DNA from: Candidatus Poribacteria bacterium | GTDB lineage: Bacteria > Poribacteria > WGA-4E > WGA-3G | Assembly: GCA_965215265.1 (NCBI GenBank) | Contig: OZ244048.1 | Span: 2,176,001-2,240,000, forward strand | Direction of reading: 5' to 3' | DNA length: 64,000 nt | Shown here: positions 1 to 64,000 of the stretch, one piece after another | Numbering within the stretch: the first letter of the stretch is position 1 | Layout: the number at the start of each line of letters is the position of its first letter | Made by a program: the position numbers and the translations under genes | Notes under the pieces: model-generated | Database searches by the model: none | What the model was told of the DNA's origin: nothing | What the model saw: the letters and a program-made list of their open reading frames with translations, nothing else

Positions 1-307
1 TGCCATCTAAACTTATCGATAATTCGGAAAAGTCGACAATTTCTCCTGTAAAATAGCGCGTGAGTGCGTCAAACGCCATGCCTAAAACCGGATCCGTCGG
101 AATCGTGAAATACTTAGGCCGAGGGACATCGTCAAAACTAGACTCTATAATACAATCTCCTAAGCGAGCAATCTGTAAAAAGCCTATAGGAGAGAAAAAG
201 TAAAATTGGACGATGTTACGAAAATCTAATGATTCCGTTGAATCCAGACAATCCGCATTCTGAGAGGAATCCTTTCTGAATTGACTTTTTAATTCTTCTT
301 GTTTCAT
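1..307 (-). CDS. ogt: methylated-DNA--protein-cysteine methyltransferase, N-terminal part (runs off the window)
   Basis: Own translation from the ATG at 307: MKQEE...FFSPIGFLQI...ALTRYFTGEIVDFSELSISLDG, matching the SPIG...L..YF.GE...F pattern of the Ogt N-domain. Not in the ORF track. The catalytic PCHR motif lies outside the window. Confidence 0.65.
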   Translation of the reverse strand, partial: MKQEELKSQFRKDSSQNADCLDSTESLDFRNIVQFYFFSPIGFLQIARLGDCIIESSFDDVPRPKYFTIPTDPVLGMAFDALTRYFTGEIVDFSELSISLDG

Positions 308-356
308 TTTTTTTCTTGACCTCCACTACGGAGTAAAGTATGCTATATAGCAAACC

Positions 357-737
357 ATGGCTACATTTAAAACACCAGACCAGCTCTATAGAGAGCTCGG
401 GAAGCTGTTTGAACGCATTGCCACAGAACCGGAAGTCCAAGAATCCCTGAAGTCTTTACGGCTGTGCGTTCGATTTAACTACTCTGAGCCGGACGCGACG
501 ATGACATTGAACGCGAAGGATGGCGAATACTCCATCATCTGCGGTGATTGCGATAACACCCCCGACGTTGAATTAACAATGACCGGCGAGGTCGCTTACC
601 GATTCTGGACCGGCGAACTCAATGTGATAGAAGCAATTACCAAGCGAGATATCGAGGTTATTGGTTCGCTTGGTAAAATCATGCGTCTAACTCCGGTTCT
701 TAAGACTGCTATACGTTATTTTCGTATAGGGCAGTAA
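357..737 (+). CDS. SCP2 sterol/lipid-binding domain protein
   Basis: 126 aa with the SCP2 signature PDVELTM...FWTGELN..AI....I.V.G; preceded by TTGACC-17-TATGCT. Confidence 0.75.
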   Translation: MATFKTPDQLYRELGKLFERIATEPEVQESLKSLRLCVRFNYSEPDATMTLNAKDGEYSIICGDCDNTPDVELTMTGEVAYRFWTGELNVIEAITKRDIEVIGSLGKIMRLTPVLKTAIRYFRIGQ

Positions 738-829
738 CCTCACATCCTCAGGCAATGACACCTGACATTAAAATCTCATTGGCAGTTATACGATTTCACT
801 ATTCTAATGACGAGCCGGGGCAGTGCCAC

Positions 830-858
830 TTGCAATTTTTTAGGTGAAACGTTATAAT
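830..858 (+). promoter_or_regulatory. sigma70-type promoter of the phyH-VOC genes
   Basis: TTGCAA-17 bp-TATAAT upstream of the GGAGG RBS and the ATG at 921. Confidence 0.55.
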
Positions 859-920
859 GATTGTGCCTAGATAAGTTCGCTGTCGATACATCGCTGCTTC
901 AGTTCCATTAGGAGGTTACT

Positions 921-1709
921 ATGGTAGACAAGTTATCCGAAACAGTTGAACCTTACGTTACACAATTGCGTGAAGAAGGTTGGTGCATCTTAGAGAATGT
1001 TATACCTGCCGATGTAGTTGATGAAGTTCGCGAAGAGGTCGAGACCTCAGAGCTGGACTACAATCAATTTACAAAAGAGAACGGCAGATGGACGCGCAAT
1101 GTTGTCTGTTTTGTGCCACGTTTTGCACAATATTTAGCCGATGAACGACTATTAACGGTGATTCGCACATTATTAGGGCCCCAAGTTCGCATCTCACAAA
1201 CGGAATATAAGATTCGACCTCCGCATTATGAATTAGTGCGCGCCTACCACTCTGATTTCCCGTACGACCTGAACCAAAAATGGCACATTCCTCAGCCGTT
1301 CCCTCGTGCTGTTATTGGCATCACTACCCTCTGGATGCTATCCAAATTCACTACAGAGAACGGCGGCACTTGGATTGTTCCCAAAACCCATGTAGACCTC
1401 AGAAATCCACGCGGCAAAGCCGATAACATCGGAGATCGGAACCCTATTCTGGGTGAAATCCAAGCCACCGGTGAAACTGGCAGTGTACTCATCATGGACA
1501 GCCGAATCTGGCATTCCAACGCGGAGAACCCAAGTGATAGCAAACGCACAGCTGTCGTGGTGAGGTATGCACCGTGGTGGTTGAATTTAGAACTGTTCGG
1601 CGTTAATACCGCAACGATCCCCGGCGACATTTTTGACACCTTCCCAGAAAATGTCAAACGACTTTATGAACACCGCGCCGAAAACAGAGAACCCACGCTC
1701 TGGATATAG
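921..1709 (+). CDS. phytanoyl-CoA dioxygenase (PhyH) family Fe/2OG dioxygenase
   Basis: HSD...ENGGTWIVPKTH...G.V...D.RIWH...N.S...R motifs; GGAGG RBS. Confidence 0.85.
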   Translation: MVDKLSETVEPYVTQLREEGWCILENVIPADVVDEVREEVETSELDYNQFTKENGRWTRNVVCFVPRFAQYLADERLLTVIRTLLGPQVRISQTEYKIRPPHYELVRAYHSDFPYDLNQKWHIPQPFPRAVIGITTLWMLSKFTTENGGTWIVPKTHVDLRNPRGKADNIGDRNPILGEIQATGETGSVLIMDSRIWHSNAENPSDSKRTAVVVRYAPWWLNLELFGVNTATIPGDIFDTFPENVKRLYEHRAENREPTLWI

Positions 1710-1732
1710 CACAAAACAAAGGAGGACCTCTC

Positions 1733-2161
1733 ATGTCAACAACACTTGTACACATTGGTGTCCGAACCACTGATCTGGAAAAAAGCATCCATTTCTGGCG
1801 GGATGCGCTCGGCTTAACCGTCTTCTCAACCATGAACGGGTGTTACGATCTCACGGATGGCTATCACAACTTCAGAGTTTTTCAACACCGTGGACCAGAA
1901 CGGCCCAAACACGTCGGCGGTATGCTCGACTATCTGCACATCGGAGTCCGTGTCCCTAATTTGCGCGAAGCCGCAAAACGGTGTGAAGAACTCGGCTTCA
2001 CAATCACTTGGGAAGGTTTAGACGGGAGTAAACCTTACGACCCGAATTCCAACCAGCTTCCTTCACAAGCCTTTAAAGTCGAAGACCCCGACGGAATTGT
2101 CGTTGATATTACGCAACGAGACGATCAGTGGCCAGGGGTTGAACTCCAAAGCCGGCACTAA
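1733..2161 (+). CDS. VOC/glyoxalase family protein
   Basis: HIGVRTTDLEKSIHFWRDALG...HIGVRV...DPDGIVVD; AGGAGG RBS. Confidence 0.8.
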   Translation: MSTTLVHIGVRTTDLEKSIHFWRDALGLTVFSTMNGCYDLTDGYHNFRVFQHRGPERPKHVGGMLDYLHIGVRVPNLREAAKRCEELGFTITWEGLDGSKPYDPNSNQLPSQAFKVEDPDGIVVDITQRDDQWPGVELQSRH

Positions 2162-2183
2162 AAACACGCAATTCGCAGCGCCC

Positions 2184-2312
2184 GTGGTGGCGGGAAAAGG
2201 GAATCCCAGTAGGTGGCGAGTAAAAGGTAGTAGTGCGTCACCTTCAGATGACGCAACACTACCTATCTCGCCACTTTGCTATCCTTCAGAATAAAAAAGA
2301 AAACCGGACCCC
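2184..2312 (+). repeat. family-II composite palindromic repeat, copy 1
   Basis: GTGGTGGC...GAGTAAAAGGT-[hairpin]-ACCTATCTCGCCACTTTGCTATCCTTCAG...AAAACCGGACCCC; direct copy at 3073-3197. Confidence 0.8.
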
Positions 2313-2355
2313 ATCAGTGGAGTTACTACCTTGAACTCCGCCTATATCCACGAAA

Positions 2356-3045
2356 TCACTCATCACCTCCACCTAACAGCCCTAACCGGAAGAGATAATA
2401 GACTAACGTGAGCAGACTTGTCACTGCCGCAGCGAGATAAGTTAAGAACGCAGCATTCAGAACCTTACTTGCGTGACGATTTTCTTCTGGCGTGAGCATG
2501 CCCGCTTCATCCATCGCAACTTTAGCGCGCCGACTCGCATCCCATTCAACCGGAAGCGTTATCAGTGAAAATACCACCCCTACTGTGAACAGTGCCACAC
2601 CCAACAATAGAAACGGTTGAATAAAAAGTCCAACCATAATCAGGATATAGGAAAACATTGAACTGAAATTAGTCGCTGGCACAAGCGCGGTACGCAGACT
2701 GAGCATGGAGTAACCGTGTGCATCCTGCATGGCGTGCCCAGCTTCATGACAGGCCACTCCTATTGCTGATAGAGACTGGCTTGAATACACATCATCCGAT
2801 AGACGAAGGGCTTTCTGTGACGGATCATAGTGGTCGCTTAGCCAGCCACTTGAACGTTCAATTCTCACACCGCTGATCCCGTGTCTATGCAACATCTGTG
2901 CTGCTGCTTGCGCACCCGTCATACCGCTCCGAGAACCGACTTGTGAATATTTTGAGAATGTTGACCTTGTGCGCCATGTTGCATAGAGAGACAGGGCAAA
3001 CCCGGGAGCAATAATGATAAAATAGAGCGGATCAAAGAAAAACAT
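2356..3045 (-). CDS. zinc metallopeptidase, YugP/Zn_peptidase_2 family (membrane)
   Basis: SDHYDP...L.LS..VY...S.SA..VA.HEAGHA.Q and TLPVE.DAS.RA motifs; GGAGGT RBS before the ATG at 3045. Confidence 0.9.
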   Translation of the reverse strand: MFFFDPLYFIIIAPGFALSLYATWRTRSTFSKYSQVGSRSGMTGAQAAAQMLHRHGISGVRIERSSGWLSDHYDPSQKALRLSDDVYSSQSLSAIGVACHEAGHAMQDAHGYSMLSLRTALVPATNFSSMFSYILIMVGLFIQPFLLLGVALFTVGVVFSLITLPVEWDASRRAKVAMDEAGMLTPEENRHASKVLNAAFLTYLAAAVTSLLTLVYYLFRLGLLGGGDE

Positions 3046-3072
3046 GATATACACCTCCAATTTTAGATTCCT

Positions 3073-3197
3073 GTGGTGGCAGGGAAAGGTATCCTAGTGG
3101 GTGACGAGTAAAAGGTTATCTTCTCTCATGGACAGAGAAAGAATACCTATCTCGCCACTTTGCTATCCTTCAGGATAGAAAAAGAAAACCGGACCCC
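3073..3197 (+). repeat. family-II composite palindromic repeat, copy 2
   Basis: Same outer frame as 2184-2312 but a different internal hairpin (TCTTCTCTCATGGACAGAGAAAGA). Confidence 0.8.
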
Positions 3198-3690
3198 GCA
3201 ATTTGTCTTTTGTTTGTTAAAAGCGTGTAGATCTAATTAGTTTAAAAAATTATACATGATATCCTTGAGAAATTCAAATTATTTTTGTAATTTGCCAGAA
3301 GTAAGACTAAATGAGTTGAATCTCTCTTGCTTTGTCGGAGTGAACTTTGTAAGCACTGCTTACATTTTAGACAAACGAAAAAACCGAAGCATAGAAAAAC
3401 GGATAATAGCGGAAAGGGGTGAGAGCTCATTCTTTCTCCTTGGTTCTGTGACATTGATGCTTTTCAAGCAACGTTGTCAACCAGTTTGCCGTTTCTCGCC
3501 TCAACACGGCAGAGCTATACGGGTGAAAAACTTTGGCAAAGTCCAGTTCTCGAATCGTGAGAACAACCACATCACTATAAATCCGCAACTCAAGCGAAAA
3601 TAGACCCGTCCTATTGACACACTAAAAAATGCTTGGAACTTCACTTAGAAATATGATACAATGATTCTCAGTCAACACGGAACTACAGTA

Positions 3691-4189
3691 CTCACTTACC
3701 CCTTTTTTTTTCTGAGAGTCGTCTGTGTGTGATATTATTAGGGTTGTGTATGAGAAAAGGTGGCAGGAGAGGTATTCTTTATCTCTCCTTCAAGGAGAGA
3801 TAAGATAACCTTTTATTTATAGATGGCGGGGATAAGGTATTCTTTGTCTCTCCTGCAAGGAGAGAGGAGTTCGGCGGGTGGGAGCCACCTGCCACCCACT
3901 GGGCGGAGCAACCTTTTCTGTTTCGACTTCTCTCGTTTTACCGAAAGCGGCAAACGCGACGCGAGCGCATTGAGGCGACACGTTTGCGAGACACTGATGG
4001 CTATCAGCACAGAGAGCAAGTGACGCAACGCCGGTTTTTTGATAGCAATAGACTTGAAGATGTCTTGAAAACGGGTTATCATAGATGTTGGATTTACCCG
4101 GTTCGGGTATCTCTAACCCACGGCTTTTCTCACACGTTTACAAACAAAAACCTTTCACCACAAACCTTCAAAAAAAAAGGGTAAATGAG
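3691..4189 (-). mobile_element. ~500-bp non-autonomous IS-derived element (MITE) with a transposase N-terminal remnant
   Basis: TIRs CTCACTTACCC(T)n and (A)nGGGTAAATGAG; inverted copy at 48339-48830; encodes ITRFQDIF...LASRLPLSVKREKSKQKRLLR, resembling IS4-like transposase N-termini. Confidence 0.75.
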
Positions 4190-4377
4190 GCAGAAAAATA
4201 CCTTGTATTCTTCCCGTCTTTGTGATATTATTTAAAAAGAGGCCTTGTCAACCGTTTTAGGGATATATCCGTTACATAAATTGCATAATTAGAATACAGA
4301 GATAATAGTATACTGAAGCTGCCTAACGCACATCTGCTCGTTTAAATTATATCCCTAATCCAGAAAGGAATAAAACC

Positions 4378-5178
4378 ATGTTCGCCAAAATCAACCGCAT
4401 GCTCTTAAAATTTTTGACCTTGATGCTCCTCTTCAGTCCTTATGGCTGTTATATTGACACCAACGATTCTGATGATAACGAACCGCCCGCCGTGCCGCGC
4501 GGGGTTAGAACCATCACAGGCGATGAACAAGTTCACATCGAATGGTACCCCAACGCCGAACACGACCTCGCAGGATACAGAATCTGGCGCAGCGTTGATG
4601 GCCTCAATTTTGACGAATTACTCACCGAAACCTCCGCCGGAACAATACGCTACACCGATACCGGTGTCCGTAACGGTTATACCTACTACTACGCCGTTTC
4701 TGCTTTCGACTTTGAAGACAACGAAAGCGGACTCAGTCCCGAAGACGCATGGGATACACCCCGGCCTGAAGGGCGAAACATTACCCTTAACAATTACCAA
4801 CTTTCTCCGGACCGAAGCGGCTTTGATTTCTCACAACCCGAAAAGGGCAGCATTCCATGGGACGCGCCCGAAACAGATGTCTATTTAGGATTCGATACCG
4901 ATGTTAACGTTACATATCTCTATTCTGATAACGATACGTTGATGCAGGACCTCGGATATCACGAACATTTTGACGACGTTGATGTCGTACCTGAAATCGG
5001 GTACATAACCCTATTTGTAGAGTTAATTGAAGGACATATTTACGCACTCTATACACCTGATGGAAACTTCGCCAAAATTCGAGTCCGACGACTTTCTGAG
5101 GATGATCTCGTTTTTGACTGGGCATACCAACTCGAACAGGATAATGTACAATTAGCACCCGCACTACAGAAACCTTAA
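4378..5178 (+). CDS. fibronectin type III domain-containing putative lipoprotein
   Basis: Signal ending YGC; PPAVPRG...W....E.DLAGYRIWRS...YTDTGV.NG.TYYYAVSAFD...NES FN3 pattern. Confidence 0.75.
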   Translation: MFAKINRMLLKFLTLMLLFSPYGCYIDTNDSDDNEPPAVPRGVRTITGDEQVHIEWYPNAEHDLAGYRIWRSVDGLNFDELLTETSAGTIRYTDTGVRNGYTYYYAVSAFDFEDNESGLSPEDAWDTPRPEGRNITLNNYQLSPDRSGFDFSQPEKGSIPWDAPETDVYLGFDTDVNVTYLYSDNDTLMQDLGYHEHFDDVDVVPEIGYITLFVELIEGHIYALYTPDGNFAKIRVRRLSEDDLVFDWAYQLEQDNVQLAPALQKP

Positions 5179-5257
5179 TCGATAGATTAGAAAGTTAAAA
5201 TTTACTTCATGGTGAGGACGGCGCCTCGCCATGAAGCGACATTAAAAAGGAAGAACT

Positions 5258-5890
5258 ATGAAAAAACTCGAACGCGTTTTTTTGCTATCCGTAATACTCC
5301 TCACCGTATCTACAGTAGCGCTTGCAGCAACCGCAAATAATGACGCTAACGCCCGTATTGACGACAAGAAACCTCAACAGGCACAACCGCTCGTCCCCGG
5401 TTATACTACTGATAAACCGCAAAGTGAGTCGACGACGTACCCGCTCTTTCGGACGCATGCACAGCGGTTTTATCCAGAATTGGACATCCAAAAAGCGACT
5501 CGGTTATCAATGTTCATGCCCGGCTTAGGACAAGCGTACGCCGGCAACTACAGCAAAGCCACCCTTTTTCTTGCATCGGAATTGGGAGCCTTCGCACTCG
5601 CAGGCTATAACATCGCTCGCGCACTGCATTACAACGCCCAGGACGGTTTCGAAACAGGATTCCAAGATTCGCGAATCGGTGAATTCTTAACCGCCGACCA
5701 GGCACGCGTGCGTATGAGGGACCACACCCTCTTTGGGGGGCTTTTTCTCCTCACCGGCATCGGCATCCATGTATGGAATATCCTCGACGCACCCAAAACA
5801 GCAGATGCATATAATAATCGAAGATTTTCCCTGCAAATGCTACAAACAGAGAGTGGGATACGTTCAATTATTTTTACGCAACGATTCTAA
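5258..5890 (+). CDS. secreted/membrane protein, DUF5683-like
   Basis: Signal peptide; A..LS...PGLGQ.Y.G.Y.KA and WNILDA...A..YN motifs. Confidence 0.6.
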   Translation: MKKLERVFLLSVILLTVSTVALAATANNDANARIDDKKPQQAQPLVPGYTTDKPQSESTTYPLFRTHAQRFYPELDIQKATRLSMFMPGLGQAYAGNYSKATLFLASELGAFALAGYNIARALHYNAQDGFETGFQDSRIGEFLTADQARVRMRDHTLFGGLFLLTGIGIHVWNILDAPKTADAYNNRRFSLQMLQTESGIRSIIFTQRF

Positions 5891-5945
5891 TCGCACTTTT
5901 TCTTTACACGTGTAGTCGAAACACGCAGATTGGAGACTGTTAAAG

Positions 5946-6824
5946 ATGCCTTATCCTAAGCAATTAACACGGATTTTTTACGGCTTAATCGCCGCAAACC
6001 TAATTGTGACTATTGGCGCGCTCGCACAGCAAAAAACCGGAACACGCGATGATGTTTTGACCAGTCTCGTTCAAACTGAAAACATCTCACCTGCACCCTT
6101 TCAGGTAGGCGAAAAATTCACTTACAAAGTCAAAATCCGCAGACTACCCGCAGGAAAACGCACCGACCTGGTCGTCAAAAAAACACAATTGAACGGGAAA
6201 AACGTCTATCATATCCGATCCGAGGCAAAAACCCATTCTATTTTTAGACTTTACCACTTCCGCAATCAGCAGGAGACTTTTTTACAACGCAGCACACCGC
6301 TAACCGATATGGAAAAAGAGAGCACATCATCCACACAAAAATGCAGCCGACTCCCCGGGCTCTCGCCAGTCCGATTCCAGAACCGGATCGAAGACCGGAA
6401 ATATCGCGCAACCGTCACAGCAAATTTCGGCATAGACGACGCTATCGAATATCAGAAAACTTCGCGGTTAAATCCAAAATCACCACAAAAACGCGAAACA
6501 AAAGTACTCTCCATGCCCAACGGAACACAAGATGAACTCTCTATGCTCTATTTTCTACGCAGCAAAAAACTCGCTATTGGGAAAACCTATTTTTTCCCGC
6601 TCTTGGCTCAGGGAAAGATCGTCAAGGTTAACATCACCGTCCAACGTAGAGAATCTCTCAAAACAAAGGTATTAGGGACGGTTAAAACCCTCGTACTGCA
6701 CGCCTCAAACGGGTCACAACTCTGGTTGACAGACGACACACGACGCATACCTGTCAAAATTGAAGCGCAAAGCAAGATTGGAAAAATGGTAGCCAATCTA
6801 GAAAAGGTAGAATTTGCAAAATAG
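5946..6824 (+). CDS. DUF3108 domain-containing protein
   Basis: PF.VGEK.TY...QDELS.LYFLR...WLTDD.RRIPVKI motifs. Confidence 0.75.
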   Translation: MPYPKQLTRIFYGLIAANLIVTIGALAQQKTGTRDDVLTSLVQTENISPAPFQVGEKFTYKVKIRRLPAGKRTDLVVKKTQLNGKNVYHIRSEAKTHSIFRLYHFRNQQETFLQRSTPLTDMEKESTSSTQKCSRLPGLSPVRFQNRIEDRKYRATVTANFGIDDAIEYQKTSRLNPKSPQKRETKVLSMPNGTQDELSMLYFLRSKKLAIGKTYFFPLLAQGKIVKVNITVQRRESLKTKVLGTVKTLVLHASNGSQLWLTDDTRRIPVKIEAQSKIGKMVANLEKVEFAK

Positions 6825-6883
6825 ACATCAGCAAAACTAACGAATAAATTGAAACCCAAAATAGCAACACTAAACCACAAACT

Positions 6884-6982
6884 AGGTATTCTTTATCTCT
6901 TCTTTCAGGAGAGATAAGTGGCGAGATAGGTATCTTTCTCTGTCCATGAGAGAAGATTACCTTTTACCTGCCACCCACTGGG
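6884..6982 (-). repeat. family-II repeat, inverted, upstream of mfd
   Basis: GTGGCGAGATAGGTA-TCTTTCTCTGTCCATGAGAGAAGA-TTACCTTTTAC is the reverse complement of the 3073-3197 core. Confidence 0.75.
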
Positions 6983-7010
6983 TTGAAACAGATCGGATAA
7001 GGGAAATTTT

Positions 7011-10000
7011 GTGATAGAACTTTTACGCCATACCCAGAATTATCAAAAACTGAGCACTGCCCTCAAACACAGGGAAGAACTTACATGGCTCCGAGGCTTG
7101 CCCAATGCATCCACGGCATATCTCTTAGCAGTGCTCATTGACGACTTTCCTAATAAATCATTCCTAATTGTACTCCCATCACAACAAGAAGCAGAACAAG
7201 TGCACGCGGAAATCCAGACTTATTGGACGTATAGTCTTCCTAATTCTGATGCCATGGATACTAGCACGCAAACACAAAAACCTCTGCCTGCACACCCACA
7301 CATGACACTTTTTCCCGGATGGCAATCACAACTTTTTGATGGCATCCCGCCATCCAAAAATACGGCTGTCCAGCGGATGCAAACGCTGCAAACGTTGCTG
7401 CAAGCACGCGAACGCAGCGTGGTTGTAACGAACGCCCGAACGTTAACTTACAAACTGCCACCCCGTTCAACATTGGCAACCGCTTTCTGCGAACTTCAAC
7501 TCGGTGATGAAGCAGAACCAGACGATGTCATTGAAATGCTCCTCTGCGGCGGTTATCAACAGGTCGAATTGGTAGAGGTCAAAGGCGAATTCGCTTTCCG
7601 CGGGGACATCCTCGATGTCTATCCCTCCACTCTTGATACACCCGTCCGAATCGAATTTTTCGGCGATGAAGTTGAGGCCATCCGCGCCTTTGAACCCATG
7701 TCGCAGCGCTCAACTGAACAACTTGATGCCGTTACACTCCCACCGATGCGCGAAATTCTCGCACGTCACATCTCTCTCGAACACTGGCACTTGCAAACAG
7801 ACCAAATCATCCAAGAATATGCAACGCCGCAATTGATACACCGTATTAATGAACTCACACAACACTTAAAGGAAGCTACTTGCGAGCCGACAATAAGACG
7901 CACACACACAACCGACAACTTTACAGCAGCACCCCCGATGTTCGATTGGATAGAGGCGTTCTTGCCGCTCCTCTATCCCAAAACTGAAGCACTCATCGAC
8001 TATCTCCCCGATGACACTTGTGTTGTACTGATAGAACCACACTGGCAAAAACGTGAAGCAGCCCAAATGCTCGAGCAGATGCACGAACTGTTTCAGAAAA
8101 ATTTGGCAGAATCAAAACTCATGGTGCCACCAGATAAAATGTTCGTTCCATTTGAGGAGCTCCAGACGCAATTAAAGCAATATCCGCTCCTCTGTGCATC
8201 CTTGGCACCCCCACGCGACATCTCAGCCTCAGAAAAGACACAGCTACACTTTGATATGAAACCGTTGGGACTGCCACGAGGCAGCTACCAGATGGTTATC
8301 GACCACATCAAAACCTGGACAGACGAAGGATATCAGGTTTATGTATTCTGTGAAACGCCACAGCAGGCGAAGCGCGTCTCAGAAATTTTAGCCGAACGAG
8401 AAGCCGACTCAGAAATCAGCGAACACGCTATCCACGCTAACCACACGGACTTCACAGCCAGCAATCCTTATCGTCTTAATCGACTTTTCGTCACAGTCGG
8501 AACAATTACGGAAGGCTTCCTTAATGAATCGCTAAACATCGTTGTCATCTCCGAAGAAGAGATATTCGGCAATCGGCATCAACGGCGAATACGGCCGAAA
8601 CGACCCAAGGACGGCACACCGGTTCTCAGCCTAATTGACTTGAAGATAGGAGACCATGTCGTGCATGTCTCGCACGGCATCGCGGTTTATGGAGGCATCC
8701 AGCGCTTGGATTTTAACGGAAAATTACAAGATTTCCTAGTCCTCAAATATAGCAATGACGATGTCCTCTATGTGCCTAATTATCAAGTCGAGCTGGTTCA
8801 AAAATATATCAGCAGCAACGATGAAACTTACAAACCGCGGCTAGACCGACTAGGCGGACCCGCATGGCGCAACCGAAAAAACAGAGTAAAAGCATCAATC
8901 GAAAAAATGGCCGATGAACTCCTCGAACTTTACGCCGCACGCCAAGCCCGAAAAGGTTATAGCTTCCCAGACGAAGTACCCTGGCAGACTGAATTTGAGG
9001 CCCTGTTTCCTTATCAAGAAACCGATGATCAGTTCCAAGCAATTGAAGATGTTAAAGCCGACATGGAGGCAGAACAGCCCATGGACCGGCTCATCTGTGG
9101 CGATGTCGGATACGGTAAAACTGAAGTCGCCTTGCGCGCAGCCTTTAAAGCCGTCATGGCCGAAAGGCAGGTCGCCGTACTCGTTCCAACAACCATTCTC
9201 GCACTCCAGCACTACGACACCTTTGAGAAACGGTTCAAGCCCTTTCCTGTTCACGTCGAAATGTTGAACCGTTTCCGAACGCCAAAGCAGATAAAGCAGG
9301 TCAAAGCAGGACTCGCAGATGGCACGGTCGATATTGTTATCGGAACGCACAGCCTCCTCGCCAAAACCGTCGAATTTAGCAACCTTGGCCTCTTAATTGT
9401 TGACGAAGAACACCGATTCGGCGTGAGACATAAAGAGAAAATTAAGAAATTTAAAGAGACAATTGACGTACTCACGTTGACCGCAACACCAATTCCGCGC
9501 ACTTTGCACATGTCGCTCGTCGGAATCCGAGATTTCAGCGTTATCAACACACCACCCGCCAATCGACTGCCGATTCAAACCTACGTGATGCCGTACAACA
9601 CGGATGTCATCCGAACCGCAATCCTCCAAGAATTAAGTCGCAGCGGTCAGGTCTTCTTTGTACATAATCGCGTCCGGAGCATCCAGAGCATTGCCAAAAG
9701 GTTGGAGCAATTGGTCCCAGAGGCACGCATCGCCGTCGCACATGGACAAATGCCCGAACGTGAACTCGAAACGATTATGCTTGAGTTTGTTCGCCACAAG
9801 CACGACATACTTGTTTGTACCATGATTATTGAATCCGGACTCGATATCTCGAACGTAAACACTATCCTGATTAACCGGGCTGATGCACTCGGGTTAGCCC
9901 AACTCTATCAACTTCGCGGGCGCGTCGGACGCGCCGAGGCACAGGCGTACGGTTATATGTTCTATCCAGAGAACCAAGTAATTACCGAAGGCGCGCAGAA

Positions 10001-10643
10001 AAGACTCCGCGTCATTGAAGAATTTACCGACCTCGGCTCCGGTTTTAAAATCGCACTCCGAGACCTAGAAATCCGTGGAACAGGCAATATCCTCGGCGCA
10101 GAACAGCACGGACACATCGTTACAATCGGCTATGAACTTTACTGCAAACTCCTTGAAGAAGCCGTTCAGAAGTTGAAAGGCGAAACGGTCGAGGAGAATA
10201 TTGAAACGCGCATCAACCTACCTATTGAAGCTTACTTGCCAGACGACTACGTACCAGATAGCCGCCAAAAGGTGGCGGTTTACCGAAAAATTGCCGCCTT
10301 AAAAAACGAAGAAGCCTTACAAGAACTTCGCGCTGAACTAAACGATCGATACGGTGCTATTCCTGAACCCGCTCAGATGCTTCTCGCTGTCGCCAGTCTC
10401 AAGCAGCTTTGTCAAAAACTCAGCATTACCGCAATCGTGGCGGGGAAAGCACAGATAAAAGTCACTTTTGACGAGCACAAACCACGAATTAACATCGAAC
10501 GGCTACTTGAGGACATCCGCAAAGATGATAAACTTCGGCTCCTTCCGCCAGCACAACTTATGATTCGCATGCCGAACGGAACAACCGGAGAGAAAATGCT
10601 TACTGAATTACAACAAACCCTAACACAGTTTGTTAAAACATAG
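7011..10643 (+). CDS. mfd: transcription-repair coupling factor
   Basis: GEFAFRGDILD, CarD/RID region (GDHVVHVSHG), GDVGYGKTEVA, DEEHRFGV, QLRGRVGR and the TRCF C-terminal domain. Confidence 0.97.
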   Translation: MIELLRHTQNYQKLSTALKHREELTWLRGLPNASTAYLLAVLIDDFPNKSFLIVLPSQQEAEQVHAEIQTYWTYSLPNSDAMDTSTQTQKPLPAHPHMTLFPGWQSQLFDGIPPSKNTAVQRMQTLQTLLQARERSVVVTNARTLTYKLPPRSTLATAFCELQLGDEAEPDDVIEMLLCGGYQQVELVEVKGEFAFRGDILDVYPSTLDTPVRIEFFGDEVEAIRAFEPMSQRSTEQLDAVTLPPMREILARHISLEHWHLQTDQIIQEYATPQLIHRINELTQHLKEATCEPTIRRTHTTDNFTAAPPMFDWIEAFLPLLYPKTEALIDYLPDDTCVVLIEPHWQKREAAQMLEQMHELFQKNLAESKLMVPPDKMFVPFEELQTQLKQYPLLCASLAPPRDISASEKTQLHFDMKPLGLPRGSYQMVIDHIKTWTDEGYQVYVFCETPQQAKRVSEILAEREADSEISEHAIHANHTDFTASNPYRLNRLFVTVGTITEGFLNESLNIVVISEEEIFGNRHQRRIRPKRPKDGTPVLSLIDLKIGDHVVHVSHGIAVYGGIQRLDFNGKLQDFLVLKYSNDDVLYVPNYQVELVQKYISSNDETYKPRLDRLGGPAWRNRKNRVKASIEKMADELLELYAARQARKGYSFPDEVPWQTEFEALFPYQETDDQFQAIEDVKADMEAEQPMDRLICGDVGYGKTEVALRAAFKAVMAERQVAVLVPTTILALQHYDTFEKRFKPFPVHVEMLNRFRTPKQIKQVKAGLADGTVDIVIGTHSLLAKTVEFSNLGLLIVDEEHRFGVRHKEKIKKFKETIDVLTLTATPIPRTLHMSLVGIRDFSVINTPPANRLPIQTYVMPYNTDVIRTAILQELSRSGQVFFVHNRVRSIQSIAKRLEQLVPEARIAVAHGQMPERELETIMLEFVRHKHDILVCTMIIESGLDISNVNTILINRADALGLAQLYQLRGRVGRAEAQAYGYMFYPENQVITEGAQKRLRVIEEFTDLGSGFKIALRDLEIRGTGNILGAEQHGHIVTIGYELYCKLLEEAVQKLKGETVEENIETRINLPIEAYLPDDYVPDSRQKVAVYRKIAALKNEEALQELRAELNDRYGAIPEPAQMLLAVASLKQLCQKLSITAIVAGKAQIKVTFDEHKPRINIERLLEDIRKDDKLRLLPPAQLMIRMPNGTTGEKMLTELQQTLTQFVKT

Positions 10644-10748
10644 CAAGCTTGTAGAAGCGCAATTCATTCTCTGCCTCTCCACGCTTGCATCTTTAAACCA
10701 TCGGAGCACTGTGAAAAGCACAGAGTCTTTCTCATAGCTCTCCATTTC

Positions 10749-10839
10749 TGATTACCACAGCAGCCTAAATCGGCTCTGACGAGATTTGTATAGGTATTAT
10801 GAAAGCAGCAGCCTTTTATAATGCTTCAGGAGACAAAAA
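10749..10839 (+). repeat. family-I repeat unit with partial core
   Basis: GGCTCTGACGAGATTT...GCAGCAGCCTT...AGACAAAAA; near-identical to 13057-13147. Confidence 0.85.
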
Positions 10840-10953
10840 TATGTAGCCGCGAGCTGATGCTCGCGATTCTTAATCGGAGATTCGCAGGAAAAGGTATTGA
10901 CCTAAAGGTTAATTAATACCTTACCTGCGAACTTGAACCACAAAAAAGGAACT

Positions 10954-12000
10954 ATGAATATGAAAAAAACGATTACTATTTTGAGCATCGTCGCCATAAC
11001 TTGCCTGTTGACATGGCGATTTGTTCAGTCCGATAGCCATGTTGGAATTGGGCCGGTGGAAGCCACAGAAGAGCATTCTGCAAACCAGACATCTACAGAC
11101 GATGAGAATCTACAGATTGTGGCTGAATTTAAATGGAACGGCCAACGTCATCAAATTTCTCTCGCAGACTTGAACGCCGCAATAGCAGAACTGCCGGTTT
11201 ACCGCCAGCAAAACTATGAAAACCGGGCGGACAAAGCCGAATACTTAGAAGAACTGATAGAGGAACGCCTCAAAATCCTACGTGCTACTGACGAAGGGTT
11301 TGATAAACTACCAGAACACCTCAAAAAGTTAGATGACTATACCCATCAACTCATGTTGGAAAAACTGACCGAAATTGAAGTAGACCAGAAAATCGTCTAC
11401 ACCGATGACGAACTCATGGCACACTATGAGGAAAACATAAGCGAGTACATTGAAGACGCTAAAGTCCGAGCAACCTGCATCAGCCTCGACGATGAAGACC
11501 TGGCCAACGAAACGTTAGATGCAATTATAGCAGGCAAAGACATCGTAGAAATGGCAAATGAACTCTTTCAGGCAGGCAAATTAGCCAACGGCCCCGGAAC
11601 CAATCGCGATGAACCCGGGAACACATATCTCTTTACAAAGGCAGTCTCTCCACGCTGGGAGGAATTCATCAACGCCACATTCGCCCAAGAAATTGGCGAA
11701 ATCACCGATACCGTCTTTGAGACCGAGGTCAACGAGCAAACATTCTATCTTATTTTCAGAAAAGAGGAACACCACCCCGAACGCCAGATGGAATTCGACG
11801 AGGTTAAAGACGATATCATACGCGACATCGAACGCAACAAGAAGCAGCTGCGCATAAACGAGTGGTTAGAAGAAATTTATGAACGCGGGAAACTGAAGAC
11901 CTACCCTGAGAATATTCCTACTCCCTCAGAACCAGCGGAAGAGGAAAATCAAACTCAAGAGCATCCCTCAGATACCAAACAAGGAGAAAACGAGAATTGA
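10954..12000 (+). CDS. PrsA/PpiC-like periplasmic peptidylprolyl isomerase/chaperone
   Basis: Signal/anchor; SurA-N-like helices; degenerate parvulin domain (KVRATCI...F.NATF....GEI...FDEVK..I). Start chosen at the ATG after the AAGGA RBS. Confidence 0.7.
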   Translation: MNMKKTITILSIVAITCLLTWRFVQSDSHVGIGPVEATEEHSANQTSTDDENLQIVAEFKWNGQRHQISLADLNAAIAELPVYRQQNYENRADKAEYLEELIEERLKILRATDEGFDKLPEHLKKLDDYTHQLMLEKLTEIEVDQKIVYTDDELMAHYEENISEYIEDAKVRATCISLDDEDLANETLDAIIAGKDIVEMANELFQAGKLANGPGTNRDEPGNTYLFTKAVSPRWEEFINATFAQEIGEITDTVFETEVNEQTFYLIFRKEEHHPERQMEFDEVKDDIIRDIERNKKQLRINEWLEEIYERGKLKTYPENIPTPSEPAEEENQTQEHPSDTKQGENEN

Positions 12001-13049
12001 AAACTTTAATCACAACGTTAACACACGCACGTGCCGCCCAGAACAGCCTCGCATATCTGAGCCTATTCGCGATTATTGTGACACTACCCCTATTCTATGC
12101 ATGCGGCGACAAAGCCATCGGAGCAGACGGAACTGTCATTGCTGAATTTGAATGGAACGGGAAGCACAAAATCACACTCGAAGAGATGATGCAGGAAATT
12201 AGTGAGCTCCCTGAATACAAACAACGCAAATATCAGGACAAAGAGGGACTCGAAACCTACATGCTCCTCATGGCAGAGAGCCGGCTCATCCTCAACCTCG
12301 CACGCGATATGCAACTCCAAGAAGATCCCGAAATCCTCAAAAAGGTTCAGGACTATCTTCATGAGCTAATGGTAAAGAAAATTACCACCCAGGAAGTTGA
12401 TGACAAACTCTCTTTGAGTGAAGCGGATTATATCAGCTATTACGAGGCACATAAGCAAGACTACATCCGTCCAGCACAAGTCCGACTCCTATGTATCACC
12501 CTGCTCAACAAGGAGCGCGCTGAGGAAGTCTTCGCGGAAATCAACGCAGGCAAAGACATCGCTGAAGCTGCACAGGAACTCTCCGATAGAGGCGAGCTCG
12601 TCGGACCAGGCGCAAACCCCGCAGCACCCGGCGATACCGACTACATTGGTAGAAGCGCCTTTCCATCAGGCACAGAACCTTTCTTGGATGCAGCATTCTC
12701 CGCTGAAATCGGAACATTCCACGACAAGATAGTTGAAGTTGACGTGCAAGGACAGAAATACTACATGATCTTCCGAAAAGACGAAGCACGCGATGAATAC
12801 CAAAAACCTTTTGAGGAAGAAGATGTACGCAAAAATGTCGTCCGAAAGGCTGAACGCGAAAAACGACAAGCACTCATGAAAGAGTGGATCGCCAGCCTCA
12901 GGGAACGCGCTGAAGTCATCACATACATTGACCGCATCCCTGAAGCACAAAACGAAGAAGCACCTGCCGAAACCGAACCTGAGGCACAACCCGAACAAAC
13001 GCCTGAGGCACAACCCGAACAAACGCCTGAGGACAATCAACCTGAATAA
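11997..13049 (+). CDS. PrsA/PpiC-like peptidylprolyl isomerase/chaperone, lipoprotein (paralog of the upstream gene)
   Basis: Lipobox-like YACG; shares AEF.WNG..ITL and the parvulin-like region; C-terminal 24-bp repeats encoding PEAQPEQT. Confidence 0.7.
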   Translation: MKTLITTLTHARAAQNSLAYLSLFAIIVTLPLFYACGDKAIGADGTVIAEFEWNGKHKITLEEMMQEISELPEYKQRKYQDKEGLETYMLLMAESRLILNLARDMQLQEDPEILKKVQDYLHELMVKKITTQEVDDKLSLSEADYISYYEAHKQDYIRPAQVRLLCITLLNKERAEEVFAEINAGKDIAEAAQELSDRGELVGPGANPAAPGDTDYIGRSAFPSGTEPFLDAAFSAEIGTFHDKIVEVDVQGQKYYMIFRKDEARDEYQKPFEEEDVRKNVVRKAEREKRQALMKEWIASLRERAEVITYIDRIPEAQNEEAPAETEPEAQPEQTPEAQPEQTPEDNQPE

Positions 13050-13056
13050 CCAATTT

Positions 13057-13303
13057 TGATTACCACAGCAGCCTAAATCGGCTCTGACGAGATTTGTATA
13101 GGTATTATGAAAGCAGCAGCCTTTTATAGTACTTCAGGAGACAAAAAGTTGTAAAGTGTCTAAAGTTACTACACAAGACTTTAGACACTTTACAGCCCTT
13201 TAAACTTGAAGGAACCACGTTATGCTATGCCTAATGCGTCTCCGACGAGATTTACACTGTCATTAACAAAGCATAAAGCGTGATGGTACGGAGATATACA
13301 AAA
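13057..13303 (+). repeat. family-I locus: two units separated by a hairpin
   Basis: Units start at 13088 and 13246 (CGAGATTT); hairpin TGTAAAGTGTCTAAAGT/ACTTTAGACACTTTACA at about 13150-13194. Confidence 0.85.
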
Positions 13304-13307
13304 CACC

Positions 13308-14591
13308 ATGAAATGCAAAATCGGGGCTTATCTCTTGCTAACTCTGATGTTTATCAGCACGGGGACAGCACGCACTTTTGACACCATCATCGCCTACGTC
13401 AACGATGATGTCATTACACAACGCGAACTTGATACCTTAGTCAAACAACGCGCCATGGAACTCCAACAGATGTACCGTTTCACTGAACGAGAGGCACTTC
13501 AGGAAGCCGAGCGGCAACGCCCAGAACTCCTTGATAGGCTCATCCGCCAAATGCTCCTCCTTGAAGCAGCACTCACCTTGAAAGTCAACGTGACATCTGT
13601 AGAAGTTGAACAATACATCCAAGACTTTAAAAAGAGATACCAGATTAAGACAGATGAGGAACTTCAAAAACAGTTGAATCGCGAAGGACTCACCCTCATC
13701 GGGTTTCGGGAACAGACAGAACGCAACCTCAAAGCAGAGAAGTTAGTCATGGGCAGAATTATACCACGACTCCAGATTCGCGACAGTGAAGTCCAAAAAT
13801 TTTTTGAAGAGAATCGGGACCAACTCCCAACTAAATCAGATAAGGTCCGATTCCGGCACATCTTTGTCGCTTTCAAACCGACGCAGACGGAACGTGACAC
13901 CGCACTGCATAAAATTCACACCGCACGAAACGACATCGAAAAAGAACCAGCGCAGTTTGAACGCATCGCACGGCAAGAAATCGACGACTCCAACAACTCT
14001 CAAGTCGGCATACTCATAGAAGCTAGCCCCGAAGAGCTCAAAGAGTTCCCCGAAAACTTTCAAAATGCGCTAACCAATCTCAACGCTGGTGAATTTAGTG
14101 AACCCATCCAAGGAAACGAAGGGCTCTATCTCTTCAAAGTAGAAACAAAAACTGACACGCTCATCGCGTTTCGCTATCTCATCGTTCCGATTAAGTTGAC
14201 TGAAGAAGCGAAACTTGAAGCACGGCTGCACGCCGCCAAAATTTTTACAAAATTGGAGGAAGGACAACACTTCAACACCCTCGCCGCTGAACATTCCGAC
14301 GATACGGAAACACGCGAAGACGGCGGCGACCTTGGCGTCCGCTCCCTGATTGAAATCAATCCAAAAACACGCAGAATCGTTGAAGCCCTCGAAGAAGGGA
14401 CTTACAGTCAACCTTTTGAAACCGATTCCGGAATCCACATTTTTAAACTAGATGAACGAAATACACCCGAACTGAGCGAGGCCGAGAAAAAGCAGATTAT
14501 CTCTATACTCCGCCAGCAGCGCTTTCAGGAAGAATGGGATGCATATACCGATAGCCTCCTCGAAAACGCTTACGTCAAAATAAAACCGTAG
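13308..14591 (+). CDS. surA: SurA-like periplasmic chaperone/PPIase
   Basis: DTIIAYVNDDVITQREL SurA N-terminus, two parvulin domains (RFRHIF; LAAEHSDD...GGDLG), AYVKI C-terminus. Confidence 0.85.
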   Translation: MKCKIGAYLLLTLMFISTGTARTFDTIIAYVNDDVITQRELDTLVKQRAMELQQMYRFTEREALQEAERQRPELLDRLIRQMLLLEAALTLKVNVTSVEVEQYIQDFKKRYQIKTDEELQKQLNREGLTLIGFREQTERNLKAEKLVMGRIIPRLQIRDSEVQKFFEENRDQLPTKSDKVRFRHIFVAFKPTQTERDTALHKIHTARNDIEKEPAQFERIARQEIDDSNNSQVGILIEASPEELKEFPENFQNALTNLNAGEFSEPIQGNEGLYLFKVETKTDTLIAFRYLIVPIKLTEEAKLEARLHAAKIFTKLEEGQHFNTLAAEHSDDTETREDGGDLGVRSLIEINPKTRRIVEALEEGTYSQPFETDSGIHIFKLDERNTPELSEAEKKQIISILRQQRFQEEWDAYTDSLLENAYVKIKP

Positions 14592-14680
14592 AAGCAATCT
14601 CCAACTCGCTACGCCTTTTCCACAATGAAAAAATACACACCTTTTTTTCATCCTGTTTCTCCTCAGGAGGGGGACGCACT

Positions 14681-17600
14681 TTGAACTTTCAAGACGCGCC
14701 GGCAAGCGGCGAACGAAAACCTAAATTTTGGGACACTTGCGCAGCTGCCATAATCGCACTACTCGCAATCCCGTACCTCCACTCTCCGGCAGCACCCGCG
14801 CATCCCGCTCTTAACGCACGGCTCATCGCTCAAACACCCCCGCCGGAACAGACAGAGACACCCACTGAGCCCCAAGAAGAAACAGACGAAAAAGAAAATG
14901 CCCCTACATTCAATCCAGAGCAGGAGACACCTGACTCCGGGTTTGTCATCGGCGACGGAGACGAGATGGTGATGCACGAGAATCTCGTACAAATCCATGG
15001 AAACGCTCTCGTCAAATTTGGGGATATCACTTTGCGGGCAGACCACGTCTGGGCCGATTTCACCGAAAACGTCAATTTAATCCGCGCATCCGGGAACGTA
15101 CATCTCATCACCGGCGACGAGGAGACATTCTCTGATGAACTCGTCTTTAACCTCGAAACCAAAAAGGGCATCGCACGAAACGGCTTTACCTACAGCGACC
15201 CCTGGTACTTCGGCGGGAGTGAAATCTTTAAAATTGAAGATAAGACATCTTACGTCCGAAGTGCTAGCTTGACAACCTGTTCCCTCAAATATCCACACTA
15301 CTATTTTAGCGTCTCACGCGTTATCATACGAGTCAACGACGAGCTCATCGCCAAAAATATCATACTCCGCATCGGAGGCTTCCCACTCTTCTATTTTCCA
15401 GCCATCCGACGCGATCTGCAGAAGGGAAAAATCGCTAAAATTATTGTCAAAGTCGGAACCGATAGCTACCAAGGCCCTTATATCAGTATCATTCAACCTG
15501 TCGCACGCAAAAGACGCTACGATGGCGCACTCCTCTACGATAGAAGTGCACGCAGAGGACACGGCTTCGGGCTTGAAACAAAATATCGATTCAATGATAC
15601 ACAATTCCAAGAAATTTATATCCCTATTCCACCCGACCTAACCGCCGCGCAACGCTCAAAATTGGAGGATAAAGCCAAAGAGATACGCGAACGGCTCGAA
15701 GGCAAATACAACCGATATTGGCTAAAGCAAATTTTCCTACCTTATGAAATTACGGATGCTGACTTCAAACGCGCGAAAGAGAACGCTGAAGAACTGCATA
15801 ATCAACTTGTCCAAGAAAACGCAGATTTCGCACAACTCGCACAGCAGCATTCTAGCCACGAAACTCGATACGAAGGGGGCGACTTAGGGTTCATCACATT
15901 CGGAGAACTGATTGAGGACACAGAAAAATCAACGCCTGCCTCTAAAAACACAGATAAAAATACCGAAACACCGCAAACCCAATCCGGATCAGAAGACGCA
16001 GCACAAACAGACGACGATACGCCGCAATCCGATGATAAACCACCACAAACAGACGACGATGCACCGCAATCCGATGATGAACCACCACAAACAGACGACG
16101 ATACGCCGCAATCCGATGATGAACCACCACAAACAGACGACGATACGCCGCAATCCGGATCAGAAGACGCAGTGCAGCCCATTGGGACACCCAAACTCGA
16201 CCCGATTTTAGAAACAGCAGCATTTCAACTAGAGGAAGGCCAAATCAGTCAGGTTTTAAAGACTGAATCCGCTTTTCACATCCTCAAAATCGAACGGGCC
16301 CTTGATGTATACGGAGAACGCGAAATACAGGTCCGACGGATTGATATTAACATTGAACCCAGCGACGAAACACGGCAGAAAATACGCGAAACCGCAAATC
16401 AAATTTATCAACGTGCACACGAAGGCGAACCCTTGGAAAAACTTGCCGAAGAATTCGACGAAGCCGCTTTATCAGAAATCAACCAAGGCAAAGGACTCCC
16501 ACTCAATCAAATGGAGTCCGGATGGCAATATTCTGTCAGAAGGTTAGAGAAGCCCGGCGAAATCATACAACGCCGGCCAGTTTCCGCACCAGAGGGGTTA
16601 TACATCTTCCAATTAATTAAAAAAGAAGAGACTCCCTCCTTTGAACAACTCGCTCAAGAATTTGAATTGGAATGGGAAACCTTCCAACAAGAGGTCATGC
16701 GTTCAACCGAAGAAGAGAAACAGGAAAACGCAGAAAAAAACCAAACAGCCGCAGCTGCCGAACCTCTACAAGCTAAAAGTATAGCACCGCAACAAAAGAA
16801 AAAAACAGAAGAAAAAAACGGAACACCTACACAACTAGACGAGCAGCCGGACGCGGAGAGTGAGAACACAACCCAAGAAGAAGATGAAGAAGATGAAGAA
16901 GATGAAGCAGCAGCAGCAGAGCAGGGTGTCTATCGAAAACACGGATTTCGCGGACAGTGGGAAGATCCCCGCATGGTCGCAGCCGAAGCACGCAGTTTGT
17001 ACACCGGCGAATTCAGTCGTGTCGTAAAAACAAAAAAAGCGATCCGCCTTATTAAGGTCGATCGAAAACGCACTTACCGCGGGGATTTCTACTTCTACGG
17101 CAAAGATGCATACTCCTTCGACAGGCAGAACGCAACTCGTATCGGCAGAACATGGATATCCCGATGGGGACACACGCAAGCTATCTATACACCCTGGGAT
17201 AATCGCCAAGAAGGACGCCGCCCTATCAACTTTACCGGACGCCTCGAATGGCGCGCCCGAAACTACAAAGAAGAACTCCGACTCCCCGGAGAATCCACAC
17301 TCAAATCGTTTGGACTCCTTAACTACGGCTCCGCATTCACCACATGGTCTACTCAAGATGTCGATGAAAACAATAATCTCAAATTCTCAATGGAAACTAT
17401 CGGAGATTTCGCAGGACGACTCGAAATCCGACATATCTATGATTTCACCCAACAAGGCACTACATCTTTACAAAAACTCCCACAACTCTCCTTAAACTTT
17501 TCACGGATGCGGTTTAGCCAACTGCCTCTCTTTCGAACCATTAACTCCGGGTTAGTCTACCTCTCCGAAAAAGCCCAAAGCGACAAACCTTTTCTCTCAC

Positions 17601-18754
17601 TACTCTCTGTACCAACATTAGATAACACCAGCTTCGATCTGGACATGGAATTCGGAAATTTCTTTAGACAAATCTATAAAGGCAAAAACGAGGAAGAGAG
17701 AGATGTCTTCCTGCAGACGCTTGACTTCGGTTTTGACCTGCGCAAACAGGCAACCTTACTCATTACCCCGCTGCGCGAATTGGTAACCAACATCAATCTG
17801 AATACAAACTTTATCTGGCACGACCGGGACCAGGACAAAAACAGGAACATTATCCGCGGCGTTTATAGTTTCAACGGCTCCGCCACAAATACACTCTTCC
17901 GTGTCTACAATATTAGTTTCATCCCACGGGCACGTAAACTACGGCACGAGATGCAATCATCACTCCGGTTTGATTACCAACCCCCTGTTGATCGGAACGA
18001 TAATCTCTATCCCTTCGGCCCCAGCACCTATTTCTACGAACGGAAAAGGATCGTCTATAACTTCAACACGAACATCGAAATTAAGACACAGCGCAGCCAA
18101 TCCCCACATCGTATCTTCCATTTTGACACCCGACTCACTGCCGACTTTACCAAATTCGACCCGCTAAACAGACGCAAATATGAACCGATCGAGAGTGATT
18201 TCACTATCATACCGCTCCCCAATCGCAGCCTGAACATGACCGTCCGACTCACCCACGACCCCAATCCACACCCAGAGGACGGTACCATGTTCAAAGTTGT
18301 CGGAATCCGTTCCAACATCCGATACACACGACAGAAGTGGAATGTCAGCATCGGAAACTCCTTTAGCAAACGGCACACCGCCATTCGAGCATCACGCTCC
18401 ATCACCGCCAATGGCAGATACCGATTTAACGAGAACCTCGATTTCGATTTCAACCTCATCTTTTATCCGATCGACAGGGACTTCTACTCACAACGCATTA
18501 GTATCAATCGGAACTTACACGATTGGAACTTGCGCGTCTCTTGGAGCCGCATCGGCATTAAACGCGGGCCGCCACCCCATAACAACGTCCGACAAGATTT
18601 CACTTTTCAGATTAGCTTAATTCCAGAACCAGCAGTCTCAATGGGCATCGGCTACGATGCCACTACCGAAACATGGGGACTCCGTACCTTACCCGCCGGC
18701 GCACCTTACAACGCTTTCGGGGTAGGAAATGCACTCGGACGTTCTTACTTCTAA
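14681..18754 (+). CDS. lptD: LPS-assembly protein LptD with inserted parvulin (PPIase) domains
   Basis: OstA-like N-domain (GNA.V...ITLRAD...A.GNV...FNLETKKG...LTTC....PHY...IGGFPLFYFP), barrel strands ending RNLHDW...DFTFQISL, and internal FAQLAQQHS...GGDLG...AAFQLEEGQISQV. Confidence 0.85.
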   Translation: MNFQDAPASGERKPKFWDTCAAAIIALLAIPYLHSPAAPAHPALNARLIAQTPPPEQTETPTEPQEETDEKENAPTFNPEQETPDSGFVIGDGDEMVMHENLVQIHGNALVKFGDITLRADHVWADFTENVNLIRASGNVHLITGDEETFSDELVFNLETKKGIARNGFTYSDPWYFGGSEIFKIEDKTSYVRSASLTTCSLKYPHYYFSVSRVIIRVNDELIAKNIILRIGGFPLFYFPAIRRDLQKGKIAKIIVKVGTDSYQGPYISIIQPVARKRRYDGALLYDRSARRGHGFGLETKYRFNDTQFQEIYIPIPPDLTAAQRSKLEDKAKEIRERLEGKYNRYWLKQIFLPYEITDADFKRAKENAEELHNQLVQENADFAQLAQQHSSHETRYEGGDLGFITFGELIEDTEKSTPASKNTDKNTETPQTQSGSEDAAQTDDDTPQSDDKPPQTDDDAPQSDDEPPQTDDDTPQSDDEPPQTDDDTPQSGSEDAVQPIGTPKLDPILETAAFQLEEGQISQVLKTESAFHILKIERALDVYGEREIQVRRIDINIEPSDETRQKIRETANQIYQRAHEGEPLEKLAEEFDEAALSEINQGKGLPLNQMESGWQYSVRRLEKPGEIIQRRPVSAPEGLYIFQLIKKEETPSFEQLAQEFELEWETFQQEVMRSTEEEKQENAEKNQTAAAAEPLQAKSIAPQQKKKTEEKNGTPTQLDEQPDAESENTTQEEDEEDEEDEAAAAEQGVYRKHGFRGQWEDPRMVAAEARSLYTGEFSRVVKTKKAIRLIKVDRKRTYRGDFYFYGKDAYSFDRQNATRIGRTWISRWGHTQAIYTPWDNRQEGRRPINFTGRLEWRARNYKEELRLPGESTLKSFGLLNYGSAFTTWSTQDVDENNNLKFSMETIGDFAGRLEIRHIYDFTQQGTTSLQKLPQLSLNFSRMRFSQLPLFRTINSGLVYLSEKAQSDKPFLSLLSVPTLDNTSFDLDMEFGNFFRQIYKGKNEEERDVFLQTLDFGFDLRKQATLLITPLRELVTNINLNTNFIWHDRDQDKNRNIIRGVYSFNGSATNTLFRVYNISFIPRARKLRHEMQSSLRFDYQPPVDRNDNLYPFGPSTYFYERKRIVYNFNTNIEIKTQRSQSPHRIFHFDTRLTADFTKFDPLNRRKYEPIESDFTIIPLPNRSLNMTVRLTHDPNPHPEDGTMFKVVGIRSNIRYTRQKWNVSIGNSFSKRHTAIRASRSITANGRYRFNENLDFDFNLIFYPIDRDFYSQRISINRNLHDWNLRVSWSRIGIKRGPPPHNNVRQDFTFQISLIPEPAVSMGIGYDATTETWGLRTLPAGAPYNAFGVGNALGRSYF
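15979..16172 (+). repeat. 42-bp in-frame tandem repeat (QTDDDTPQSDDEPP) inside lptD
   Basis: About 3.5 units of CAAACAGACGACGATACGCCGCAATCCGATGATGAACCACCA, bracketed by two CAATCCGGATCAGAAGACGCAG copies. Confidence 0.9.
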
Positions 18755-18762
18755 CATTATTA

Positions 18763-18908
18763 AATTGAAGACTCATAACCTAGAATGGCTCCCACTGGGA
18801 GCCTACTTAGGCATAGTCTTTTGAAGTCAAAGCATCAGAAGGCTCCGACGAGATTTGTAAAGGGTTTAACATTGCAGCAGCCTTGTATCGGGCTCCTGTA
18901 GACGAAAA
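18763..18908 (+). repeat. family-I locus (core plus one unit)
   Basis: GGAGCC...GGCTCCGACGAGATTTGTAAAGGG...GGGCTCCTGTAGACGAAAA. Confidence 0.85.
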
Positions 18909-19100
18909 GGCGATTTCAAGCAACTGAGCGCGGTTTTATATGAATGGAGAATCTACTACAGCACTGGATACCGGGTTTATTTCGGCGTTTTCCGCACCAC
19001 AGCTATTCTGCTTTGTGGCGGAACTAAACGCACACAACAGCAAGACATTGCCAGAACACAAAACTATTGGAACGACTTCTTAGTACACAGGAAGGAACAA
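18909..19100 (+). pseudogene. addiction-module killer toxin (RelE/HigB-like, HI1419/TIGR02683-type), 5'-truncated
   Basis: Frame from 18909 reads GDFKQLSAVLYEWRIYYSTGYRVYFG...ILLCGGTKRTQQQDIARTQNYWNDF. No start codon; it abuts the repeat. Confidence 0.75.
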
Positions 19101-19138
19101 GGACAACAAATACCGAAACGAGGCTTCAGAGGCGCACA

Positions 19139-19492
19139 TTGCCTTTCAATCCCCCTTTTCTTAAAGAACTTGCTGAACTGGGGTTTGCCAAAGTTTATCT
19201 GGAAGCTGCATGAGCCGATTTTGACAAGGATAGGAACATTGAAAGACTATTGCACGCCATAAAAGAGGTAGCAGAAGCACAAAGCGGAATTGGCATCCTT
19301 GTTGCATGGACACAACTCAGTTATCAGAATCTTGCTTATCTTCTTCGTGTCAAACATCCATTGCAATTGGATAAAACGTTAGATTCAAAAACAGAAACCG
19401 CTCATCAACCTAACCGTAGCGTGGACAGAGACGCTAATATCATTGTCATCGACTTCGTGAACGGAAAAACGGAGAAAATCGGAACAGATTGA
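19139..19492 (+). pseudogene. addiction-module antidote HTH protein (HI1420/TIGR02684-type), internal stop
   Basis: FLKELAELGFAKVYLEAA*ADFDKD...LLHAIKEVAEAQSGI...TQLSYQNL; in-frame TGA at 19211-19213. Confidence 0.65.
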
Positions 19493-19562
19493 AACACTGA
19501 AACCGAAGCTGTTTTTTTATGAAACGAAGACACACCGACTGACTCAGGGGCATTCCGATGCC

Positions 19563-20288
19563 TTAGTCTGCTTCAACATCCACAAGTAGCTCACGTCCAT
19601 TCAACGGTTGCACCGGACGACTATTGCCCTGCATAATCGTTTCAAATGCCAAAATTTGCGATTCAGACATTTCAATAGGTGTCGTTATTATGAACCATTT
19701 GACCCCTTCCGAACACGGCGGAGTCGTTAACGAACCCTCGTAACGATAGGTATGCCTCGTGCTTGGCAACAGTTCGTCGGCATTGACGGTAACACTCTCA
19801 ATGCTGCGCATCTCGCCCGATACGGATGGCAAATTGCTCCAGATTGAAGCAAACGTCGGATTATCACTTCCACGTTCTATTAACACACCAACCACAGCCA
19901 ACGTTCCATCCTCACTTTGGTGAACGTAGTGCATCTCCATGTCAAACGCTCTACCGGCTACTGTATGTTCACCGGGGGCGTGGAAGTGGAATTGTTGCAA
20001 TTCATACCTTGTGCCATCAACCTCAATCCAACTCCCTTCATTGTATGCAACTTGAATAGTATGTCCAGTATTGCGAATGTTCAAAACCGTTGGCTGGTAT
20101 TTGAAAGTCATCGCTGGAAGTTCAACAGCTATCGGGTTCACCAAATCAATCGGCGATTGGTGTATCCCCACAGCACAAATGGCATACTCCGGATTTAATT
20201 GCCCCCAGATGTTTGGACCATTTTCTTCTGTATAACCCCACTCTACTGTGTGGGATTCACTAACTAATTCTTCGTGTATGATATCCAT
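19563..20288 (-). CDS. alpha-class carbonic anhydrase
   Basis: WGY...GP..W, QSPIDL, QFHFH..GEH, EMHYVH, YEGSLTTPPCSEGV.W, N.RPVQPLNGR. Confidence 0.93.
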   Translation of the reverse strand: MDIIHEELVSESHTVEWGYTEENGPNIWGQLNPEYAICAVGIHQSPIDLVNPIAVELPAMTFKYQPTVLNIRNTGHTIQVAYNEGSWIEVDGTRYELQQFHFHAPGEHTVAGRAFDMEMHYVHQSEDGTLAVVGVLIERGSDNPTFASIWSNLPSVSGEMRSIESVTVNADELLPSTRHTYRYEGSLTTPPCSEGVKWFIITTPIEMSESQILAFETIMQGNSRPVQPLNGRELLVDVEAD

Positions 20289-20332
20289 TATAAACTTATA
20301 TCCATGAACTATAGTAGATTTAGTACGCTATC

Positions 20333-20414
20333 TTTATCCGTATGCCATTTCAGGATGTTTACCAAGAACACGAAGCAAACGTTCATCTGCACCTTCCAAG
20401 ACATAGTCAGGCAT
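20333..20414 (-). pseudogene. orphan C-terminal gene fragment, possibly PhyH-like
   Basis: Reads PDYVLEGADERLLRVLGKHPEMAYG*, starting right at the family-I repeat boundary. Confidence 0.4.
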
Positions 20415-20417
20415 ACG

Positions 20418-20676
20418 TTTGTTTGTCTACAGGAGCCCCATACAAGGCTGCTGCAATGTTAAACCCTTTCCAAAACTCGCTCTTTAGTATATTTCAGCAC
20501 AACAACGATGGCTGTAATGAACAACGAAAGCACAAATCTCGTCGGAGCCATTTTAGGTTTTGATTTTAAAAGACTATACCTAGTTAACCTCCGACGAGAT
20601 TTACATCGGATTTAACAATACATAACCCTTGATGGTACCAAGATATACAAAAAGATGGTACGGAGATATACGAAAA
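20418..20676. repeat. family-I bidirectional array (two minus units, core, one plus unit and a truncated unit)
   Basis: AAATCTCG ends at 20541, CGAGATTT starts at 20595, with a 53-bp core between them. Confidence 0.85.
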
Positions 20677-20820
20677 GAAGTGTTTGTTCTTTTGACATAT
20701 TTCTAATACCTAAAAAAGCGTGTCTCCTGTTAAGATTCTTAAAAGTTTTCCGTTAATAACTCATGTCCTATTAGTATTCTGTGATAACTAGGGAAAGTCG
20801 TTCAGGCTGTTTACCCAATT

Positions 20821-20921
20821 CAGAGCCGTTTATGTTTAGATTCATAGCATAAGAAGGCTCCGGCGAGATTTATACAGGTTTTAGCATAGCAGCAGCCTTG
20901 TTGCGGGCTCCTGTAGACAAA
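20821..20921 (+). repeat. family-I core plus one unit
   Basis: GAGCC...GGCTCCGGCGAGATTT...GGGCTCCTGTAGACAAA. Confidence 0.8.
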
Positions 20922-21709
20922 TGAACCAAATCGATGTGGGCAGATGCAATGATATCGGCACCCATTCGCCCTGAAACTGCCTGTCGTTGGCAGCATTGAT
21001 GACTGTGCAATCGGTGAATGTCACTCGCGCCCCCTTCAATGACTTTTCCTGAATCTTGATACCGTAACCGACGGTATTCTCAACTGTGCAGTTATTAAAT
21101 TCAATATGCCCCCTGGTCCATCGTCTCGAATCTTTGAAACGCGGATACCCGTTCCGTGTTGACTGCTGATGTAGCAATTTTCAAAGTGCATCGTCACAGC
21201 CTCGGATTCACCGGTGGTGTGCGCCAAGAACACTTCGATACCGTCTCCGCTGTTATCGACGTTGACGTTCTTGCAACCGCCTCTTCCAACGTCATCCGCC
21301 ACTCGCCCTTTGGATACTGTCCATACCAGCGATGCCAGCCAAATTGTTCGAGTACGAGCCCTGTGATATAGTCCTGTTTCCACATCCTGAAAGTCGCGCC
21401 GTAGCCACGGATGGTGAGATTCTCCACATTTTGTGCTGTTAACATGGAGTCCCCTTTTCCCCGATATTCCCCGCGTTTTGCGGTAACGACTGTGCCGGGT
21501 TCAAAAAGCAATTCTTGATTCCCGGCAAGCCGAATTGGCTGAATTATCCAATCGGTGTGCATATTCGGCACAAACACGCGTTTCGCGCCGGAGTCAATTG
21601 CTGCCTGCAGCGTCGTTGTCGCATCTTCAGGATCAAAACCCCACCACGCAGCATTGGCAAAAGTCTTTTCTCCAGAACGAATCTCTTCAATCGCTTCAAG
21701 ATTTTTCAT
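20922..21709 (-). pseudogene. right-handed parallel beta-helix (pectate lyase-like) protein, frameshifted and truncated
   Basis: WWGFDPEDATTTLQAAIDSGAKRV... continues across three frames (GCKNVNV/DNSGDGIEVFL...FENCYI; FNNCTVENT.GYGI) and ends in the repeat. Confidence 0.75.
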
Positions 21710-21833
21710 GGTTAACCTCTATTGCAATGCTTAAAATACTAAAGTCCCGACGATTTTTTTCGGATAAAAACAGGTAGAGAAAGGCGCATTTTTCACGCGC
21801 GGCTATTATCCCTTCTTACATAAAAAAGTGGGA

Positions 21834-23117
21834 CTATATCGCAAACGTCTTTTCATCGTCAAGCAGCATCAACGCAAACCAGGTTTTGATATCGGCACGC
21901 CCGGGCGCGAGTTTGTTGAGCATCCTCGCCATCATTTGCTTATGTTGCTCAGTGGTAGGTCCCATCTCAGTCATATGCTGGTTATATGTCTCAATCTCCG
22001 CCGCTTGCTTGGGATAGTTTTCCGTGAGCCATGCCTCAACATCGGCATCGGTTGGCATGTTCTTCAGTGCCGCTGCAAAATCCGTCGCGGAGATACCGAG
22101 AAAAGCGAGGGTTGCCCGGTCAATACCGGAATCTTCCCCGTAAAAATAGGCGCCCAATGTGTCTCCATTTACAGCCCGTGCTTTGTCAATCAATCGTGCG
22201 AGTTGAACCATTCCATAGACATCTGTATTGTAAGGGCTCCGTGGTGCGCGCCGTTGGAGATCTACGATTCCGAAACAGAGCTGATCGTCTATGTCTTGGA
22301 GTGCGACCCACGTGTCAATGTCCGTGCGGTCTGGAGCAACTTCACGGCATCGTGCTTCAAAGCGTTGGCGCGTGTTTTCATTGGGACCATAGTTTATCAA
22401 CGTCTGATTGAAGGTATCGATTTCCGCGGATGATTTACCTGAGTTTTCCAGTACCCATGTGCCCAATTCGAGGTCGTTCGGGTTGTTCACTGCTGCTGCC
22501 TGAAAATCATCAGCTGAGATTCCGAGAGTTTCTAATATGCGTATGTCTTGCCCGGAATCTTTGCCGTATTTATACTCTCCGATTTTTCCTGCGCGTGCGG
22601 CGCGTGCTTTATCGGCCATCCGTGCAACGCCACAAATGCCGCCAACATCTTTTGCCCGTGCGCTGCGGGGCGGCCGCACGGTGAGGTCTACCTGCCAAAA
22701 ACTGCCCCAGTCATCAAGTTCCATAGATTGAAGCACCGTTTTAATATCGGTTCGCCCTGGGGCATACCGCGCGAGTCGTTCTTTTAGCCGCTGCTTGTGC
22801 CCTTCCGTATCTGGATTATGATTAATCGCGTCCTCGTTAAAAGCATCAATTTCTGCTGCGGTTTTTCCACTCGTTTCAAGCACCCAGTCTGCAAGTGCTT
22901 CATCGTCATGTTCTGCAACGGCTTCGGCGAAAGTGTCGGCTGAGATACCGAGGAACTGTAGGACGCGCAGGTCCAACCCTGAGTTTTCCCCGTACACATA
23001 TTCCGCGAGAGTTTCGGCATTAGATGCACGTGCTTTGTCAGTCATTCGTGCTAAGCCAACAATCCCTGAAACGCCAAGATTCGTTGGCCGGCGTGGAGGT
23101 TGACGTGTTAAATCCAT
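21834..23117 (-). CDS. DUF5069 domain protein with three tandem domains
   Basis: Three copies of DL...PR......G...ARM.DKARA...Y.YG..SG.D...FLGISA..F; AAGGAG RBS. Confidence 0.75.
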   Translation of the reverse strand: MDLTRQPPRRPTNLGVSGIVGLARMTDKARASNAETLAEYVYGENSGLDLRVLQFLGISADTFAEAVAEHDDEALADWVLETSGKTAAEIDAFNEDAINHNPDTEGHKQRLKERLARYAPGRTDIKTVLQSMELDDWGSFWQVDLTVRPPRSARAKDVGGICGVARMADKARAARAGKIGEYKYGKDSGQDIRILETLGISADDFQAAAVNNPNDLELGTWVLENSGKSSAEIDTFNQTLINYGPNENTRQRFEARCREVAPDRTDIDTWVALQDIDDQLCFGIVDLQRRAPRSPYNTDVYGMVQLARLIDKARAVNGDTLGAYFYGEDSGIDRATLAFLGISATDFAAALKNMPTDADVEAWLTENYPKQAAEIETYNQHMTEMGPTTEQHKQMMARMLNKLAPGRADIKTWFALMLLDDEKTFAI

Positions 23118-23285
23118 AATTAATTTCTCCTTTCAAAATGAAACAGTGTCAAATTTTAAAATATATTGACAAAAACTCTGATAAGATAGAGACAATTTAT
23201 TTCCATCCGGGCCACAAAGTCTCTGCCGGGATGGACGTGTGAGCATTCACAAGAAAAGAACCGTATGACTTTAAATAGACAAAAC

Positions 23286-24740
23286 TTATTTCAATGGATG
23301 CAGGTTGACTTCAGCGGCGAGTCGCCCTTCTAAACGAAACCAAACCTGCAAACCGTTTTGTGTCAGATAAAGTGCCTCTGGTGCAACAGTATCGACGGTA
23401 CCGCGCAAGATTACATACGAACCGAGCTTGCGTTTTTCTATCGCGCCTGATAACGTTTCATGTAATTGCGTGAGTTGTTGTTCTAGTGGAAAAACCAGTT
23501 TTTCTTCTACTGTCGTTCGGAGGTCAGGAAAGAAGCCTTCGCCCACGTCCTCCGCGATACTCAACAGCAGACTTTGGGTTGTGAGCGAATAGTCAAATTC
23601 GGTGACAGCGACCGTCATCTCGGTTGCATTATACACAGGTGTCCCGAGGAGATACAGTTTGCCCTTCGCGTTAAAGGTTGGCATCCCAAACGTCACACCT
23701 GCGACTAACTGCGTACCGCTACCGTAGAGAGTTAGGTTTCCAACCTGTGTCTCAATACCCTTTAACTTATGCGTTTTTTCAACATAAGGCTTAGCAAGTT
23801 GTTGAATCGCCGTATAAGCGACCTCAACCGGGGCGATAATATGATACCCTGATTCAAGCGAGTCAACAAAACGGAGGTCTGGTAGTGGTGGAATCGGTGC
23901 AGCTTCCACCGTCTCTCCAATACGTACGTGAATATGTGTTTTTATTCCTAGGTGGATAGAGAGCGTATCCACATCTCCAGAAAGTTGCTGCGTGAGAATC
24001 TCTAACGGTTGTATCACAAGAACTATAGGCGGTTCGTCTCTGATAACAATCGGTTCATGGAGTTTCTCCCATAACCCGGCAACGCGACTTTTCAGATTCA
24101 CACGGGTGATATGTGTCACAATGAGCTCTTCTAATTTAGGTACAACTTTGTCTTCAACCAATTTAGTGAGGAGGCTCCGAATTGAGATAGTGATACCTAC
24201 AATTTTAATATCTGCCCGCTGAATTGATATGTCAAGGCTGCTTTGAGCAGTAATTCTCCAATCAGGATTGAACATAAACCGAAGGTTTAACGTTGCGGCG
24301 GCTGCGCCATCAAAATCTTCTCGCTTCCGGATTACTTTCCGAAAGACCGTTTTAGAGACTTCCGCCCAACCGCTAAATTGAAACGGCATTTGTATCGAGA
24401 TGGTGTCATCAGGCATCCTAGTCATCAGCATCGGACCTGGATTTAGCTGAATGGACGATTCAATCGATCCATCTTTCCGTTGAATGGGCTTATGCAGATA
24501 GTCCTGCAAAGCGGATTCAACGAGTGGTTTAACATCCTGTATCGGTAATTCCGCTTTAACAGCAAGCGTTGACGGTATCGGCGGTGGTAACGGTCTCAGT
24601 GTCACTTCTCTCGGTGGTGCGGGCGCGTTTACGATTCGGTCAGAACCGCTGAAAAGGGTAAGGAACAACACAACGCAAATGAGGACGGCCCCCAGCACAA
24701 TCCCAATAATTATCTTGACGCGTTTCGTTAGTGCTTTCAT
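23286..24740 (-). CDS. DUF4403 family protein
   Basis: N-terminal TM helix, PPPIPSTLAV, W..L..PI, GKLYL.G.PVY motifs. Confidence 0.7.
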   Translation of the reverse strand: MKALTKRVKIIIGIVLGAVLICVVLFLTLFSGSDRIVNAPAPPREVTLRPLPPPIPSTLAVKAELPIQDVKPLVESALQDYLHKPIQRKDGSIESSIQLNPGPMLMTRMPDDTISIQMPFQFSGWAEVSKTVFRKVIRKREDFDGAAAATLNLRFMFNPDWRITAQSSLDISIQRADIKIVGITISIRSLLTKLVEDKVVPKLEELIVTHITRVNLKSRVAGLWEKLHEPIVIRDEPPIVLVIQPLEILTQQLSGDVDTLSIHLGIKTHIHVRIGETVEAAPIPPLPDLRFVDSLESGYHIIAPVEVAYTAIQQLAKPYVEKTHKLKGIETQVGNLTLYGSGTQLVAGVTFGMPTFNAKGKLYLLGTPVYNATEMTVAVTEFDYSLTTQSLLLSIAEDVGEGFFPDLRTTVEEKLVFPLEQQLTQLHETLSGAIEKRKLGSYVILRGTVDTVAPEALYLTQNGLQVWFRLEGRLAAEVNLHPLK

Positions 24741-24759
24741 AGCAATTCTCAAATTAAGG

Positions 24760-25902
24760 CTAACCCGAGTCCTGTCCAGAAAACCGATTGATAGAAAAAT
24801 GGCTGATGTCAAAAGCGGTCTCGTCTGTAGATGCCAATTCGCTCAAGATACGTCCGACAAGCGCGCAAAATTTGAATCCGTGCCCTGAAAAACCTGCCGC
24901 AATTAAGACATCAGCACAGTCCGGGTGTACATCAATGATAAAATCTTCGTCGGGTGTTTGTGTATAGAGACACACTTCCGCTTTAACAGTGGTACCAAGG
25001 CTCGGAAAACGTTCTTGCACATAAGCATCCAGATGTTGGATGTAGTCAGCATCGGCATCCCGATTGCATGTATTAGGTGAGACGGTTTGCCCTTTTCCGT
25101 CTCTCGCCACCTTTACACCGTTTTCCCCGAAAGCGGGGATACCGTAAAAAAAATCACCTTCTGCGGTTGTCTCTGTGAAAACAGGGAACTGTTTTGGTTG
25201 GAACAGTGGCTGAGCCGTGGGTTGGTAGTAGCAGACCTGTTGGCGTGTAACAGTGAGCGGCAGTTTGAGTTCAGCAAGGAGAGCTGCTGTCCATGCGCCG
25301 GCTGTCACAATGAGTTTTTTGCCACGAAACGTCCCTGCTTCAGTCTCTACGCTCGGTACATCAGCATCCGTTAGGATTCGGGTTACCGGAATGTCTTCTC
25401 GGATTTCGGCACCGTGATGTGCAGCTAATTGCAAGTGGGTTGAAACGCAGTGAGCAGCGTGAAGAAAACCGGTATCCTTTTGCCAGAGGATGTGCATATC
25501 CTTTGACACGTGAAATTGCGGAAAACGGCGCGCTAACTGTGGTGCCTCCCACCACTCTGATTCAACACCGGCAGCATCCAAACTTGCACGCACCGACCTT
25601 CCATACGGATTGTCTTCAATACCGAGGTTGATACTTCCGGTAATAGACAGCAACGAGTTACCTGAGGCAGCTTCTAATGCGCGCCATTCTGCATAGGCAG
25701 ATTTCATTAATTCAGTGTAGAACGGCTTATCGTAGAACAGCCGGATAATCCGGGTTTCGCCATGCGAACTGCCGAACGCATGTCCACGATGGAATTGTTC
25801 CAAGGCAAGGACGTTCGCGCCAGATTTCGAAAGGTGGTAAGCTGTCGCGCTACCCATCCCGCCAACACCGATGACAATGGCATCATAAATATGAGTTTGC
25901 AT
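24760..25902 (-). CDS. solA: N-methyl-L-tryptophan/monomeric sarcosine oxidase family flavoprotein
   Basis: GVGGMGSA, GSSHGETRIIR, CLYT.TPDEDFIID, GFSGHGFKF. Confidence 0.85.
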   Translation of the reverse strand: MQTHIYDAIVIGVGGMGSATAYHLSKSGANVLALEQFHRGHAFGSSHGETRIIRLFYDKPFYTELMKSAYAEWRALEAASGNSLLSITGSINLGIEDNPYGRSVRASLDAAGVESEWWEAPQLARRFPQFHVSKDMHILWQKDTGFLHAAHCVSTHLQLAAHHGAEIREDIPVTRILTDADVPSVETEAGTFRGKKLIVTAGAWTAALLAELKLPLTVTRQQVCYYQPTAQPLFQPKQFPVFTETTAEGDFFYGIPAFGENGVKVARDGKGQTVSPNTCNRDADADYIQHLDAYVQERFPSLGTTVKAEVCLYTQTPDEDFIIDVHPDCADVLIAAGFSGHGFKFCALVGRILSELASTDETAFDISHFSINRFSGQDSG

Positions 25903-26668
25903 GTGATTCCTCTTGTGAACCGAATGGGGGTTGCACCGTGGTAAAATTCTTATACAGGTCCTTACCGCGCAGGAGTATGGGCTTCCAGGGCCGTTTCAAT
26001 GAATTCTCTTCGGCTTGCCGCACCGATGGCGGGATGTAGCGAATCGTCAGTCCACAACGTCGACGGGTGGAGTGATTGGGAAGGCTGCCGTGAATTATCT
26101 GGCCATGGTGAATAGACATCTCCCCGGCTTTAAGCACCAAATCGACGGCTGAGTCGGCCGCCTCCGTCGTGACAGAGACCTCCTGATTGATACTTAGTAG
26201 GTTCCCCGCCTGTTTCGATTTACCATGTGCCTGAATCCCCTGCTGATGGCTGCCAGGGATAACCTGCATGCATCCGTTCCCGGTGTCGCTGTCATCTACC
26301 GCGTACCAAGCGGTTATTGCCTCTGGTGGCTCAAGTCCCCAATAGGTAACGTCTTGATGCCATGCGACAAATTTCTCGCGCGGGCCATATTTGCAGAAGA
26401 AGTGGGTGGCTAACAACATCACATCGGGCCCGATAATTTCTTCAATCACATCCACAATTTTCGGATGGGTTGCAAGTCCCCATATAAATTGATGCTCAAA
26501 ATGCCAATCAACAAGTCCGATTTCGCATTTGTCTGCGCCGACTTCGGCCTCCAACGCATTGTAAGCATCTTGATATCGTAGTGCTTCGGTTTCATCTGCA
26601 ACGTGGATACCGGTTAAAAATCCATCCTTCCGGTACCGATTAGCCAGTTGTCCATTTGTCGTTTCCAT
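25883..26668 (-). CDS. PhyH family dioxygenase
   Basis: WHQDVTYWG...AW.A.DD....NGCM.VIPGSH...L.AGE.S.H....HGS.PN.S..RR; GGAGG RBS. Confidence 0.88.
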   Translation of the reverse strand: METTNGQLANRYRKDGFLTGIHVADETEALRYQDAYNALEAEVGADKCEIGLVDWHFEHQFIWGLATHPKIVDVIEEIIGPDVMLLATHFFCKYGPREKFVAWHQDVTYWGLEPPEAITAWYAVDDSDTGNGCMQVIPGSHQQGIQAHGKSKQAGNLLSINQEVSVTTEAADSAVDLVLKAGEMSIHHGQIIHGSLPNHSTRRRCGLTIRYIPPSVRQAEENSLKRPWKPILLRGKDLYKNFTTVQPPFGSQEESHANSYL

Positions 26669-27072
26669 GTAATGTCCTCCTTTACCATTTTGTAACGCGT
26701 GCCGATATCTGTTATCAGAGTTTAGCAAAAAACACACAATTTGTCCAGTTTAAAATAGTGTTATTGAATGAAGTTGTTTACAACCACCCGCTGCATGTTT
26801 CTCTGAACCGTAGCGGATGGAGCCACAAGCACTTGCCTATCCTTAAAATTCTGATAGAGACAGTTTAGTTCTCCGCTAAGAACGAAGGCTAAATTGCTAG
26901 ACTCCCCTATAGGAGGGCTTGACATCCTTCGCAAATCTGAGAGAGAGAATGTTGAAAACTAAATGCCCCTAAAATCTTGACAAATTCGCTTTTTTGTGTT
27001 ACACTAAAAAAAAGCACTAACGTGAACAGATACTACCGTTTATTTTTCAGACATCAACTTAGGAAGTTTACT

Positions 27073-27624
27073 ATGCTTATTACCATGCCGAAGACGTTTT
27101 TTTTCTATGGGGTGTTTATGCTTTGTGTCTTGTTTTCTGCTTGTGTAGAAGAGACACAAGTTGATGAATTTGTTGAAAATGCCCAGCAGGAAAAGGTCCC
27201 TGAGGAACCTGCAGCCACCTTGCCTGGCCTTCCGCTAGATGTCGCTGGCTACACAAAGTGGCTCAAACTGAACGCGGAACCTATTCCTCCTGTTGCTGGG
27301 GGTGACCCGCATAACGGGACAAAAAATGTGTACGTCAACCAAACGCGAGAAAAACTCACAGCAAATGGTGAGCAGCAGTTCCCTTACCCCGAAGGCAGCA
27401 TCGTTGTCAAAGAAGCGTCCCGTCCTAATAAGTCGTATGTTGGACTTATCGCTATTATGCGAAAGGTAGCCGGCACAGACCCGGCGCACAACGACTGGGA
27501 GTTCATTGAGTATACGCGAAATGCGCCGGATGCGGATTTCCGCGTCATTGCCTCTGGTGGAATCTGTTGGGGATGTCACGCCCGGGTTAAAGAGAGTGAC
27601 TATGTTTTTACGCTACTTGATTAA
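27073..27624 (+). CDS. cytochrome P460 family protein (probable lipoprotein)
   Basis: NVYVN...PYPEGSIVVKE...M.K......W.F..Y...CWGCH.....DYVF; FSAC lipobox-like signal. Confidence 0.8.
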   Translation: MLITMPKTFFFYGVFMLCVLFSACVEETQVDEFVENAQQEKVPEEPAATLPGLPLDVAGYTKWLKLNAEPIPPVAGGDPHNGTKNVYVNQTREKLTANGEQQFPYPEGSIVVKEASRPNKSYVGLIAIMRKVAGTDPAHNDWEFIEYTRNAPDADFRVIASGGICWGCHARVKESDYVFTLLD

Positions 27625-27636
27625 AGGAGAGAATTT

Positions 27637-28872
27637 TTGTCGACAGTTTACAATAGATTGATGACATTCATATTGAATTATGAAAAATGCGGCACATTTT
27701 TCAGAGCTGCTTCACTTCTCATCGCTATGGTTTCGATATGTCTTGTTGTGCCTGAGGCGACTGAGGCACGTCCGGAATTTGCAGCCGAATTAGAAAAAGA
27801 ATGTAACTTTTGCCATATTGACCCGGCCGGCGGGGGTCCGCGAAACCGTATCGGAGAAATTTTTGAGGATAATTATTTTGAATTCCCTGAAGATTTTGAC
27901 ATGGAAGCCGTAATGGAGGAAGCAAAAGAAATTGTCAAACAACTCACAACCTCTCTTGATTTGCAAACCGCTTTTATCAAGAGCATGCATGTGGACGAAG
28001 CCGAAAACACGGTTGCCGGATGTAATTCGTGTCACTCTTCAATTGATAGATTTCTCCTGATGCAAGCAGAGGTGACGTTCAATGCACAGGCCTCCGAACA
28101 CGTACGGCTAACCCTTTCTAATAACGTTGGAACGACACTCAATGCATTTGCCACTGTAGATGCTATTCCAAAGCATCTCTACGTCAAGGTAGGACAATTC
28201 CGCTTACCTTTCGGTATTAAGCAAAAGGACCACAATATCCTTGTCCGCGAGGGTTATGGGCTCGGTTCTAACAAACGCAATGTCGGCGTAGAGCTTGGGG
28301 GTAGCCTTGGAAGAGTTTTTTACAATGCTGCCTTTTTTAATGCGAAGAATGCAACAGCCTCCGGCACACTAGGAACCGTTGGCGGGCAAATCGGTCCGAT
28401 TCGAGCAGGTGTTTCTGGCAGAGTTGACCGGAACACTGAGGAATGGGAACGCCTCATCGGCTTATTTATGACAACCTCCTATGCAGGCCTGAGCTTAGAA
28501 GGGGAGTTCAATTTGGGGAATACTGGTGTACTCAATGACAGTTCAGTCATATCACCTTACATCGCTGCTTTGACACCGGATGCTGTTGATTCAAAAGGCT
28601 ACTATGTCGGGGCAAAATACCGTATCCATCCCCAATTGAGTGTTGCCTGCCGCTACGGGCTGTTTGATCCGGATAGAACTATCAAGGGCGACGCAGCCAG
28701 ACGTGTAACGCTCAGTGGGCATTACAATTTTATGGAAAACGGGGCAATTTCACTCTTCTATTGGTCAAACTTGGCAAATCCTGACCGGGGTACGTCACAC
28801 CGTAATACCGGCATGTCCCGGCAGCTGCAAGGCACAGATCAGGTGATTGTAATGTCACGATTCTGGTTTTAA
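27637..28872 (+). CDS. outer-membrane beta-barrel (porin-like) protein with two CxxCH heme motifs
   Basis: Signal peptide, CNFCH..PAGGGPRN..G, CNSCH, VKVGQFRLPFG porin motif, terminal RFWF. Confidence 0.65.
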   Translation: MSTVYNRLMTFILNYEKCGTFFRAASLLIAMVSICLVVPEATEARPEFAAELEKECNFCHIDPAGGGPRNRIGEIFEDNYFEFPEDFDMEAVMEEAKEIVKQLTTSLDLQTAFIKSMHVDEAENTVAGCNSCHSSIDRFLLMQAEVTFNAQASEHVRLTLSNNVGTTLNAFATVDAIPKHLYVKVGQFRLPFGIKQKDHNILVREGYGLGSNKRNVGVELGGSLGRVFYNAAFFNAKNATASGTLGTVGGQIGPIRAGVSGRVDRNTEEWERLIGLFMTTSYAGLSLEGEFNLGNTGVLNDSSVISPYIAALTPDAVDSKGYYVGAKYRIHPQLSVACRYGLFDPDRTIKGDAARRVTLSGHYNFMENGAISLFYWSNLANPDRGTSHRNTGMSRQLQGTDQVIVMSRFWF

Positions 28873-28910
28873 CAATTGAGATTAACTTGAGTCAATACGG
28901 AGGATTAAAA

Positions 28911-31900
28911 GTGATACCTCAATTCTCAAAACGTTTTCTCATAGGGATTATCGGTTTCCTCGTGCTCATCATTATTGTAGGTATTTTCTACATTGTGCGC
29001 ACCCAGGTGGGTGCGAGAATCAACTACAGTGTCAAAACGTTCACTCCTCAAGATGAGGTCCCGCAATGGGTAGATTTCTCAATTACCTTGTCGGAACCTG
29101 TGATTGATAATTTTCAAATGGGTTCTGAAGTGCCGCAGGACGCTATCCAATTCACCCCTGCCATTGACGGGAAAGCGCAGTGGATAGCCCTCGATAGAGT
29201 TGATTTCTTTTTAGAGAGTGCGTTGGCCCCTTCGACTCAGTACACGGTGGAGCTGACCTCCAAATTGAGTCCATCTAGTGTTTTTATGTTGACGGGGCGG
29301 CGCACTTTTAAATTTGCGACGCAACGTTTTGCTGTGGTTGAAACCGCTATTGAATTCAAGTATGACAAGGCGCGGCAGAATGCTAAAGCGGTCGGCAGCA
29401 TTTCTTTCAACTATCCGATAAATATAGCCGATTTAAAGGCACATCTTTCTGTACAACATGACGATGGGACGGAAATCCCGTATCAAATCCTGCCTGGTGC
29501 CTCAACGGAAACGCGTATGGTGAAACTGGAAACCGTCCAAATCCCGCGCGAACTTGAAGATCAGTTAATTAAGATAAAGATAGAAAAAGGGTTCAAATGT
29601 ATTGGGGCGCAGCTCGGGCTCAAAGCTGCCAGCATTACGCCGATAATCCTGAACGGTAGTGGTACACTGGGTGTTACGTACTGTAATGTCACAGAGAGGG
29701 CGGGTAACCCGTATTTCGCGCTCCGATTTAGCACGCCGATCACTGCAGCAACGCTAGAGCCGTTTATCAGTATCCAACCACCAGTGGAACATCAAGTGAG
29801 CTATAAGTACGGAAATGTATTGATTCATGGTGCCTTCAAACGAAGGGCAACGTATACACTGACTATCGCCGCTGGTTTGACAGCACACGACGGTTCTGTC
29901 CTCAAAAAACCGTATAGCACTCGTCTAACGATTCCTGATGTGCCTGCGCAGGTCCGCTTCCATGGCAACGGGTTCTTTTTGGCTAGAAAAGGGGCGTTGA
30001 ACCTCGGGGTTGCCACGATTAATGTCAAACGTCTGAACATTCAGATTGAGAAAGTATTCGCGAACAATCTGATATATATATCCAAATTAGCTCGGTGGGG
30101 CGGGAGTTCACGCAGCTTGGGGAAACGCCTACATACTGAAGTCGTGGACGTGGATTTCCGATTGAATGAAGAGGTCACAACCCCGATTCCGTTAAACTTA
30201 AAGGATGAGCACGTGGGTATCTTCAAAGTGAAAGCGTCGGATACAGAGCATCGTTGGGTAAGCGAGCATCAATGGGTGCTCCTGACTGATTTGGGTATTA
30301 TCGCCAAACGTTCTGGCAATACGATGTCCGTGTGGGTAAAATCGCTTGCAACCAGCAAATCTGTGCCGGGAGCGCGTGTCAAACTCATCAGTGATAATAA
30401 CCAGACCTTACGTAGCGGTAGGACGAATTGGGCAGGTTATCTTCGTTTTACTGACATGGATGCTAATATCGAAGGGTTCACCCCGTTTATGCTTACCGTT
30501 ACCAAAGCGGATGATTTGGCGTTTATTCAATTTGACCGGCATGGGCTTGCTACAACAGACTTCGATATCGCAGGTTCTGACTATTTAGAAAAAGGGTATG
30601 AGGCATTTCTGTATACCGGCTGCGGCGTGTATCGCCCTGGGGAGAGGGTTCATCTCGCTGGTATTGTCCGTGGTAAGAATCAAGTAACGCCTGCCCCACT
30701 CCCAGCAAGGTTAGAAATTCTTACCCCTGACGGAAGAATCATGCGTGAATTGCGCTTGCAGACATCTGCGAGTGGGACTTGTGAAGTAGAGTTTTCGCTT
30801 CCGGCGTATGCCCTCACCGGTGGTTATCGTGCCAAACTGCGTGTCGCTGGCAAGGTCATTGGACGCTGTGAATTTCAGGTTGAAGAATTTATGCCGGACC
30901 GGATGAAAGTATCAGTCGCTGTCGCCAAGCGTGCCTATTTTCTCGGTGACACTGTGGGAATTGAGGTTGCCGCTGTGAATCTCATAGGTCCCCCAGCTGC
31001 GAAAAAAAAGGTGCAGGTTTCATGTGAATTGGAAGCGGTTCCTTTTACAGTAGAAAATAGAATTCGGACTGAAGGTGCCAAGGTGGCCGGTCGGACTTGG
31101 CACGGATTCACATTTGAAGATGAACAGCAAGCGTTTGAGAAGCAGCGGATTGAATTAGGTGCAGCAACAACAGATGCTGCTGGCAAGGCTTCATATCAGT
31201 GGAATCTGCCTGATACGCTCAAAGCGCCCTCCCTGCTGCACGGTGTTATCACTGCAACAGTGCAGGAAGCCGGGGGCAGAGCTGTGACGGCTGTGCATCG
31301 CGTAGTGATTCATCCTTATTCTCACTATGTTGGACTTCGTCGGACTACCGCGGGTGAGGTGGAATGGAATAAACCTCTTGAGCTTGATGTGGTTGCGGTT
31401 GATGCTACAGGTTCAATTGCGGCTGGGCGTGCGTTAACTTTAACGCTTCACAAAGTACATTGGAACACGTTGCTCCGCCAGAACGCCCGAGGGGAGTATG
31501 CCTATCTCTCTGAACCTGAGACAATAGAGATTTCTAAACGAATTTTAACCTCAGCAGCAACAGTTACCAAGGTGCAGCTAACCCCTCCGGCGTATGGAGC
31601 GTACCGGGTCCGGGTTGAAGATAGCGCATCCGGTGCACGTGCTGACATCGGTTTTGAAGTGGGAGGGTGGGGAGATATTCCGGTTTCAATGGCACATCCA
31701 ACCCGGCTGGACCTGAGACTTGATAAAACGACTTATCAACCTGGGGAGACTGCAAAATTACACATTAAGGCCCCCTTTCCAGGGACCCTCCTCCTGACTG
31801 TAGAACGCGAAAAGGTGCTCAGTTACAGAACTGTGACTTTGCGCGAAAATAGCGGGACATTCAATGTTCCTGTCCTTCATCGTTATATTCCGAATGTTTA

Positions 31901-34493
31901 CCTGGCTGCAACTCTCATCCGCGAAGTCCCGGAAGTTACCGGCAAGATTTCCACAGCTGAAGAGTTACATCAGCAACGCAGCCATGCTGAACCGGATGCA
32001 CTGCGTCCTATCCGTGCTTTTGGTGTTATTCCGTTAAAACTTGATGCGGAACGCAACCGTCTCTCTATAAAGATGGATGTCCCTGAAGTAGTCCGACCGA
32101 ACCGGGAATTGGAGCTCGCCTTTCAGGTAAAAGGCTCGCAGACCTGGAAAAAATACGATGTCTGTATCGCGGCGGTTGATGAAGGCATCCTTGCCCTGAC
32201 AGATTTCCAAACGCCGAACCCACACAACTATTTCTATCGCCAACGTGGGCTCAAGACACGTTCGTATGACCTATATAGTGCAATTTTGCCTGAAATCGTA
32301 CAGCCGCCAGAGGGCACAGGCGGGGATTCCGTGGACACCGATGCCCGGGTGCGACGATTAAACACCGCCAGTGTTAAACGTGTCAAACCTGTTAGACTCT
32401 GGTCCGGTCTGCTCAAAACAGACGAGACGGGACGTGGTACTGTCCGATTCAGCCTTCCACAGTTCAACGGCACGTTGAGACTCATGGCAGTGGCTTCCGC
32501 CGGGGCTGACTACGGTGCGGCAGAGGCAAACCTGCTCGTTAGAGAGCCAATTGTCATAACTCCAACATTCCCACGATTCCTCGCCGGTGGCGATCTTGCT
32601 CACATCCCTGTTACACTTTTTAATAAGACCGGGGCAGATGGGACTTTTACTGTTAAATTGGAAGTGACAGACGGAGCAGTCGCGTTGTTAGAAGAACCTG
32701 CTGGACTCAATATGGACTTACAAGCAATGAACGTATCCAAAGTCCCTTTGGAAAAGCAGGTTTACGTAGCCGCCAATACAGAGACAGAGGTGAGTTTCGA
32801 TATTCGTGCACATGAGGCGATAGGTGATGCAACTTTCGCGTTGACTGCATCAGGGAACAACGAAACCACACACTTAACGTTAACACTACCCGTTCGTTCG
32901 GCTGCCCCGCCGATTACACAAACAGGTTCTGGCATTGTTCGCGCTGGCGAACCGGCTGATTTCATTTTCCCGGCCAATCTTCTGAGTGATTCTTCAGACT
33001 TTACGCTCGTGCTTTCACCGTTTCCAGCTGTTCAGTTTGCCGACAGTCTGCAATATCTTCTCCAGTATCCACATGGTTGCATTGAGCAGACGACGAGCCG
33101 TATCTTTCCGTTGCTCTATTTCAGCGAGTTGGCAAGAATGGTTGAGCCTGCGCTGGCGGAAGCCACTGCGGAGAGTGAAACAGTTGAGCATTATATTAGC
33201 GCCGGCATCACGAAATTAGAAAGTCTATTGATGCCGAACAACTATTTCGCCTATTGGCCCGGGGGTACCTATCACAATCCGTGGAGTAGTATCTACGCTG
33301 GACATTTCCTTGTTGAGGCCCGGAAGGCCGGCTACGAAGTCACGGCGCGCGTTTACGACGGAATGTTGGAGGGGTTACGTCAACAAGCACGACTTTATCA
33401 GCACGGACAAGTCGAGGCGAGTCAAGTTGACAATCAAGTCAGTGCAGCACGCGATAGGGAGACATCACTTGCTGCTTATGCTTGTTATGTCTTAGCTGCT
33501 GCAGGTGTACCTGAAAAGGGTATAATGAACTACCTCAAAAACAGCACCAGCCTGCGGGCTTATAGCCATTTCCAATTGGCAGGTGCGTTTGCTCTGAGTG
33601 GTGAATTAGAAGTGGCACTGGCCATGTTGCCTGTGTCGGTTTCGCCGCAAAAGGCTGGTACCCGGGAGACGGGCGGCACGCTGGACTCCCCTGTTCGCGC
33701 ACAAGCCATCATGCTGGATGTGCTCGCCGAAGTCAATGAAAACCATCCATCACTCCCGGTGCTGGTGAAGAATCTGAGCGAGGCTGTGACTGCATCGGGC
33801 AATCGTTGGACAACAACACAAGAGAACGCTTTCGCCTTCCTTGCATTGGGCAAAATTATGAAGAAACAGATCTCAACAGATTACACTGGTACCTTCACAC
33901 TCGACGGTACAGCTATTGCTCACTTTGAGGGAACAGAGCAGCGTTACACGGATGCAGCATGGGACGGGGGGCGCGTAGAGCTCGCTATAGAGGGGAAAGG
34001 CACCTGTTACTACCATTGGCGTGCTTTTGGTATTCCACAGGATTCCTTTATTGAAGAATACGCACGTGAATTACAAGTGCGTCGCCGCTATTTTAATCAA
34101 AATGGTGAAGAACTGATTCACACCTTTACACACGGCGACTTAATTGTCGCGGAGATTACCGTCAAAGCATTGACTGAAAATCTCGAAAACGTTGTGGTTG
34201 TAGATATGGTGCCTGCCGGTTTTGAAATTGAGAATCCACGACTTGAATCGCGAGCAGGGATTCCTTGGGTAAAGACAGAGGATTTCAAACCGGATTACCT
34301 TGATATCCGCGATGACCGGCTCATTTTTTTCGGTGTGTTCCCCCGCCAGCGAGAACGTAAGTTCTATTATGCACTCCGCGCAGTTACACAAGGTGAATTT
34401 ATTTTACCGCCTATCGCAGCGGAGGCAATGTATGATGCCACAAAATCTGCCGTTGCAGACAGTAGACGCATTAAGGTAGTAGGAATTGAGTAG
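28911..34493 (+). CDS. bacterial alpha-2-macroglobulin (YfhM-like)
   Basis: TDLGI, YRPGE, F.VEEFMPDRM, AAVDEGIL.LT, thioester YPHGCIEQTTS, RDDR; directly upstream of pbpC. Confidence 0.93.
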   Translation: MIPQFSKRFLIGIIGFLVLIIIVGIFYIVRTQVGARINYSVKTFTPQDEVPQWVDFSITLSEPVIDNFQMGSEVPQDAIQFTPAIDGKAQWIALDRVDFFLESALAPSTQYTVELTSKLSPSSVFMLTGRRTFKFATQRFAVVETAIEFKYDKARQNAKAVGSISFNYPINIADLKAHLSVQHDDGTEIPYQILPGASTETRMVKLETVQIPRELEDQLIKIKIEKGFKCIGAQLGLKAASITPIILNGSGTLGVTYCNVTERAGNPYFALRFSTPITAATLEPFISIQPPVEHQVSYKYGNVLIHGAFKRRATYTLTIAAGLTAHDGSVLKKPYSTRLTIPDVPAQVRFHGNGFFLARKGALNLGVATINVKRLNIQIEKVFANNLIYISKLARWGGSSRSLGKRLHTEVVDVDFRLNEEVTTPIPLNLKDEHVGIFKVKASDTEHRWVSEHQWVLLTDLGIIAKRSGNTMSVWVKSLATSKSVPGARVKLISDNNQTLRSGRTNWAGYLRFTDMDANIEGFTPFMLTVTKADDLAFIQFDRHGLATTDFDIAGSDYLEKGYEAFLYTGCGVYRPGERVHLAGIVRGKNQVTPAPLPARLEILTPDGRIMRELRLQTSASGTCEVEFSLPAYALTGGYRAKLRVAGKVIGRCEFQVEEFMPDRMKVSVAVAKRAYFLGDTVGIEVAAVNLIGPPAAKKKVQVSCELEAVPFTVENRIRTEGAKVAGRTWHGFTFEDEQQAFEKQRIELGAATTDAAGKASYQWNLPDTLKAPSLLHGVITATVQEAGGRAVTAVHRVVIHPYSHYVGLRRTTAGEVEWNKPLELDVVAVDATGSIAAGRALTLTLHKVHWNTLLRQNARGEYAYLSEPETIEISKRILTSAATVTKVQLTPPAYGAYRVRVEDSASGARADIGFEVGGWGDIPVSMAHPTRLDLRLDKTTYQPGETAKLHIKAPFPGTLLLTVEREKVLSYRTVTLRENSGTFNVPVLHRYIPNVYLAATLIREVPEVTGKISTAEELHQQRSHAEPDALRPIRAFGVIPLKLDAERNRLSIKMDVPEVVRPNRELELAFQVKGSQTWKKYDVCIAAVDEGILALTDFQTPNPHNYFYRQRGLKTRSYDLYSAILPEIVQPPEGTGGDSVDTDARVRRLNTASVKRVKPVRLWSGLLKTDETGRGTVRFSLPQFNGTLRLMAVASAGADYGAAEANLLVREPIVITPTFPRFLAGGDLAHIPVTLFNKTGADGTFTVKLEVTDGAVALLEEPAGLNMDLQAMNVSKVPLEKQVYVAANTETEVSFDIRAHEAIGDATFALTASGNNETTHLTLTLPVRSAAPPITQTGSGIVRAGEPADFIFPANLLSDSSDFTLVLSPFPAVQFADSLQYLLQYPHGCIEQTTSRIFPLLYFSELARMVEPALAEATAESETVEHYISAGITKLESLLMPNNYFAYWPGGTYHNPWSSIYAGHFLVEARKAGYEVTARVYDGMLEGLRQQARLYQHGQVEASQVDNQVSAARDRETSLAAYACYVLAAAGVPEKGIMNYLKNSTSLRAYSHFQLAGAFALSGELEVALAMLPVSVSPQKAGTRETGGTLDSPVRAQAIMLDVLAEVNENHPSLPVLVKNLSEAVTASGNRWTTTQENAFAFLALGKIMKKQISTDYTGTFTLDGTAIAHFEGTEQRYTDAAWDGGRVELAIEGKGTCYYHWRAFGIPQDSFIEEYARELQVRRRYFNQNGEELIHTFTHGDLIVAEITVKALTENLENVVVVDMVPAGFEIENPRLESRAGIPWVKTEDFKPDYLDIRDDRLIFFGVFPRQRERKFYYALRAVTQGEFILPPIAAEAMYDATKSAVADSRRIKVVGIE

Positions 34494-36999
34494 TTTATTC
34501 CGGGGAAAGTCACTCCTGCATCCGAACCACTGGCGATGGCTGTGCCTTGCCGCGTTGGTTGTTCTACTTCTACTGTTTATTGCCGCAAACCTGTTTTTTT
34601 CGTTGCCCAAAACCTTGCTCCATCCCCCTGTCTCTTGTATTGTGTTGGATAGAAATGGGGAATGGCTGCGCGCATTTTTAGCTCAGGACGGAATGTGGCG
34701 TATACGAGAGCCGGATTTAGCGGCGGTCTCCCTTTGGTTAAAACAAGCAACCTTAACCATGGAAGATCGTTGGTTTGCCTACCACTTTGGCATTAATCCT
34801 GTCTCAATGGTGAATGCCGCGATAGAAAACCTGAGGAGTAGGAAAGTCGTCCGCGGCGGCTCAACTATCACGATGCAGCTCGCACGAATGATGGAACCCA
34901 AAGCACGGAACATCCCCAATAAGTGTATTGAAATGTTCCGTGCCCTTCAACTGGAACTTACCTATTCCAAATCTGAGCTCTTAACGTTTTATTTCAACAT
35001 GCTCCCCTATGGCGGGAATATAGTCGGATCAGCTGCAGCGGCCCGATTGTACTTCAATAAACCACAGCAGGCCCTTAGCATCGGTGAAGCCGCCCTTCTC
35101 GCTGCTATCCCGAATTCCCCTGAGCGTTTAAGGCCGGACAGATTTCCACAGCGTGCACGCAAGGCGCGCGAAAAAGTGCTAAGACGACTCTTCGCTCTCG
35201 GACAGATTTCACGAGCCCAGTTTGAGTCAGCCCTACAAGAGCCAATTCCGACAAAACTTCACAGATTCCCGTTTAAAGCACCACATCTCTCTCGTCTACT
35301 TGCATCCTCGCACGTGCAGGGGGGTCCGATATATACAACAGTTGACATGAAAAAACAGCAGACAGCTGTGCGCCTGCTGCGAGAACATCTGGAAGGGTTG
35401 CAAACTGTGTCAACGGGAGCAGTCGTCATCATGGCGACTCAAACGCGTGAAGTGCTTGCGTTGGTAGGTTCGCATGATTTCTTTGACACTGCCGCCCTAG
35501 GGCAGGTAAATGGTGTACTCGCCCCCCGTTCCCCCGGCTCCGCGCTCAAACCGTTTGTGTACGCGCTGGCAATTGACCAGGGGATAATAACCCCTGCCTC
35601 ATTGCTGCTGGATGTCCCTGTCTCCTATGGCGGCTATCGTCCTGTTAACTACGATGGTACATACACTGGATATGTTTCTGCACGTCGTGCATTGGCACAG
35701 TCGCTTAACGTACCAGCAGTGAATCTTACAGTACAATTAGACAAAGAACCGTCTCTTAGTGGCGCGCGTGGTACTCCGTCATGGTATTCGCCCCACCGTA
35801 GGGCACCAGTTACCTTAACGCAATTCCTCAAACAAGCCGGTATTTCTACCTTGTCCAATACAAGGCGGTATGGGCTTTCCATTGTGCTGGGTGGCTGTGA
35901 AGTCAATCTGTTAGAGTTAACGACACTTTATGCCTCCTTAGCAAATATGGGAGAATTTGTCCCGTATTGCTTAACGCTTCAAGAGGCGGAAGGAAAATCC
36001 CAACTGATACCTGCCCCCGTCCGTCTATTTCGGGAAGAAACCGCTTTTATGATTACCGAAATGCTGACGACACGAGCCCGTCCCGATTTTCCTGCGGACA
36101 GTTTTGAAAAAACCGTTAATCTACCCAAAATCGCGTGGAAAACCGGGACCTCGTACGGCCATCGCGATGCATGGAGCATAGGGTATTCACGGACATTCAC
36201 TATCGGTGTGTGGTTAGGCAATTTTGACGGAAAAGGCATTCCGCTGCTTAGCGGCTCTTCCGCTGCAACGCCGTTGTTGTTTTCTCTGTTTACCGCCCTG
36301 ATGGCGACAGAGTCACACCAATGGTTTACTCCGCCGGCCCATCTCAAAACGCGGCAGGTGTGTGTCCTGAGCGGACAGCCTGCTGCCCGACACTGTCCAA
36401 CGCGTAAAAACGATACCTACATCCCTGGTGTTTCCACCGTTCGCCCCTGTACTCTCCACAAACGGGTTTATATTCATAAAGCCACCGGCTATAGTGTCTG
36501 CTCGCACTGTTGGAATCTATCCGTGCCTGAGGTTGATAATGACCAGAGGGGTTCTGATGAGAGAGGTACACGCGTGTTCACAGGAAAAGCACCTTTTAAT
36601 ATTGAAGAGCGCATCCTTGAGGAATGGCCTGCTGAAGCCGCAACATGGTTAGCAAAAAACGGATTTGCGGTTCCTGCCTTCCCGCCACATAACCCCGACT
36701 GTACTGCGTTTCTTGCCGGGGAGACACCAAGCATTTTATCACCTTCAAAAGGTACCGTCTATTACATCCGCCAAGGCATCCCGCTTGAACATCAAAAAAT
36801 CATGCTCAACGCATCTATCAGCAACCGAACGCAGGAGTTATATTGGTTTCTTGATGGCGAACTGATTTCCACAGAGTCGACGTACTTCCTCACCCCGGTG
36901 CCTGGGCACCACGTCATCACGTGTGTAGATGGCGCTGGCCGGGCTGCGACGCGGCCGCTTTTGATTAAGCATTTTGTAGCTTCCAACCCCACTCGGTGA
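34486..36999 (+). CDS. pbpC: penicillin-binding protein 1C
   Basis: EDRWF..H.G, GGSTITMQLAR, SPGSALKPF, SLN, KTGTSYG.RDAW and a C-terminal PBP1C domain. Confidence 0.92.
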   Translation: MSSLFRGKSLLHPNHWRWLCLAALVVLLLLFIAANLFFSLPKTLLHPPVSCIVLDRNGEWLRAFLAQDGMWRIREPDLAAVSLWLKQATLTMEDRWFAYHFGINPVSMVNAAIENLRSRKVVRGGSTITMQLARMMEPKARNIPNKCIEMFRALQLELTYSKSELLTFYFNMLPYGGNIVGSAAAARLYFNKPQQALSIGEAALLAAIPNSPERLRPDRFPQRARKAREKVLRRLFALGQISRAQFESALQEPIPTKLHRFPFKAPHLSRLLASSHVQGGPIYTTVDMKKQQTAVRLLREHLEGLQTVSTGAVVIMATQTREVLALVGSHDFFDTAALGQVNGVLAPRSPGSALKPFVYALAIDQGIITPASLLLDVPVSYGGYRPVNYDGTYTGYVSARRALAQSLNVPAVNLTVQLDKEPSLSGARGTPSWYSPHRRAPVTLTQFLKQAGISTLSNTRRYGLSIVLGGCEVNLLELTTLYASLANMGEFVPYCLTLQEAEGKSQLIPAPVRLFREETAFMITEMLTTRARPDFPADSFEKTVNLPKIAWKTGTSYGHRDAWSIGYSRTFTIGVWLGNFDGKGIPLLSGSSAATPLLFSLFTALMATESHQWFTPPAHLKTRQVCVLSGQPAARHCPTRKNDTYIPGVSTVRPCTLHKRVYIHKATGYSVCSHCWNLSVPEVDNDQRGSDERGTRVFTGKAPFNIEERILEEWPAEAATWLAKNGFAVPAFPPHNPDCTAFLAGETPSILSPSKGTVYYIRQGIPLEHQKIMLNASISNRTQELYWFLDGELISTESTYFLTPVPGHHVITCVDGAGRAATRPLLIKHFVASNPTR

Positions 37000-37031
37000 A
37001 CCTGTGGCGGTGCCATCTCCGACAAACCTAT

Positions 37032-37098
37032 GGTGGTGCCCACCCGCCCCAACTCCTCTCTCCTGAAACAGAGACTGGAAAAGGGTTGGTGGGCACCA
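37032..37098. repeat. family-II-related palindromic repeat between convergent genes
   Basis: GGTGCCCACC...AACTCCTCTCTCCT...GGTGGGCACC; shares CCCACCCGCC.AACTCCTCTCTCCT with the MITE interior. Confidence 0.55.
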
Positions 37099-37107
37099 AC
37101 TGAATTT

Positions 37108-37959
37108 TTAATGGAATTGGGCGGGTGCCCAATTCCACTTCAGTTTTGCCCAAGTGGTTGTCAACTTACCTGCTGCTTCGACAGCCAGTGCCTTTTCCAT
37201 GTTTGCCTTAACTTCTTCTGCGGTGAGCGCGACACTCCAGATCTTGAATTCATCAATCACCCCGTTGAAGAAGTTTCCATTGCCTTGGTTGGCGGCAATC
37301 GACATGCCTTGTGTGCCGAAATCCATGCGTGCGTCGCCGCCGGATTTTGCTTCGCCATCGACCTCACCGTTGATGTACATCACTGCATTGCTTTTATCCT
37401 GTGTGCCTACGAAGTAGTGCCATTCGGGCTCAAATCCGATTTTATCGGTGAGTGCCTCTAGTTCGGCGCCCTGCGTGGCAAAGTAGAAACCGAATAACAC
37501 ACCGCCGCGATTGAACGTTATATGGGGACGCCCACCACCAGTGAGTCTATAGAGCAAATCTATACGGTTTCCGCCCTCAATCTTATCGTCCGGTTTAAAC
37601 CAGAACTCAATCGTCATTTCCTTGGGTTCATCAATCCCGAACGCATCCACATTCACGCTTCCGTTATTAAAATGAAGTGCTTGGCCTACAACACCTTCCA
37701 CCCAATCCGCGTTCTTGATATCCCCTGTGAAACTGTTAGGGGAAGTATCTTGTGCCTTGTTTCCTTTCCCTTCATCAAACGGAAAATAAATGATTAAATC
37801 TTTCGCTGCATCTGCAGCGTGACCGAGACTTGGGAATAACGCTGCTACTGTGAATAGTAAAACAATAGGACTTAGCACGGATAGCTCTGCTGAAGAACGC
37901 CGAGAGGCATCAATGCTAATGTGCCAGACTCGAAGAATTATAGAAAAAAAAGGTTTCAT
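37108..37959 (-). CDS. secreted LamG/concanavalin-like domain protein with conserved C-terminal tail
   Basis: YFPFDEGKG, G..G.AL.F, WHYF.GT, Y.NG, F.G.IDEF.IW..AL; AVEAAGKLTTTWAKLK. Confidence 0.85.
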   Translation of the reverse strand: MKPFFSIILRVWHISIDASRRSSAELSVLSPIVLLFTVAALFPSLGHAADAAKDLIIYFPFDEGKGNKAQDTSPNSFTGDIKNADWVEGVVGQALHFNNGSVNVDAFGIDEPKEMTIEFWFKPDDKIEGGNRIDLLYRLTGGGRPHITFNRGGVLFGFYFATQGAELEALTDKIGFEPEWHYFVGTQDKSNAVMYINGEVDGEAKSGGDARMDFGTQGMSIAANQGNGNFFNGVIDEFKIWSVALTAEEVKANMEKALAVEAAGKLTTTWAKLKWNWAPAQFH

Positions 37960-38002
37960 TTTATTTTGACGACGGTGTCGTCATTTCCCTCCAGTTTTAG
38001 TG

Positions 38003-38340
38003 TTTTTGTATATCTCTGTTTTTTCGTATATCTCCGTACCATCACGCTTTATGCTTTGTTAATGACAGTGTAAATCTCGTTTTTTTGTATATTTCAGCCC
38101 GATAACGCCTGATGTTATGTTTATTACCGTGTAAATCTCGTCTGAGATTCCTTAGGTTTTGACTTTAAAGACGATACCTAAGCAGGCTCAGACGAGCTTT
38201 ATGCAAAGGTTATCAAAACATCAATCCGTATTGGGCCCCTGTAGACGAAAAAGCGAGATTTGTAAAGGGTTTAACATAGCAGCAGCCTTTATTGGGCTCC
38301 TGTAGACAAAAGACCTTTATGGTACTGCAGTAGACGAAAA
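38003..38340. repeat. largest family-I bidirectional array (2+2 units with truncated outer units)
   Basis: Minus units end at 38079 and 38140, core 38141-38192, plus units from 38193 and about 38253. Confidence 0.88.
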
Positions 38341-38388
38341 TTAGAAATTAAGACTGGCATTAAATTCATTTCATGTCAGCCGTTGTTG

Positions 38389-39264
38389 TTATTCGGGGGT
38401 GCTGTGCCGCTTGAATTTCAGCGCGCCCCACCGTGTAGTTAATTTAGCCGTTGGCTCGACGGATAGTACCTCTGGTACGTGATAATTAAGAATAAATTCC
38501 CCTATAATGTTGCCCCATGAAACGCCTGGGTGGGGGACATCTCCGACGTAGACTTGTACGAAAATTCCGAGCCTGCCGCCGGTTTCCTCGTTAATCAGGA
38601 CAGCCGGTTCTACACGCAAATCTTCGTCTGTGTTTTCAGCAAGCGCGATGTCGAGTTTCCAAGGCGTTTTCGCGTAATCTTCTAGGTGGAAGGGATACGA
38701 GGTATTGTACTTTTTGAGGCTTGGTACATATTTTTCTCCATCTGCTGTGGGTGTCATCTCTACCGGGTCAGCTTGCCAATTATCGCCTCGTCCCTGCCAT
38801 ACGAAGGCGTTGGGGACATCAATTACGTTTTGCAACCCTCTGGCTTCGTTCGTTTCTGCGGGTCCTTCGGATGTATAAAAGGTGTATTCGCCGGTATTAA
38901 AAATCGTATTGCCGGCATCCAGAAACTGCTCTAAAAGCGAACCGTCGGGTTTTGCATTGCCAGGGGGATAAATCGTTGAAGGGGTGATACCAGTTAAAAT
39001 AAGCGTATTGCCACCACCGTCAGTATGCGCTTTGACCCAATTTGCTAACCCTTCTATATCCTTTGGCTCGAAGACCGTGAGGTTTTGCCCTTTAAGTAAC
39101 TGAATAAGAGTGTCCAGTTCCTTTTGTGCCTCTTTTGCATCCTCGCGGGCCCACGGATGGGAATCGGTATGCAGCGCGAAATCAAAACCGGCTTCCGTTA
39201 CAGCAGTGCCCCAAGCGAGTTTTATCGTGGCTACCATAAGAATTATGCTCAATTTTCTAAACAT
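38389..39264 (-). CDS. secreted hypothetical protein with conserved C-terminal tail
   Basis: Signal peptide; ends SVEPTAKLTTRWGALK; GGAGG RBS. Confidence 0.75.
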   Translation of the reverse strand: MFRKLSIILMVATIKLAWGTAVTEAGFDFALHTDSHPWAREDAKEAQKELDTLIQLLKGQNLTVFEPKDIEGLANWVKAHTDGGGNTLILTGITPSTIYPPGNAKPDGSLLEQFLDAGNTIFNTGEYTFYTSEGPAETNEARGLQNVIDVPNAFVWQGRGDNWQADPVEMTPTADGEKYVPSLKKYNTSYPFHLEDYAKTPWKLDIALAENTDEDLRVEPAVLINEETGGRLGIFVQVYVGDVPHPGVSWGNIIGEFILNYHVPEVLSVEPTAKLTTRWGALKFKRHSTPE

Positions 39265-39334
39265 TTTGCCTCCGTCTTTAGTCTGAAAGCATTAGGCAGC
39301 AGAATCTTCAGTAATCCCAGCAAACATCAAGGAA

Positions 39335-39795
39335 TCAATTTTTCAGCGAAGCCCACGTTACGGCGAGTTTTTCCACCGGTTCAACTGCAGTAGGTGGGAT
39401 TCCGGGTCCATTAATCTCCACGTATTCATAGAGCACGGTTGAATCTCTACCCCCTAACCCCGGTCTGCCCTTGTCGTACGTTTTATCATCTTGTTCCACC
39501 ATCAGTTTCCCGTCAATGTAGGGGTTCTGAGGGTGAGCCCTTCAGTTTTTCGGGTCCTAACTTCCATGCGATAATCAGTCCAATTGTCTTATCCAAAATA
39601 GATGCCTGAGTTCTGTCCACCTGCGACGGTGAGTTCAAGCATGCCATCTTTAACTTTAACTGTCGCTTGGGGTCCGAGTTCCCAATCAGCAATCTCTCTG
39701 TCACTATCAAATTCGTATCGAATCGCTTGCGCGTTCGGAATGCTCAGAATAAGGCATAGGCAGGCACAAAGCCTTGAGATGTAACGCTTTTTCAT
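39335..39795 (-). pseudogene. secreted DUF1080-like/lectin-fold protein, pseudogene
   Basis: MKKRY..signal..SGIYFG*DNWTDYRMEV; after a frame change YIDGKL...YDKGRPGLGG...GPGIPPTAVEPVEKLAVTWASLKN*. Stop codon, frameshift and an apparent internal deletion. Confidence 0.7.
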
Positions 39796-40155
39796 GACAA
39801 ATTCCTCCTTTTTGCAATGGCATAACTGTCTGCCTGTCGAGCTTGCCAAAGACTTTCTGGCAAGAATTTGGGAGAGTTAGCAAAAGTGAGAGTTTTGCGT
39901 TAAATAATGATGCGATGGTGGTTACTCCTAACGCCGCTGCTCTGTATTCAATCAACGGTTTAGTCCCTAAAAGCATAACAAATTTAGGAAACAGTGTCAA
40001 GAAAAAATCAGTCTGTTTTTTTTCTTCACGAACAGAGCCGAAGGGTATCGTCTTATGGAAAATCAATCCCAACTTCAGAAGGGACATCTCCTGGCTAGTG
40101 AGAGTTGTCAACATCGTGACAACGTGCTGGTTTGTTCAATTCATGACTTCAAAAA

Positions 40156-40524
40156 TCATTGACGCAGGGTGGCAATAATTAAACATGTCCATCCGGCGAT
40201 GAACGCTGCACCTCCAAGGGGTGTAATAGCCCCAAGCCAACGAACGCCGGTAAGACTAAGTGTGTAAAGACTGCCCGAAAAGACCAGAATTCCAATGGAA
40301 AAGCACCATCCGGATGCAATGGTAAGTTGGCTGTTCCATTGGGAGTGTGCCCACGCCGTTGCGAGTAATGCAAGGCTGTGGTACATCTGGTAGCGAACAG
40401 CTACCTCAAACGTCTCCAGCATCTCCGCTGGTAGTTTTGACCGGAGTGCGTGCGCGCCAAATGCGCCAAGAACAACAGCGATGAGGCTAAACCCTGATCC
40501 GAGTGCAAATAAAAAGTTTGGCAT
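40156..40524 (-). CDS. DUF423 (YgdD/TMEM256) membrane protein
   Basis: LGAFGAHAL, YQMYH, FSGSLY, GAITPLGG. Confidence 0.92.
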   Translation of the reverse strand: MPNFLFALGSGFSLIAVVLGAFGAHALRSKLPAEMLETFEVAVRYQMYHSLALLATAWAHSQWNSQLTIASGWCFSIGILVFSGSLYTLSLTGVRWLGAITPLGGAAFIAGWTCLIIATLRQ

Positions 40525-40579
40525 GGTTTATTTTCTCTTTCTATATGATAATTGTATGTTGGTTGAGATTTATTTAACT

Positions 40580-41155
40580 CTAGTCTTTGTTAAAACAGGT
40601 GGCCTGCTGTTTAAAGTTGACAGGTGTGGTGTCGTTGAGATGCTGAAGTAAAGAGTGAATCGTCTCGCCAAAACGTGGATGCACAACCTGAGGTGCAATT
40701 TCGGCTAACGGTACTAGTACAAAACGGCGGAGGTGCATCTCTGGATGTGGAATGACAAGTTCAGATTCACTGAGAGAGACATCCGCGTAGAGCAAAACAT
40801 CCAAGTCGATTTCTCTGGGCCCCCAACGGATGCGTTGCTGTCTACCGACTTTGATTTCGATATGTTTTAAAATGTGTAGCAAGTGTTGCGGGGTGAGGCG
40901 TGTCTGGATGGCGGCGACCCCGTTCAGAAAGTGGGGCTGCTGTTCATAGCCAATAGGTGCTGTTTCATAGAGGGAGGACACTTTTTTCAAGTTAACTCCG
41001 TCAACTTCCGCGATGCATCGGATGGCGTTATCAATATACTCCATCCGGTTGCCGATATTGCTGCCGAATCCGATATATGCTGGGCACATAAAAGTATTGC
41101 CCCCGGATGTGCGTGCGCTAAAGTCAGTTACGTGCAATGGAGCTGCGCGTTTCAA
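40580..41155 (-). CDS. folK: 2-amino-4-hydroxy-6-hydroxymethyldihydropteridine diphosphokinase
   Basis: [35 protein letters not shown]...RRFVLVPL. Confidence 0.95.
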
Positions 41156-42384
41156 AATTTTCGGATGGCAATAGAGGTATTATGTCCTCCGAATCCGAAA
41201 GCGTTGGAGAGTGCGACCTTAACGTTTGCGTCGCGGCTCTGATTGGGGACGTAATCCAGGTCGCATGCGTCATCGGGGATTTCGTAGTTGATAGTGGGCG
41301 GTATATAGCCTTTCTGCATCGCGCCTAAGCAGGCAATGAGTTCGACTGCGCCTGCTGCGCCAAGGAGATGCCCGACCATGGATTTTGTGGAGCTGATCGG
41401 AATTTTGTATGCGCGGTTGCCAAACAACGTTTTAATGGCATTGGTTTCGGCGATGTCTCCAATAGGTGTTGATGTGCCATGCGCGTTGATGTAATCGACA
41501 TCATCTACGGAGAGCTGCGCGTCCTTTAGCGCGAATTCCATGGCTTTCGCTGCGCCTTCCCCGTTTTGGGGCGGGCTTACCATATCGTGTGCATCGGAAG
41601 TCATACCAAAGCCTAGGAGTTCGGCGTAAATAGACGCGCTGCGTCTTTGTGCATGCGTGAGAGATTCAAGAATGAGGATACCTGCACCATCGCCCATCAC
41701 GAATCCATCCCGGTCTTTGTTAAACGGCCGCGATGCGCGTTCAGGTTCATGGTTTCGTGCAGACATTGCACGCATTGAGCAAAATCCAGCGAAAGCGAGC
41801 GGTGTAATTGCAGATTCGGCTCCGCCCGTAAACATGACATCCACATCCCCACGCTGAATTAGACGAAACGATTCCCCAATAGAATGATTGGCTGTTGCAC
41901 AAGCGGTAACGGAGGATGAGTTTGGGCCCTTGAGGTTAAAATGGATAGAAATCTGCCCTGCTGCCATATTAATAATCATATATGGTACCAGAAAAGGACT
42001 GACGCGTTTGGGGCCCTTCTCTACCAAGGTTTGTGCATTTTCCTCAAGGATGCCAATGCCTCCGACACCGGAGCCGATTTGGACACCGGCCCGGTAGGGT
42101 TGGACTTTATTAAGGTCCAAACCGGAATCTTGGTGCGCCATTATTGCTGCCGCGAGAGCATATTGAATAAAAAGTGGTAACCGTGATGCGGCTTTCTTAT
42201 CAAGATAAGTTTCTGGTTGGAAGTCCTTAACTTCTCCGGCGATTTGGGTACGGTAATCGGTAGCATCGAAATAAGTTAAAGGTCCGATTCCGTTTTTACC
42301 GATTGCAAGCGCATCCCAATATTCGTCTTTGGTGTTGCCAATCGCGTTGACAACACCGATTCCAGTAATAACTACACGCTCCAC
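41152..42384 (-). CDS. fabF: beta-ketoacyl-ACP synthase II
   Basis: [33 protein letters not shown]. Confidence 0.96.
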
Positions 42385-42465
42385 GAGCCTGATCCTTTTT
42401 TGAGTGTGTATCAGTAGACGCTGTGTCTGTGTGTGCGCGTCTACCTGCAGTTGTTTGTGCTATGC

Positions 42466-42699
42466 CTAGACATGTTCGTCCAAGTAGTTGAGTGCATCTT
42501 GGACAGTCTGAATTTTTTCGGCATCGCTGTCAGGGATTTCAAGGTCGAATTCCTCTTCGAGTGCCATAACGAGTTCTACGGTATCCAGTGAATCTGCGCC
42601 CAGGTCTTCCATGAAGGAAGCGTCTGGGGTGACATTCTCCGCGTCAACTCCAAGTTGGTTCGCGATAATTTCAATAAGCCGTTCTTGATTTTCTGGCAT
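42466..42699 (-). CDS. acpP: acyl carrier protein
   Basis: [20 protein letters not shown]. Confidence 0.97.
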
Positions 42700-42787
42700 A
42701 ATAGTTTAACTGAGCTCCTCTTTTAGTGTGATGAAGTGCCTACACTGTGGAAAGCGTGAAGGCACGGGTGTTAATAAATCATGTAGG

Positions 42788-43525
42788 TTACATCACCATT
42801 CCACCGTCAACCTGTAGGGTTTGCCCGGTGATATAGCGTGCGGCATCGGATGCCAAAAAGCAGACAGCGTCTGCTACATCTTCGGGGCTGCCAAATTCGC
42901 GTAACGGAATCAACTCAAGCAGTTGCTTCTGATTCTGTTCGGGGATTTGTGCTGTCATGTCAGTTTTTATAAAGCCGGGTGCGATAGCGTTAACGGTGAT
43001 GCCGCGCGTTCCGACTTCTTTCGCGGTTGCTTTGGTGAACCCAATGATGCCGGCCTTCGCAGCTGCGTAATTGGCTTGTCCGGCGTTTCCTGTTATTCCA
43101 ACCACGGACGAAATGTTGATAATGCGCCCGCCTCGCCGACGTATCATCGGCCTCAGTACGGCGCGTGTACAATACATTGTACCTGTCAGATTTGTCTGCA
43201 AAACGGCATCCCACTGTTCATCTTTCAAACGCATGAGAAGCGTATCGCGGGTAATGCCTGCGTTATTAACGAGAATATCGATCGCTGAAAACCGGGCAAG
43301 CGTCTCTTGAATCAGCGTTTCTACATCCGCTTTTTGTGAGATGTCGGCTCTAATAGAAATGGCATTGTGGCCTTCGCTATTTAAGGTATCAGCGATTTCG
43401 GTGATTGCCGTCTCTGAACGTGAGCAGAGGACAACGTTTGCCCCGGCTTCACAAAGTTTGCGCGCAATCGCTGCGCCAATTCCTCGCGAGGCACCTGTGA
43501 CAATGGCTATTTTTTCTTTAAGCAT
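42788..43525 (-). CDS. fabG: 3-oxoacyl-ACP reductase
   Basis: TGASRGIG, NNAGITRD, YAAAK, PGFI.TDM. Confidence 0.95.
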   Translation of the reverse strand: MLKEKIAIVTGASRGIGAAIARKLCEAGANVVLCSRSETAITEIADTLNSEGHNAISIRADISQKADVETLIQETLARFSAIDILVNNAGITRDTLLMRLKDEQWDAVLQTNLTGTMYCTRAVLRPMIRRRGGRIINISSVVGITGNAGQANYAAAKAGIIGFTKATAKEVGTRGITVNAIAPGFIKTDMTAQIPEQNQKQLLELIPLREFGSPEDVADAVCFLASDAARYITGQTLQVDGGMVM

Positions 43526-43594
43526 TTTCGATAATTGTTTTTAGAGTTCTACATTTTTGCCTGAATATTTGGAGACATCTGCGTCAGGATTTGT

Positions 43595-44524
43595 TTACAG
43601 TGAACCAATACATTCTTGAAGACTTTTTAAATCTTCAACGTTCACCGTAGTACTGCCAGGGAGCGTACGGTTAACTAAGCCGGACAGCACTTTACTGGGC
43701 CCCACCTCGACAAAGTGTGAGATCCCGGTACTTGCAATAGTTTTTAAACATTGTTCCCACTGAACTGGTGCGGTTATCTGTTGAAACAGGAGCCGGCGGA
43801 TGTCCTCAGGATGCGACACAAAATTGCCGTTCACATTCATCGCCACATCTATCTGTGGTTGACGCAACCGCACGTCTCTGAGTATCGGTTCGAATTGGCG
43901 TTGTGCGAAGCCCATCAACGGTGAATGAAACGCCCCGCTAACCGGGAGGAGACGGCACCGTCTTGCGCCAATGTCAGTCTTTGCAAAATTGACAACGGCA
44001 TTGACGGCATCGACCTCGCCGGAGATTACTAGCTGCCCGGGGCAGTTGTAATTGGCGATATTTACGATGCCCTTAGTTTTCTGACACAAAATTTGGAGAT
44101 GTGCTGCTTCCATTCCGAGAAAAGCAGCCATAGTCCCCGGTCTCTTTTCGCCTGCTTCTGCCATGGCTTGTGCCCGTGCCTGCACGAGTGTTAACGCGTC
44201 TGAAAAATCGAGGGCTCCGGCTGCAACCAGCGCAGAGTATTCTCCCAAACTATGTCCTGCGACGGCATCCGGTAGTATGCCTAATTGATTTAACACTCGC
44301 CATGCGGCAATGCTACAGGTCAAAATAGCGAGCTGGGTATTCTCTGTCTGCTTTAGTTTCTCTGCTGGTCCATTGAAACAGAGTGCCCCCAAGGGTTTTC
44401 CTAGCTGGGTCTCTGCTTCATCGAAAACGGTGCGTGCAATCGGATAATTATGAGCGAGTTCTGCGCCCATTCCGACTTTCTGTGAGCCCTGTCCTGGGAA
44501 AATAAATGCGACTGGTTGCTTCAT
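43595..44524 (-). CDS. fabD: malonyl-CoA:ACP transacylase
   Basis: FPGQGSQ, GHSLGEY, SGAFHS; start taken at MKQPVAF. Confidence 0.95.
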   Translation of the reverse strand: MKQPVAFIFPGQGSQKVGMGAELAHNYPIARTVFDEAETQLGKPLGALCFNGPAEKLKQTENTQLAILTCSIAAWRVLNQLGILPDAVAGHSLGEYSALVAAGALDFSDALTLVQARAQAMAEAGEKRPGTMAAFLGMEAAHLQILCQKTKGIVNIANYNCPGQLVISGEVDAVNAVVNFAKTDIGARRCRLLPVSGAFHSPLMGFAQRQFEPILRDVRLRQPQIDVAMNVNGNFVSHPEDIRRLLFQQITAPVQWEQCLKTIASTGISHFVEVGPSKVLSGLVNRTLPGSTTVNVEDLKSLQECIGSL

Positions 44525-44531
44525 GTTCGGA

Positions 44532-45614
44532 TTACAAACGTAGGAGTGTACTTCCCCATGTGACTCCTGCGCCGAAAGTGACGAGGAGGACGAGGTCTCC
44601 GGGTTTTGCCCGGCCTTCGCGAATTGCTTCATCCAGGGCTATAATAACAGTTGCAGCAGAAGTATTTCCGTATTTTTCGACGTTGACGTAGACTTTTTCT
44701 CGTTCAATGCCGAGTCTGTCGCCGACGGCTTCAATAATCCGTAAATTTGCTTGATGCGGTATCAACAAATCAATCTCTTCGACAGTAACGCCGGCTTGCC
44801 GTAGGACACGTTGCGCGGCTTCGGGCATCAGTCTGACCCCGAGTTTGAAGACTTCCCTGCCGCTCATCTGAATTTTGTCCAATTTCTGCTCAATTCCTTC
44901 TGCGGTGAGCGGCATTCTTGAGCCGCCGGCTGGTATGCCGAGGAGGTTAATATCAGCATAATCGCCATCAGAACCGATGTAAGATGCAAGGATTCCTTTT
45001 GCTTCTTGAGTGGCTTGTACCACTGCAGCGCCGGCCCCGTCGCCGAAAAGGACGCATGTGCTTCGGTCTTCCCAATCAATAATATTGTTGAAAATTTCCC
45101 CACCAACCACAAGAATAGTATCATATCCGCCGGATTTAATCAAGCCATTTGCAAGATCGAGTCCATAAAGGAATCCTGCACATGCGGCGGAGATGTCCAT
45201 TGCTGATGCGTTCTTGGCTCCAATGCCTTTCTGGACGTAGCATGCAGTAGATGGAAAAAAGGTGTCTGGTGTTACGGTAGCGACAAGTACCATCTCAATG
45301 TCAAGTGGATTGACTTTAGCAGCTTCAATGGCATTAACAGCGGCTTCTATACTGAGATCCGATGTGGCTGTGCCGTTGTCAGCAATGCGTCGTTCGACAA
45401 TTCCGGTGCGCTGACGGATCCACTCGTCGCTGGTATCAACCATTTTCTCCAGGTCTAGATTGGTGATAACCTGTTCAGGAACGTATGCCCCGGTGCCTGT
45501 AATGGTTGCATATCGCGATTTTTGAGTCCGTTGAGTCCGTTGAGTCCGTTGCGTTTGCGTTTTGCTTGCGGTGCGGAAGCCTGTTTGTGAGTTCACCCGT
45601 GCCTCCTTAGACAT
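44532..45614 (-). CDS. fabH: beta-ketoacyl-ACP synthase III
   Basis: AACAGF, PHQAN, YGNTSAA; N-terminal extension with a 9-bp repeat (TQR)3. Confidence 0.95.
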
Positions 45615-45792
45615 TCACGTTAGATTTTAGTACGGGTCTGCCGTTGTAAGAGCCACACCCCGGACAGACCCGGTGAGATATCATCATCTCCCCGCAAGAT
45701 AAACAAACGTTTATAGTTTTTTGACGGAGAGCGTGATGGCTTCTCCGCATTCTTTTTTTCGATTTTGACGTTCTCCGTTTGGGATGCGCCAT
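45607..45792 (-). CDS. rpmF: 50S ribosomal protein L32
   Basis: [22 protein letters not shown]....HRVC..CG.Y.G. Confidence 0.96.
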
Positions 45793-45949
45793 AGTGATTA
45801 TCTCCTGCTGAAAGTTAGAAATTCGTTAAACTTCCGGGTAAGGGCGGCCTGGGCTGACTCAACGATATCCGCCCGTTTTTGTAAATTCGTTCAGTGAGGC
45901 AATTAGGTCATGAATTTCCTTTGGCAATGCCCTAGTTAGGTTGCGCTTC

Positions 45950-46600
45950 TCACTCTTCTTCGCCCACGCGCTGTTCAATGGACGGTTGCAAATCGTCGCT
46001 CATATTCCTATTGTCAGTCTCAGGCAGCAGTGTTGATAGAACAGAGAACGGGTTTGACGGGCGCTGCTGGACTGCCGTATCAACACTTTCTGCAATATCA
46101 CAAGAGCAAGTGCCTAAGTTAAGTTCAGCACCGCATGCTGAACATAAACCTTCGCATGTTTGAGCGCAGAGTGGCCAGACTGGTATTTCAAGTACAAGGG
46201 CTTGCCGGACATCCTCGCTCAATTCCAAGGTGTCCCCGTCATAGTAGCGCTCCTCACTTTGAAAGAGTTCCTCGATACTTTGCAATAACTTGCTGTTTCC
46301 GTCTTTGGACTGCGTTTTTTTTTCCATTGGGCAAAACAGCAATTCAAGCGTTGAGGCAATGTCCACTTGAAACTGCTTAAGACAACGTCGGCATTCAACT
46401 GCGATGGTAGAGATAATGTCGCCAGTGACATAAATATTATTCGCATCTTGCCGAAATAAGGCAATAGTGCAGGCAAGAGGCAGAATAAACTCAGTATCCT
46501 CAAGCGGGAGTTCAAGGGCAGTGGGTGGTATCCGGACCTCGTAAACCTTGGAATCCTCGTATCGCAAATCGTTAATGTCAAAAACCAATGTGTCTTTCAT
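45950..46600 (-). CDS. DUF177/YceD family protein
   Basis: C.RCL and PLC...C.GLC..CG..LN...C.C motifs; upstream of rpmF. Confidence 0.9.
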   Translation of the reverse strand: MKDTLVFDINDLRYEDSKVYEVRIPPTALELPLEDTEFILPLACTIALFRQDANNIYVTGDIISTIAVECRRCLKQFQVDIASTLELLFCPMEKKTQSKDGNSKLLQSIEELFQSEERYYDGDTLELSEDVRQALVLEIPVWPLCAQTCEGLCSACGAELNLGTCSCDIAESVDTAVQQRPSNPFSVLSTLLPETDNRNMSDDLQPSIEQRVGEEE

Positions 46601-46629
46601 GCTTGCATTCCAGTGGGGGTTTGCTGCTT

Positions 46630-47958
46630 TTAAAAAGCGACTTCTTCTTCTATTCTGATGAGCTGCGCGTCCCCTTTAACGTCTTCAAGGTTGTAAATTT
46701 GCGCGAGGGCGGTTTTCATATTTTTTTCTAGTGCCTTATGTGTAAGCATAACGAGTGATACGGTATCCGTGGCGTGTGGTTCTTTTTGTATAACTGAGGC
46801 AATGCTGATATCGCAGTTGCCGAGTATGGTACCGATTTTGGCTAGGACACCCGGCCGGTCTACGACGACAAAGCGGAGGTAATAGCGCGTCTCAATATCA
46901 TCAATAGGGCACAGAATCGTCTCGTTGCTTGTCTGGGGCGCGGCAAGCCAGGCTTGGGCGATCTGGGCTGGGGTACCTTGTTGTATGGATTTGGCTGCGT
47001 CAATAATATCAGCGACAACGGCACTGGCTGTTGGCATTTCGCCTGCGCCTTGCCCATAAAAGAGCGTCGGGCCGACAGCGTCGCCGATGACGCATACTGC
47101 ATTAAAGGCGCCCCCGACATTCGCCAACAGGCTCCGCTCTGGCACAAGCGTTGGATGCACGCGTGCCTCTACACGTTTATCATCTGTCAGTTTCGCGATA
47201 GCAATGAGTTTAATGACGTATCCGAGTTCCCGGGCGTATTGGATCTCTTTTTGGTTTATGCTTGTGATTCCTTCTACGTGAAGATTTTGCAGGGTGATGT
47301 TGCTGCGATAAGCGAGTGCAGTGAGGAGTATAAGTTTTTGAGCGGCATCAATTCCTTCAACATCGAGCGTCGGATCAGCTTCAGCGTAGCCTTTATCCTG
47401 TGCGGCTTTCAGTACATCTGCAAAATCGATGTCGCGTTCGTGCATTTCGGTTAAGATGTAGTTACATGTGCCGTTGACGATGCCGTAGAGAGAGTGAATC
47501 TGATTGCCGGCGAAACTCTCTTGCAAGGTTTTGATAATGGGTATGCCGCCTGCCGTGCTGGCTTCAAAATTGAGGCTTACTTGCTGCTGCGATGCCAATT
47601 GAAAGAGCTCCGCTGCATGTGCTGCAAGCAGTGCCTTGTTTGCGGTTACGACGGGCTTCCCGTTCTGGAGTGCGCGGCGTATCAGGGCACGTGCGTCAGA
47701 CACCCCCCCGATGAGTTCAACCACGATATCTATATCCGGATTGTCAACCACGTCATCCGGATTTGTGGTTAAACAGTCTGCAGGCAGCTCCACCCCGGTC
47801 CGTGTTGCCGGAAGTGTCTGTTTGACTATTTTTTTTAGGCATAACTGGATGCCACTGTTCTTAGCAATCAGGGCTTGCTGATTTATGAGGATTTTAGAGA
47901 CGCCTGTACCGACAGTACCCCATCCTAAGATACCTACATTGATACACGATTTATCCAT
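46630..47958 (-). CDS. hom: homoserine dehydrogenase with ACT domain
   Basis: GWGTVG, VVTANK, FEASTAGGIP, NGTCNY, GYAEADP, DRPGVLA. Confidence 0.96.
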   Translation of the reverse strand: MDKSCINVGILGWGTVGTGVSKILINQQALIAKNSGIQLCLKKIVKQTLPATRTGVELPADCLTTNPDDVVDNPDIDIVVELIGGVSDARALIRRALQNGKPVVTANKALLAAHAAELFQLASQQQVSLNFEASTAGGIPIIKTLQESFAGNQIHSLYGIVNGTCNYILTEMHERDIDFADVLKAAQDKGYAEADPTLDVEGIDAAQKLILLTALAYRSNITLQNLHVEGITSINQKEIQYARELGYVIKLIAIAKLTDDKRVEARVHPTLVPERSLLANVGGAFNAVCVIGDAVGPTLFYGQGAGEMPTASAVVADIIDAAKSIQQGTPAQIAQAWLAAPQTSNETILCPIDDIETRYYLRFVVVDRPGVLAKIGTILGNCDISIASVIQKEPHATDTVSLVMLTHKALEKNMKTALAQIYNLEDVKGDAQLIRIEEEVAF

Positions 47959-48113
47959 AACCGCAACCGCCTCTTTCTCTATGGTGTAGACGCGACACCG
48001 AGGCCGCGAATTTTGTGTGTTTTTTCTTTAACATGTGGGATTAACATTGAGCTCGTCATAGACTTAATGAATGGCTGTTCTAAGCGAGACTGAATTTGCA
48101 TGAACATAATAGA

Positions 48114-48187
48114 TCGGGGCGACTGGATTCGAACCAGCGACCTCTTGAACCCCATTCAAGCGCGCTTCCGGGCTGCGCCACGCCCCG
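48114..48187 (-). tRNA. tRNA-Pro(GGG)
   Basis: Reverse complement CGGGGCGTGGCGCAGCCCGGAAGCGCGCTTGAATGGGGTTCAAGAGGTCGCTGGTTCGAATCCAGTCGCCCCGA folds as a cloverleaf with a GGG anticodon; CCA not encoded. Confidence 0.95.
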
Positions 48188-48338
48188 TTTCTCTTTTTTT
48201 TGCGGCTCTCTTCTCAAAAACCGCTAATTTGACCGGAACCTTAGCCACGCATTCTTCAAAACGATTTTTTTCAGGACTTTACAATTATCCTTATTAATTA
48301 TACCCACTTTGCTCGCTTTTGTCAAATTAATTTTGTAT

Positions 48339-48830
48339 CTCACTTACCCCCTTTTTTTTTCAAGTTTTGTGATGAAAGGTTTTTGTTTGTAAACGTGTGA
48401 GAAAAGCAGTGGGTTAGAGATACCCGAAACCGGTAAATCCCACATCTCTGATAACCCGTTTTCAAGACATCTTCAAGTCTATTGCTATAAAAAAGCCTGC
48501 GTTGCGTCACTTGCTCTTTGTGCTGATAGCGGTGAGTGTCTAGCGAACGTTTAGCCTCAATGAACTCGCGTTGCGTTTGCCGCTTTCGGTAAAACGAGAG
48601 AAGTCGAAACAGAAAAGGTTGCTCCGTCCAATGGGTGGCAGGTGGCTCCCACCCGCCGAACTCCTCTCTCCTTGCAGGAGAGACAAAGAATACCTATCTC
48701 GCAACTTTCTACCTATCCTGCCACTGTCCTTCAGGACAGACAAAGAATACCTATCTTGCCACTTTTCTCACACACAAACCTAACAATATCACACACAGAC
48801 GACTCTCAGAAAAAAATGGGGGTAAGTGAG
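48339..48830 (+). mobile_element. second, inverted copy of the ~500-bp IS-derived MITE
   Basis: TIRs CTCACTTACCCCC and GGGGGTAAGTGAG; homologous to 3691-4189; transposase remnant with an in-frame TAG. Confidence 0.78.
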
Positions 48831-48844
48831 ATGTAAAGGCTGCC

Positions 48845-48874
48845 TTGACAAAATAATAGAGAGGTTGCTATACT
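48845..48874 (+). promoter_or_regulatory. strong sigma70-type promoter
   Basis: TTGACA-18 bp-TATACT with an extended TGn, upstream of GGAGGAG and the ATG at 48913. Confidence 0.6.
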
Positions 48875-48912
48875 AGAAGAAGTAAAGTAAAGAGAGTCAG
48901 GATGGAGGAGTT

Positions 48913-49671
48913 ATGCCTAGAGCAGGCGATGAAAAACCGCGCAGCGTCCGGGCGGCTTATGACGCACACTTCAAACAGAATCTCAACGTGCAGCTGGGGG
49001 AGAGACGCGGCCTGCCGATACAGGCAGAACTCGCCGTCAGCTACCTGTCCCTCACGATAGACATCGGCGTGATTTTGCGAAACGCCGCTGACCGGGCAAA
49101 CCTCCTCGCCGAGGAGCCGATTTTCCGCTATTTCCGAACGCATAATCTCATAGAGTTCAAAAGTCAAGCCGACGCTTTGACAGAGAGCGACTATTACCGC
49201 ATCCAGGCGCGTGCGTGTCTTTATCTGGCTGATAACAGGCTTTCAAAGCAGGCACTCACCTTGACGATTGTCTCCGCCCGCTACCCTCGCGCACTGCTCT
49301 CGCGGCCCTATTACAAGGGGCAATGGGAACGCGTCAAGCCGGGACACTACCAGATAACGGAGGTGTTTCCAGTGCATCTGTTAGTGTGCAACGAGTTGGA
49401 ACTGATGCGAGAGAATTATTTGTTGCTGCCTTTTACGGCATCGGCTATGGAGATTTTACAAATGGGAAAGAAACAGAATTTTTACGACACCGAAATGCAA
49501 GCGTTAGCAGACACATTCGGCAGCGAGATTCTAGAGAGAATTCCGCCTGCCGAACGGATGAAAGGGCTCAGTGCCGATGAATGGCTCAAGGTATTTCAGG
49601 GCTTGGCACCAGAGGTGCGCGCAGAACTCGTGCGGCAGCTGGAGGCAGCTGACAACGACTCCAACACGTAG
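48913..49671 (+). CDS. hypothetical protein, PD-(D/E)XK-like fold suspected
   Basis: ID..VI...HNLIEFKS..D.L motif and ERMKGLS.DE tail; strong promoter and RBS. Confidence 0.55.
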   Translation: MPRAGDEKPRSVRAAYDAHFKQNLNVQLGERRGLPIQAELAVSYLSLTIDIGVILRNAADRANLLAEEPIFRYFRTHNLIEFKSQADALTESDYYRIQARACLYLADNRLSKQALTLTIVSARYPRALLSRPYYKGQWERVKPGHYQITEVFPVHLLVCNELELMRENYLLLPFTASAMEILQMGKKQNFYDTEMQALADTFGSEILERIPPAERMKGLSADEWLKVFQGLAPEVRAELVRQLEAADNDSNT

Positions 49672-49767
49672 CAGCCGACGCGGTTGAAAGGACATCTGAA
49701 CACGGACGGTAAACTCACTGAACAGATCGGAAGAGTAAACTCACTGATATTTAAACTCACCTAACCA

Positions 49768-49800
49768 GGGGCGGCAACCTTCGCGTCGCTGCCCCTTTTT
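49768..49800 (+). terminator. Rho-independent terminator
   Basis: GGGGCGGC-loop-GCTGCCCC followed by TTTTT. Confidence 0.55.
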
Positions 49801-50005
49801 GTATATTTCAGCCCATCACCGCCTGATCTTTTGATAATCCTTGTATAAATCTCGCCGGAGCCGCTCTCTGTTTTGAATGCTAAACAGAAAACATCTCTGG
49901 CGAGATTTGTGCGAGGTTGTTTATTAGCTCTGCCGGTGCCGGGCTGAAAGAGACGAAGAATTTGTATATGTCCGAACTATACCGGTTTATGTTATTGCAA
50001 ATCTG
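49796..50005. repeat. family-I bidirectional array (1+1 units and a degenerate unit)
   Basis: AAATCTCG ends at 49854, CGAGATTT starts at 49901; GGGCTGAAA.AKAC ends. Confidence 0.8.
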
Positions 50006-50158
50006 ATGCCACGGTACGAGTCAAAACAGGCTCCGTTTTCGCACTGGGGCTCGAAAAAAAAAGATGTCGACAAAAAAGCAGAGATATCTAAGGTAACTAG
50101 GTCCGTTCTTTTTTCGTGAGTCTTGCGCAAGTGTCGAATTAGCAGGTCGGTTTAGGAA

Positions 50159-50926
50159 CTATGCTAGCCCCATCCTGTTTAGGTTTTTCAGACTGATGCC
50201 CAGGCTCTCAAAAGGATCGCGTTCATAACAGGAATCTTGTTCAATGATGTACCAGTCAACGCCGGCGTATGAACATGCGTCTAGGATAGCAGTCCAATTA
50301 AGGTTTCCTTCTCCGACTTCTGCAAAACGCTGAGTAGAACCTTGCATTGCCATATCTTTGAGATGGATAATCTGTGCGCGTCCTTTGAGTTTGCGAATCC
50401 ACTGGGCGGGGTCAGCGCCGCCGTGCTGGATCCAATAGGTATCAAGTTCGCTGTTGAAAAATTTCGGGTCACTTTCCTCGTATAGGATGTCTAGCCCAGT
50501 GCGTCCGTTAAACCGTTCAAGTTCAAAGCTATGGTTGTGATATGAAAAGCTTACTCCGCCTTCGGCGAGTCTTGCTGCGATTTCAGAGGCTTCTTTTGCA
50601 AAAGTGACAAATCCTTGGTAGTTCCGGTATTCGCCTGGTATTCCTCCGATGGCGGCATGCTTGCATCCCCAGAGTTGATGTTCTTCAATAACGGATTGCG
50701 GTTCGTCACGCATTCGTGCGTAGTCTGTGTGTGTTGCACAGATTGTGATACCTTCCCCGTCAACGATGGTTTTGAGTTGCTTTGGTGAAATCGGTCCGAG
50801 TGCGGAGCATTGAACAGCATTGTAGCCGAGCTGCTTCACCTTTTTCATGGTTTCGGCTATACCGGCTTCGGTTTTTGTGAAATCTCTAACGGTATAGAGT
50901 TGTGCAGCGATTTGTGTGGTTTTCAT
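50159..50926 (-). CDS. sugar phosphate isomerase/epimerase (TIM barrel)
   Basis: QLYTVRD, YHNHSFE, ELDTYW, HLKD, EVGEG, IEQD. Confidence 0.9.
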   Translation of the reverse strand: MKTTQIAAQLYTVRDFTKTEAGIAETMKKVKQLGYNAVQCSALGPISPKQLKTIVDGEGITICATHTDYARMRDEPQSVIEEHQLWGCKHAAIGGIPGEYRNYQGFVTFAKEASEIAARLAEGGVSFSYHNHSFELERFNGRTGLDILYEESDPKFFNSELDTYWIQHGGADPAQWIRKLKGRAQIIHLKDMAMQGSTQRFAEVGEGNLNWTAILDACSYAGVDWYIIEQDSCYERDPFESLGISLKNLNRMGLA

Positions 50927-51323
50927 AGACCTCTCCTTAGTCCAAGTATGTTATACCAAACAATGAATAACGCATTTCTGTTTTCTTTCGGAAGCGTACG
51001 GGGGGCTCCGAACAAACAAGAGAAATGTGGGCAATTTAATATTCACTATAAATCTATCAAAAAAGCCGCGGCATGTCAAGGAAAATTATGGAATTTATAT
51101 CTATATTTTATTGTAGCGCATCCATCAACAATCGCAGATGTTTTGCAATGAGAATGATGCTGCCCGAGTTAATCCCGCCTCCTATCGGTGAGTAGTCAAG
51201 CCTGAATTGTGAATTGGAAGATTTCTGTTAAGAAAAAAACAAAAATATAATAAAATGGTTGACAATTATGCTTCGCGGCTAGATTTAATAACCTGCTAGG
51301 TGCAACATGGAAAAGGAGTGACA

Positions 51324-52784
51324 ATGGAAAAACGTCCAAATATTTTGTGGTATTGCACAGATCAGCAACGTTTCGACACCATCGGTGCATTAGGAAATCC
51401 ACATATTCACACGCCCAGACTTGACGAATTTGTAGGTGAGTCGGTTACATTCACGCATGCCTATTGCCAGTCTCCGATTTGCACGCCTTCTCGTGCGAGT
51501 TTTATGACGGGGATGTATCCTTCAGCGGTAAGCGTAACAGGCAATGGCAATCCGGTTTTTCCGAGGTATTACGAAGATCGGCTGATTTCGCATGCGCTTT
51601 CGCAAGCGGGTTATGATTGTGGTTTGATTGGGAAACTGCATCTTGCGAGTGCTTTTTCTGCGCAAGAAGCGCGTGTGAACGATGGCTATCGCTACTTCCA
51701 ATATAGCCACGACCATGGGAAGCCGCATGCATTCGGGCATGAGTATGCAGATTGGGTCCGTGCACAAGGTGTCAACCCTGCAGACTTGATAAGTCAACGT
51801 GCGGTTGCTCAAAAGTCTGATGGAAATAGGGGGCGATTACCAGAGCCGGCTCCGGATTGCGACAATGTTCCGTCGCATCTTCACCAGACCTATTGGTGTA
51901 CTGAAAAATCGATTGAATTTATCAGAAAAAATCGTCGCGAAAACCAACCGTGGATGCTAAGCGTTAACCCGTTTGACCCGCATCCTCCGTTTGATGCGCC
52001 GTGGGAATACTATCGGCGGTATAATCCGGAAACGCTGCCGGGTCCACATTTCATGGAAAGTGACATCGGTTTTCAGTCGAAATTGACAGCTGCCGGTATC
52101 GATTTCCAGTCTCAGTCTAAACCGCCGTCAGAGTTTGATGATAAACGGATGCAAGCGTCTTATTACGCTATGATTGAGCAACTTGACTCTGAATTCGGGC
52201 GTTTACTCGACTATCTGGATGCGGAGGGCCTTCGTGAAAATACGATTGTGCTCTTCACTTCTGACCACGGAGAGGCGCTCGGTGACCACGGGCTGGTATA
52301 CAAAGGATGCCGGTTTTACGAAGGCTCGGTGCGGGTGCCGCTCATTATTTCATTGCCAACGCAGTTCTTGCAGAATGTCCAAAGCGATGCGCTCGTTGAG
52401 CTGCTCGATATTGTCCCGACGTTGTATGATGTATTGGGCATAGAGATACCGTACTACGTTCAGGGGAAATCGCTCGCGTCGCTGTTGCAGGGGGATGTGC
52501 CGGCCAATGTCCATCGTGAGGCAGTTCGTTGTGAATTTTTCGGTGCACTTTCAACACCTGATCAGACCCATGCCACGATGTACCGGGACCGGCGTTGGAA
52601 ACTCGTTGTGTATCATCAAAAAGGAATTTGTGAACTGTACGACCTTGATAACGACCCTTGGGAGCATAGGGATCTTGCTGAGGATGCCGATTATCAAGCC
52701 ATCAAATGGGAACTGCTGCAAAAGAGTTTTGACGCGACTGTTTATGCACATCCTCAGATGATTCCACGCGTCGCTTCGCACTGA
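51324..52784 (+). CDS. formylglycine-dependent sulfatase
   Basis: PNIL...DQQR, CTPSRAS..TG, GKLH, PHPP, SDHG, ELYDL..DPWE. Confidence 0.92.
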   Translation: MEKRPNILWYCTDQQRFDTIGALGNPHIHTPRLDEFVGESVTFTHAYCQSPICTPSRASFMTGMYPSAVSVTGNGNPVFPRYYEDRLISHALSQAGYDCGLIGKLHLASAFSAQEARVNDGYRYFQYSHDHGKPHAFGHEYADWVRAQGVNPADLISQRAVAQKSDGNRGRLPEPAPDCDNVPSHLHQTYWCTEKSIEFIRKNRRENQPWMLSVNPFDPHPPFDAPWEYYRRYNPETLPGPHFMESDIGFQSKLTAAGIDFQSQSKPPSEFDDKRMQASYYAMIEQLDSEFGRLLDYLDAEGLRENTIVLFTSDHGEALGDHGLVYKGCRFYEGSVRVPLIISLPTQFLQNVQSDALVELLDIVPTLYDVLGIEIPYYVQGKSLASLLQGDVPANVHREAVRCEFFGALSTPDQTHATMYRDRRWKLVVYHQKGICELYDLDNDPWEHRDLAEDADYQAIKWELLQKSFDATVYAHPQMIPRVASH

Positions 52785-53039
52785 GGTTAAAGTGAATACC
52801 CTCTATCCGCTGCAAGTCTTGGGGAATCGTGCTTGGGAAATCGCTCCGACAGTTTGTATTGCACATGAACACTCCTGCCACTGCGCTTGAAAGTCAGGGC
52901 TCATATTTTTATAGTAGAATTTAGAATTATTGATACGGTGAGGTTGCTATTTTGGATGCGGATTTGAGCGAAGATCAGATTAACAGACTTAGAGGGAGCG
53001 GCTTGTAATCGGCACTCGGGCACCTCAAGCCCTTTATCA

Positions 53040-53861
53040 TCAATTCCACAAGTCCAGCCCAAGCAGTTTTCGTCCCAATGGGGTGAGTTGGGCGGGTCCG
53101 TAATTTTTTGCTTCCCACCCGCGCGCGTCACCCGGATAGGGCCGTCGACCCAGCGCTCTCCGTTCTCGCCATAGCGTGATGCGTTCTTGCCGTCGTTCCT
53201 CATTCATCGGCTCGGGAGCCGGATAGAAGTTCATGTATTGTGCCAATCGGGGTTTATCGGCTGTGTTGCGCCCGTTTCCGTGCGGCAGTGCTACGTGCCA
53301 TATTAGCAGTGAGCCTGCCTTCCCAGGGACCTGAACGAAGTATTCCGGGGAAATTTCTGGTACCCACGGGTTTTCTTTGTCAATCAACGATTTATGTGCG
53401 CCGGGCCAACAGACAAAAGAGCCTTGATCATCGGCTGTATCTGTCAGGAAGAGGACACCTTGTGTGCTGAACCGGACGGGTAGTTTTGATGTGTCTGCAT
53501 CCCAGTGGTACATGCCCTTATTATCCCACTCAGGGTAGTCGGGATGTTTAGGCGGTTTCATGTTAACCCGGTCCGGATGCACCCAAATCCGATGCGTACC
53601 GTAAACTTCAGTGTAGATTTGATGAATAGGAGGATGTTGGTAGACGTTCCACATGGCTTGGTGTTGGTACATCTCTACCATACCTGCGCCGGGTTTGTGA
53701 GGCGCGCGGTACCAGTCGTTTGGGTCTGAGGGGTCCATTTCCAAAAAAGCGAAGATTGCGTCGACGACTGCATCACAGAGTTCAGTTGGGACAGCATTTT
53801 CTATAAGCATGTATCCGTATTCATCAAAATGGGCACGATGTGCTTGGGTTAAAAGGCTCAT
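53040..53861 (-). CDS. PhyH family dioxygenase
   Basis: HWDAD...QGVLFLTD....G.F...PGAH...GKAGSLLIWH..LPHGNG.N....PRLAQY. Confidence 0.85.
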   Translation of the reverse strand: MSLLTQAHRAHFDEYGYMLIENAVPTELCDAVVDAIFAFLEMDPSDPNDWYRAPHKPGAGMVEMYQHQAMWNVYQHPPIHQIYTEVYGTHRIWVHPDRVNMKPPKHPDYPEWDNKGMYHWDADTSKLPVRFSTQGVLFLTDTADDQGSFVCWPGAHKSLIDKENPWVPEISPEYFVQVPGKAGSLLIWHVALPHGNGRNTADKPRLAQYMNFYPAPEPMNEERRQERITLWRERRALGRRPYPGDARGWEAKNYGPAQLTPLGRKLLGLDLWN

Positions 53862-53886
53862 TACTAATTTAATTCCTTTCAAAGTT

Positions 53887-54456
53887 TCAGATTTGTTTAG
53901 GGGCCCAGACCTCAACAACGTAATAAGGTCCAGGTTCACAGTTGCGTATCTCAAAAGTGCCTGCTAATTCTAGGGCGGTGTGAAAATCATCAACGAGGCA
54001 GTGGTTATTTACACGATGCTCCTTGGCCATACCGTTGCAAGAGAGCGGTGAACACCCAAAGTCTGTTCCGATGTTACCATTCACAACATCATAACCGATG
54101 CAGGCGAACTGATGGGGAATTTGCTTCGCAGTTAACGCGTTGTAGTAGATAGCCCGTGCGCCGGTTCTATGAAATTCATAAGGGAGGATACGATACGCAA
54201 AGAGCGTGTATTTGTCCAAATCTTGGCGTGGAACAACGGACAGGGCGATTTCAGGGTTGTCATACAGCCACGTCGTTGTGTTGTGCTTCCATTTGTTCAT
54301 CCAATCGGGCGGCTCCTTTGAGATGCAACAACTCACACTGCAAATCCGGTCGACATCCTTCAGCCAATTAGCTTCTGGATTACGTTCAGGCTTAAAAATA
54401 CTACCGGCGACAATTTTCGGGAAATATCCGATGAGAATGAGTTCTTCCTTTGTCAT
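53887..54456 (-). CDS. conserved hypothetical protein
   Basis: Protein-like ORF with ICSVSCCIS, GYDVV...FGCSPLSCN, EPGPYYVVEV motifs; function unknown. Confidence 0.6.
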   Translation of the reverse strand: MTKEELILIGYFPKIVAGSIFKPERNPEANWLKDVDRICSVSCCISKEPPDWMNKWKHNTTTWLYDNPEIALSVVPRQDLDKYTLFAYRILPYEFHRTGARAIYYNALTAKQIPHQFACIGYDVVNGNIGTDFGCSPLSCNGMAKEHRVNNHCLVDDFHTALELAGTFEIRNCEPGPYYVVEVWAPKQI

Positions 54457-54834
54457 TACTATGACCCAGCACTTCAGAGTGAGATTCGGCAAGCTTAACA
54501 GCGGTGCGACAATGGCGTGTTAAAATAGTAACACATATTAGAAAGAAACTCAAGAAAATCTGGGGCTATTTCATTTGCGCGTGCGTTTTTCCTCCGGAGC
54601 TGGCGGTGCAAGGCTTCGGGTTTGCATCCGTGGTTCAAAACGGATTAAAAAGGTGTCAATCTCACAGAAAAGTGTTATAATATCTATAGAGCACTCCTTT
54701 TGGTATGGATTTGTTCCGATATTATACCATAGGGGTTCTCCTTTGCATACATCTTTATTTTTTGCACCGAGCTCACGTTATATTGTGTAATGACGTGGAC
54801 TCTTCGTTTGTGTACTCTTTTGGAAGGAGCCGTT

Positions 54835-55938
54835 ATGTCAAAAAGACTGCAGTTTAGCAACATAGTTTGCAGAAGACAGCAAAACTGGCTAAAAAACGTA
54901 TGCTTGTTAGTCTTTCTCGTTTTGCTGCCTGTTAGCATTTTCTGGAGTTGTAACAATGAGAAAAAGAGTCCTGAAATAGATTCATCTGCCCAGAAAAAAA
55001 ACACACCTACGAATTCTAAGGAGAGAGAGTGGCTCTCAATTATGGGTGGTGCTATTGGTGGGAGTTTTTCGCAATTTGCGGGTGCTGTTGGGCGCGTATT
55101 AGAGCAGCACGAACCACATATCAAAGTATCTATAGACGGCTCTGCAGGTTCAGTAGAAAATACACGGCGTGTGAATAGAGATGCGGAGGCGCTCGGTGTC
55201 GTTTTCGCGTCTGAAAGTTATTTAGGTTACCATGGGCAGGAAATCTTCGCGGCAGAGGGCCCCAAAAGCAATATCCGTGTAGTGACGCTGCTATTTATTG
55301 CCTACGATCAGCTGTCCACGTTAGCGAAGAGTGATGTGCACGAATTTGAAGACATTGTGGGCAAGAAGGTTGCATGCGGTGCGAGTGGTTCTGGCACGGC
55401 TCAGACGCTAGAACGTCTGGCGAAATTGGCGGGTATCTGGGGACAATTCACGCCGGTTTACAAGGGTGGCACTGCCGGTGCTGAGGGACTTCAAGATGGG
55501 CAAGTTGCCGCGTTTCAGTGGCTCGTGAGTGTGCCTAACAACGCCATTATCCAATTGACAACTATTAAATCCATCCGCATGCTTGACCTTGACACCGCTG
55601 CGAGAAAGTACGGCTTCTATGAAAAGTACCCGTTCTATCAATCGGGTATGCTGCCTGAGGGGGCTTATGAGGGCAAAGTAGAACCGGTAAAGACAATCCT
55701 AATGCCGACAGTACTAATTGCCCACAAAGACGTTCGGACGGAGACTATCTACGCGCTGCTCAAGCATACCTACTCGTCGGAGGGCCATAAAATGCTGCGC
55801 GATACGACGCAAGCAGCCGCAGATATGACAATTGAGAACGCGCCGAAGGCGTTTGTGATTCCACTCCACGCTGGTGCGTATAAATTCTGGAGCGAACAAG
55901 GGGTAGAGATTCCTGAGCATGCGATGCCAGTAAAGTGA
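54835..55938 (+). CDS. TAXI-family TRAP transporter solute-binding protein
   Basis: GG..GG.F, S.GSVEN, G.SGSGT, IPLH.GA.KFW.E.G. Confidence 0.88.
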   Translation: MSKRLQFSNIVCRRQQNWLKNVCLLVFLVLLPVSIFWSCNNEKKSPEIDSSAQKKNTPTNSKEREWLSIMGGAIGGSFSQFAGAVGRVLEQHEPHIKVSIDGSAGSVENTRRVNRDAEALGVVFASESYLGYHGQEIFAAEGPKSNIRVVTLLFIAYDQLSTLAKSDVHEFEDIVGKKVACGASGSGTAQTLERLAKLAGIWGQFTPVYKGGTAGAEGLQDGQVAAFQWLVSVPNNAIIQLTTIKSIRMLDLDTAARKYGFYEKYPFYQSGMLPEGAYEGKVEPVKTILMPTVLIAHKDVRTETIYALLKHTYSSEGHKMLRDTTQAAADMTIENAPKAFVIPLHAGAYKFWSEQGVEIPEHAMPVK

Positions 55939-56202
55939 CAAATTCTTTATTTTAATGGGACATTATCTCCTCGCTATCTCTTAGTCCGGCTGGCGTGGCA
56001 TTTGTCTAACTTTCTCATAGGCTGCTTTGGTAATTAGAGGCGTGTCCGCCGAGGCAACTGTGTTTGCGAGGAGTCCGGAAATCGTTGCGCGTGTGTTAAA
56101 AAATATGGTATAATAGGATTTAAAGGAGATTATAGGGTGGTTCTATCTACGGTGCTGTCGGCAGTCAGGTAAATCATCAGAGCGGAGTCGCCCTACACTT
56201 TC

Positions 56203-57369
56203 GTGAGAGGAAAGAAAAAGGTTATTATCATCGGTGGCGGTGTGATAGGCCTCGGTATCGGTTGGCAGCTTGCGAAATCCGGGTGTTTGGTTACGCTCTA
56301 TGAGCGGCATCGTGCGGGCCGTGCTGCGTCGTGGGCAGCAGCGGGGATGCTCGCCCCCCTGGCTGAGGCACACACTGAAGAGCCGGAACTCCTGAGGTTA
56401 GGGTGCCACAGTTTGGAGCTCTATCCGCATTGGGTAAACGAATTAGAAGCCGATGCACAGATGTCTATCGGGTACCGGGCAGAGGGCACACTCATCATCG
56501 GATTGGAACCGGATGATACACAACAACTTCGGCATCTCTATGTGTCACAGCAGCACCTCGGTTTGGAGGTGGAATGGCTGAGCGGCCGTGAGGCGCGTGG
56601 GATTGAACCGGTGCTCTCGCCACGTGTGACGGCGGCGATCCGGTGTGCGGCAGACCATCAGGTTGACAACCGTTTGATGGTGGACGCGCTTGTGCATGCG
56701 TATCAAGGGTGTGGTGGCACCTTATGCGAAAATAGCAGCGTGGTAGAGATCCGGGTAAAAAACGGTATTGTGGTGGGCATCCAGACACAAAACGGCTTTG
56801 AAAGCGGGGATGTGGTTGTGCTTGCAGCCGGCTGCTGGTCGGGGCAGATAGAGGGTTTACCGGATGAGAGTCTGCCGCCGGTGCGTCCTGTTAAAGGGCA
56901 GATGTTAGCACTGCAGATGGAGGGCGGTATCACGCTAAAAACAGTCACTCGCACCGTCAGGGCAAGGTATCCGATGTCAGTGTATCTTGTGCCGAAAGCC
57001 GATGGGAGACTCATCATCGGTGCGACGAGTGAAGAGATGGGATTTGATACGCGTTTAACCGCGGGGGGTGTATTTGAATTGCTTCGCGGTGCGTGGGAGG
57101 CGGTGCCGGGGGTTTACGAACTACCAATTTTAGAGACATGGGCAGGCTTGCGTCCAGGGAGCCGAGATAGCGCGCCCTTGCTCGGATATACTTCGGTTGC
57201 GAATCTAATTTTGGCAACCGGGCATTATCGGAACGGTATTTTGCTCACGCCCGTAACTGCCTATGAAATAGCGAAACTCATCCAGACAGATGAGGTATCC
57301 GCCATCATCGCCCCGTTTGGGCTCGGTCGATTTTCAATGGAGAAACAGGTTGATGAGGATACGGGTTAA
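56203..57369 (+). CDS. thiO: glycine oxidase
   Basis: GGGVIG, AS.AAAGMLAP, PVKGQM, WAGLRP, TGHYRNGILL; upstream of thiS and thiG. Confidence 0.92.
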   Translation: MRGKKKVIIIGGGVIGLGIGWQLAKSGCLVTLYERHRAGRAASWAAAGMLAPLAEAHTEEPELLRLGCHSLELYPHWVNELEADAQMSIGYRAEGTLIIGLEPDDTQQLRHLYVSQQHLGLEVEWLSGREARGIEPVLSPRVTAAIRCAADHQVDNRLMVDALVHAYQGCGGTLCENSSVVEIRVKNGIVVGIQTQNGFESGDVVVLAAGCWSGQIEGLPDESLPPVRPVKGQMLALQMEGGITLKTVTRTVRARYPMSVYLVPKADGRLIIGATSEEMGFDTRLTAGGVFELLRGAWEAVPGVYELPILETWAGLRPGSRDSAPLLGYTSVANLILATGHYRNGILLTPVTAYEIAKLIQTDEVSAIIAPFGLGRFSMEKQVDEDTG

Positions 57370-57559
57370 CGGTGAGAACAGAGAGGTTAGGTCTGATTTA
57401 ACCGTCTACGAATTGCTGGTGGTGATGGAGCTCAATCCGGGGCAGCCGGGCATTGCGATTGCGGTAGACCGGGAGGTCGTTCCGAAGGCGACATGGCAGC
57501 AGAAAACGCTTCGCGAAAATAGTGAGGTCGAGATTATTCGCGCCGTTCAGGGCGGCTAA
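57353..57559 (+). CDS. thiS: sulfur carrier protein
   Basis: MRIRVNGE...VEIIRAVQGG with the C-terminal GG. Confidence 0.93.
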   Translation: MRIRVNGENREVRSDLTVYELLVVMELNPGQPGIAIAVDREVVPKATWQQKTLRENSEVEIIRAVQGG

Positions 57560-57681
57560 CGCACCGGATAATGGACGCGATAAAATGAACAGTAGACTTG
57601 CACCTGCAACTGCTGCCCTTTTCAGGAATATCAGTAACCGGGCAATGGGGTGGCCCTGTATAAACCGGTAGAGGAAAATAG

Positions 57682-58449
57682 ATGGAAGAATTCAGAATAG
57701 CAGATAAAACCTATCACTCGAGACTGCTAATCGGAACAGCAGGATATCCGAATTTCCAAGTGATGACAGAGGCAATCGCGGCAAGTGGTGCGGAAATCGC
57801 CACGGTGTCAATGCGTCGCGTGAGACTTACGGAGGACTTCGATGAAAACATGTTCTCGTTGCTCCAGGAACGCAATATCACGGTTCTGCCGAATACGGCT
57901 GGCTGTTTCACGGTGAAGGAGACTATCTTCACCGCACAACTTGCAAGAGAAGCATTAGGAACAACGTTGATTAAATTGGAAGTCATTGGGGACGAACAGA
58001 CGCTGTTTCCGGATGTAGAGAATCTCCTCATTGCTGCGGAAATGCTGATAAAAGACGGTTTTACCGTGCTGCCCTACTGCAACGACGATCCGGTTACTTG
58101 TAAGAAACTGGAAGATATCGGGTGTGCAGCTGTGATGCCCCTCGGTGCGCCAATTGGGTCCGGTATGGGGATTCGTAACCCGTATAACATACAGATTATC
58201 CGGGATAGTGTGCAAGTCCCGGTTATAGTGGATGCTGGAGTTGGCACTGCATCGGATGCCGCAATAGCGATGGAATTGGGCTGCGACGGTGTGCTTCTCA
58301 ATACAGCGATTGCCAAAGCACGTCGTCCGGTGTTGATGGCAGAAGCGATGAAAAAAGCGATTGAAGCGGGTAGGGCGGCATTTTTAGCTGGACGCATTCC
58401 ACGAAAACTTTACGCGAGCGCGTCAAGCCCGCAAGAAGGTCTAATCTGA
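57682..58449 (+). CDS. thiG: thiazole synthase
   Basis: [37 protein letters not shown]. Confidence 0.96.
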
Positions 58450-58462
58450 TTAGGGGCAGCTT

Positions 58463-59701
58463 GTGAAAAAAAGATTTCTCCTCGCGCTATCGGTTGGCAT
58501 ATTTTGCCCAGGACTCTGGATATACTTGTTTATTTTTACCTGCCTGGTAGGGGCGGAATTTGCTGTCGCACAATTTCAGAGTGAATTCGGTCAAAGCATC
58601 CTACAACGAAAAGCGGAAACCTCTGAAACCGAACCGGCGGAACTCACAATTGACTACTACATCTCCAATACGTTCAACGATCATATTGAATTGGGATTAA
58701 GCGTTGACCCATATACGAGTGCCCTCGCGGGGCAAGAGAACCCGCAGCTTGAAGGTCTGATTAACCGGGTAGGCGTTAACCTGCAAGGCGACCTGCCGAT
58801 AGCAGAGCGGCTCCGAATGAGCTTGGAATACGCACCGCAGATTGAAAACTATACCGGTGCGGACGGGAAACTCGACGAATTTGACGGTTTGACAGACGTT
58901 TTCTTAGCCGAGCTCGCTTTTCGTCCGGTTCAAGAATTACCGCCGTTCGTCGCTTCACATCAATTTCAACGTTTGGTCCGGACATCGGCTGTCTATAACA
59001 ACAACGAACGACAGTTCAAATTCCGCTTTGGGCGCATCCTGGAATATAGCCTCCGGATGCACCGATTCGACGATGAACAGACGCGCCGAGAGGATTTCCT
59101 GCTCGTCGGCTCAACGATGCACAAGGGAACAGCCAGGATTCAATTCGGCTTGCCAAAACAGGTGGTGGCAAAAGCAGAGTACGGGTTGGAATCTGGGCAC
59201 TACAAGACGAATTTGAACAATCTCATCTTAGGTGTGACAGGCCTTGAAGACGACGAACGTCGAAGGGACTGGCGACATTTCGGTTCGGCGAAGTTGCTAC
59301 ATGTGGCAGCAGAGCGGTTCGTGTTTCAGGAAGAATTCAACCTTTTTGTCAACAGGTCCAACGTCGATTTCTTTAATTTTTCTAGTACTGAGGCATCGGT
59401 AAGCACCTTTTACAGAATTGCGTCCGGGCGTTGGCTCCGGCTGCGGTTATCCAGATTATGGGTGCAGTTTGATGGTAGGCACATCCGTGATGAGACGGGG
59501 CTTATCCGAGAAAACACGGAGAATAGGAGAGATACGCAATTCGGGGTGACTGCACAGGTGAACTGGCAATTCAACGGGTATCTAACACTGAATGCTAATT
59601 ATCAGTTGACGCAAAACCGCACGAATGAAGCGGATGTGCTGCTCAGTTTTCTAAATTATAATCATAATGTGCTCAGTCTCACCGTGCGCGGGAGTTATTA
59701 A
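58463..59701 (+). CDS. probable outer-membrane beta-barrel protein, unknown function
   Basis: Signal peptide, alternating amphipathic strands, terminal LSLTVRGSY. Confidence 0.6.
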   Translation: MKKRFLLALSVGIFCPGLWIYLFIFTCLVGAEFAVAQFQSEFGQSILQRKAETSETEPAELTIDYYISNTFNDHIELGLSVDPYTSALAGQENPQLEGLINRVGVNLQGDLPIAERLRMSLEYAPQIENYTGADGKLDEFDGLTDVFLAELAFRPVQELPPFVASHQFQRLVRTSAVYNNNERQFKFRFGRILEYSLRMHRFDDEQTRREDFLLVGSTMHKGTARIQFGLPKQVVAKAEYGLESGHYKTNLNNLILGVTGLEDDERRRDWRHFGSAKLLHVAAERFVFQEEFNLFVNRSNVDFFNFSSTEASVSTFYRIASGRWLRLRLSRLWVQFDGRHIRDETGLIRENTENRRDTQFGVTAQVNWQFNGYLTLNANYQLTQNRTNEADVLLSFLNYNHNVLSLTVRGSY

Positions 59702-59844
59702 TTTGGGCATCCCCTCTCAAAAAAATTAGCGTCCTCCTTTAAAGAGCTTCAACTTCCCCTCTGACGCAATCAAGGTGTAACACCGGGCAATCGCATCAGC
59801 GACGATAGGTTCGTCAGGCGTATCCCACAGCAGTAGATAATCAA
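59617..59844 (+). repeat. 228-bp direct repeat, copy 1 (copy 2 at 60799-61027)
   Basis: Near-identical duplication covering the 3' ends of both convergent genes. Confidence 0.9.
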
Positions 59845-59929
59845 GGAAAAGAGCGGCACACTCACGGCGAAGTTGTAGAACCGTATTAAAAGGAGGGTAT
59901 ACGGTGCCGGTAGCCCGCTTGAGTCGTTT

Positions 59930-60280
59930 TCAACTCCCTTTATTCCAAAACCTCCGCGAAGGCAATCTGTTTGAAAAACCCCAAAGGACACCAAGAGGAA
60001 GCCATATAAAGATGCCTATCTCACTCACCTTTTTCACAAACAAAACGGTTTTATCTTGTAAATTGAGGGAACTCCCCTCATTTGCACGTTGACGCGTCTG
60101 GGCAGCAATGCTATGGAATTCGACTAAATCTCCTGTCATCTGGTCCTTACTTTCGGTGTCTGCGAATGTGATATAAAAGAGAAAGGGGACTATCGGGTGA
60201 TACCATAAACTTCCTACCACAATTCCGAGTAAAACTTTGCCGGAAAACGCGAATATGCTCGACCATCTTAGTTTTTTCAT
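59930..60280 (-). CDS. small hypothetical membrane protein inside the duplicated interval
   Basis: AGGAG RBS, MKKLRWSS..., two hydrophobic segments. Confidence 0.45.
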   Translation of the reverse strand: MKKLRWSSIFAFSGKVLLGIVVGSLWYHPIVPFLFYITFADTESKDQMTGDLVEFHSIAAQTRQRANEGSSLNLQDKTVLFVKKVSEIGIFIWLPLGVLWGFSNRLPSRRFWNKGS

Positions 60281-60798
60281 AAAAACTCCTGCTGAACAGG
60301 CAGGGAATCCAGAGGCTACCTGCCTGTTCCGGTAAGAGGATTTCCTGCCATCAGTTGCACCAGCGGCAGCTTTCTCCCTCATGGATGTTGCTTGAACCAG
60401 ACTGTGCACACCGCCATGTGACATTCGAGTTATATCCAAAATCCTGTGCATCCGCCTCGGAACCGAAGGTACTCGTTTCGTCAGAGGCGTAACGAATTCC
60501 GCTCACTTGCACATTTGCACCAGTGCGGTAAAAGTAGTCTATCGCATAATGACTGTCAAGGTTTTGGATAGTTTCAATGAATTTAATTAAGAAATGTCTG
60601 AAAATAGCATTCTCCTCTTGTGCGTTGCGTTCGTTATTCGTATTCAAGCCGTTCGTTTCATCCTATACGGAAAGTTTACCGGAAGCGACCCCCTATTTCT
60701 ACTACAAGCACGCACGACTTATATCAGAACACGGACATCTCTCCGCACAGGATATGGACCTTTGGCTGCCCCTTGGCAGAGACTTAAATCAGACGCTG

Positions 60799-61027
60799 CC
60801 GCACGAATGAAGCAGATGCGCTGCTCAGTTTTCTAAATTATAATCATAATGTGCTCAGTCTCACCGTGCGCGGGAGTTATTAATTTAGGCATCCCCTCTC
60901 AAAAAAAATTAGCGCCCTCCCTTAAAGAGCTTCAACTTCCCCTCTGACGCAATCAAGGTGTAACACCGGGCAATCGCATCAGCGACGATAGGTTCGTCAG
61001 GCGTATCCCACAGCAGTAGATAATCAA
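60799..61027 (+). repeat. 229-bp direct repeat, copy 2
   Basis: Differs from 59617-59844 by about 5 transitions and one A in a homopolymer. Confidence 0.9.
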
Positions 61028-62438
61028 CGTTATCGGCATACCGACATAAATCAATCTCTTCTGCACGCCAATGAACGGTTTGCACCCACTCTTTCTCTTC
61101 TGTCGGTGCCTCAAAATCATCTTTGAAACGAATCGGGAAATAATCAAACTGTACCTCGTAGTTGCCGAGGTTAATGCAGCCGTTGTCCAAGCAGTAGTAA
61201 TTGGCGGCGTTAACGAAGATACCTACCTTAAGAGCTGTTCCGCGCGGTTCGAAATGGAGGGGCAGAATGACTCTGTTCTTCTCAACCCGCTGGACGAAGG
61301 CATTAAATTCTTGCAATTCGGCGTTGAGATTTTTGCAGAGATAGCCGACGTATAGCACGTTAATCAAGGCGAGCATTGTGACGATGCCGGTAAATACCTG
61401 TTTTCCTTTATCGGTATCGCTTTCGCGGAACCAGGCGAATATTGCGAGCGTAGCTAAAATCGCGAGCCTGTCGTTCACCCAGCCCCCGGGGCCGATAGAG
61501 TCTGGCAGTATCAAGTAAAGTCCGAAAAGTACGCTAAATAAAAACAGAAAAGTGCGCTGCCCGGTGGACTCATCGTTGGGGGCATTTCGGTTCTGCCATA
61601 GCGTCCGGACCGTCAGATAAATAAGGATGGCTGTGACAGCGTAGGAAACCCATCTCTGATTTTCGTTGAACGCGATGAGCACCTCCAGGCTAAGAATCTC
61701 TTTTAACAGTTCGCCGACACGCTCGAATCCAATTTCAGGCGGCTCACCTGCTAACAGGTCCGAAGTCGGTAGATAGACAAGTAACAGGAGTGCTGCAGGC
61801 AGCACATAAACCGCTGTCCAGACGATCTGCTTCAGGTTGCTTCTGAAATGGAGCAGCGCGAGGAACGCGATAGAGAATAAGACAAACGCATAAGAGATGA
61901 GGTGCGCAAAATAGGTGAGGACGAGGAGGAAATTCAGTAGGACAGCACGTTTAATGCTCATCTGGCCTTTATGTCGGTACCAATACCCGAGTGCCAAGAA
62001 AAAGAGCGGCACACTCACGGCGAAGTTGTAGAATCCCATCAAAAAGAGGTAGTTGTAGATAAACGTAAAACTAAGGATGACGAGCGAATGTCGTCCCGGA
62101 TGAACTGCGGTAAGAAAATAGCGGATGGCTAACGGAAATAGGATGACGTAGAGGCTCAGGAAGACTTTCTCTGCTATTAACGGCGGGAAGACGAACATTA
62201 GCATCGCTAAAGAGAAGTGCGATAGCCAGTTCGGAAAGGGGTACCAATTGATTTCATAATAGGTGCGAAACTGATATGCAGGGTTGTTGTACTCCGTCAA
62301 AATCTGCGAATTATAGACGTGGCTGACCCCGTCTTGCGTCGGGAAATAAGGGAATAACCAGATCGGTAGTAAGTAGATGACAATTAACACGACTATTAAA
62401 AGTAGGGATTTTTCAGAGAAACGGGAGAAGAATGGCAT
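60909..62438 (-). CDS. polytopic membrane protein, GT-C glycosyltransferase-like
   Basis: P.QDG..H loop after TM1, GFYNF, H motif, about 10 TM helices and a periplasmic C-domain. Confidence 0.65.
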   Translation of the reverse strand: MPFFSRFSEKSLLLIVVLIVIYLLPIWLFPYFPTQDGVSHVYNSQILTEYNNPAYQFRTYYEINWYPFPNWLSHFSLAMLMFVFPPLIAEKVFLSLYVILFPLAIRYFLTAVHPGRHSLVILSFTFIYNYLFLMGFYNFAVSVPLFFLALGYWYRHKGQMSIKRAVLLNFLLVLTYFAHLISYAFVLFSIAFLALLHFRSNLKQIVWTAVYVLPAALLLLVYLPTSDLLAGEPPEIGFERVGELLKEILSLEVLIAFNENQRWVSYAVTAILIYLTVRTLWQNRNAPNDESTGQRTFLFLFSVLFGLYLILPDSIGPGGWVNDRLAILATLAIFAWFRESDTDKGKQVFTGIVTMLALINVLYVGYLCKNLNAELQEFNAFVQRVEKNRVILPLHFEPRGTALKVGIFVNAANYYCLDNGCINLGNYEVQFDYFPIRFKDDFEAPTEEKEWVQTVHWRAEEIDLCRYADNVDYLLLWDTPDEPIVADAIARCYTLIASEGKLKLFKGGR

Positions 62439-62557
62439 CGTTTTTTTCCTTTTAATTTTTTTCGGTTTGCTGCTATAATATTATCACTTGAGAGTTCACT
62501 TTGCAAGTCCTATAGTGCAAAAACAGATTTTGCCGAAATAATTTTTCAGGAGGAACG

Positions 62558-63346
62558 ATGAAATACGTTTCTATGATCGTGTTAGTTTTGTTAATTAATT
62601 TGTGTGGCATTTCCTATGCGGACTTAATGGAAGGCTTGGTTTTGTACATGCCGCTTGATGAAGGTACAGGAACCGCAACACATGATATGTCTGCGAACGG
62701 CTTTGAAGGCGAAGTGGTAGGTGCCGCAGCATGGATTGACGGAAAATTTGGGAAAGCCCTTCACTTTGCTGCCTCAGCAGATCACGTCGTGGTTGAGGAT
62801 GATGCCGCGTTTCATATTGAGGGCGAGATTACACAAGCGGCGTGGGTACAATTAGACCGGCTCCCGAGCGCGCATGCGATTATCTTTGGCACCCGGCAGA
62901 GCGGTGCAACTCGCCATATCGGTTTCGGCTTCGGTATGAATCCTGCCAACGGCATCAAAGTCTGGACAAACGGCGCAGCTGGCGGGTTTAAGGACATCAA
63001 CGATAATGAAACCGAACTCGAACTCGGCAAGTGGTATTATCTCGCTTATACACATACCGATGATAACAACGGATTGGTTGAGATTTACGTTGATGGCGAG
63101 GTGACGTACTCAGAAGAATCAGCGAACCCTGTGGCTCCCGCTGAAAATACCAGCGCGGTGACTATTGGGACCTGGGGCGGTGAGGCCTGGACAGGCAGCG
63201 TCGACGAGGTGCGCCTTTGGAACCGGGCACTCTCAGCAGAGGAGATTAAAGAGAGCATGAACCAAGACGCATCAGCATTCTTGACCCCTGTGGAACCCCA
63301 AGGAAAACTCACTACGACTTGGGCTGGTATTAAGTCCTTCCGGTAG
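62558..63346 (+). CDS. secreted LamG domain protein with conserved C-terminal tail
   Basis: YMPLDEGTG, GKFGKAL.F, W.Y.A.T, Y.DG, DEVRLWNRALS; PVEPQGKLTTTWAGIK. Confidence 0.87.
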   Translation: MKYVSMIVLVLLINLCGISYADLMEGLVLYMPLDEGTGTATHDMSANGFEGEVVGAAAWIDGKFGKALHFAASADHVVVEDDAAFHIEGEITQAAWVQLDRLPSAHAIIFGTRQSGATRHIGFGFGMNPANGIKVWTNGAAGGFKDINDNETELELGKWYYLAYTHTDDNNGLVEIYVDGEVTYSEESANPVAPAENTSAVTIGTWGGEAWTGSVDEVRLWNRALSAEEIKESMNQDASAFLTPVEPQGKLTTTWAGIKSFR

Positions 63347-63483
63347 CACGGATAAGCGCGTTTTCTTAATCTTAATCGTTAGGCGGATGTATCGCGTCGG
63401 AACACGGATAGCATCCGCCATTTCATACTGCATTTTATAGTCACCTGATATAAGCATAGAACCAAACTAAGGAGGAGGTTATC

Positions 63484-64000
63484 ATGAGAAAAATGTTATT
63501 CTGCTTAACCCTCAGTATCGTCCTCGGATTTGCTACTGTTGTAGACGCAATTCGGGATGACCCGGACCTGGTCGTTTACTACTCCTTTGATAAAGATGAA
63601 AAGGACGTCGCGGATGACAGCGGAAACGGGTTTGATGCCGAAATTTCAGCCGCAGATTGGAGCAAGGAAGGTAAGTTTGGCGGTGCTATGGAATTTGATG
63701 GCGCATCGAGTTCTGTTAAAAGCCCGCCAGAGATGCCCGGACTCACCGATGGAGAATTAACGGCGATGACCGTGGAGCATTGGGTGATGATTAACGCGAG
63801 TACCGGAGACACGCAGCAAATTTGGGAAGCGTTAAATGCCGCAGGTGCTTGGCCCGCCGAGACTTTCATCGAAGGGGCCGCTGACATGGTGTTTTACATT
63901 TATGACACCAAAAATACCGAACATCGCACCGCTATACCAGAACCACCGCTCAAAAAGTGGGTACACATTGCAGGCACTTATGATGGAAAAGTTCAGAAGT
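63484..64000 (+). CDS. secreted LamG domain protein (runs off the window)
   Basis: MRKMLF signal, DPDLVVYYSFD, GKFGGAMEFDG, WVHIAGTYDG; GGAGG RBS. Confidence 0.85.
   Translation, partial: MRKMLFCLTLSIVLGFATVVDAIRDDPDLVVYYSFDKDEKDVADDSGNGFDAEISAADWSKEGKFGGAMEFDGASSSVKSPPEMPGLTDGELTAMTVEHWVMINASTGDTQQIWEALNAAGAWPAETFIEGAADMVFYIYDTKNTEHRTAIPEPPLKKWVHIAGTYDGKVQK

Follow-up and report, generated by a model that had tools for sequence, protein, structure and literature searches.

The window analysed here (the whole stretch of 64,000 nucleotides) carries, at seven loci, a non-coding repeat whose directional unit has the head CGAGATTT and an A-rich tail. A profile made from 335 distinct genomic units has 14 matches in it (at 10780, 13088, 13246, 18849, 20422(-), 20484(-), 20595, 20864, 38022(-), 38083(-), 38193, 38254, 49797(-) and 49901), in agreement with a preliminary description that had counted at least 14, and the strict pattern CGAGATTT-N(40-45)-AKACRAAAA matches 7 times, against 0 in 100 shuffles. 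The elements in the window are as follows, with strand and basis:

10742..10779, +, leader of a one-armed element, a partial core ending GGCTCTGA
10780..10839, +, unit with g-type head (strict pattern, profile)
13050..13087, +, leader of a one-armed element, beginning directly after a stop codon
13088..13147, +, unit (strict pattern, profile)
13225..13245, +, short leader ending TCTCCGA; the homologue in sister species G001 ends CCCCGA directly before an ATG
13246..13303, +, a-type unit with GGTACGGAGATATAC tail, ending 4 nt before a SurA-like start codon at 13308
18798..18848, no strand, core with a unit at its right side only; its left edge adjoins the end of a second repeat family
18849..18908, +, g-type unit with GGGCTCCTGTAGAC tail (strict pattern, profile)
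20422..20478, -, outer unit of left arm, g-type (profile)
20484..20541, -, inner unit of left arm (profile)
20542..20594, no strand, 53-nt core; hairpin with both heads (20534-20602) -15.3 kcal/mol, z -6.0
20595..20653, +, right-arm unit, a-type (strict pattern, profile)
20654..20676, +, 5'-truncated unit, a 23-nt tail piece after the A-run of the preceding unit
20826..20863, +, leader of a one-armed element (sequence comparison)
20864..20921, +, g-type unit (profile)
38003..38020, -, 5'-truncated tail piece at outer end of left arm (sequence comparison)
38021..38079, -, a-type unit, its reverse complement equal to 13246-13299 over 54 nt
38082..38140, -, inner unit of left arm, a-type with GGGCTGAAATATAC tail (strict pattern, profile)
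38141..38192, no strand, 52-nt core; hairpin with heads (38133-38200) z -4.66
38193..38250, +, inner unit of right arm with head variant CGAGCTTT (profile)
38254..38311, +, g-type unit (profile)
38312..38340, +, 5'-truncated unit at outer end of right arm (sequence comparison)
49796..49854, -, unit with a-type head and GGGCTGAAATATAC tail (strict pattern, profile)
49855..49900, no strand, 46-nt core; hairpin with heads (49847-49908) -17.1 kcal/mol, z -5.43
49901..49957, +, g-type unit (weak profile match, E 3.4e-4)

At three of these loci arms point outward from both sides of a core (20542-20594, 38141-38192 and 49855-49900) bounded by TCGGAG, TCTGAG or CCGGAG on one side and CTCCGA, CTCAGA or CTCTGG on the other; these are the 46-53 bp cores with imperfect inverted motifs from which units had been described as diverging. 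The other local observations of the preliminary description hold as well: 13246-13299 and 38026-38079, the latter as its reverse complement, agree at 54 of 54 positions (the longest exact run is 55 nt), the reused GTAAAGGGTTTAACA type is present at 18849, 20420-20479(-) and 38254 (given there as ~38253) with 93-97% identity, and all three outermost 5'-truncated, A-tailed units were found. The 10742 leader and its unit are 94% identical to 13050-13153, and that leader is not present in the orthologous spacer of G001. The core at 18798..18848, which has no left head, folds with a z of -1.45. An Rfam search of the window gave nothing at gathering score except a tRNA, and the E-value threshold added chance hairpin matches alone, far below gathering.

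A scan of the genome with a model of the unit, which had been suggested at the outset, gave 786 matches in 4.83 Mb, which form 415 clusters and include 563 full-length units. The smallest block gained or lost is the one-armed form of ~87-104 nt, in which a ~30-nt leader ending CTCCGA (or a near variant) is followed by a 58-nt directional unit (CGAGATTT...TAKACRAAA) and then an A-run. An arm consists of 1-6 units of mixed type with a tandem period of 61 nt, and in what had been called the palindromic core two one-armed elements meet head to head; the stem proper is formed by the invariant AAATCTCG-TCGGAG / CTCCGA-CGAGATTT pair together with a short centre. Genome-wide, junctions are divergent from a core ('-+') 150 times and convergent ('+-') 12 times, and core lengths peak at 52/53, 45 and 37 nt. 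Crude ORF calls make up 86% of the genome but contain just 15% of the unit bases, an intergenic bias.

What is shared between loci is about the size of one unit: among the 13,001 high-scoring segment pairs (HSPs) at ≥88% identity the median length is 60 nt (90th percentile 86 nt), and 9,138 of their ends fall at tails, 6,150 at heads and 10,714 elsewhere. Adjacent units in arrays have a median identity of 67% (≥90% in 23% of 73 pairs), and the closest relative of a unit elsewhere has a median identity of 95%. The median distance to the closest non-local relative is 1.04 Mb, compared with 1.23 Mb when positions are permuted, and it lies within 20 kb in 11.5% of cases where 2% are expected. Head and tail classes of units recombine. 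The part of the preliminary interpretation that saw a modular element, neither CRISPR nor a simple MITE, is thus upheld by unit-sized blocks, unlike neighbours, reused units, recombining head and tail classes and an excess of 5'-truncated over 3'-truncated pieces; the part that proposed addition by a reverse transcriptase was not supported (below).

Units by themselves do not fold: there is no alifold consensus structure across 505 distinct units, and the folding of 200 sampled units is about that of shuffles (mean z -0.15 sense, +0.06 antisense). The part that folds is the core together with both CGAGATTT heads, and that alone (z -4.7 to -6.0). Within any element, neither the two arms nor the two halves of the core are ever of the same type. 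None of 83 divergent partner pairs reaches 90% identity (median 52%); by class, 58 are a-g, 15 a-a, 6 g-g and 4 other, while simple arithmetic from class frequencies predicts about 36, 34 and 10 for the first three, and a1-a1 pairs do not occur even though a1 accounts for 196 of the 563 units. Core mirror positions are also paired less frequently when both halves come from one element than when the partners are permuted (0.53 versus 0.63 for 52-nt cores, 0.52 versus 0.64 for 53-nt cores and 0.61 versus 0.72 for 37-nt cores). Why are same-type pairs missing? They may be missing because they would form long perfect palindromes, which bacteria would not tolerate and which would be purged; the genome has an SbcD-like gene (25.6 bits, cut-off 24.4), which bears on palindrome cleavage.

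Comparison of empty and filled sites, also proposed in the preliminary description, yielded a single clean paralogous pair, in which a one-armed element of ~87 nt is present at 2303315 and missing at 1051604, without a target-site duplication. At six paralogous loci with flanks 87-97% identical, the core type, unit number and unit type differ. Sister species G001 has the same junctions and A-tails as this genome with different interiors at different loci: it has no units at three loci orthologous to window loci, and four regions of the present genome orthologous to G001 unit loci are without units here. Unit positions thus vary between sister species as well as among paralogous loci, and the repeat family is specific to one genus. 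Across that genus the unit head and tail are constant and the interiors have diverged, a constancy that suggests a factor recognising head and tail.

We think it probable, though well short of certain, that this is a genus-specific, very abundant, non-coding mosaic intergenic repeat with a BIME- or BOX-like organisation made of different parts, which is re-assorted unit by unit. Units may be re-assorted, added and lost where the invariant junctions (the joint of CTCCGA with CGAGATT, and the A-run) recombine or serve for template switching, and out-of-register events would leave 3' tail pieces behind. Start codons stand next to outer tails much more frequently than next to the opposite end of the element (counts below), and insertions before genes may survive because the A-rich tail (with GGAG in one class) would still permit translation. 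Template switching alone does not explain clean gain where there is no homology, so some enzyme or intermediate is missing from this account. Also against it are the excess of 5' truncation (below), which copying anchored at the 3' end would predict, and the constancy of head and tail across the genus. The GGAG of the tail stands at 12-14 nt from the start codon, compared with a peak at 6-8 nt for the GGAG native to this genome; a role of the tail as ribosome-binding site is therefore doubtful, and 'tolerated' is the safer word for such positions.

The first alternative, which we consider unlikely, is that the units are RNA modules selected by the host, parts of mRNA leaders that tune expression between or before genes, e.g. 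with a processing site between CGAG and AUUU and, behind it, a translation leader that is A-rich and unstructured. Outer tails do adjoin start codons: an ORF of at least 80 aa starts 0-15 nt beyond 110 of 485 outer tails and beyond 6 of 213 on the control side, with a sharp peak (29 cases) at a distance of 2 nt, and ATATAC-type tails face gene starts more often (60-67%) than GTAGAC-type tails (39-50%). The constancy of head and tail across the genus and the lack of structure in units, as expected of a leader, fit this idea too, and the unit head may match an RNase E-type cleavage word. However, orthologous genes in the sister species lack units, a start lies within 200 nt of 293 of 485 outer ends (leaving roughly 40% without one), many elements lie between convergent genes (e.g. 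49796-49957), and unit density along the chromosome is very uneven. In addition, the spacing of the tail's GGAG departs from the native optimum (above).

An equally improbable alternative is a classical MITE or foldback element moved by a DDE transposase in trans acting on 10-nt inverted ends (TTTTYGTMTA ... TAKACRAAAA), with one-armed copies and variable arms as decay products. In its favour are such inverted termini and the hairpin centre of two-armed elements, the dispersed and lineage-specific distribution of the copies, and the presence of IS630-family remnants in the genome. Against this, 272 of the 415 loci are one-armed, 162 of them with a leader and no opposite head; a single arm with its leader comes or goes as one clean block, in the one case seen without target duplication; the arms are never alike (0/83); and the identity common to loci is unit-sized rather than element-sized. 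Nor was an intact transposase, or a parent IS with the same ends, found among the families tested: profile searches of the genome gave 0 matches for rve and for the TnpB ribbon, 4 marginal matches for DDE_Tnp_1 and fragments alone for DDE_3, the IS630-family remnants being fragments.

Growth in the manner of a retroposon is less likely still. Here a transcript of the unit would be copied into DNA by reverse transcription starting at the A-rich 3' end, and the product joined at A/T runs; arrays would then grow at their distal ends, and copies left incomplete would lack their 5' part. All units do end in an A-run, copies are dispersed genome-wide, and minus-oriented units continue straight into the T-run of a head. 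Truncation on the 5' side (79 profile matches from model position ≥10 and 136 of 360 stray tails extending ≥18 nt) exceeds that on the 3' side (14 profile matches and 34 of 256 stray pieces), and the truncation points of tail pieces are spread across 18-56 nt. Of 213 tail pieces examined, at least 46 lie directly behind another tail; 39 of these are array-terminal, another tail piece comes after 3 and a full unit after 4. Part of the 5'-truncation excess consists of units interrupted by other repeats nested in them. On the other side, several short tail pieces can be read, from inspection of several without a count, as deletions between similar short repeats, ACGAGAT in the head and ACGGAGAT in the tail. 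Of 617 intact heads, 461 (75%) are preceded by the fixed core end CTC[CAT]G[AG], 110 by an A-linker and 46 by other sequence, so that it is a CTCCGA-type motif and not an A-run that stands before most of them. The scanned stretch has 7 sigma-70 consensus sites (12.3 expected), none in cores or units but one, which lies antisense over a unit, and the clean insertion has no target duplication. The one reverse transcriptase in the genome is flanked by an Avd gene (120 bits) and is therefore a DGR enzyme, and unit substitution rates (A 3.1%, C 4.5%, G 5.4%, T 5.9%) show no adenine-specific pattern. A variant in which units are copied singly from the 3' end via RNA or single-stranded DNA and joined behind CTCCGA sites or A-tails, by an enzyme that present-day models do not recognise or through off-target action of the DGR reverse transcriptase, is about as improbable; if true, such 3'-anchored copying would be a bacterial counterpart of SINE-like retroposition, with arrays built outward from a hairpin.

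We give the least credence, next to none, to a REP/RAYT system in which GTAG-tagged palindromes are spread by a Y1 HUH transposase: GTAG (as GTAGAC) is present in tail classes 2 and 4 only, where it adjoins no palindrome, and insertion occurs without duplication, but units are not palindromic, the majority of tails have ATATAC instead, and Y1_Tnp (PF01797) has 0 matches in this 95.4%-complete single-contig genome where control searches match in 6 of 14 genomes, which together largely refute it. CRISPR is rejected, since the interiors are interrelated and reused at distant loci and the arrays hold 1-6 units in 415 dispersed clusters. No partner gene was identified among the kinds named in the preliminary description (RAYT, transposase or reverse transcriptase). 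The seeding enzyme is neither a RAYT nor an intact resident DDE transposase of the tested families, and very probably it is not the DGR reverse transcriptase either; addition by a recombinase or other enzyme encoded elsewhere is possible, with no candidate found.

How does this family, as the unit-wise re-assorted mosaic that we favour, compare with known repeat systems? Like MITEs (Correia elements and foldback types) it consists of small non-coding copies that are scattered and confined to a lineage, and its two-armed form has a central hairpin between inverted termini; unlike them it is mostly one-armed, its arms are unlike, and no target duplication or cognate transposase was found. Eukaryotic SINE/LINE-type retroposons share its A-rich 3' end, new pieces behind older A-tails and 5'-truncated copies, the truncation here being due in part to deletion and nested insertion, but no suitable reverse transcriptase, internal promoter consensus or target duplications were found; this is resemblance only. 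Neisseria REP2 and Borrelia IR repeats lie directly upstream of genes, as many repeats do here, and bring translation signals (PMC3184786); they carry a promoter, ribosome-binding site, ATG and two internal stem-loops, whereas in the present family the unit lacks stem-loops, the ATG belongs to the gene itself and a search for a consensus promoter found none. The BOX element of Streptococcus pneumoniae (boxA-boxB(n)-boxC) is a composite whose variable tandem internal modules contribute little to the fold and whose size varies by locus (PMC3049150), and in these respects the two are alike. BOX modules lie inside complementary, inverted ends with target duplications; the units here are of mixed types (adjacent-unit identity 67%, as above) outside a central hairpin, with no duplication seen, and the sequences are unrelated. 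BIMEs are clusters of REP units with few module types in alternating orientation and conserved linkers, single or clustered (PMC3184786). Those of enterobacteria and pseudomonads resemble the present family in their hundreds of intergenic copies, mosaic modules, alternating orientation and conserved junctions; the family differs in its A-tails, its position against start codons and the absence of any RAYT gene from the search results, and in the modules themselves, which in BIMEs are G+C-rich REP palindromes of 20-40 nt and here are 58-nt unstructured directional units.

The units with a fixed head and an A-rich tail that the preliminary description reported in the window are borne out by the following counts: the strict pattern (head word-N(40-45)-AKACRAAAA) matches 7 times there versus 0 in 100 shuffles, and a unit profile built on 335 distinct genomic units finds 14. 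Each unit is a directional module of ~58-60 nt that starts CGAGATT and carries a variable interior between head and tail. Scanning the whole genome with this model, as proposed there, gave 786 matches in a single contig of 4,833,177 bases, 563 of them full-length, so that, at roughly 60 nt per unit, ~1% of the genome belongs to a single repeat family whose grammar is strict. The finer observations also stand: three cores, the short hairpin centres from which units point away, lie at 20542-20594, 38141-38192 and 49855-49900; 13246-13299 is the reverse complement of 38026-38079 at 54/54 positions; the GTAAAGGG unit type is found again at 18849, 20420-20479 and 38254; and all three truncated pieces with their A-tails were confirmed. 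Crude ORF calls span 86% of the genome and contain 15% of unit bases, which places the units between genes. Their density along the chromosome is very uneven, some 200-kb bins having 1-8 units and the one at 4.2-4.4 Mb 99. Within window positions 10000-21500 the short-read contigs of four sequencing runs (X5, X6, X7 and X9) stop inside units, the joints being short-sided cross-mappings of other copies; short-read assemblies are broken exactly at units of this family, which matters to anyone assembling such genomes.

The 786 matches form 415 clusters (204 with a single unit, 122 with two, maximum 10), in which 150 pairs of neighbours diverge and 12 converge. The gap between diverging units shows length peaks at 52/53, 45 and 37 nt, and tandem units are mostly spaced by 3 nt, giving a period of 61 nt. 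The sequence before 617 intact heads is a core end, CTC[CAT]G[AG], in 461 cases, an A-rich linker behind another unit in 110 and something else in 46, these last being for the most part an end of another repeat family, the second one listed for this genome (below). Because most heads directly follow core ends, the head belongs to the palindrome AAATCTCG-TCGGAG...CTCCGA-CGAGATTT. Folding agrees with this division: the three window cores with their heads fold much more strongly than shuffles (z of -6.0, -4.7 and -5.4), and single window units fold no better (z from -1.3 to +1.0). Genome-wide, 505 distinct units gave no consensus structure and 200 sampled units no folding beyond shuffles on either strand. 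Units stand on one side of the core only in 272 clusters, of which 162 have their inner unit behind a leader, a partial core of ~30 nt that lacks the opposite head. One-armed elements are balanced in orientation (131 plus, 141 minus); no replichore strand bias could be read for them, the cumulative GC skew having no usable or ordinary two-arm pattern. Gene strands are balanced.

Clustering of the interiors of the 563 full-length units gave three large groups (254, 89 and 85) and ~20 small ones. Values of pairwise identity spread broadly around one peak near 50%, with a tail reaching far upward. Head classes and tail classes are found in several combinations. Each unit is closely matched by one at some other locus (median identity 95%), at a median distance of 1.04 Mb versus 1.23 Mb for permuted positions and with a local excess (11.5% within 20 kb versus 2% expected). 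Adjacent tandem units are for the most part dissimilar, with a median identity of 67%, and reach at least 90% in 23% of 73 pairs. Alignment of clusters and flanks to the rest of the genome produced 13,001 alignments of at least 88% identity (median length 60 nt, 90th percentile 86 nt); alignment ends lie within 6 nt of a tail in 9,138 cases, of a head in 6,150 and elsewhere in 10,714. Because the shared alignments are unit-sized and often end at heads or tails, the unit is the shared piece, and the unit-by-unit modularity put forward in the preliminary description is supported.

The two arms of an element are of different types. Units flanking a core have a median identity of 52%, and in none of 83 pairs is it 90% or more. 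Their head classes pair across the core as a-g 58, a-a 15, g-g 6 and other 4 times, where our own arithmetic for random pairing expects ~36/34/10 for a-g/a-a/g-g, and the commonest class, a1 (196 of 563 units), has zero self-pairs across a core. Complementarity at mirror positions of the core is also lower within elements than with permuted partner columns: 0.53 versus 0.63 for 52-nt cores, 0.52 versus 0.64 for 53 nt, 0.61 versus 0.72 for 37 nt and 0.65 versus 0.67 for 45 nt. The elements are not true palindromes, and the different-type rule reaches into the core. Same-type pairs may be absent because long perfect palindromes would not be tolerated, in which case their absence would be a natural gauge of the strength of selection against such palindromes. 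An SbcD-like gene was found in the genome.

The window also holds the following other repeats:

Window 2197-2312, 3085-3207, 3770-3869, 6884-6982, 10876-10935 and 48677-48768: second palindromic repeat family, ~75 nt, ends like CCAGTGGCAGG...CCTGCCACCCACTGGG
Window 3835-4181 and 48349-48695: 347-nt inverted repeat, 93%, bracketing 44 kb
Window 15992-16199: 21/42-nt coding tandem repeat, D/P/Q-rich, in a 1357-aa PPIase-like protein
Window 59617-59844 and 60799-61027: duplication (97-98% identity) of two adjacent blocks, 1.18 kb apart

Genome-wide, the second family adjoins cores and also interrupts units, with a preference for positions behind GCAG or immediately past the head. In unit tails, the point between GGT and ACGGAG is the insertion site of a third, small hairpin (TTAAGAATTC-ACCCTGC...GCAGGG-ACAATTCTTAA). 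The right copy of the 347-nt inverted repeat adjoins tRNA-Pro (48114-48187), and run X7 carries a 42-nt shorter allele of the PPIase-like tandem repeat, bridged by a long contig.

Incomplete units are frequent. Profile matches start at model position 10 or later in 79 cases and end at position 50 or earlier in 14; stray tail words reach at least 18 nt into unit sequence in 136 of 360 cases (controls 4 of 173), and stray heads do so in 34 of 256. Among 213 pieces inspected, at least 46 lie directly behind another unit's tail. Many of the remaining pieces are units split by nested insertions, not truncations, the inserts being the second family (ends CCAGTGG...CCCACTGG) or a small GAATTC-bearing hairpin. 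On our reading of the sequences, deletions between similar head (ACGAGAT) and tail (ACGGAGAT) words, or between GACG words, could account for several of the short pieces.

Among 485 outer ends whose tail is complete, an ORF start (at least 80 codons) lies within 200 nt in 293 and within 0-15 nt in 110, with a sharp peak of tail-to-start distance at 2 nt (29 cases); for the 5' side of one-armed elements, used as the control (n=213), the corresponding numbers are 78 and 6. Of the ATATAC-type tails, 60-67% face a gene start; of the GTAGAC type, 39-50% do. Native genes have GGAG or AGGA 6-8 nt before ATG (such a word is present at 54% of 2,295 crude ATG starts), and the tail GGAG lies 12-14 nt from ATG; other tail classes have no GGAG. 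The tail is therefore at least tolerated as a leader. Promoter-like sites numbered 7 versus 12.3 expected in 10.5 kb with five loci, none of them in a core, and neither these sites nor terminators are enriched in cores or units.

Filled and empty sites were compared, as had been suggested: a one-armed element of ~87 nt is cleanly present at 2303315 and absent at 1051604 (flanks ~90% identical), with no target duplication in this one paralogous pair. At six paralogous loci (flanks 87-97% identical) the left unit is common, but the core type differs, as do the right-arm units in both number and type. In the sister species (G001; gene identity 75-82%) three loci orthologous to window loci contain no units, and a homologue of the short leader, ending CCCCGA, lies directly before the SurA-like ATG. 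That species has its own version of the family, to which ~35 of 38 loose-pattern matches belong as judged by eye; the interiors are other ones, and common to both species are the ATCTCCGA|CGAGATT junction, the A-rich tail, the tail pieces and the period of 61 nt. Four regions of the present genome orthologous to its unit loci contain none of our units. Because the loci of the two species differ in occupancy, the family has been active separately in both. The strict pattern matches 339 times in the present genome, 3 times in another genome (G004) and 0 times in 29 other relatives searched. This mosaic repeat is real, abundant and genus-specific, and it shows how the intergenic DNA of an uncultivated, presumed symbiont can be rewritten within one genus, even immediately in front of essential genes like the SurA-like one.

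Which enzyme moves it? Searches of the genome gave 0 matches each for Y1 (RAYT/IS200), rve and the TnpB ribbon, four marginal matches for DDE_Tnp_1, and only broken IS630-type fragments for DDE_3. Two further candidates are the following:

Genome C1:1418596-1422237 (L001): DGR cassette with FGE/GldK-like C-terminal target, Avd (120 bits) and reverse transcriptase
Window 48913-49671; genome 70807-71952, 82823-83815, 149699-150658 and ~60 more: Rpn/YhgA-like (Pfam Transposase_31) and related genes, by tblastn

The Rpn/YhgA-like nucleases, although expanded to 63 paralogous tblastn matches, were rejected as mobilisers, as 19% lie within 300 nt of units versus 15% of other genes (p = 0.37). According to PMC10400941, Rpn proteins are toxic defence nucleases for which intragenic antitoxin repeats are reported; runs of a four-residue GIEQ repeat in two of three query proteins recall these. 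Immediately downstream of the DGR reverse transcriptase there are two copies of these genes. That reverse transcriptase is the only one in the genome, and it is a DGR enzyme because the Avd and variable-protein genes adjoin it. Across 277 units in 23 tight groups, A is the base least often substituted (3.1% versus 4.5-5.9% at other bases), and DGR involvement was rejected on this spectrum. The earlier suggestion that arrays grow by reverse transcription is accordingly not supported and keeps only a low probability, the sole reverse transcriptase being of DGR type and the substitutions not A-biased. The mobiliser, if found, would probably be a new kind of enzyme.

Rfam, plasmid and phage collections contained nothing similar, and in a metagenome scan a head word of 17 nt matched 13 times, each time singly and never in a unit. 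A genome-collection scan with the strict pattern gave at least 112 loci; the 80 matches listed are all single and mostly in unrelated organisms, one among the matches listed being in a Poribacteria MAG. The loose pattern, run over 151 genomes of the phylum, appeared enriched in four (G041, G043, G144 and G146), which were rejected as relatives. In G041 the matches are a multicopy, coding-like repeat, in G146 a different 55-nt hairpin repeat, and in the other two accidental matches to CRISPR arrays:

G043:C14:116994-122472 and G144:C1:2734067-2735563: CRISPR arrays, inferred ~37-nt repeat, start CTTGAAACGAAAA, end CGAGATTGAAAC

The repeat of G146 (family f3; for example C1:417903-417957) has two small hairpins, starts CGAGATT, ends ACAAAAA, and is dispersed through that genome in ~36 near-identical copies.

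Literature searches turned up no account of intergenic repeats in Poribacteria. The family fails defining tests of REP/RAYT, MITE, BOX and CRISPR, and its strict grammar fits no described class (REP/BIME, MITE, BOX). By the descriptions in PMC3184786 and PMC3049150, BIMEs and BOX elements come nearest in organisation, and in placement before genes the nearest are the Neisseria REP2 and Borrelia IR repeats (PMC3184786).

Follow-up and report, generated by a model that had tools for sequence, protein, structure and literature searches.

The window analysed here, to which all coordinates refer, is a stretch of 64,000 nt (positions 2,176,001-2,240,000, forward strand) of contig OZ244048.1 of Candidatus Poribacteria (GCA_965215265.1), a sponge-associated genome of 4.83 Mb in a single contig. 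All features described below lie on the + strand. Three PPIase genes, two of the Rotamase_2 type (10933-12000 and 11997-13049) and one SurA-like (13308-14591; SurA_N and two Rotamase stretches), were assigned by Pfam, as an earlier sequence-only reading of this DNA had proposed, and are followed by lptD (14681..18754). The order of these three genes upstream of lptD is the same in 15/15 related loci, with the surA-like gene directly upstream of lptD in every one (15/15); in E. coli, SurA reportedly acts in LptD assembly.

The lptD frame (1357 aa; listed with a TTG start, the coordinates including the stop) begins with a signal-peptide-like N-terminus (14681..14815; hydrophobic core at aa 19-33, based on sequence and hydropathy) and a Pro/Glu/Thr-rich linker, evident from the sequence, which extends to about aa 85. 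The periplasmic beta-jellyroll (beta-taco, LptD_N-like; 14936..15415, approximately aa 86-245) carries a conserved TTC motif (Cys200) and is followed by barrel strands beta1-beta4 (15434..15595, aa 252-305), a parvulin insert (15596-17071, aa 306-797) and the barrel from strand beta5 to the C-terminus (17072..18751, aa 798-1357, ending in ...GRSYF). Directly before the insert stands GHGFGLETKYRFN (aa 293-305, nt 15557-15595) and directly after it TYRGDFYFYGKD (aa 798-809, nt 17072-17107). All 15 motifs quoted in the sequence-only reading are present in the frame in the order given there; its start for the insert (15596) stands, while its end (17070) falls one base short.

Identity of the LptD homologue

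The frame is the sole match to Pfam LptD_2 in the genome and the sole LptD candidate. The match is located at aa 980-1110 and is borderline, with 22.8 bits for the C-terminal part alone, 24 in the genome scan and 21.5 for the whole protein (cut-off 22.5). Of the domains anticipated by the sequence-only reading, Rotamase was recovered by Pfam (87.3 bits on the whole protein against a cut-off of 21.7, with Rotamase_3 at 67.6 bits), LptD_2 at this borderline level and LptD_N under its cut-off (13.6 bits against 20.4); classical Pfam LptD (PF04453) has no match anywhere in the genome.

In profile comparison by hhalign, the family of 45 sequences aligned to a set of 7 canonical LptD_2 proteins with a probability of 100 (E 1.6e-48, 646 columns), with the jellyroll part aligned and the parvulin insert appearing as a gap in the template. 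Against solved structures, a profile of the N-terminal part (aa 81-305) retrieved LptD 7omm_A (E 7.1e-5, chain 101-260) with LptA chains next, and a profile of the C-terminal part found no LptD by sequence. The AF2 model of the barrel has a mean pLDDT of 72.1 (barrel blocks mostly 75-95) and a pTM of 0.58; in Foldseek, LptD chains rank top with it (from E 8.2e-11). VIA alignments of the model to LptD chains reach Z 13-15.8 over 440-502 residues, the alignment on 9rpt_A having Z 15.8 and rmsd 4.7 Å over 462 residues (model 51..1118 against chain 225..765). As a lead only, the nearest ESM Atlas neighbours of homologue P0065 are its own two Rotamase clusters (0.98), followed by LptD clusters from several phyla (0.82). 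Since the frame matches LptD_2 proteins in hhalign and the LptD of solved LptDE complexes over the full modelled barrel, its product is, on profile and model grounds, the orthologue in Poribacteria of LptD, which inserts lipopolysaccharide into the outer membrane; LPS insertion by the fused protein is a role predicted from homology. In the model, the two flanks of the insert form one LptD barrel, as had been claimed.

Position of the insert in the barrel

DSSP analysis of the AF2 model (model numbering + 199 = protein numbering) gives 26 strands and two low-confidence ones, solved LptD having 26. Four strands (E56-62, E66-77, E81-90 and E94-116) precede the insert and 22-24 follow it, and strands E94-116 and E588-612 are continuous (pLDDT 87-95). 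In structure alignment to Shigella/E. coli LptD, model residues 97-98 correspond to LptD 272 and model residues 597-601 to LptD 280-285. On account of these anchors, the insert is predicted to lie in the beta4-beta5 turn, after barrel strand 4; the corresponding site in Shigella/E. coli is a turn of only a few residues, in line with the sequence-only reading. From LptD topology, this turn would face the periplasm. In the AF2 model, beta4 leads straight into the first strand of a parvulin domain (parvulin A), the last strand of which continues into beta5; both barrel strands are thus predicted to extend past the rim as strands of parvulin A, which would place this domain on the rim like a pedestal.

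The nested parvulin module

The insert comprises three parvulin domains in the order A1-B-C-A2, the B-C tandem entering parvulin A after its first helix. The first part of parvulin A (15596..15712, aa 306-344) supplies strand 1, in continuation of beta4, and helix 1. Parvulin B (15713..16315, aa 345-545) bears the best-conserved parvulin signature (GGDLG, FHILK) and is assigned from Pfam Rotamase, alignments to PrsA and SurA P1, and fold match. It holds an acidic disordered loop (15911..16177, aa 411-499; D 25%, T 15%, P 13%; pLDDT <50) with a 42-bp tandem repeat of 3.7 copies (16002-16157), and the occupancy of this loop in 41 homologues is mostly <=0.12. Parvulin C (16316..16636, aa 546-652) is degenerate and is assigned from hhalign, alignment to SurA P2, and fold. 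The second part of parvulin A (16637..17071, aa 653-797) consists of a long helix, a second acidic disordered loop (16685-16921, aa 669-747), strand 2, helix 4 and strands 3-4.

On the insert alone, Pfam Rotamase matches three stretches (E 1.2e-25). When the pieces of parvulin A (306-344, 650-668 and 748-797) are joined, they align with the parvulin-2 profile of the neighbouring SurA family over 97 columns (probability 97.0, E 8.7e-11), and hhalign probabilities against SurA-family parvulins are 99.3 for parvulin B and 98.5 for parvulin C (SurA parvulin 2); parvulin C alone retrieved nothing relevant among solved structures. The AF2 secondary structure follows the parvulin order in each of A, B and C, with the ordered parts at pLDDT >90. 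Pin1-type PPIase domains superpose on the split parvulin A (insert-model residues 1..490) with Z 12.5-13.0 and rmsd 2.4 Å over 95-97 residues, and the SurA P1-peptide complex 2pv1_A matches the insert model with Z 13.5 and 2.0 Å over 98 residues. Profiles, predicted secondary structure and superposition therefore agree on three parvulins with A split by B-C, and on a split parvulin A that models as a parvulin, both of which the sequence-only reading had put forward. The overall anatomy, an LptD with a nested parvulin insert, is held with high confidence.

Two SurA-aligned His positions, presumably the active-site histidines with a catalytic role in parvulins, were read from the alignment to E. 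coli SurA P1 and P2, and residues were counted in 45 sequences. In place of the histidines of SurA P1 and P2, parvulin B has Gln350 (34/45) and His533 (36/45), and parvulin C has Arg553 and Tyr641; the second position of parvulin A is Arg789 (32/45). Since parvulin B keeps one of the two histidines and parvulin C neither, a binding or scaffold role of the module appears likelier than catalysis, and the retained second His of parvulin B means that this domain may have residual PPIase activity.

With regard to origin, BLASTP of the insert against the neighbouring SurA gave weak local matches only (best E 9e-5), for which reason a recent copy of surA is unsupported as its source. A tree places parvulin C with Poribacteria SurA P1, and A, B and a parvulin D with SurA P2, the support being weak (88/80). 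HMM alignment gives another pairing, in which E. coli SurA P1 corresponds to B and P2 to C, and no origin is drawn from these results.

Conservation and integrity of the fusion

The LptD-parvulin architecture is phylum-wide in Poribacteria: an uninterrupted fused frame was found in 41/41 and 121/121 genomes searched, many of them single-contig; looking for the fusion in related genomes had been suggested by the sequence-only reading. The nested order is present in 14/14 LptD homologues mapped, the insert ranges from 312 to 510 aa across the family, the shortest homologue being 1105 aa long, and the deep split of the phylum recurs in the tree for each of the three parvulins. Compared with 41 homologues, the parvulins have an average identity of 0.55-0.58 and the barrel one of 0.62; conservation of the module is close to that of the barrel, and the two acidic loops vary. 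In deep-branching Poribacteria families, a second parvulin insert is present after strand 10 (after aa 971), just past a helix that lies in the beta10-beta11 turn of the present protein (17525..17575, aa 949-965; model confidence 46-67).

Contigs from 4/4 sequencing runs (4 studies) cross both insert junctions without differences, and one independent contig covers all 2101 nt of the junction-spanning region; one contig has one unit fewer of the 42-bp tandem repeat. A chimeric assembly, for which the sequence-only reading had advised a check by read mapping, is ruled out by these independent contigs together with the 121/121 genomes.

Only 31 hits to the barrel part came from a phmmer search of 1.84 billion representatives, independent fusions in unrelated LptD lineages being beyond its reach. 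Thirteen of these hits were scanned, and 6 carried Rotamase and 7 were plain LptD_2 proteins without it; an organism was named for 2/6 Rotamase-bearing clusters, both Candidatus Poribacteria. Database labels of the fused LptD are only 'peptidylprolyl isomerase' or 'hypothetical protein' (5 named among the 120 matches listed), and LptD therefore looks absent from Poribacteria annotations. A full-text literature search returned no paper on an LptD-parvulin fusion and none joining LptD with Poribacteria.

Lpt pathway, LptE and the taco-barrel disulfide

The genome encodes LpxC, two LptF/G proteins, an LptA-like LptD_N match and an LptE homologue (presence only). A first-pass Pfam LptE search of the genome gave nothing significant (best E 0.445). 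LptE (PF04390) is above cut-off in 29/61 Poribacteria genomes that also carry the fused LptD, and the LptE of the present genome is 70% identical to one of these (E 4.1e-85; 23.0 bits, cut-off 23).

In E. coli LptD, two disulfides, Cys31-Cys724 and Cys173-Cys725, link the taco to the beta24-beta25 turn, and the lipoprotein LptY binds and stabilises the beta-taco (PMC12644819). In the Poribacteria protein, DSSP strands 24 and 25 are joined by a turn with the motif HDW (18518..18526, aa 1280-1282), with Asp for the Cys of HCW. The motif is HCW in 7/7 canonical LptD_2 relatives; in the family, the middle column is Asp in 37/45 and Cys in 3/45 members. The mature part of the present LptD contains one Cys (Cys200), and 36/45 family members have <=1 Cys after residue 60. 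Interdomain disulfides of the E. coli type between the taco and beta24-beta25 are thus missing here, and they may not be family-defining.

Possible functions of the module

The best explanation as a whole is an LptD with a three-domain parvulin module that may serve as a cis SurA-type holdase, and it is offered tentatively, with confidence a little under an even balance; the cis-chaperone mechanism itself is possible and somewhat more doubtful. The module would be a binding arm and not an enzyme, acting in cis as a tethered holdase of the SurA type; during folding of the barrel around LptE, it would keep the very long LptD chain assembly-competent or dock it at BAM. Afterwards, it may stay beside the beta-taco as a scaffold in the periplasm. 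The neighbouring genes already supply a free SurA homologue and two further PPIases, so the need for a built-in chaperone is not obvious, and the rigid pedestal would suit a lasting structural element no less than an aid to assembly.

A rather unlikely reading makes such a structural part the whole of the function: the module would be a permanent periplasmic buttress that holds the beta-taco to the barrel in place of the taco-barrel disulfide and LptY-type stabilisers of E. coli, and not a chaperone. The disulfide ties and LptY contact reported for the E. coli taco (PMC12644819), the HDW that replaces HCW in most of the family and the scarcity of Cys after residue 60 all point towards such a brace, as does parvulin A, a predicted rigid extension of strands 4 and 5 that is near the taco-barrel junction in sequence. 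Three domains and long acidic loops nevertheless exceed a brace's needs, and if the 3/45 members that keep the Cys are the deep-branching ones, which have the module and an extra parvulin, the module is not a simple replacement for the disulfide. It is considerably less probable that the module works in trans, as an outer-membrane-anchored SurA-like receptor that captures unfolded OMPs, or docks free SurA or BAM, near the site of LPS insertion. The resemblance of the B-C tandem to SurA P1-P2 and to the SurA-like PPIase 8hm4, the match to the peptide-bound P1 domain of 2pv1_A and the conserved cluster with three PPIase genes are in keeping with this hub, but the SurA N/C core domain is absent from the insert (Pfam), and LptD, being usually a low-abundance protein, fits poorly as a general chaperone.

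Two further readings carry very little weight. That one parvulin plugs the barrel lumen for a missing LptE was suggested by the failed first-pass LptE search and is highly improbable in view of the LptE homologues in this and other Poribacteria genomes, on account of which replacement of LptE by the module was rejected. Hardly credible at all is an artefact, either a chimeric assembly of lptD and a PPIase gene or a barrel of another outer-membrane family. The missing PF04453 match, the borderline LptD_2 score and one 4116-nt contig of run X2, which shares 37 nt (15597-15633) and is unlike the locus thereafter, are the points in its favour; these are set against the uninterrupted frame in every genome searched, the contigs across both junctions, and the hhalign probability and best full-barrel folds, which are those of LptD.

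A joint reading, speculative and probably not right in full, is that Poribacteria rebuilt the holding and assembly of the LPS translocon: most of the family would have lost the taco-barrel disulfide, and parvulins would have been captured at least twice at the periplasmic rim, in two inward turns (beta4-beta5 in all, beta10-beta11 in deep-branching members). Rather than a passive decoration, the module would in that case be an integral, functional component of the translocon, one that positions the beta-taco and links the SurA-type handling of clients with LPS export. If true, it would be a natural covalent version of the chaperone and stabiliser contacts that separate proteins make in E. coli.

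Comparison with known systems

LptD, an antibiotic target, is essential and difficult to fold; in E. coli its assembly requires SurA, LptE, the rearrangement of disulfides and two recently described proteins, LptM and LptY. The Poribacteria protein resembles the LptD of solved LptDE complexes (E. coli, Shigella, Yersinia, Klebsiella, Pseudomonas and Neisseria; 9rpt, 4q35, 4rhb, 5ixm, 7omm) in its N-terminal jellyroll and in the very large barrel at its C-terminus, but this barrel has diverged too far to match solved LptD or PF04453 by sequence, it has Asp where E. coli LptD has the barrel-side disulfide Cys, and it carries about 490 aa (312-510 in the family) where the beta4-beta5 turn of solved LptD has a few residues.

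The tandem parvulins are likewise comparable to those of SurA (E. coli, 1m5y) and of 8hm3/8hm4: B-C superposes on 8hm4_A with Z 16.4 and 3.6 Å over 203 residues, and the family profile is colinear with E. coli SurA 88-366 (E 2.5e-16). The N-terminal/C-terminal core of SurA (SurA_N), however, was not found on the insert by Pfam and resides in the separate upstream gene (13308-14591); in place of this core, a third parvulin, itself built into the membrane barrel, carries the tandem. PpiD (8zht_A, Z 10.9) and PrsA (4wo7_B, Z 12.2) resemble the module in having a parvulin as part of a chaperone, and the parvulin domain of PpiD is reported to be inactive. In these proteins, the parvulin is set into a helical chaperone domain, and a helix or a lipid anchors them to the inner or cytoplasmic membrane; here the parvulins are in an outer-membrane barrel. 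LptY-type lipoproteins likewise join LptD on its periplasmic side and stabilise the taco or the gate, the role proposed for the brace; they are separate lipoproteins of unrelated folds (LptY being lipocalin-like), while the Poribacteria addition is covalent and built of parvulins.

A SurA-like tandem hard-wired in LptD constitutes a natural experiment on where the barrel rim tolerates such a module, and the 312-aa insert of the shortest homologue provides a compact construct for testing the binding of a SurA-type arm to LptD.

Identity of the interrupted protein

Full-text literature searches returned no paper describing an LptD with a parvulin insert, and the database names of the family are 'peptidylprolyl isomerase' or 'hypothetical protein' (five named among the 120 matches listed). 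The frame at 14681-18754 (+), with a product of 1357 aa, contains all the motifs quoted in the sequence-only reading, in the order claimed there, and the LptD is interrupted between aa 305 (GHGFGLETKYRFN) and aa 798 (TYRGDFYFYGKD), which makes aa 306-797 (nt 15596-17071) the insert. The presence of a parvulin insert in LptD is confirmed, and the anatomy of the insert-bearing protein is well supported. Among the expected Pfam families, Rotamase (three stretches, 87.3 bits) and LptD_2 (aa 980-1110; 21.5 bits in the whole protein, 22.8 bits in the C-part alone, cut-off 22.5) were recovered, with LptD_N matching below threshold; in NCBIfam, the CT351 outer-membrane barrel family matches aa 112-309 weakly.

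The frame is the sole LptD_2 match in the genome, which gave no match to PF04453 anywhere, holds only one other LptD_N match over cut-off (a 346-aa frame elsewhere) and encodes LpxC and two LptF/G genes. Searched by phmmer against 1.84 billion representatives, the barrel part (aa 798-1357) found only 31 hits; of the 13 scanned with Pfam, the six closer carry Rotamase and the seven distant ones are plain LptD_2/LptD/LptD_N proteins lacking it. Aligned to these seven canonical proteins, a 45-member family profile reached an hhalign probability of 100 with E 1.6e-48; the 646 aligned columns extend from the jellyroll to the final strands, with the insert opposite a template gap. Against solved structures, the N-part profile matched LptD 7omm_A (E 7.1e-5) and then LptA; the C-part profile found no LptD there by sequence. 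For an AF2 model (aa 200-1357; 42-sequence alignment; mean pLDDT 72.1, pTM 0.58; model residue plus 199 gives protein numbering), Foldseek ranked LptD chains from LptDE complexes highest (from E 8.2e-11), with TonB-dependent transporters behind them, near 1e-4. In VIA-align, 462 residues were superposed on 9rpt_A (Z 15.8, rmsd 4.7 Å; model 51..1118, chain 225..765); porin and VDAC reached Z ~13, but over ~250 residues and with rmsd >10 Å. By its profile and barrel-fold matches, the window protein is an LptD homologue.

Genuineness of the fusion

The window lies within a single 4.83-Mb contig. Contigs from all four public runs searched (four studies) cross both insert junctions without differences, and an uninterrupted fused frame is present in 41/41 relatives and in 121/121 genomes sampled across the phylum (E <= 1e-10), so that the fused gene is genuine and not an assembly chimera. 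Even in the most distant families, N-part, parvulin and barrel matches are all present in 8/8 genomes. Seven of these have them within a single open frame (1120-1319 aa); in the eighth (G043) the gene is divided between two contigs. Three short-read assemblies are interrupted solely at an internal 42-bp tandem repeat. One public contig covers the whole 2101-nt tested stretch with exactly one 42-bp unit fewer (skipping 16063-16106), and a 4116-nt contig of run X2, otherwise unrelated, has only 37 nt (15597-15633) in common with it.

Architecture of the parvulin module

The proposed nesting of three parvulins, with A split by B and C, is supported by modelling, fold matches and profile comparisons. 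Modelled by itself, the insert (mean pLDDT 78, with >90 in ordered parts) comprises strand 1 and helix 1 of A, then B with a disordered loop, then C and finally the remainder of A, which contains a second disordered loop. B-C superposes on 8hm4_A (Z 16.4, 3.6 Å, 203 residues), the split A (model residues 1..490) on Pin1-type PPIase domains (Z 12.5-13.0, 2.4 Å, 95-97 residues) and the insert model on SurA P1 2pv1_A (Z 13.5, 2.0 Å, 98 residues). In profile comparison against SurA parvulin 2, the joined pieces of A gave 97.0, B 99.3 and C 98.5; between domains the values were 98.3 (A-B), 97.6 (A-C) and 98.1 (B-C). HMMs made for each domain recovered the order A1-B-C-A2 in 14/14 mapped family proteins. 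Insert length ranges from 312 to 510 aa among 45 sequences, the shortest being three bare domains. The acidic loop within parvulin B is of the PQTDDDTPQSDDEP type and is encoded by a tandem repeat with a 42-bp unit (16002-16157; 3.7 copies, 95% matches). A much shorter family member in a Candidatus Poribacteria record (P0149, 856 aa; P0170, 865 aa) keeps A1-B-C-A2 intact with only ~230 aa beyond the insert, and may be a truncated gene, a split gene or a shorter form.

The best solved match of the family profile is E. coli SurA (E 2.5e-16), in one stretch aligning profile 276-555 to SurA 88-366 and pairing P1 with B and P2 with C. The two SurA histidines at the aligned positions are part of the parvulin active site. 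In B, the first-strand histidine of P1 (SHILI) is replaced by Gln (kqlFl; Gln350, 34/45 sequences) and that of the last strand (FHILKV) is retained (fhilkv; His533, 36/45), whereas in C the counterparts in P2 (RHILL, WHLIEL) are Arg (rridi; Arg553, 36/45) and Tyr (lyilkL; Tyr641, 34/45). The A residue Arg789 occurs in 32/45.

Averaged over 41 homologues, identity is 0.58 for A and B, 0.55 for C and 0.62 for the barrel from strand 5 to the end, with 0.27 and 0.20 for the two acidic loops. A tree was built from 53 domain sequences. A, a further domain D and the two SurA parvulins, SurA-P1 and SurA-P2, come out as a single clade each; in A, B and C alike, deep-branching members split off from the others, which makes all three domains older than the sampled radiation.

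Position in the barrel and a second insertion site

Four barrel strands precede the insert (DSSP of the AF2 model: aa 255-261, 265-276, 280-289 and 293-305). In this model, strand 4 continues to aa 315, there serving as strand 1 of parvulin A, and the final strand of A (from aa 787) passes into barrel strand 5, to aa 811, with confidence of 87-95 at both joints. Of the alignments to solved LptD, those beginning within strand 4 put model residues 97-98 opposite LptD 272 and those beginning at strand 5 put 597-601 opposite LptD 280-285, which places the insert in the beta4-beta5 turn. This turn has few residues in Shigella/E. coli LptD, as the sequence-only reading had held, whereas aa 306-797 occupy it here. 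From the LptD topology published in PMC12644819, it follows that the turn would be periplasmic, given its even strand number after a periplasmic N-terminal domain.

A further parvulin of ~111 aa follows the position of window aa ~971 (nt ~17591) in 5/14 mapped proteins (L051, L067, P0133, P0145 and P0169), all LptD homologues from deep branches of the Poribacteria, of which L051 and L067 belong to families f7 and f8; the window protein has none. The site is the turn after DSSP strand 10, whose adjoining helix is conserved in all. The inserts of L051 (299-4234, minus strand; aa ~775-916) and L067 (1-3786, minus strand; aa ~740-878) exceed the Rotamase cut-off with 68.7 and 55.6 bits, over profile positions 16-96 and 25-97 of 97. 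Their elements run from helix 2 through strand 4, followed by a strand-1/helix-1-like piece, which suggests a circularly permuted parvulin.

Possible roles of the module

Three findings bear on what the insert may do. An initial search of the genome for PF04390 gave nothing, and 29/61 Poribacteria genomes have this family over cut-off. LptE is not missing from the genome: an LptE-like frame at G000:C1:239241-239756 (+) (locus L072:1501-2016) is 70% identical to a relative's PF04390 frame (E 4.1e-85) and, at 23.0 bits, stands exactly at the Pfam LptE cut-off (23). According to PMC12644819, two disulfides tie the taco to the beta24-beta25 turn in E. coli, and LptY stabilises the taco. Cys200, in TTC, is the sole cysteine of the mature window protein (38/45 sequences have Cys there). 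The turn between DSSP strands 24 and 25, which is where the interdomain disulfides of E. coli lie, reads HDW (18518-18526, aa 1280-1282). HCW stands in 7/7 canonical LptD_2 relatives; in the family, this column is Asp in 37/45 and Cys in 3/45.

A free SurA homologue is retained next to the LptD gene. Given this neighbour, the presence of LptE and the Asp at the HCW site, two readings remain live: the module may be a tethered SurA-type assembly aid or a structural brace, and the assembly aid is preferred only slightly.

Neighbouring genes

Between mfd (7011-10643) and the LptD gene lie, in this order, two Rotamase_2 genes and a SurA-like gene with SurA_N and two Rotamase stretches. The three PPIase genes noted upstream are present, and they precede the LptD gene in 15/15 related loci. 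In E. coli, too, lptD lies next to surA. The C-termini of the Rotamase_2 genes (11950-12000 and 12950-13049) are acidic, Pro/Glu/Gln-rich low-complexity tails, e.g. with repeated PEAQPEQTPE, and resemble the LptD insert loops in style. Just downstream of the LptD gene, 19563-20288 (-) encodes a eukaryotic-type (alpha) carbonic anhydrase (Pfam Carb_anhydrase, E 7e-46). Further on, a weak Porin_4-like frame (27637-28872 (+); E 5.7e-4, below cut-off) is followed by a frame of 1868 aa at 28887-34493 (+).
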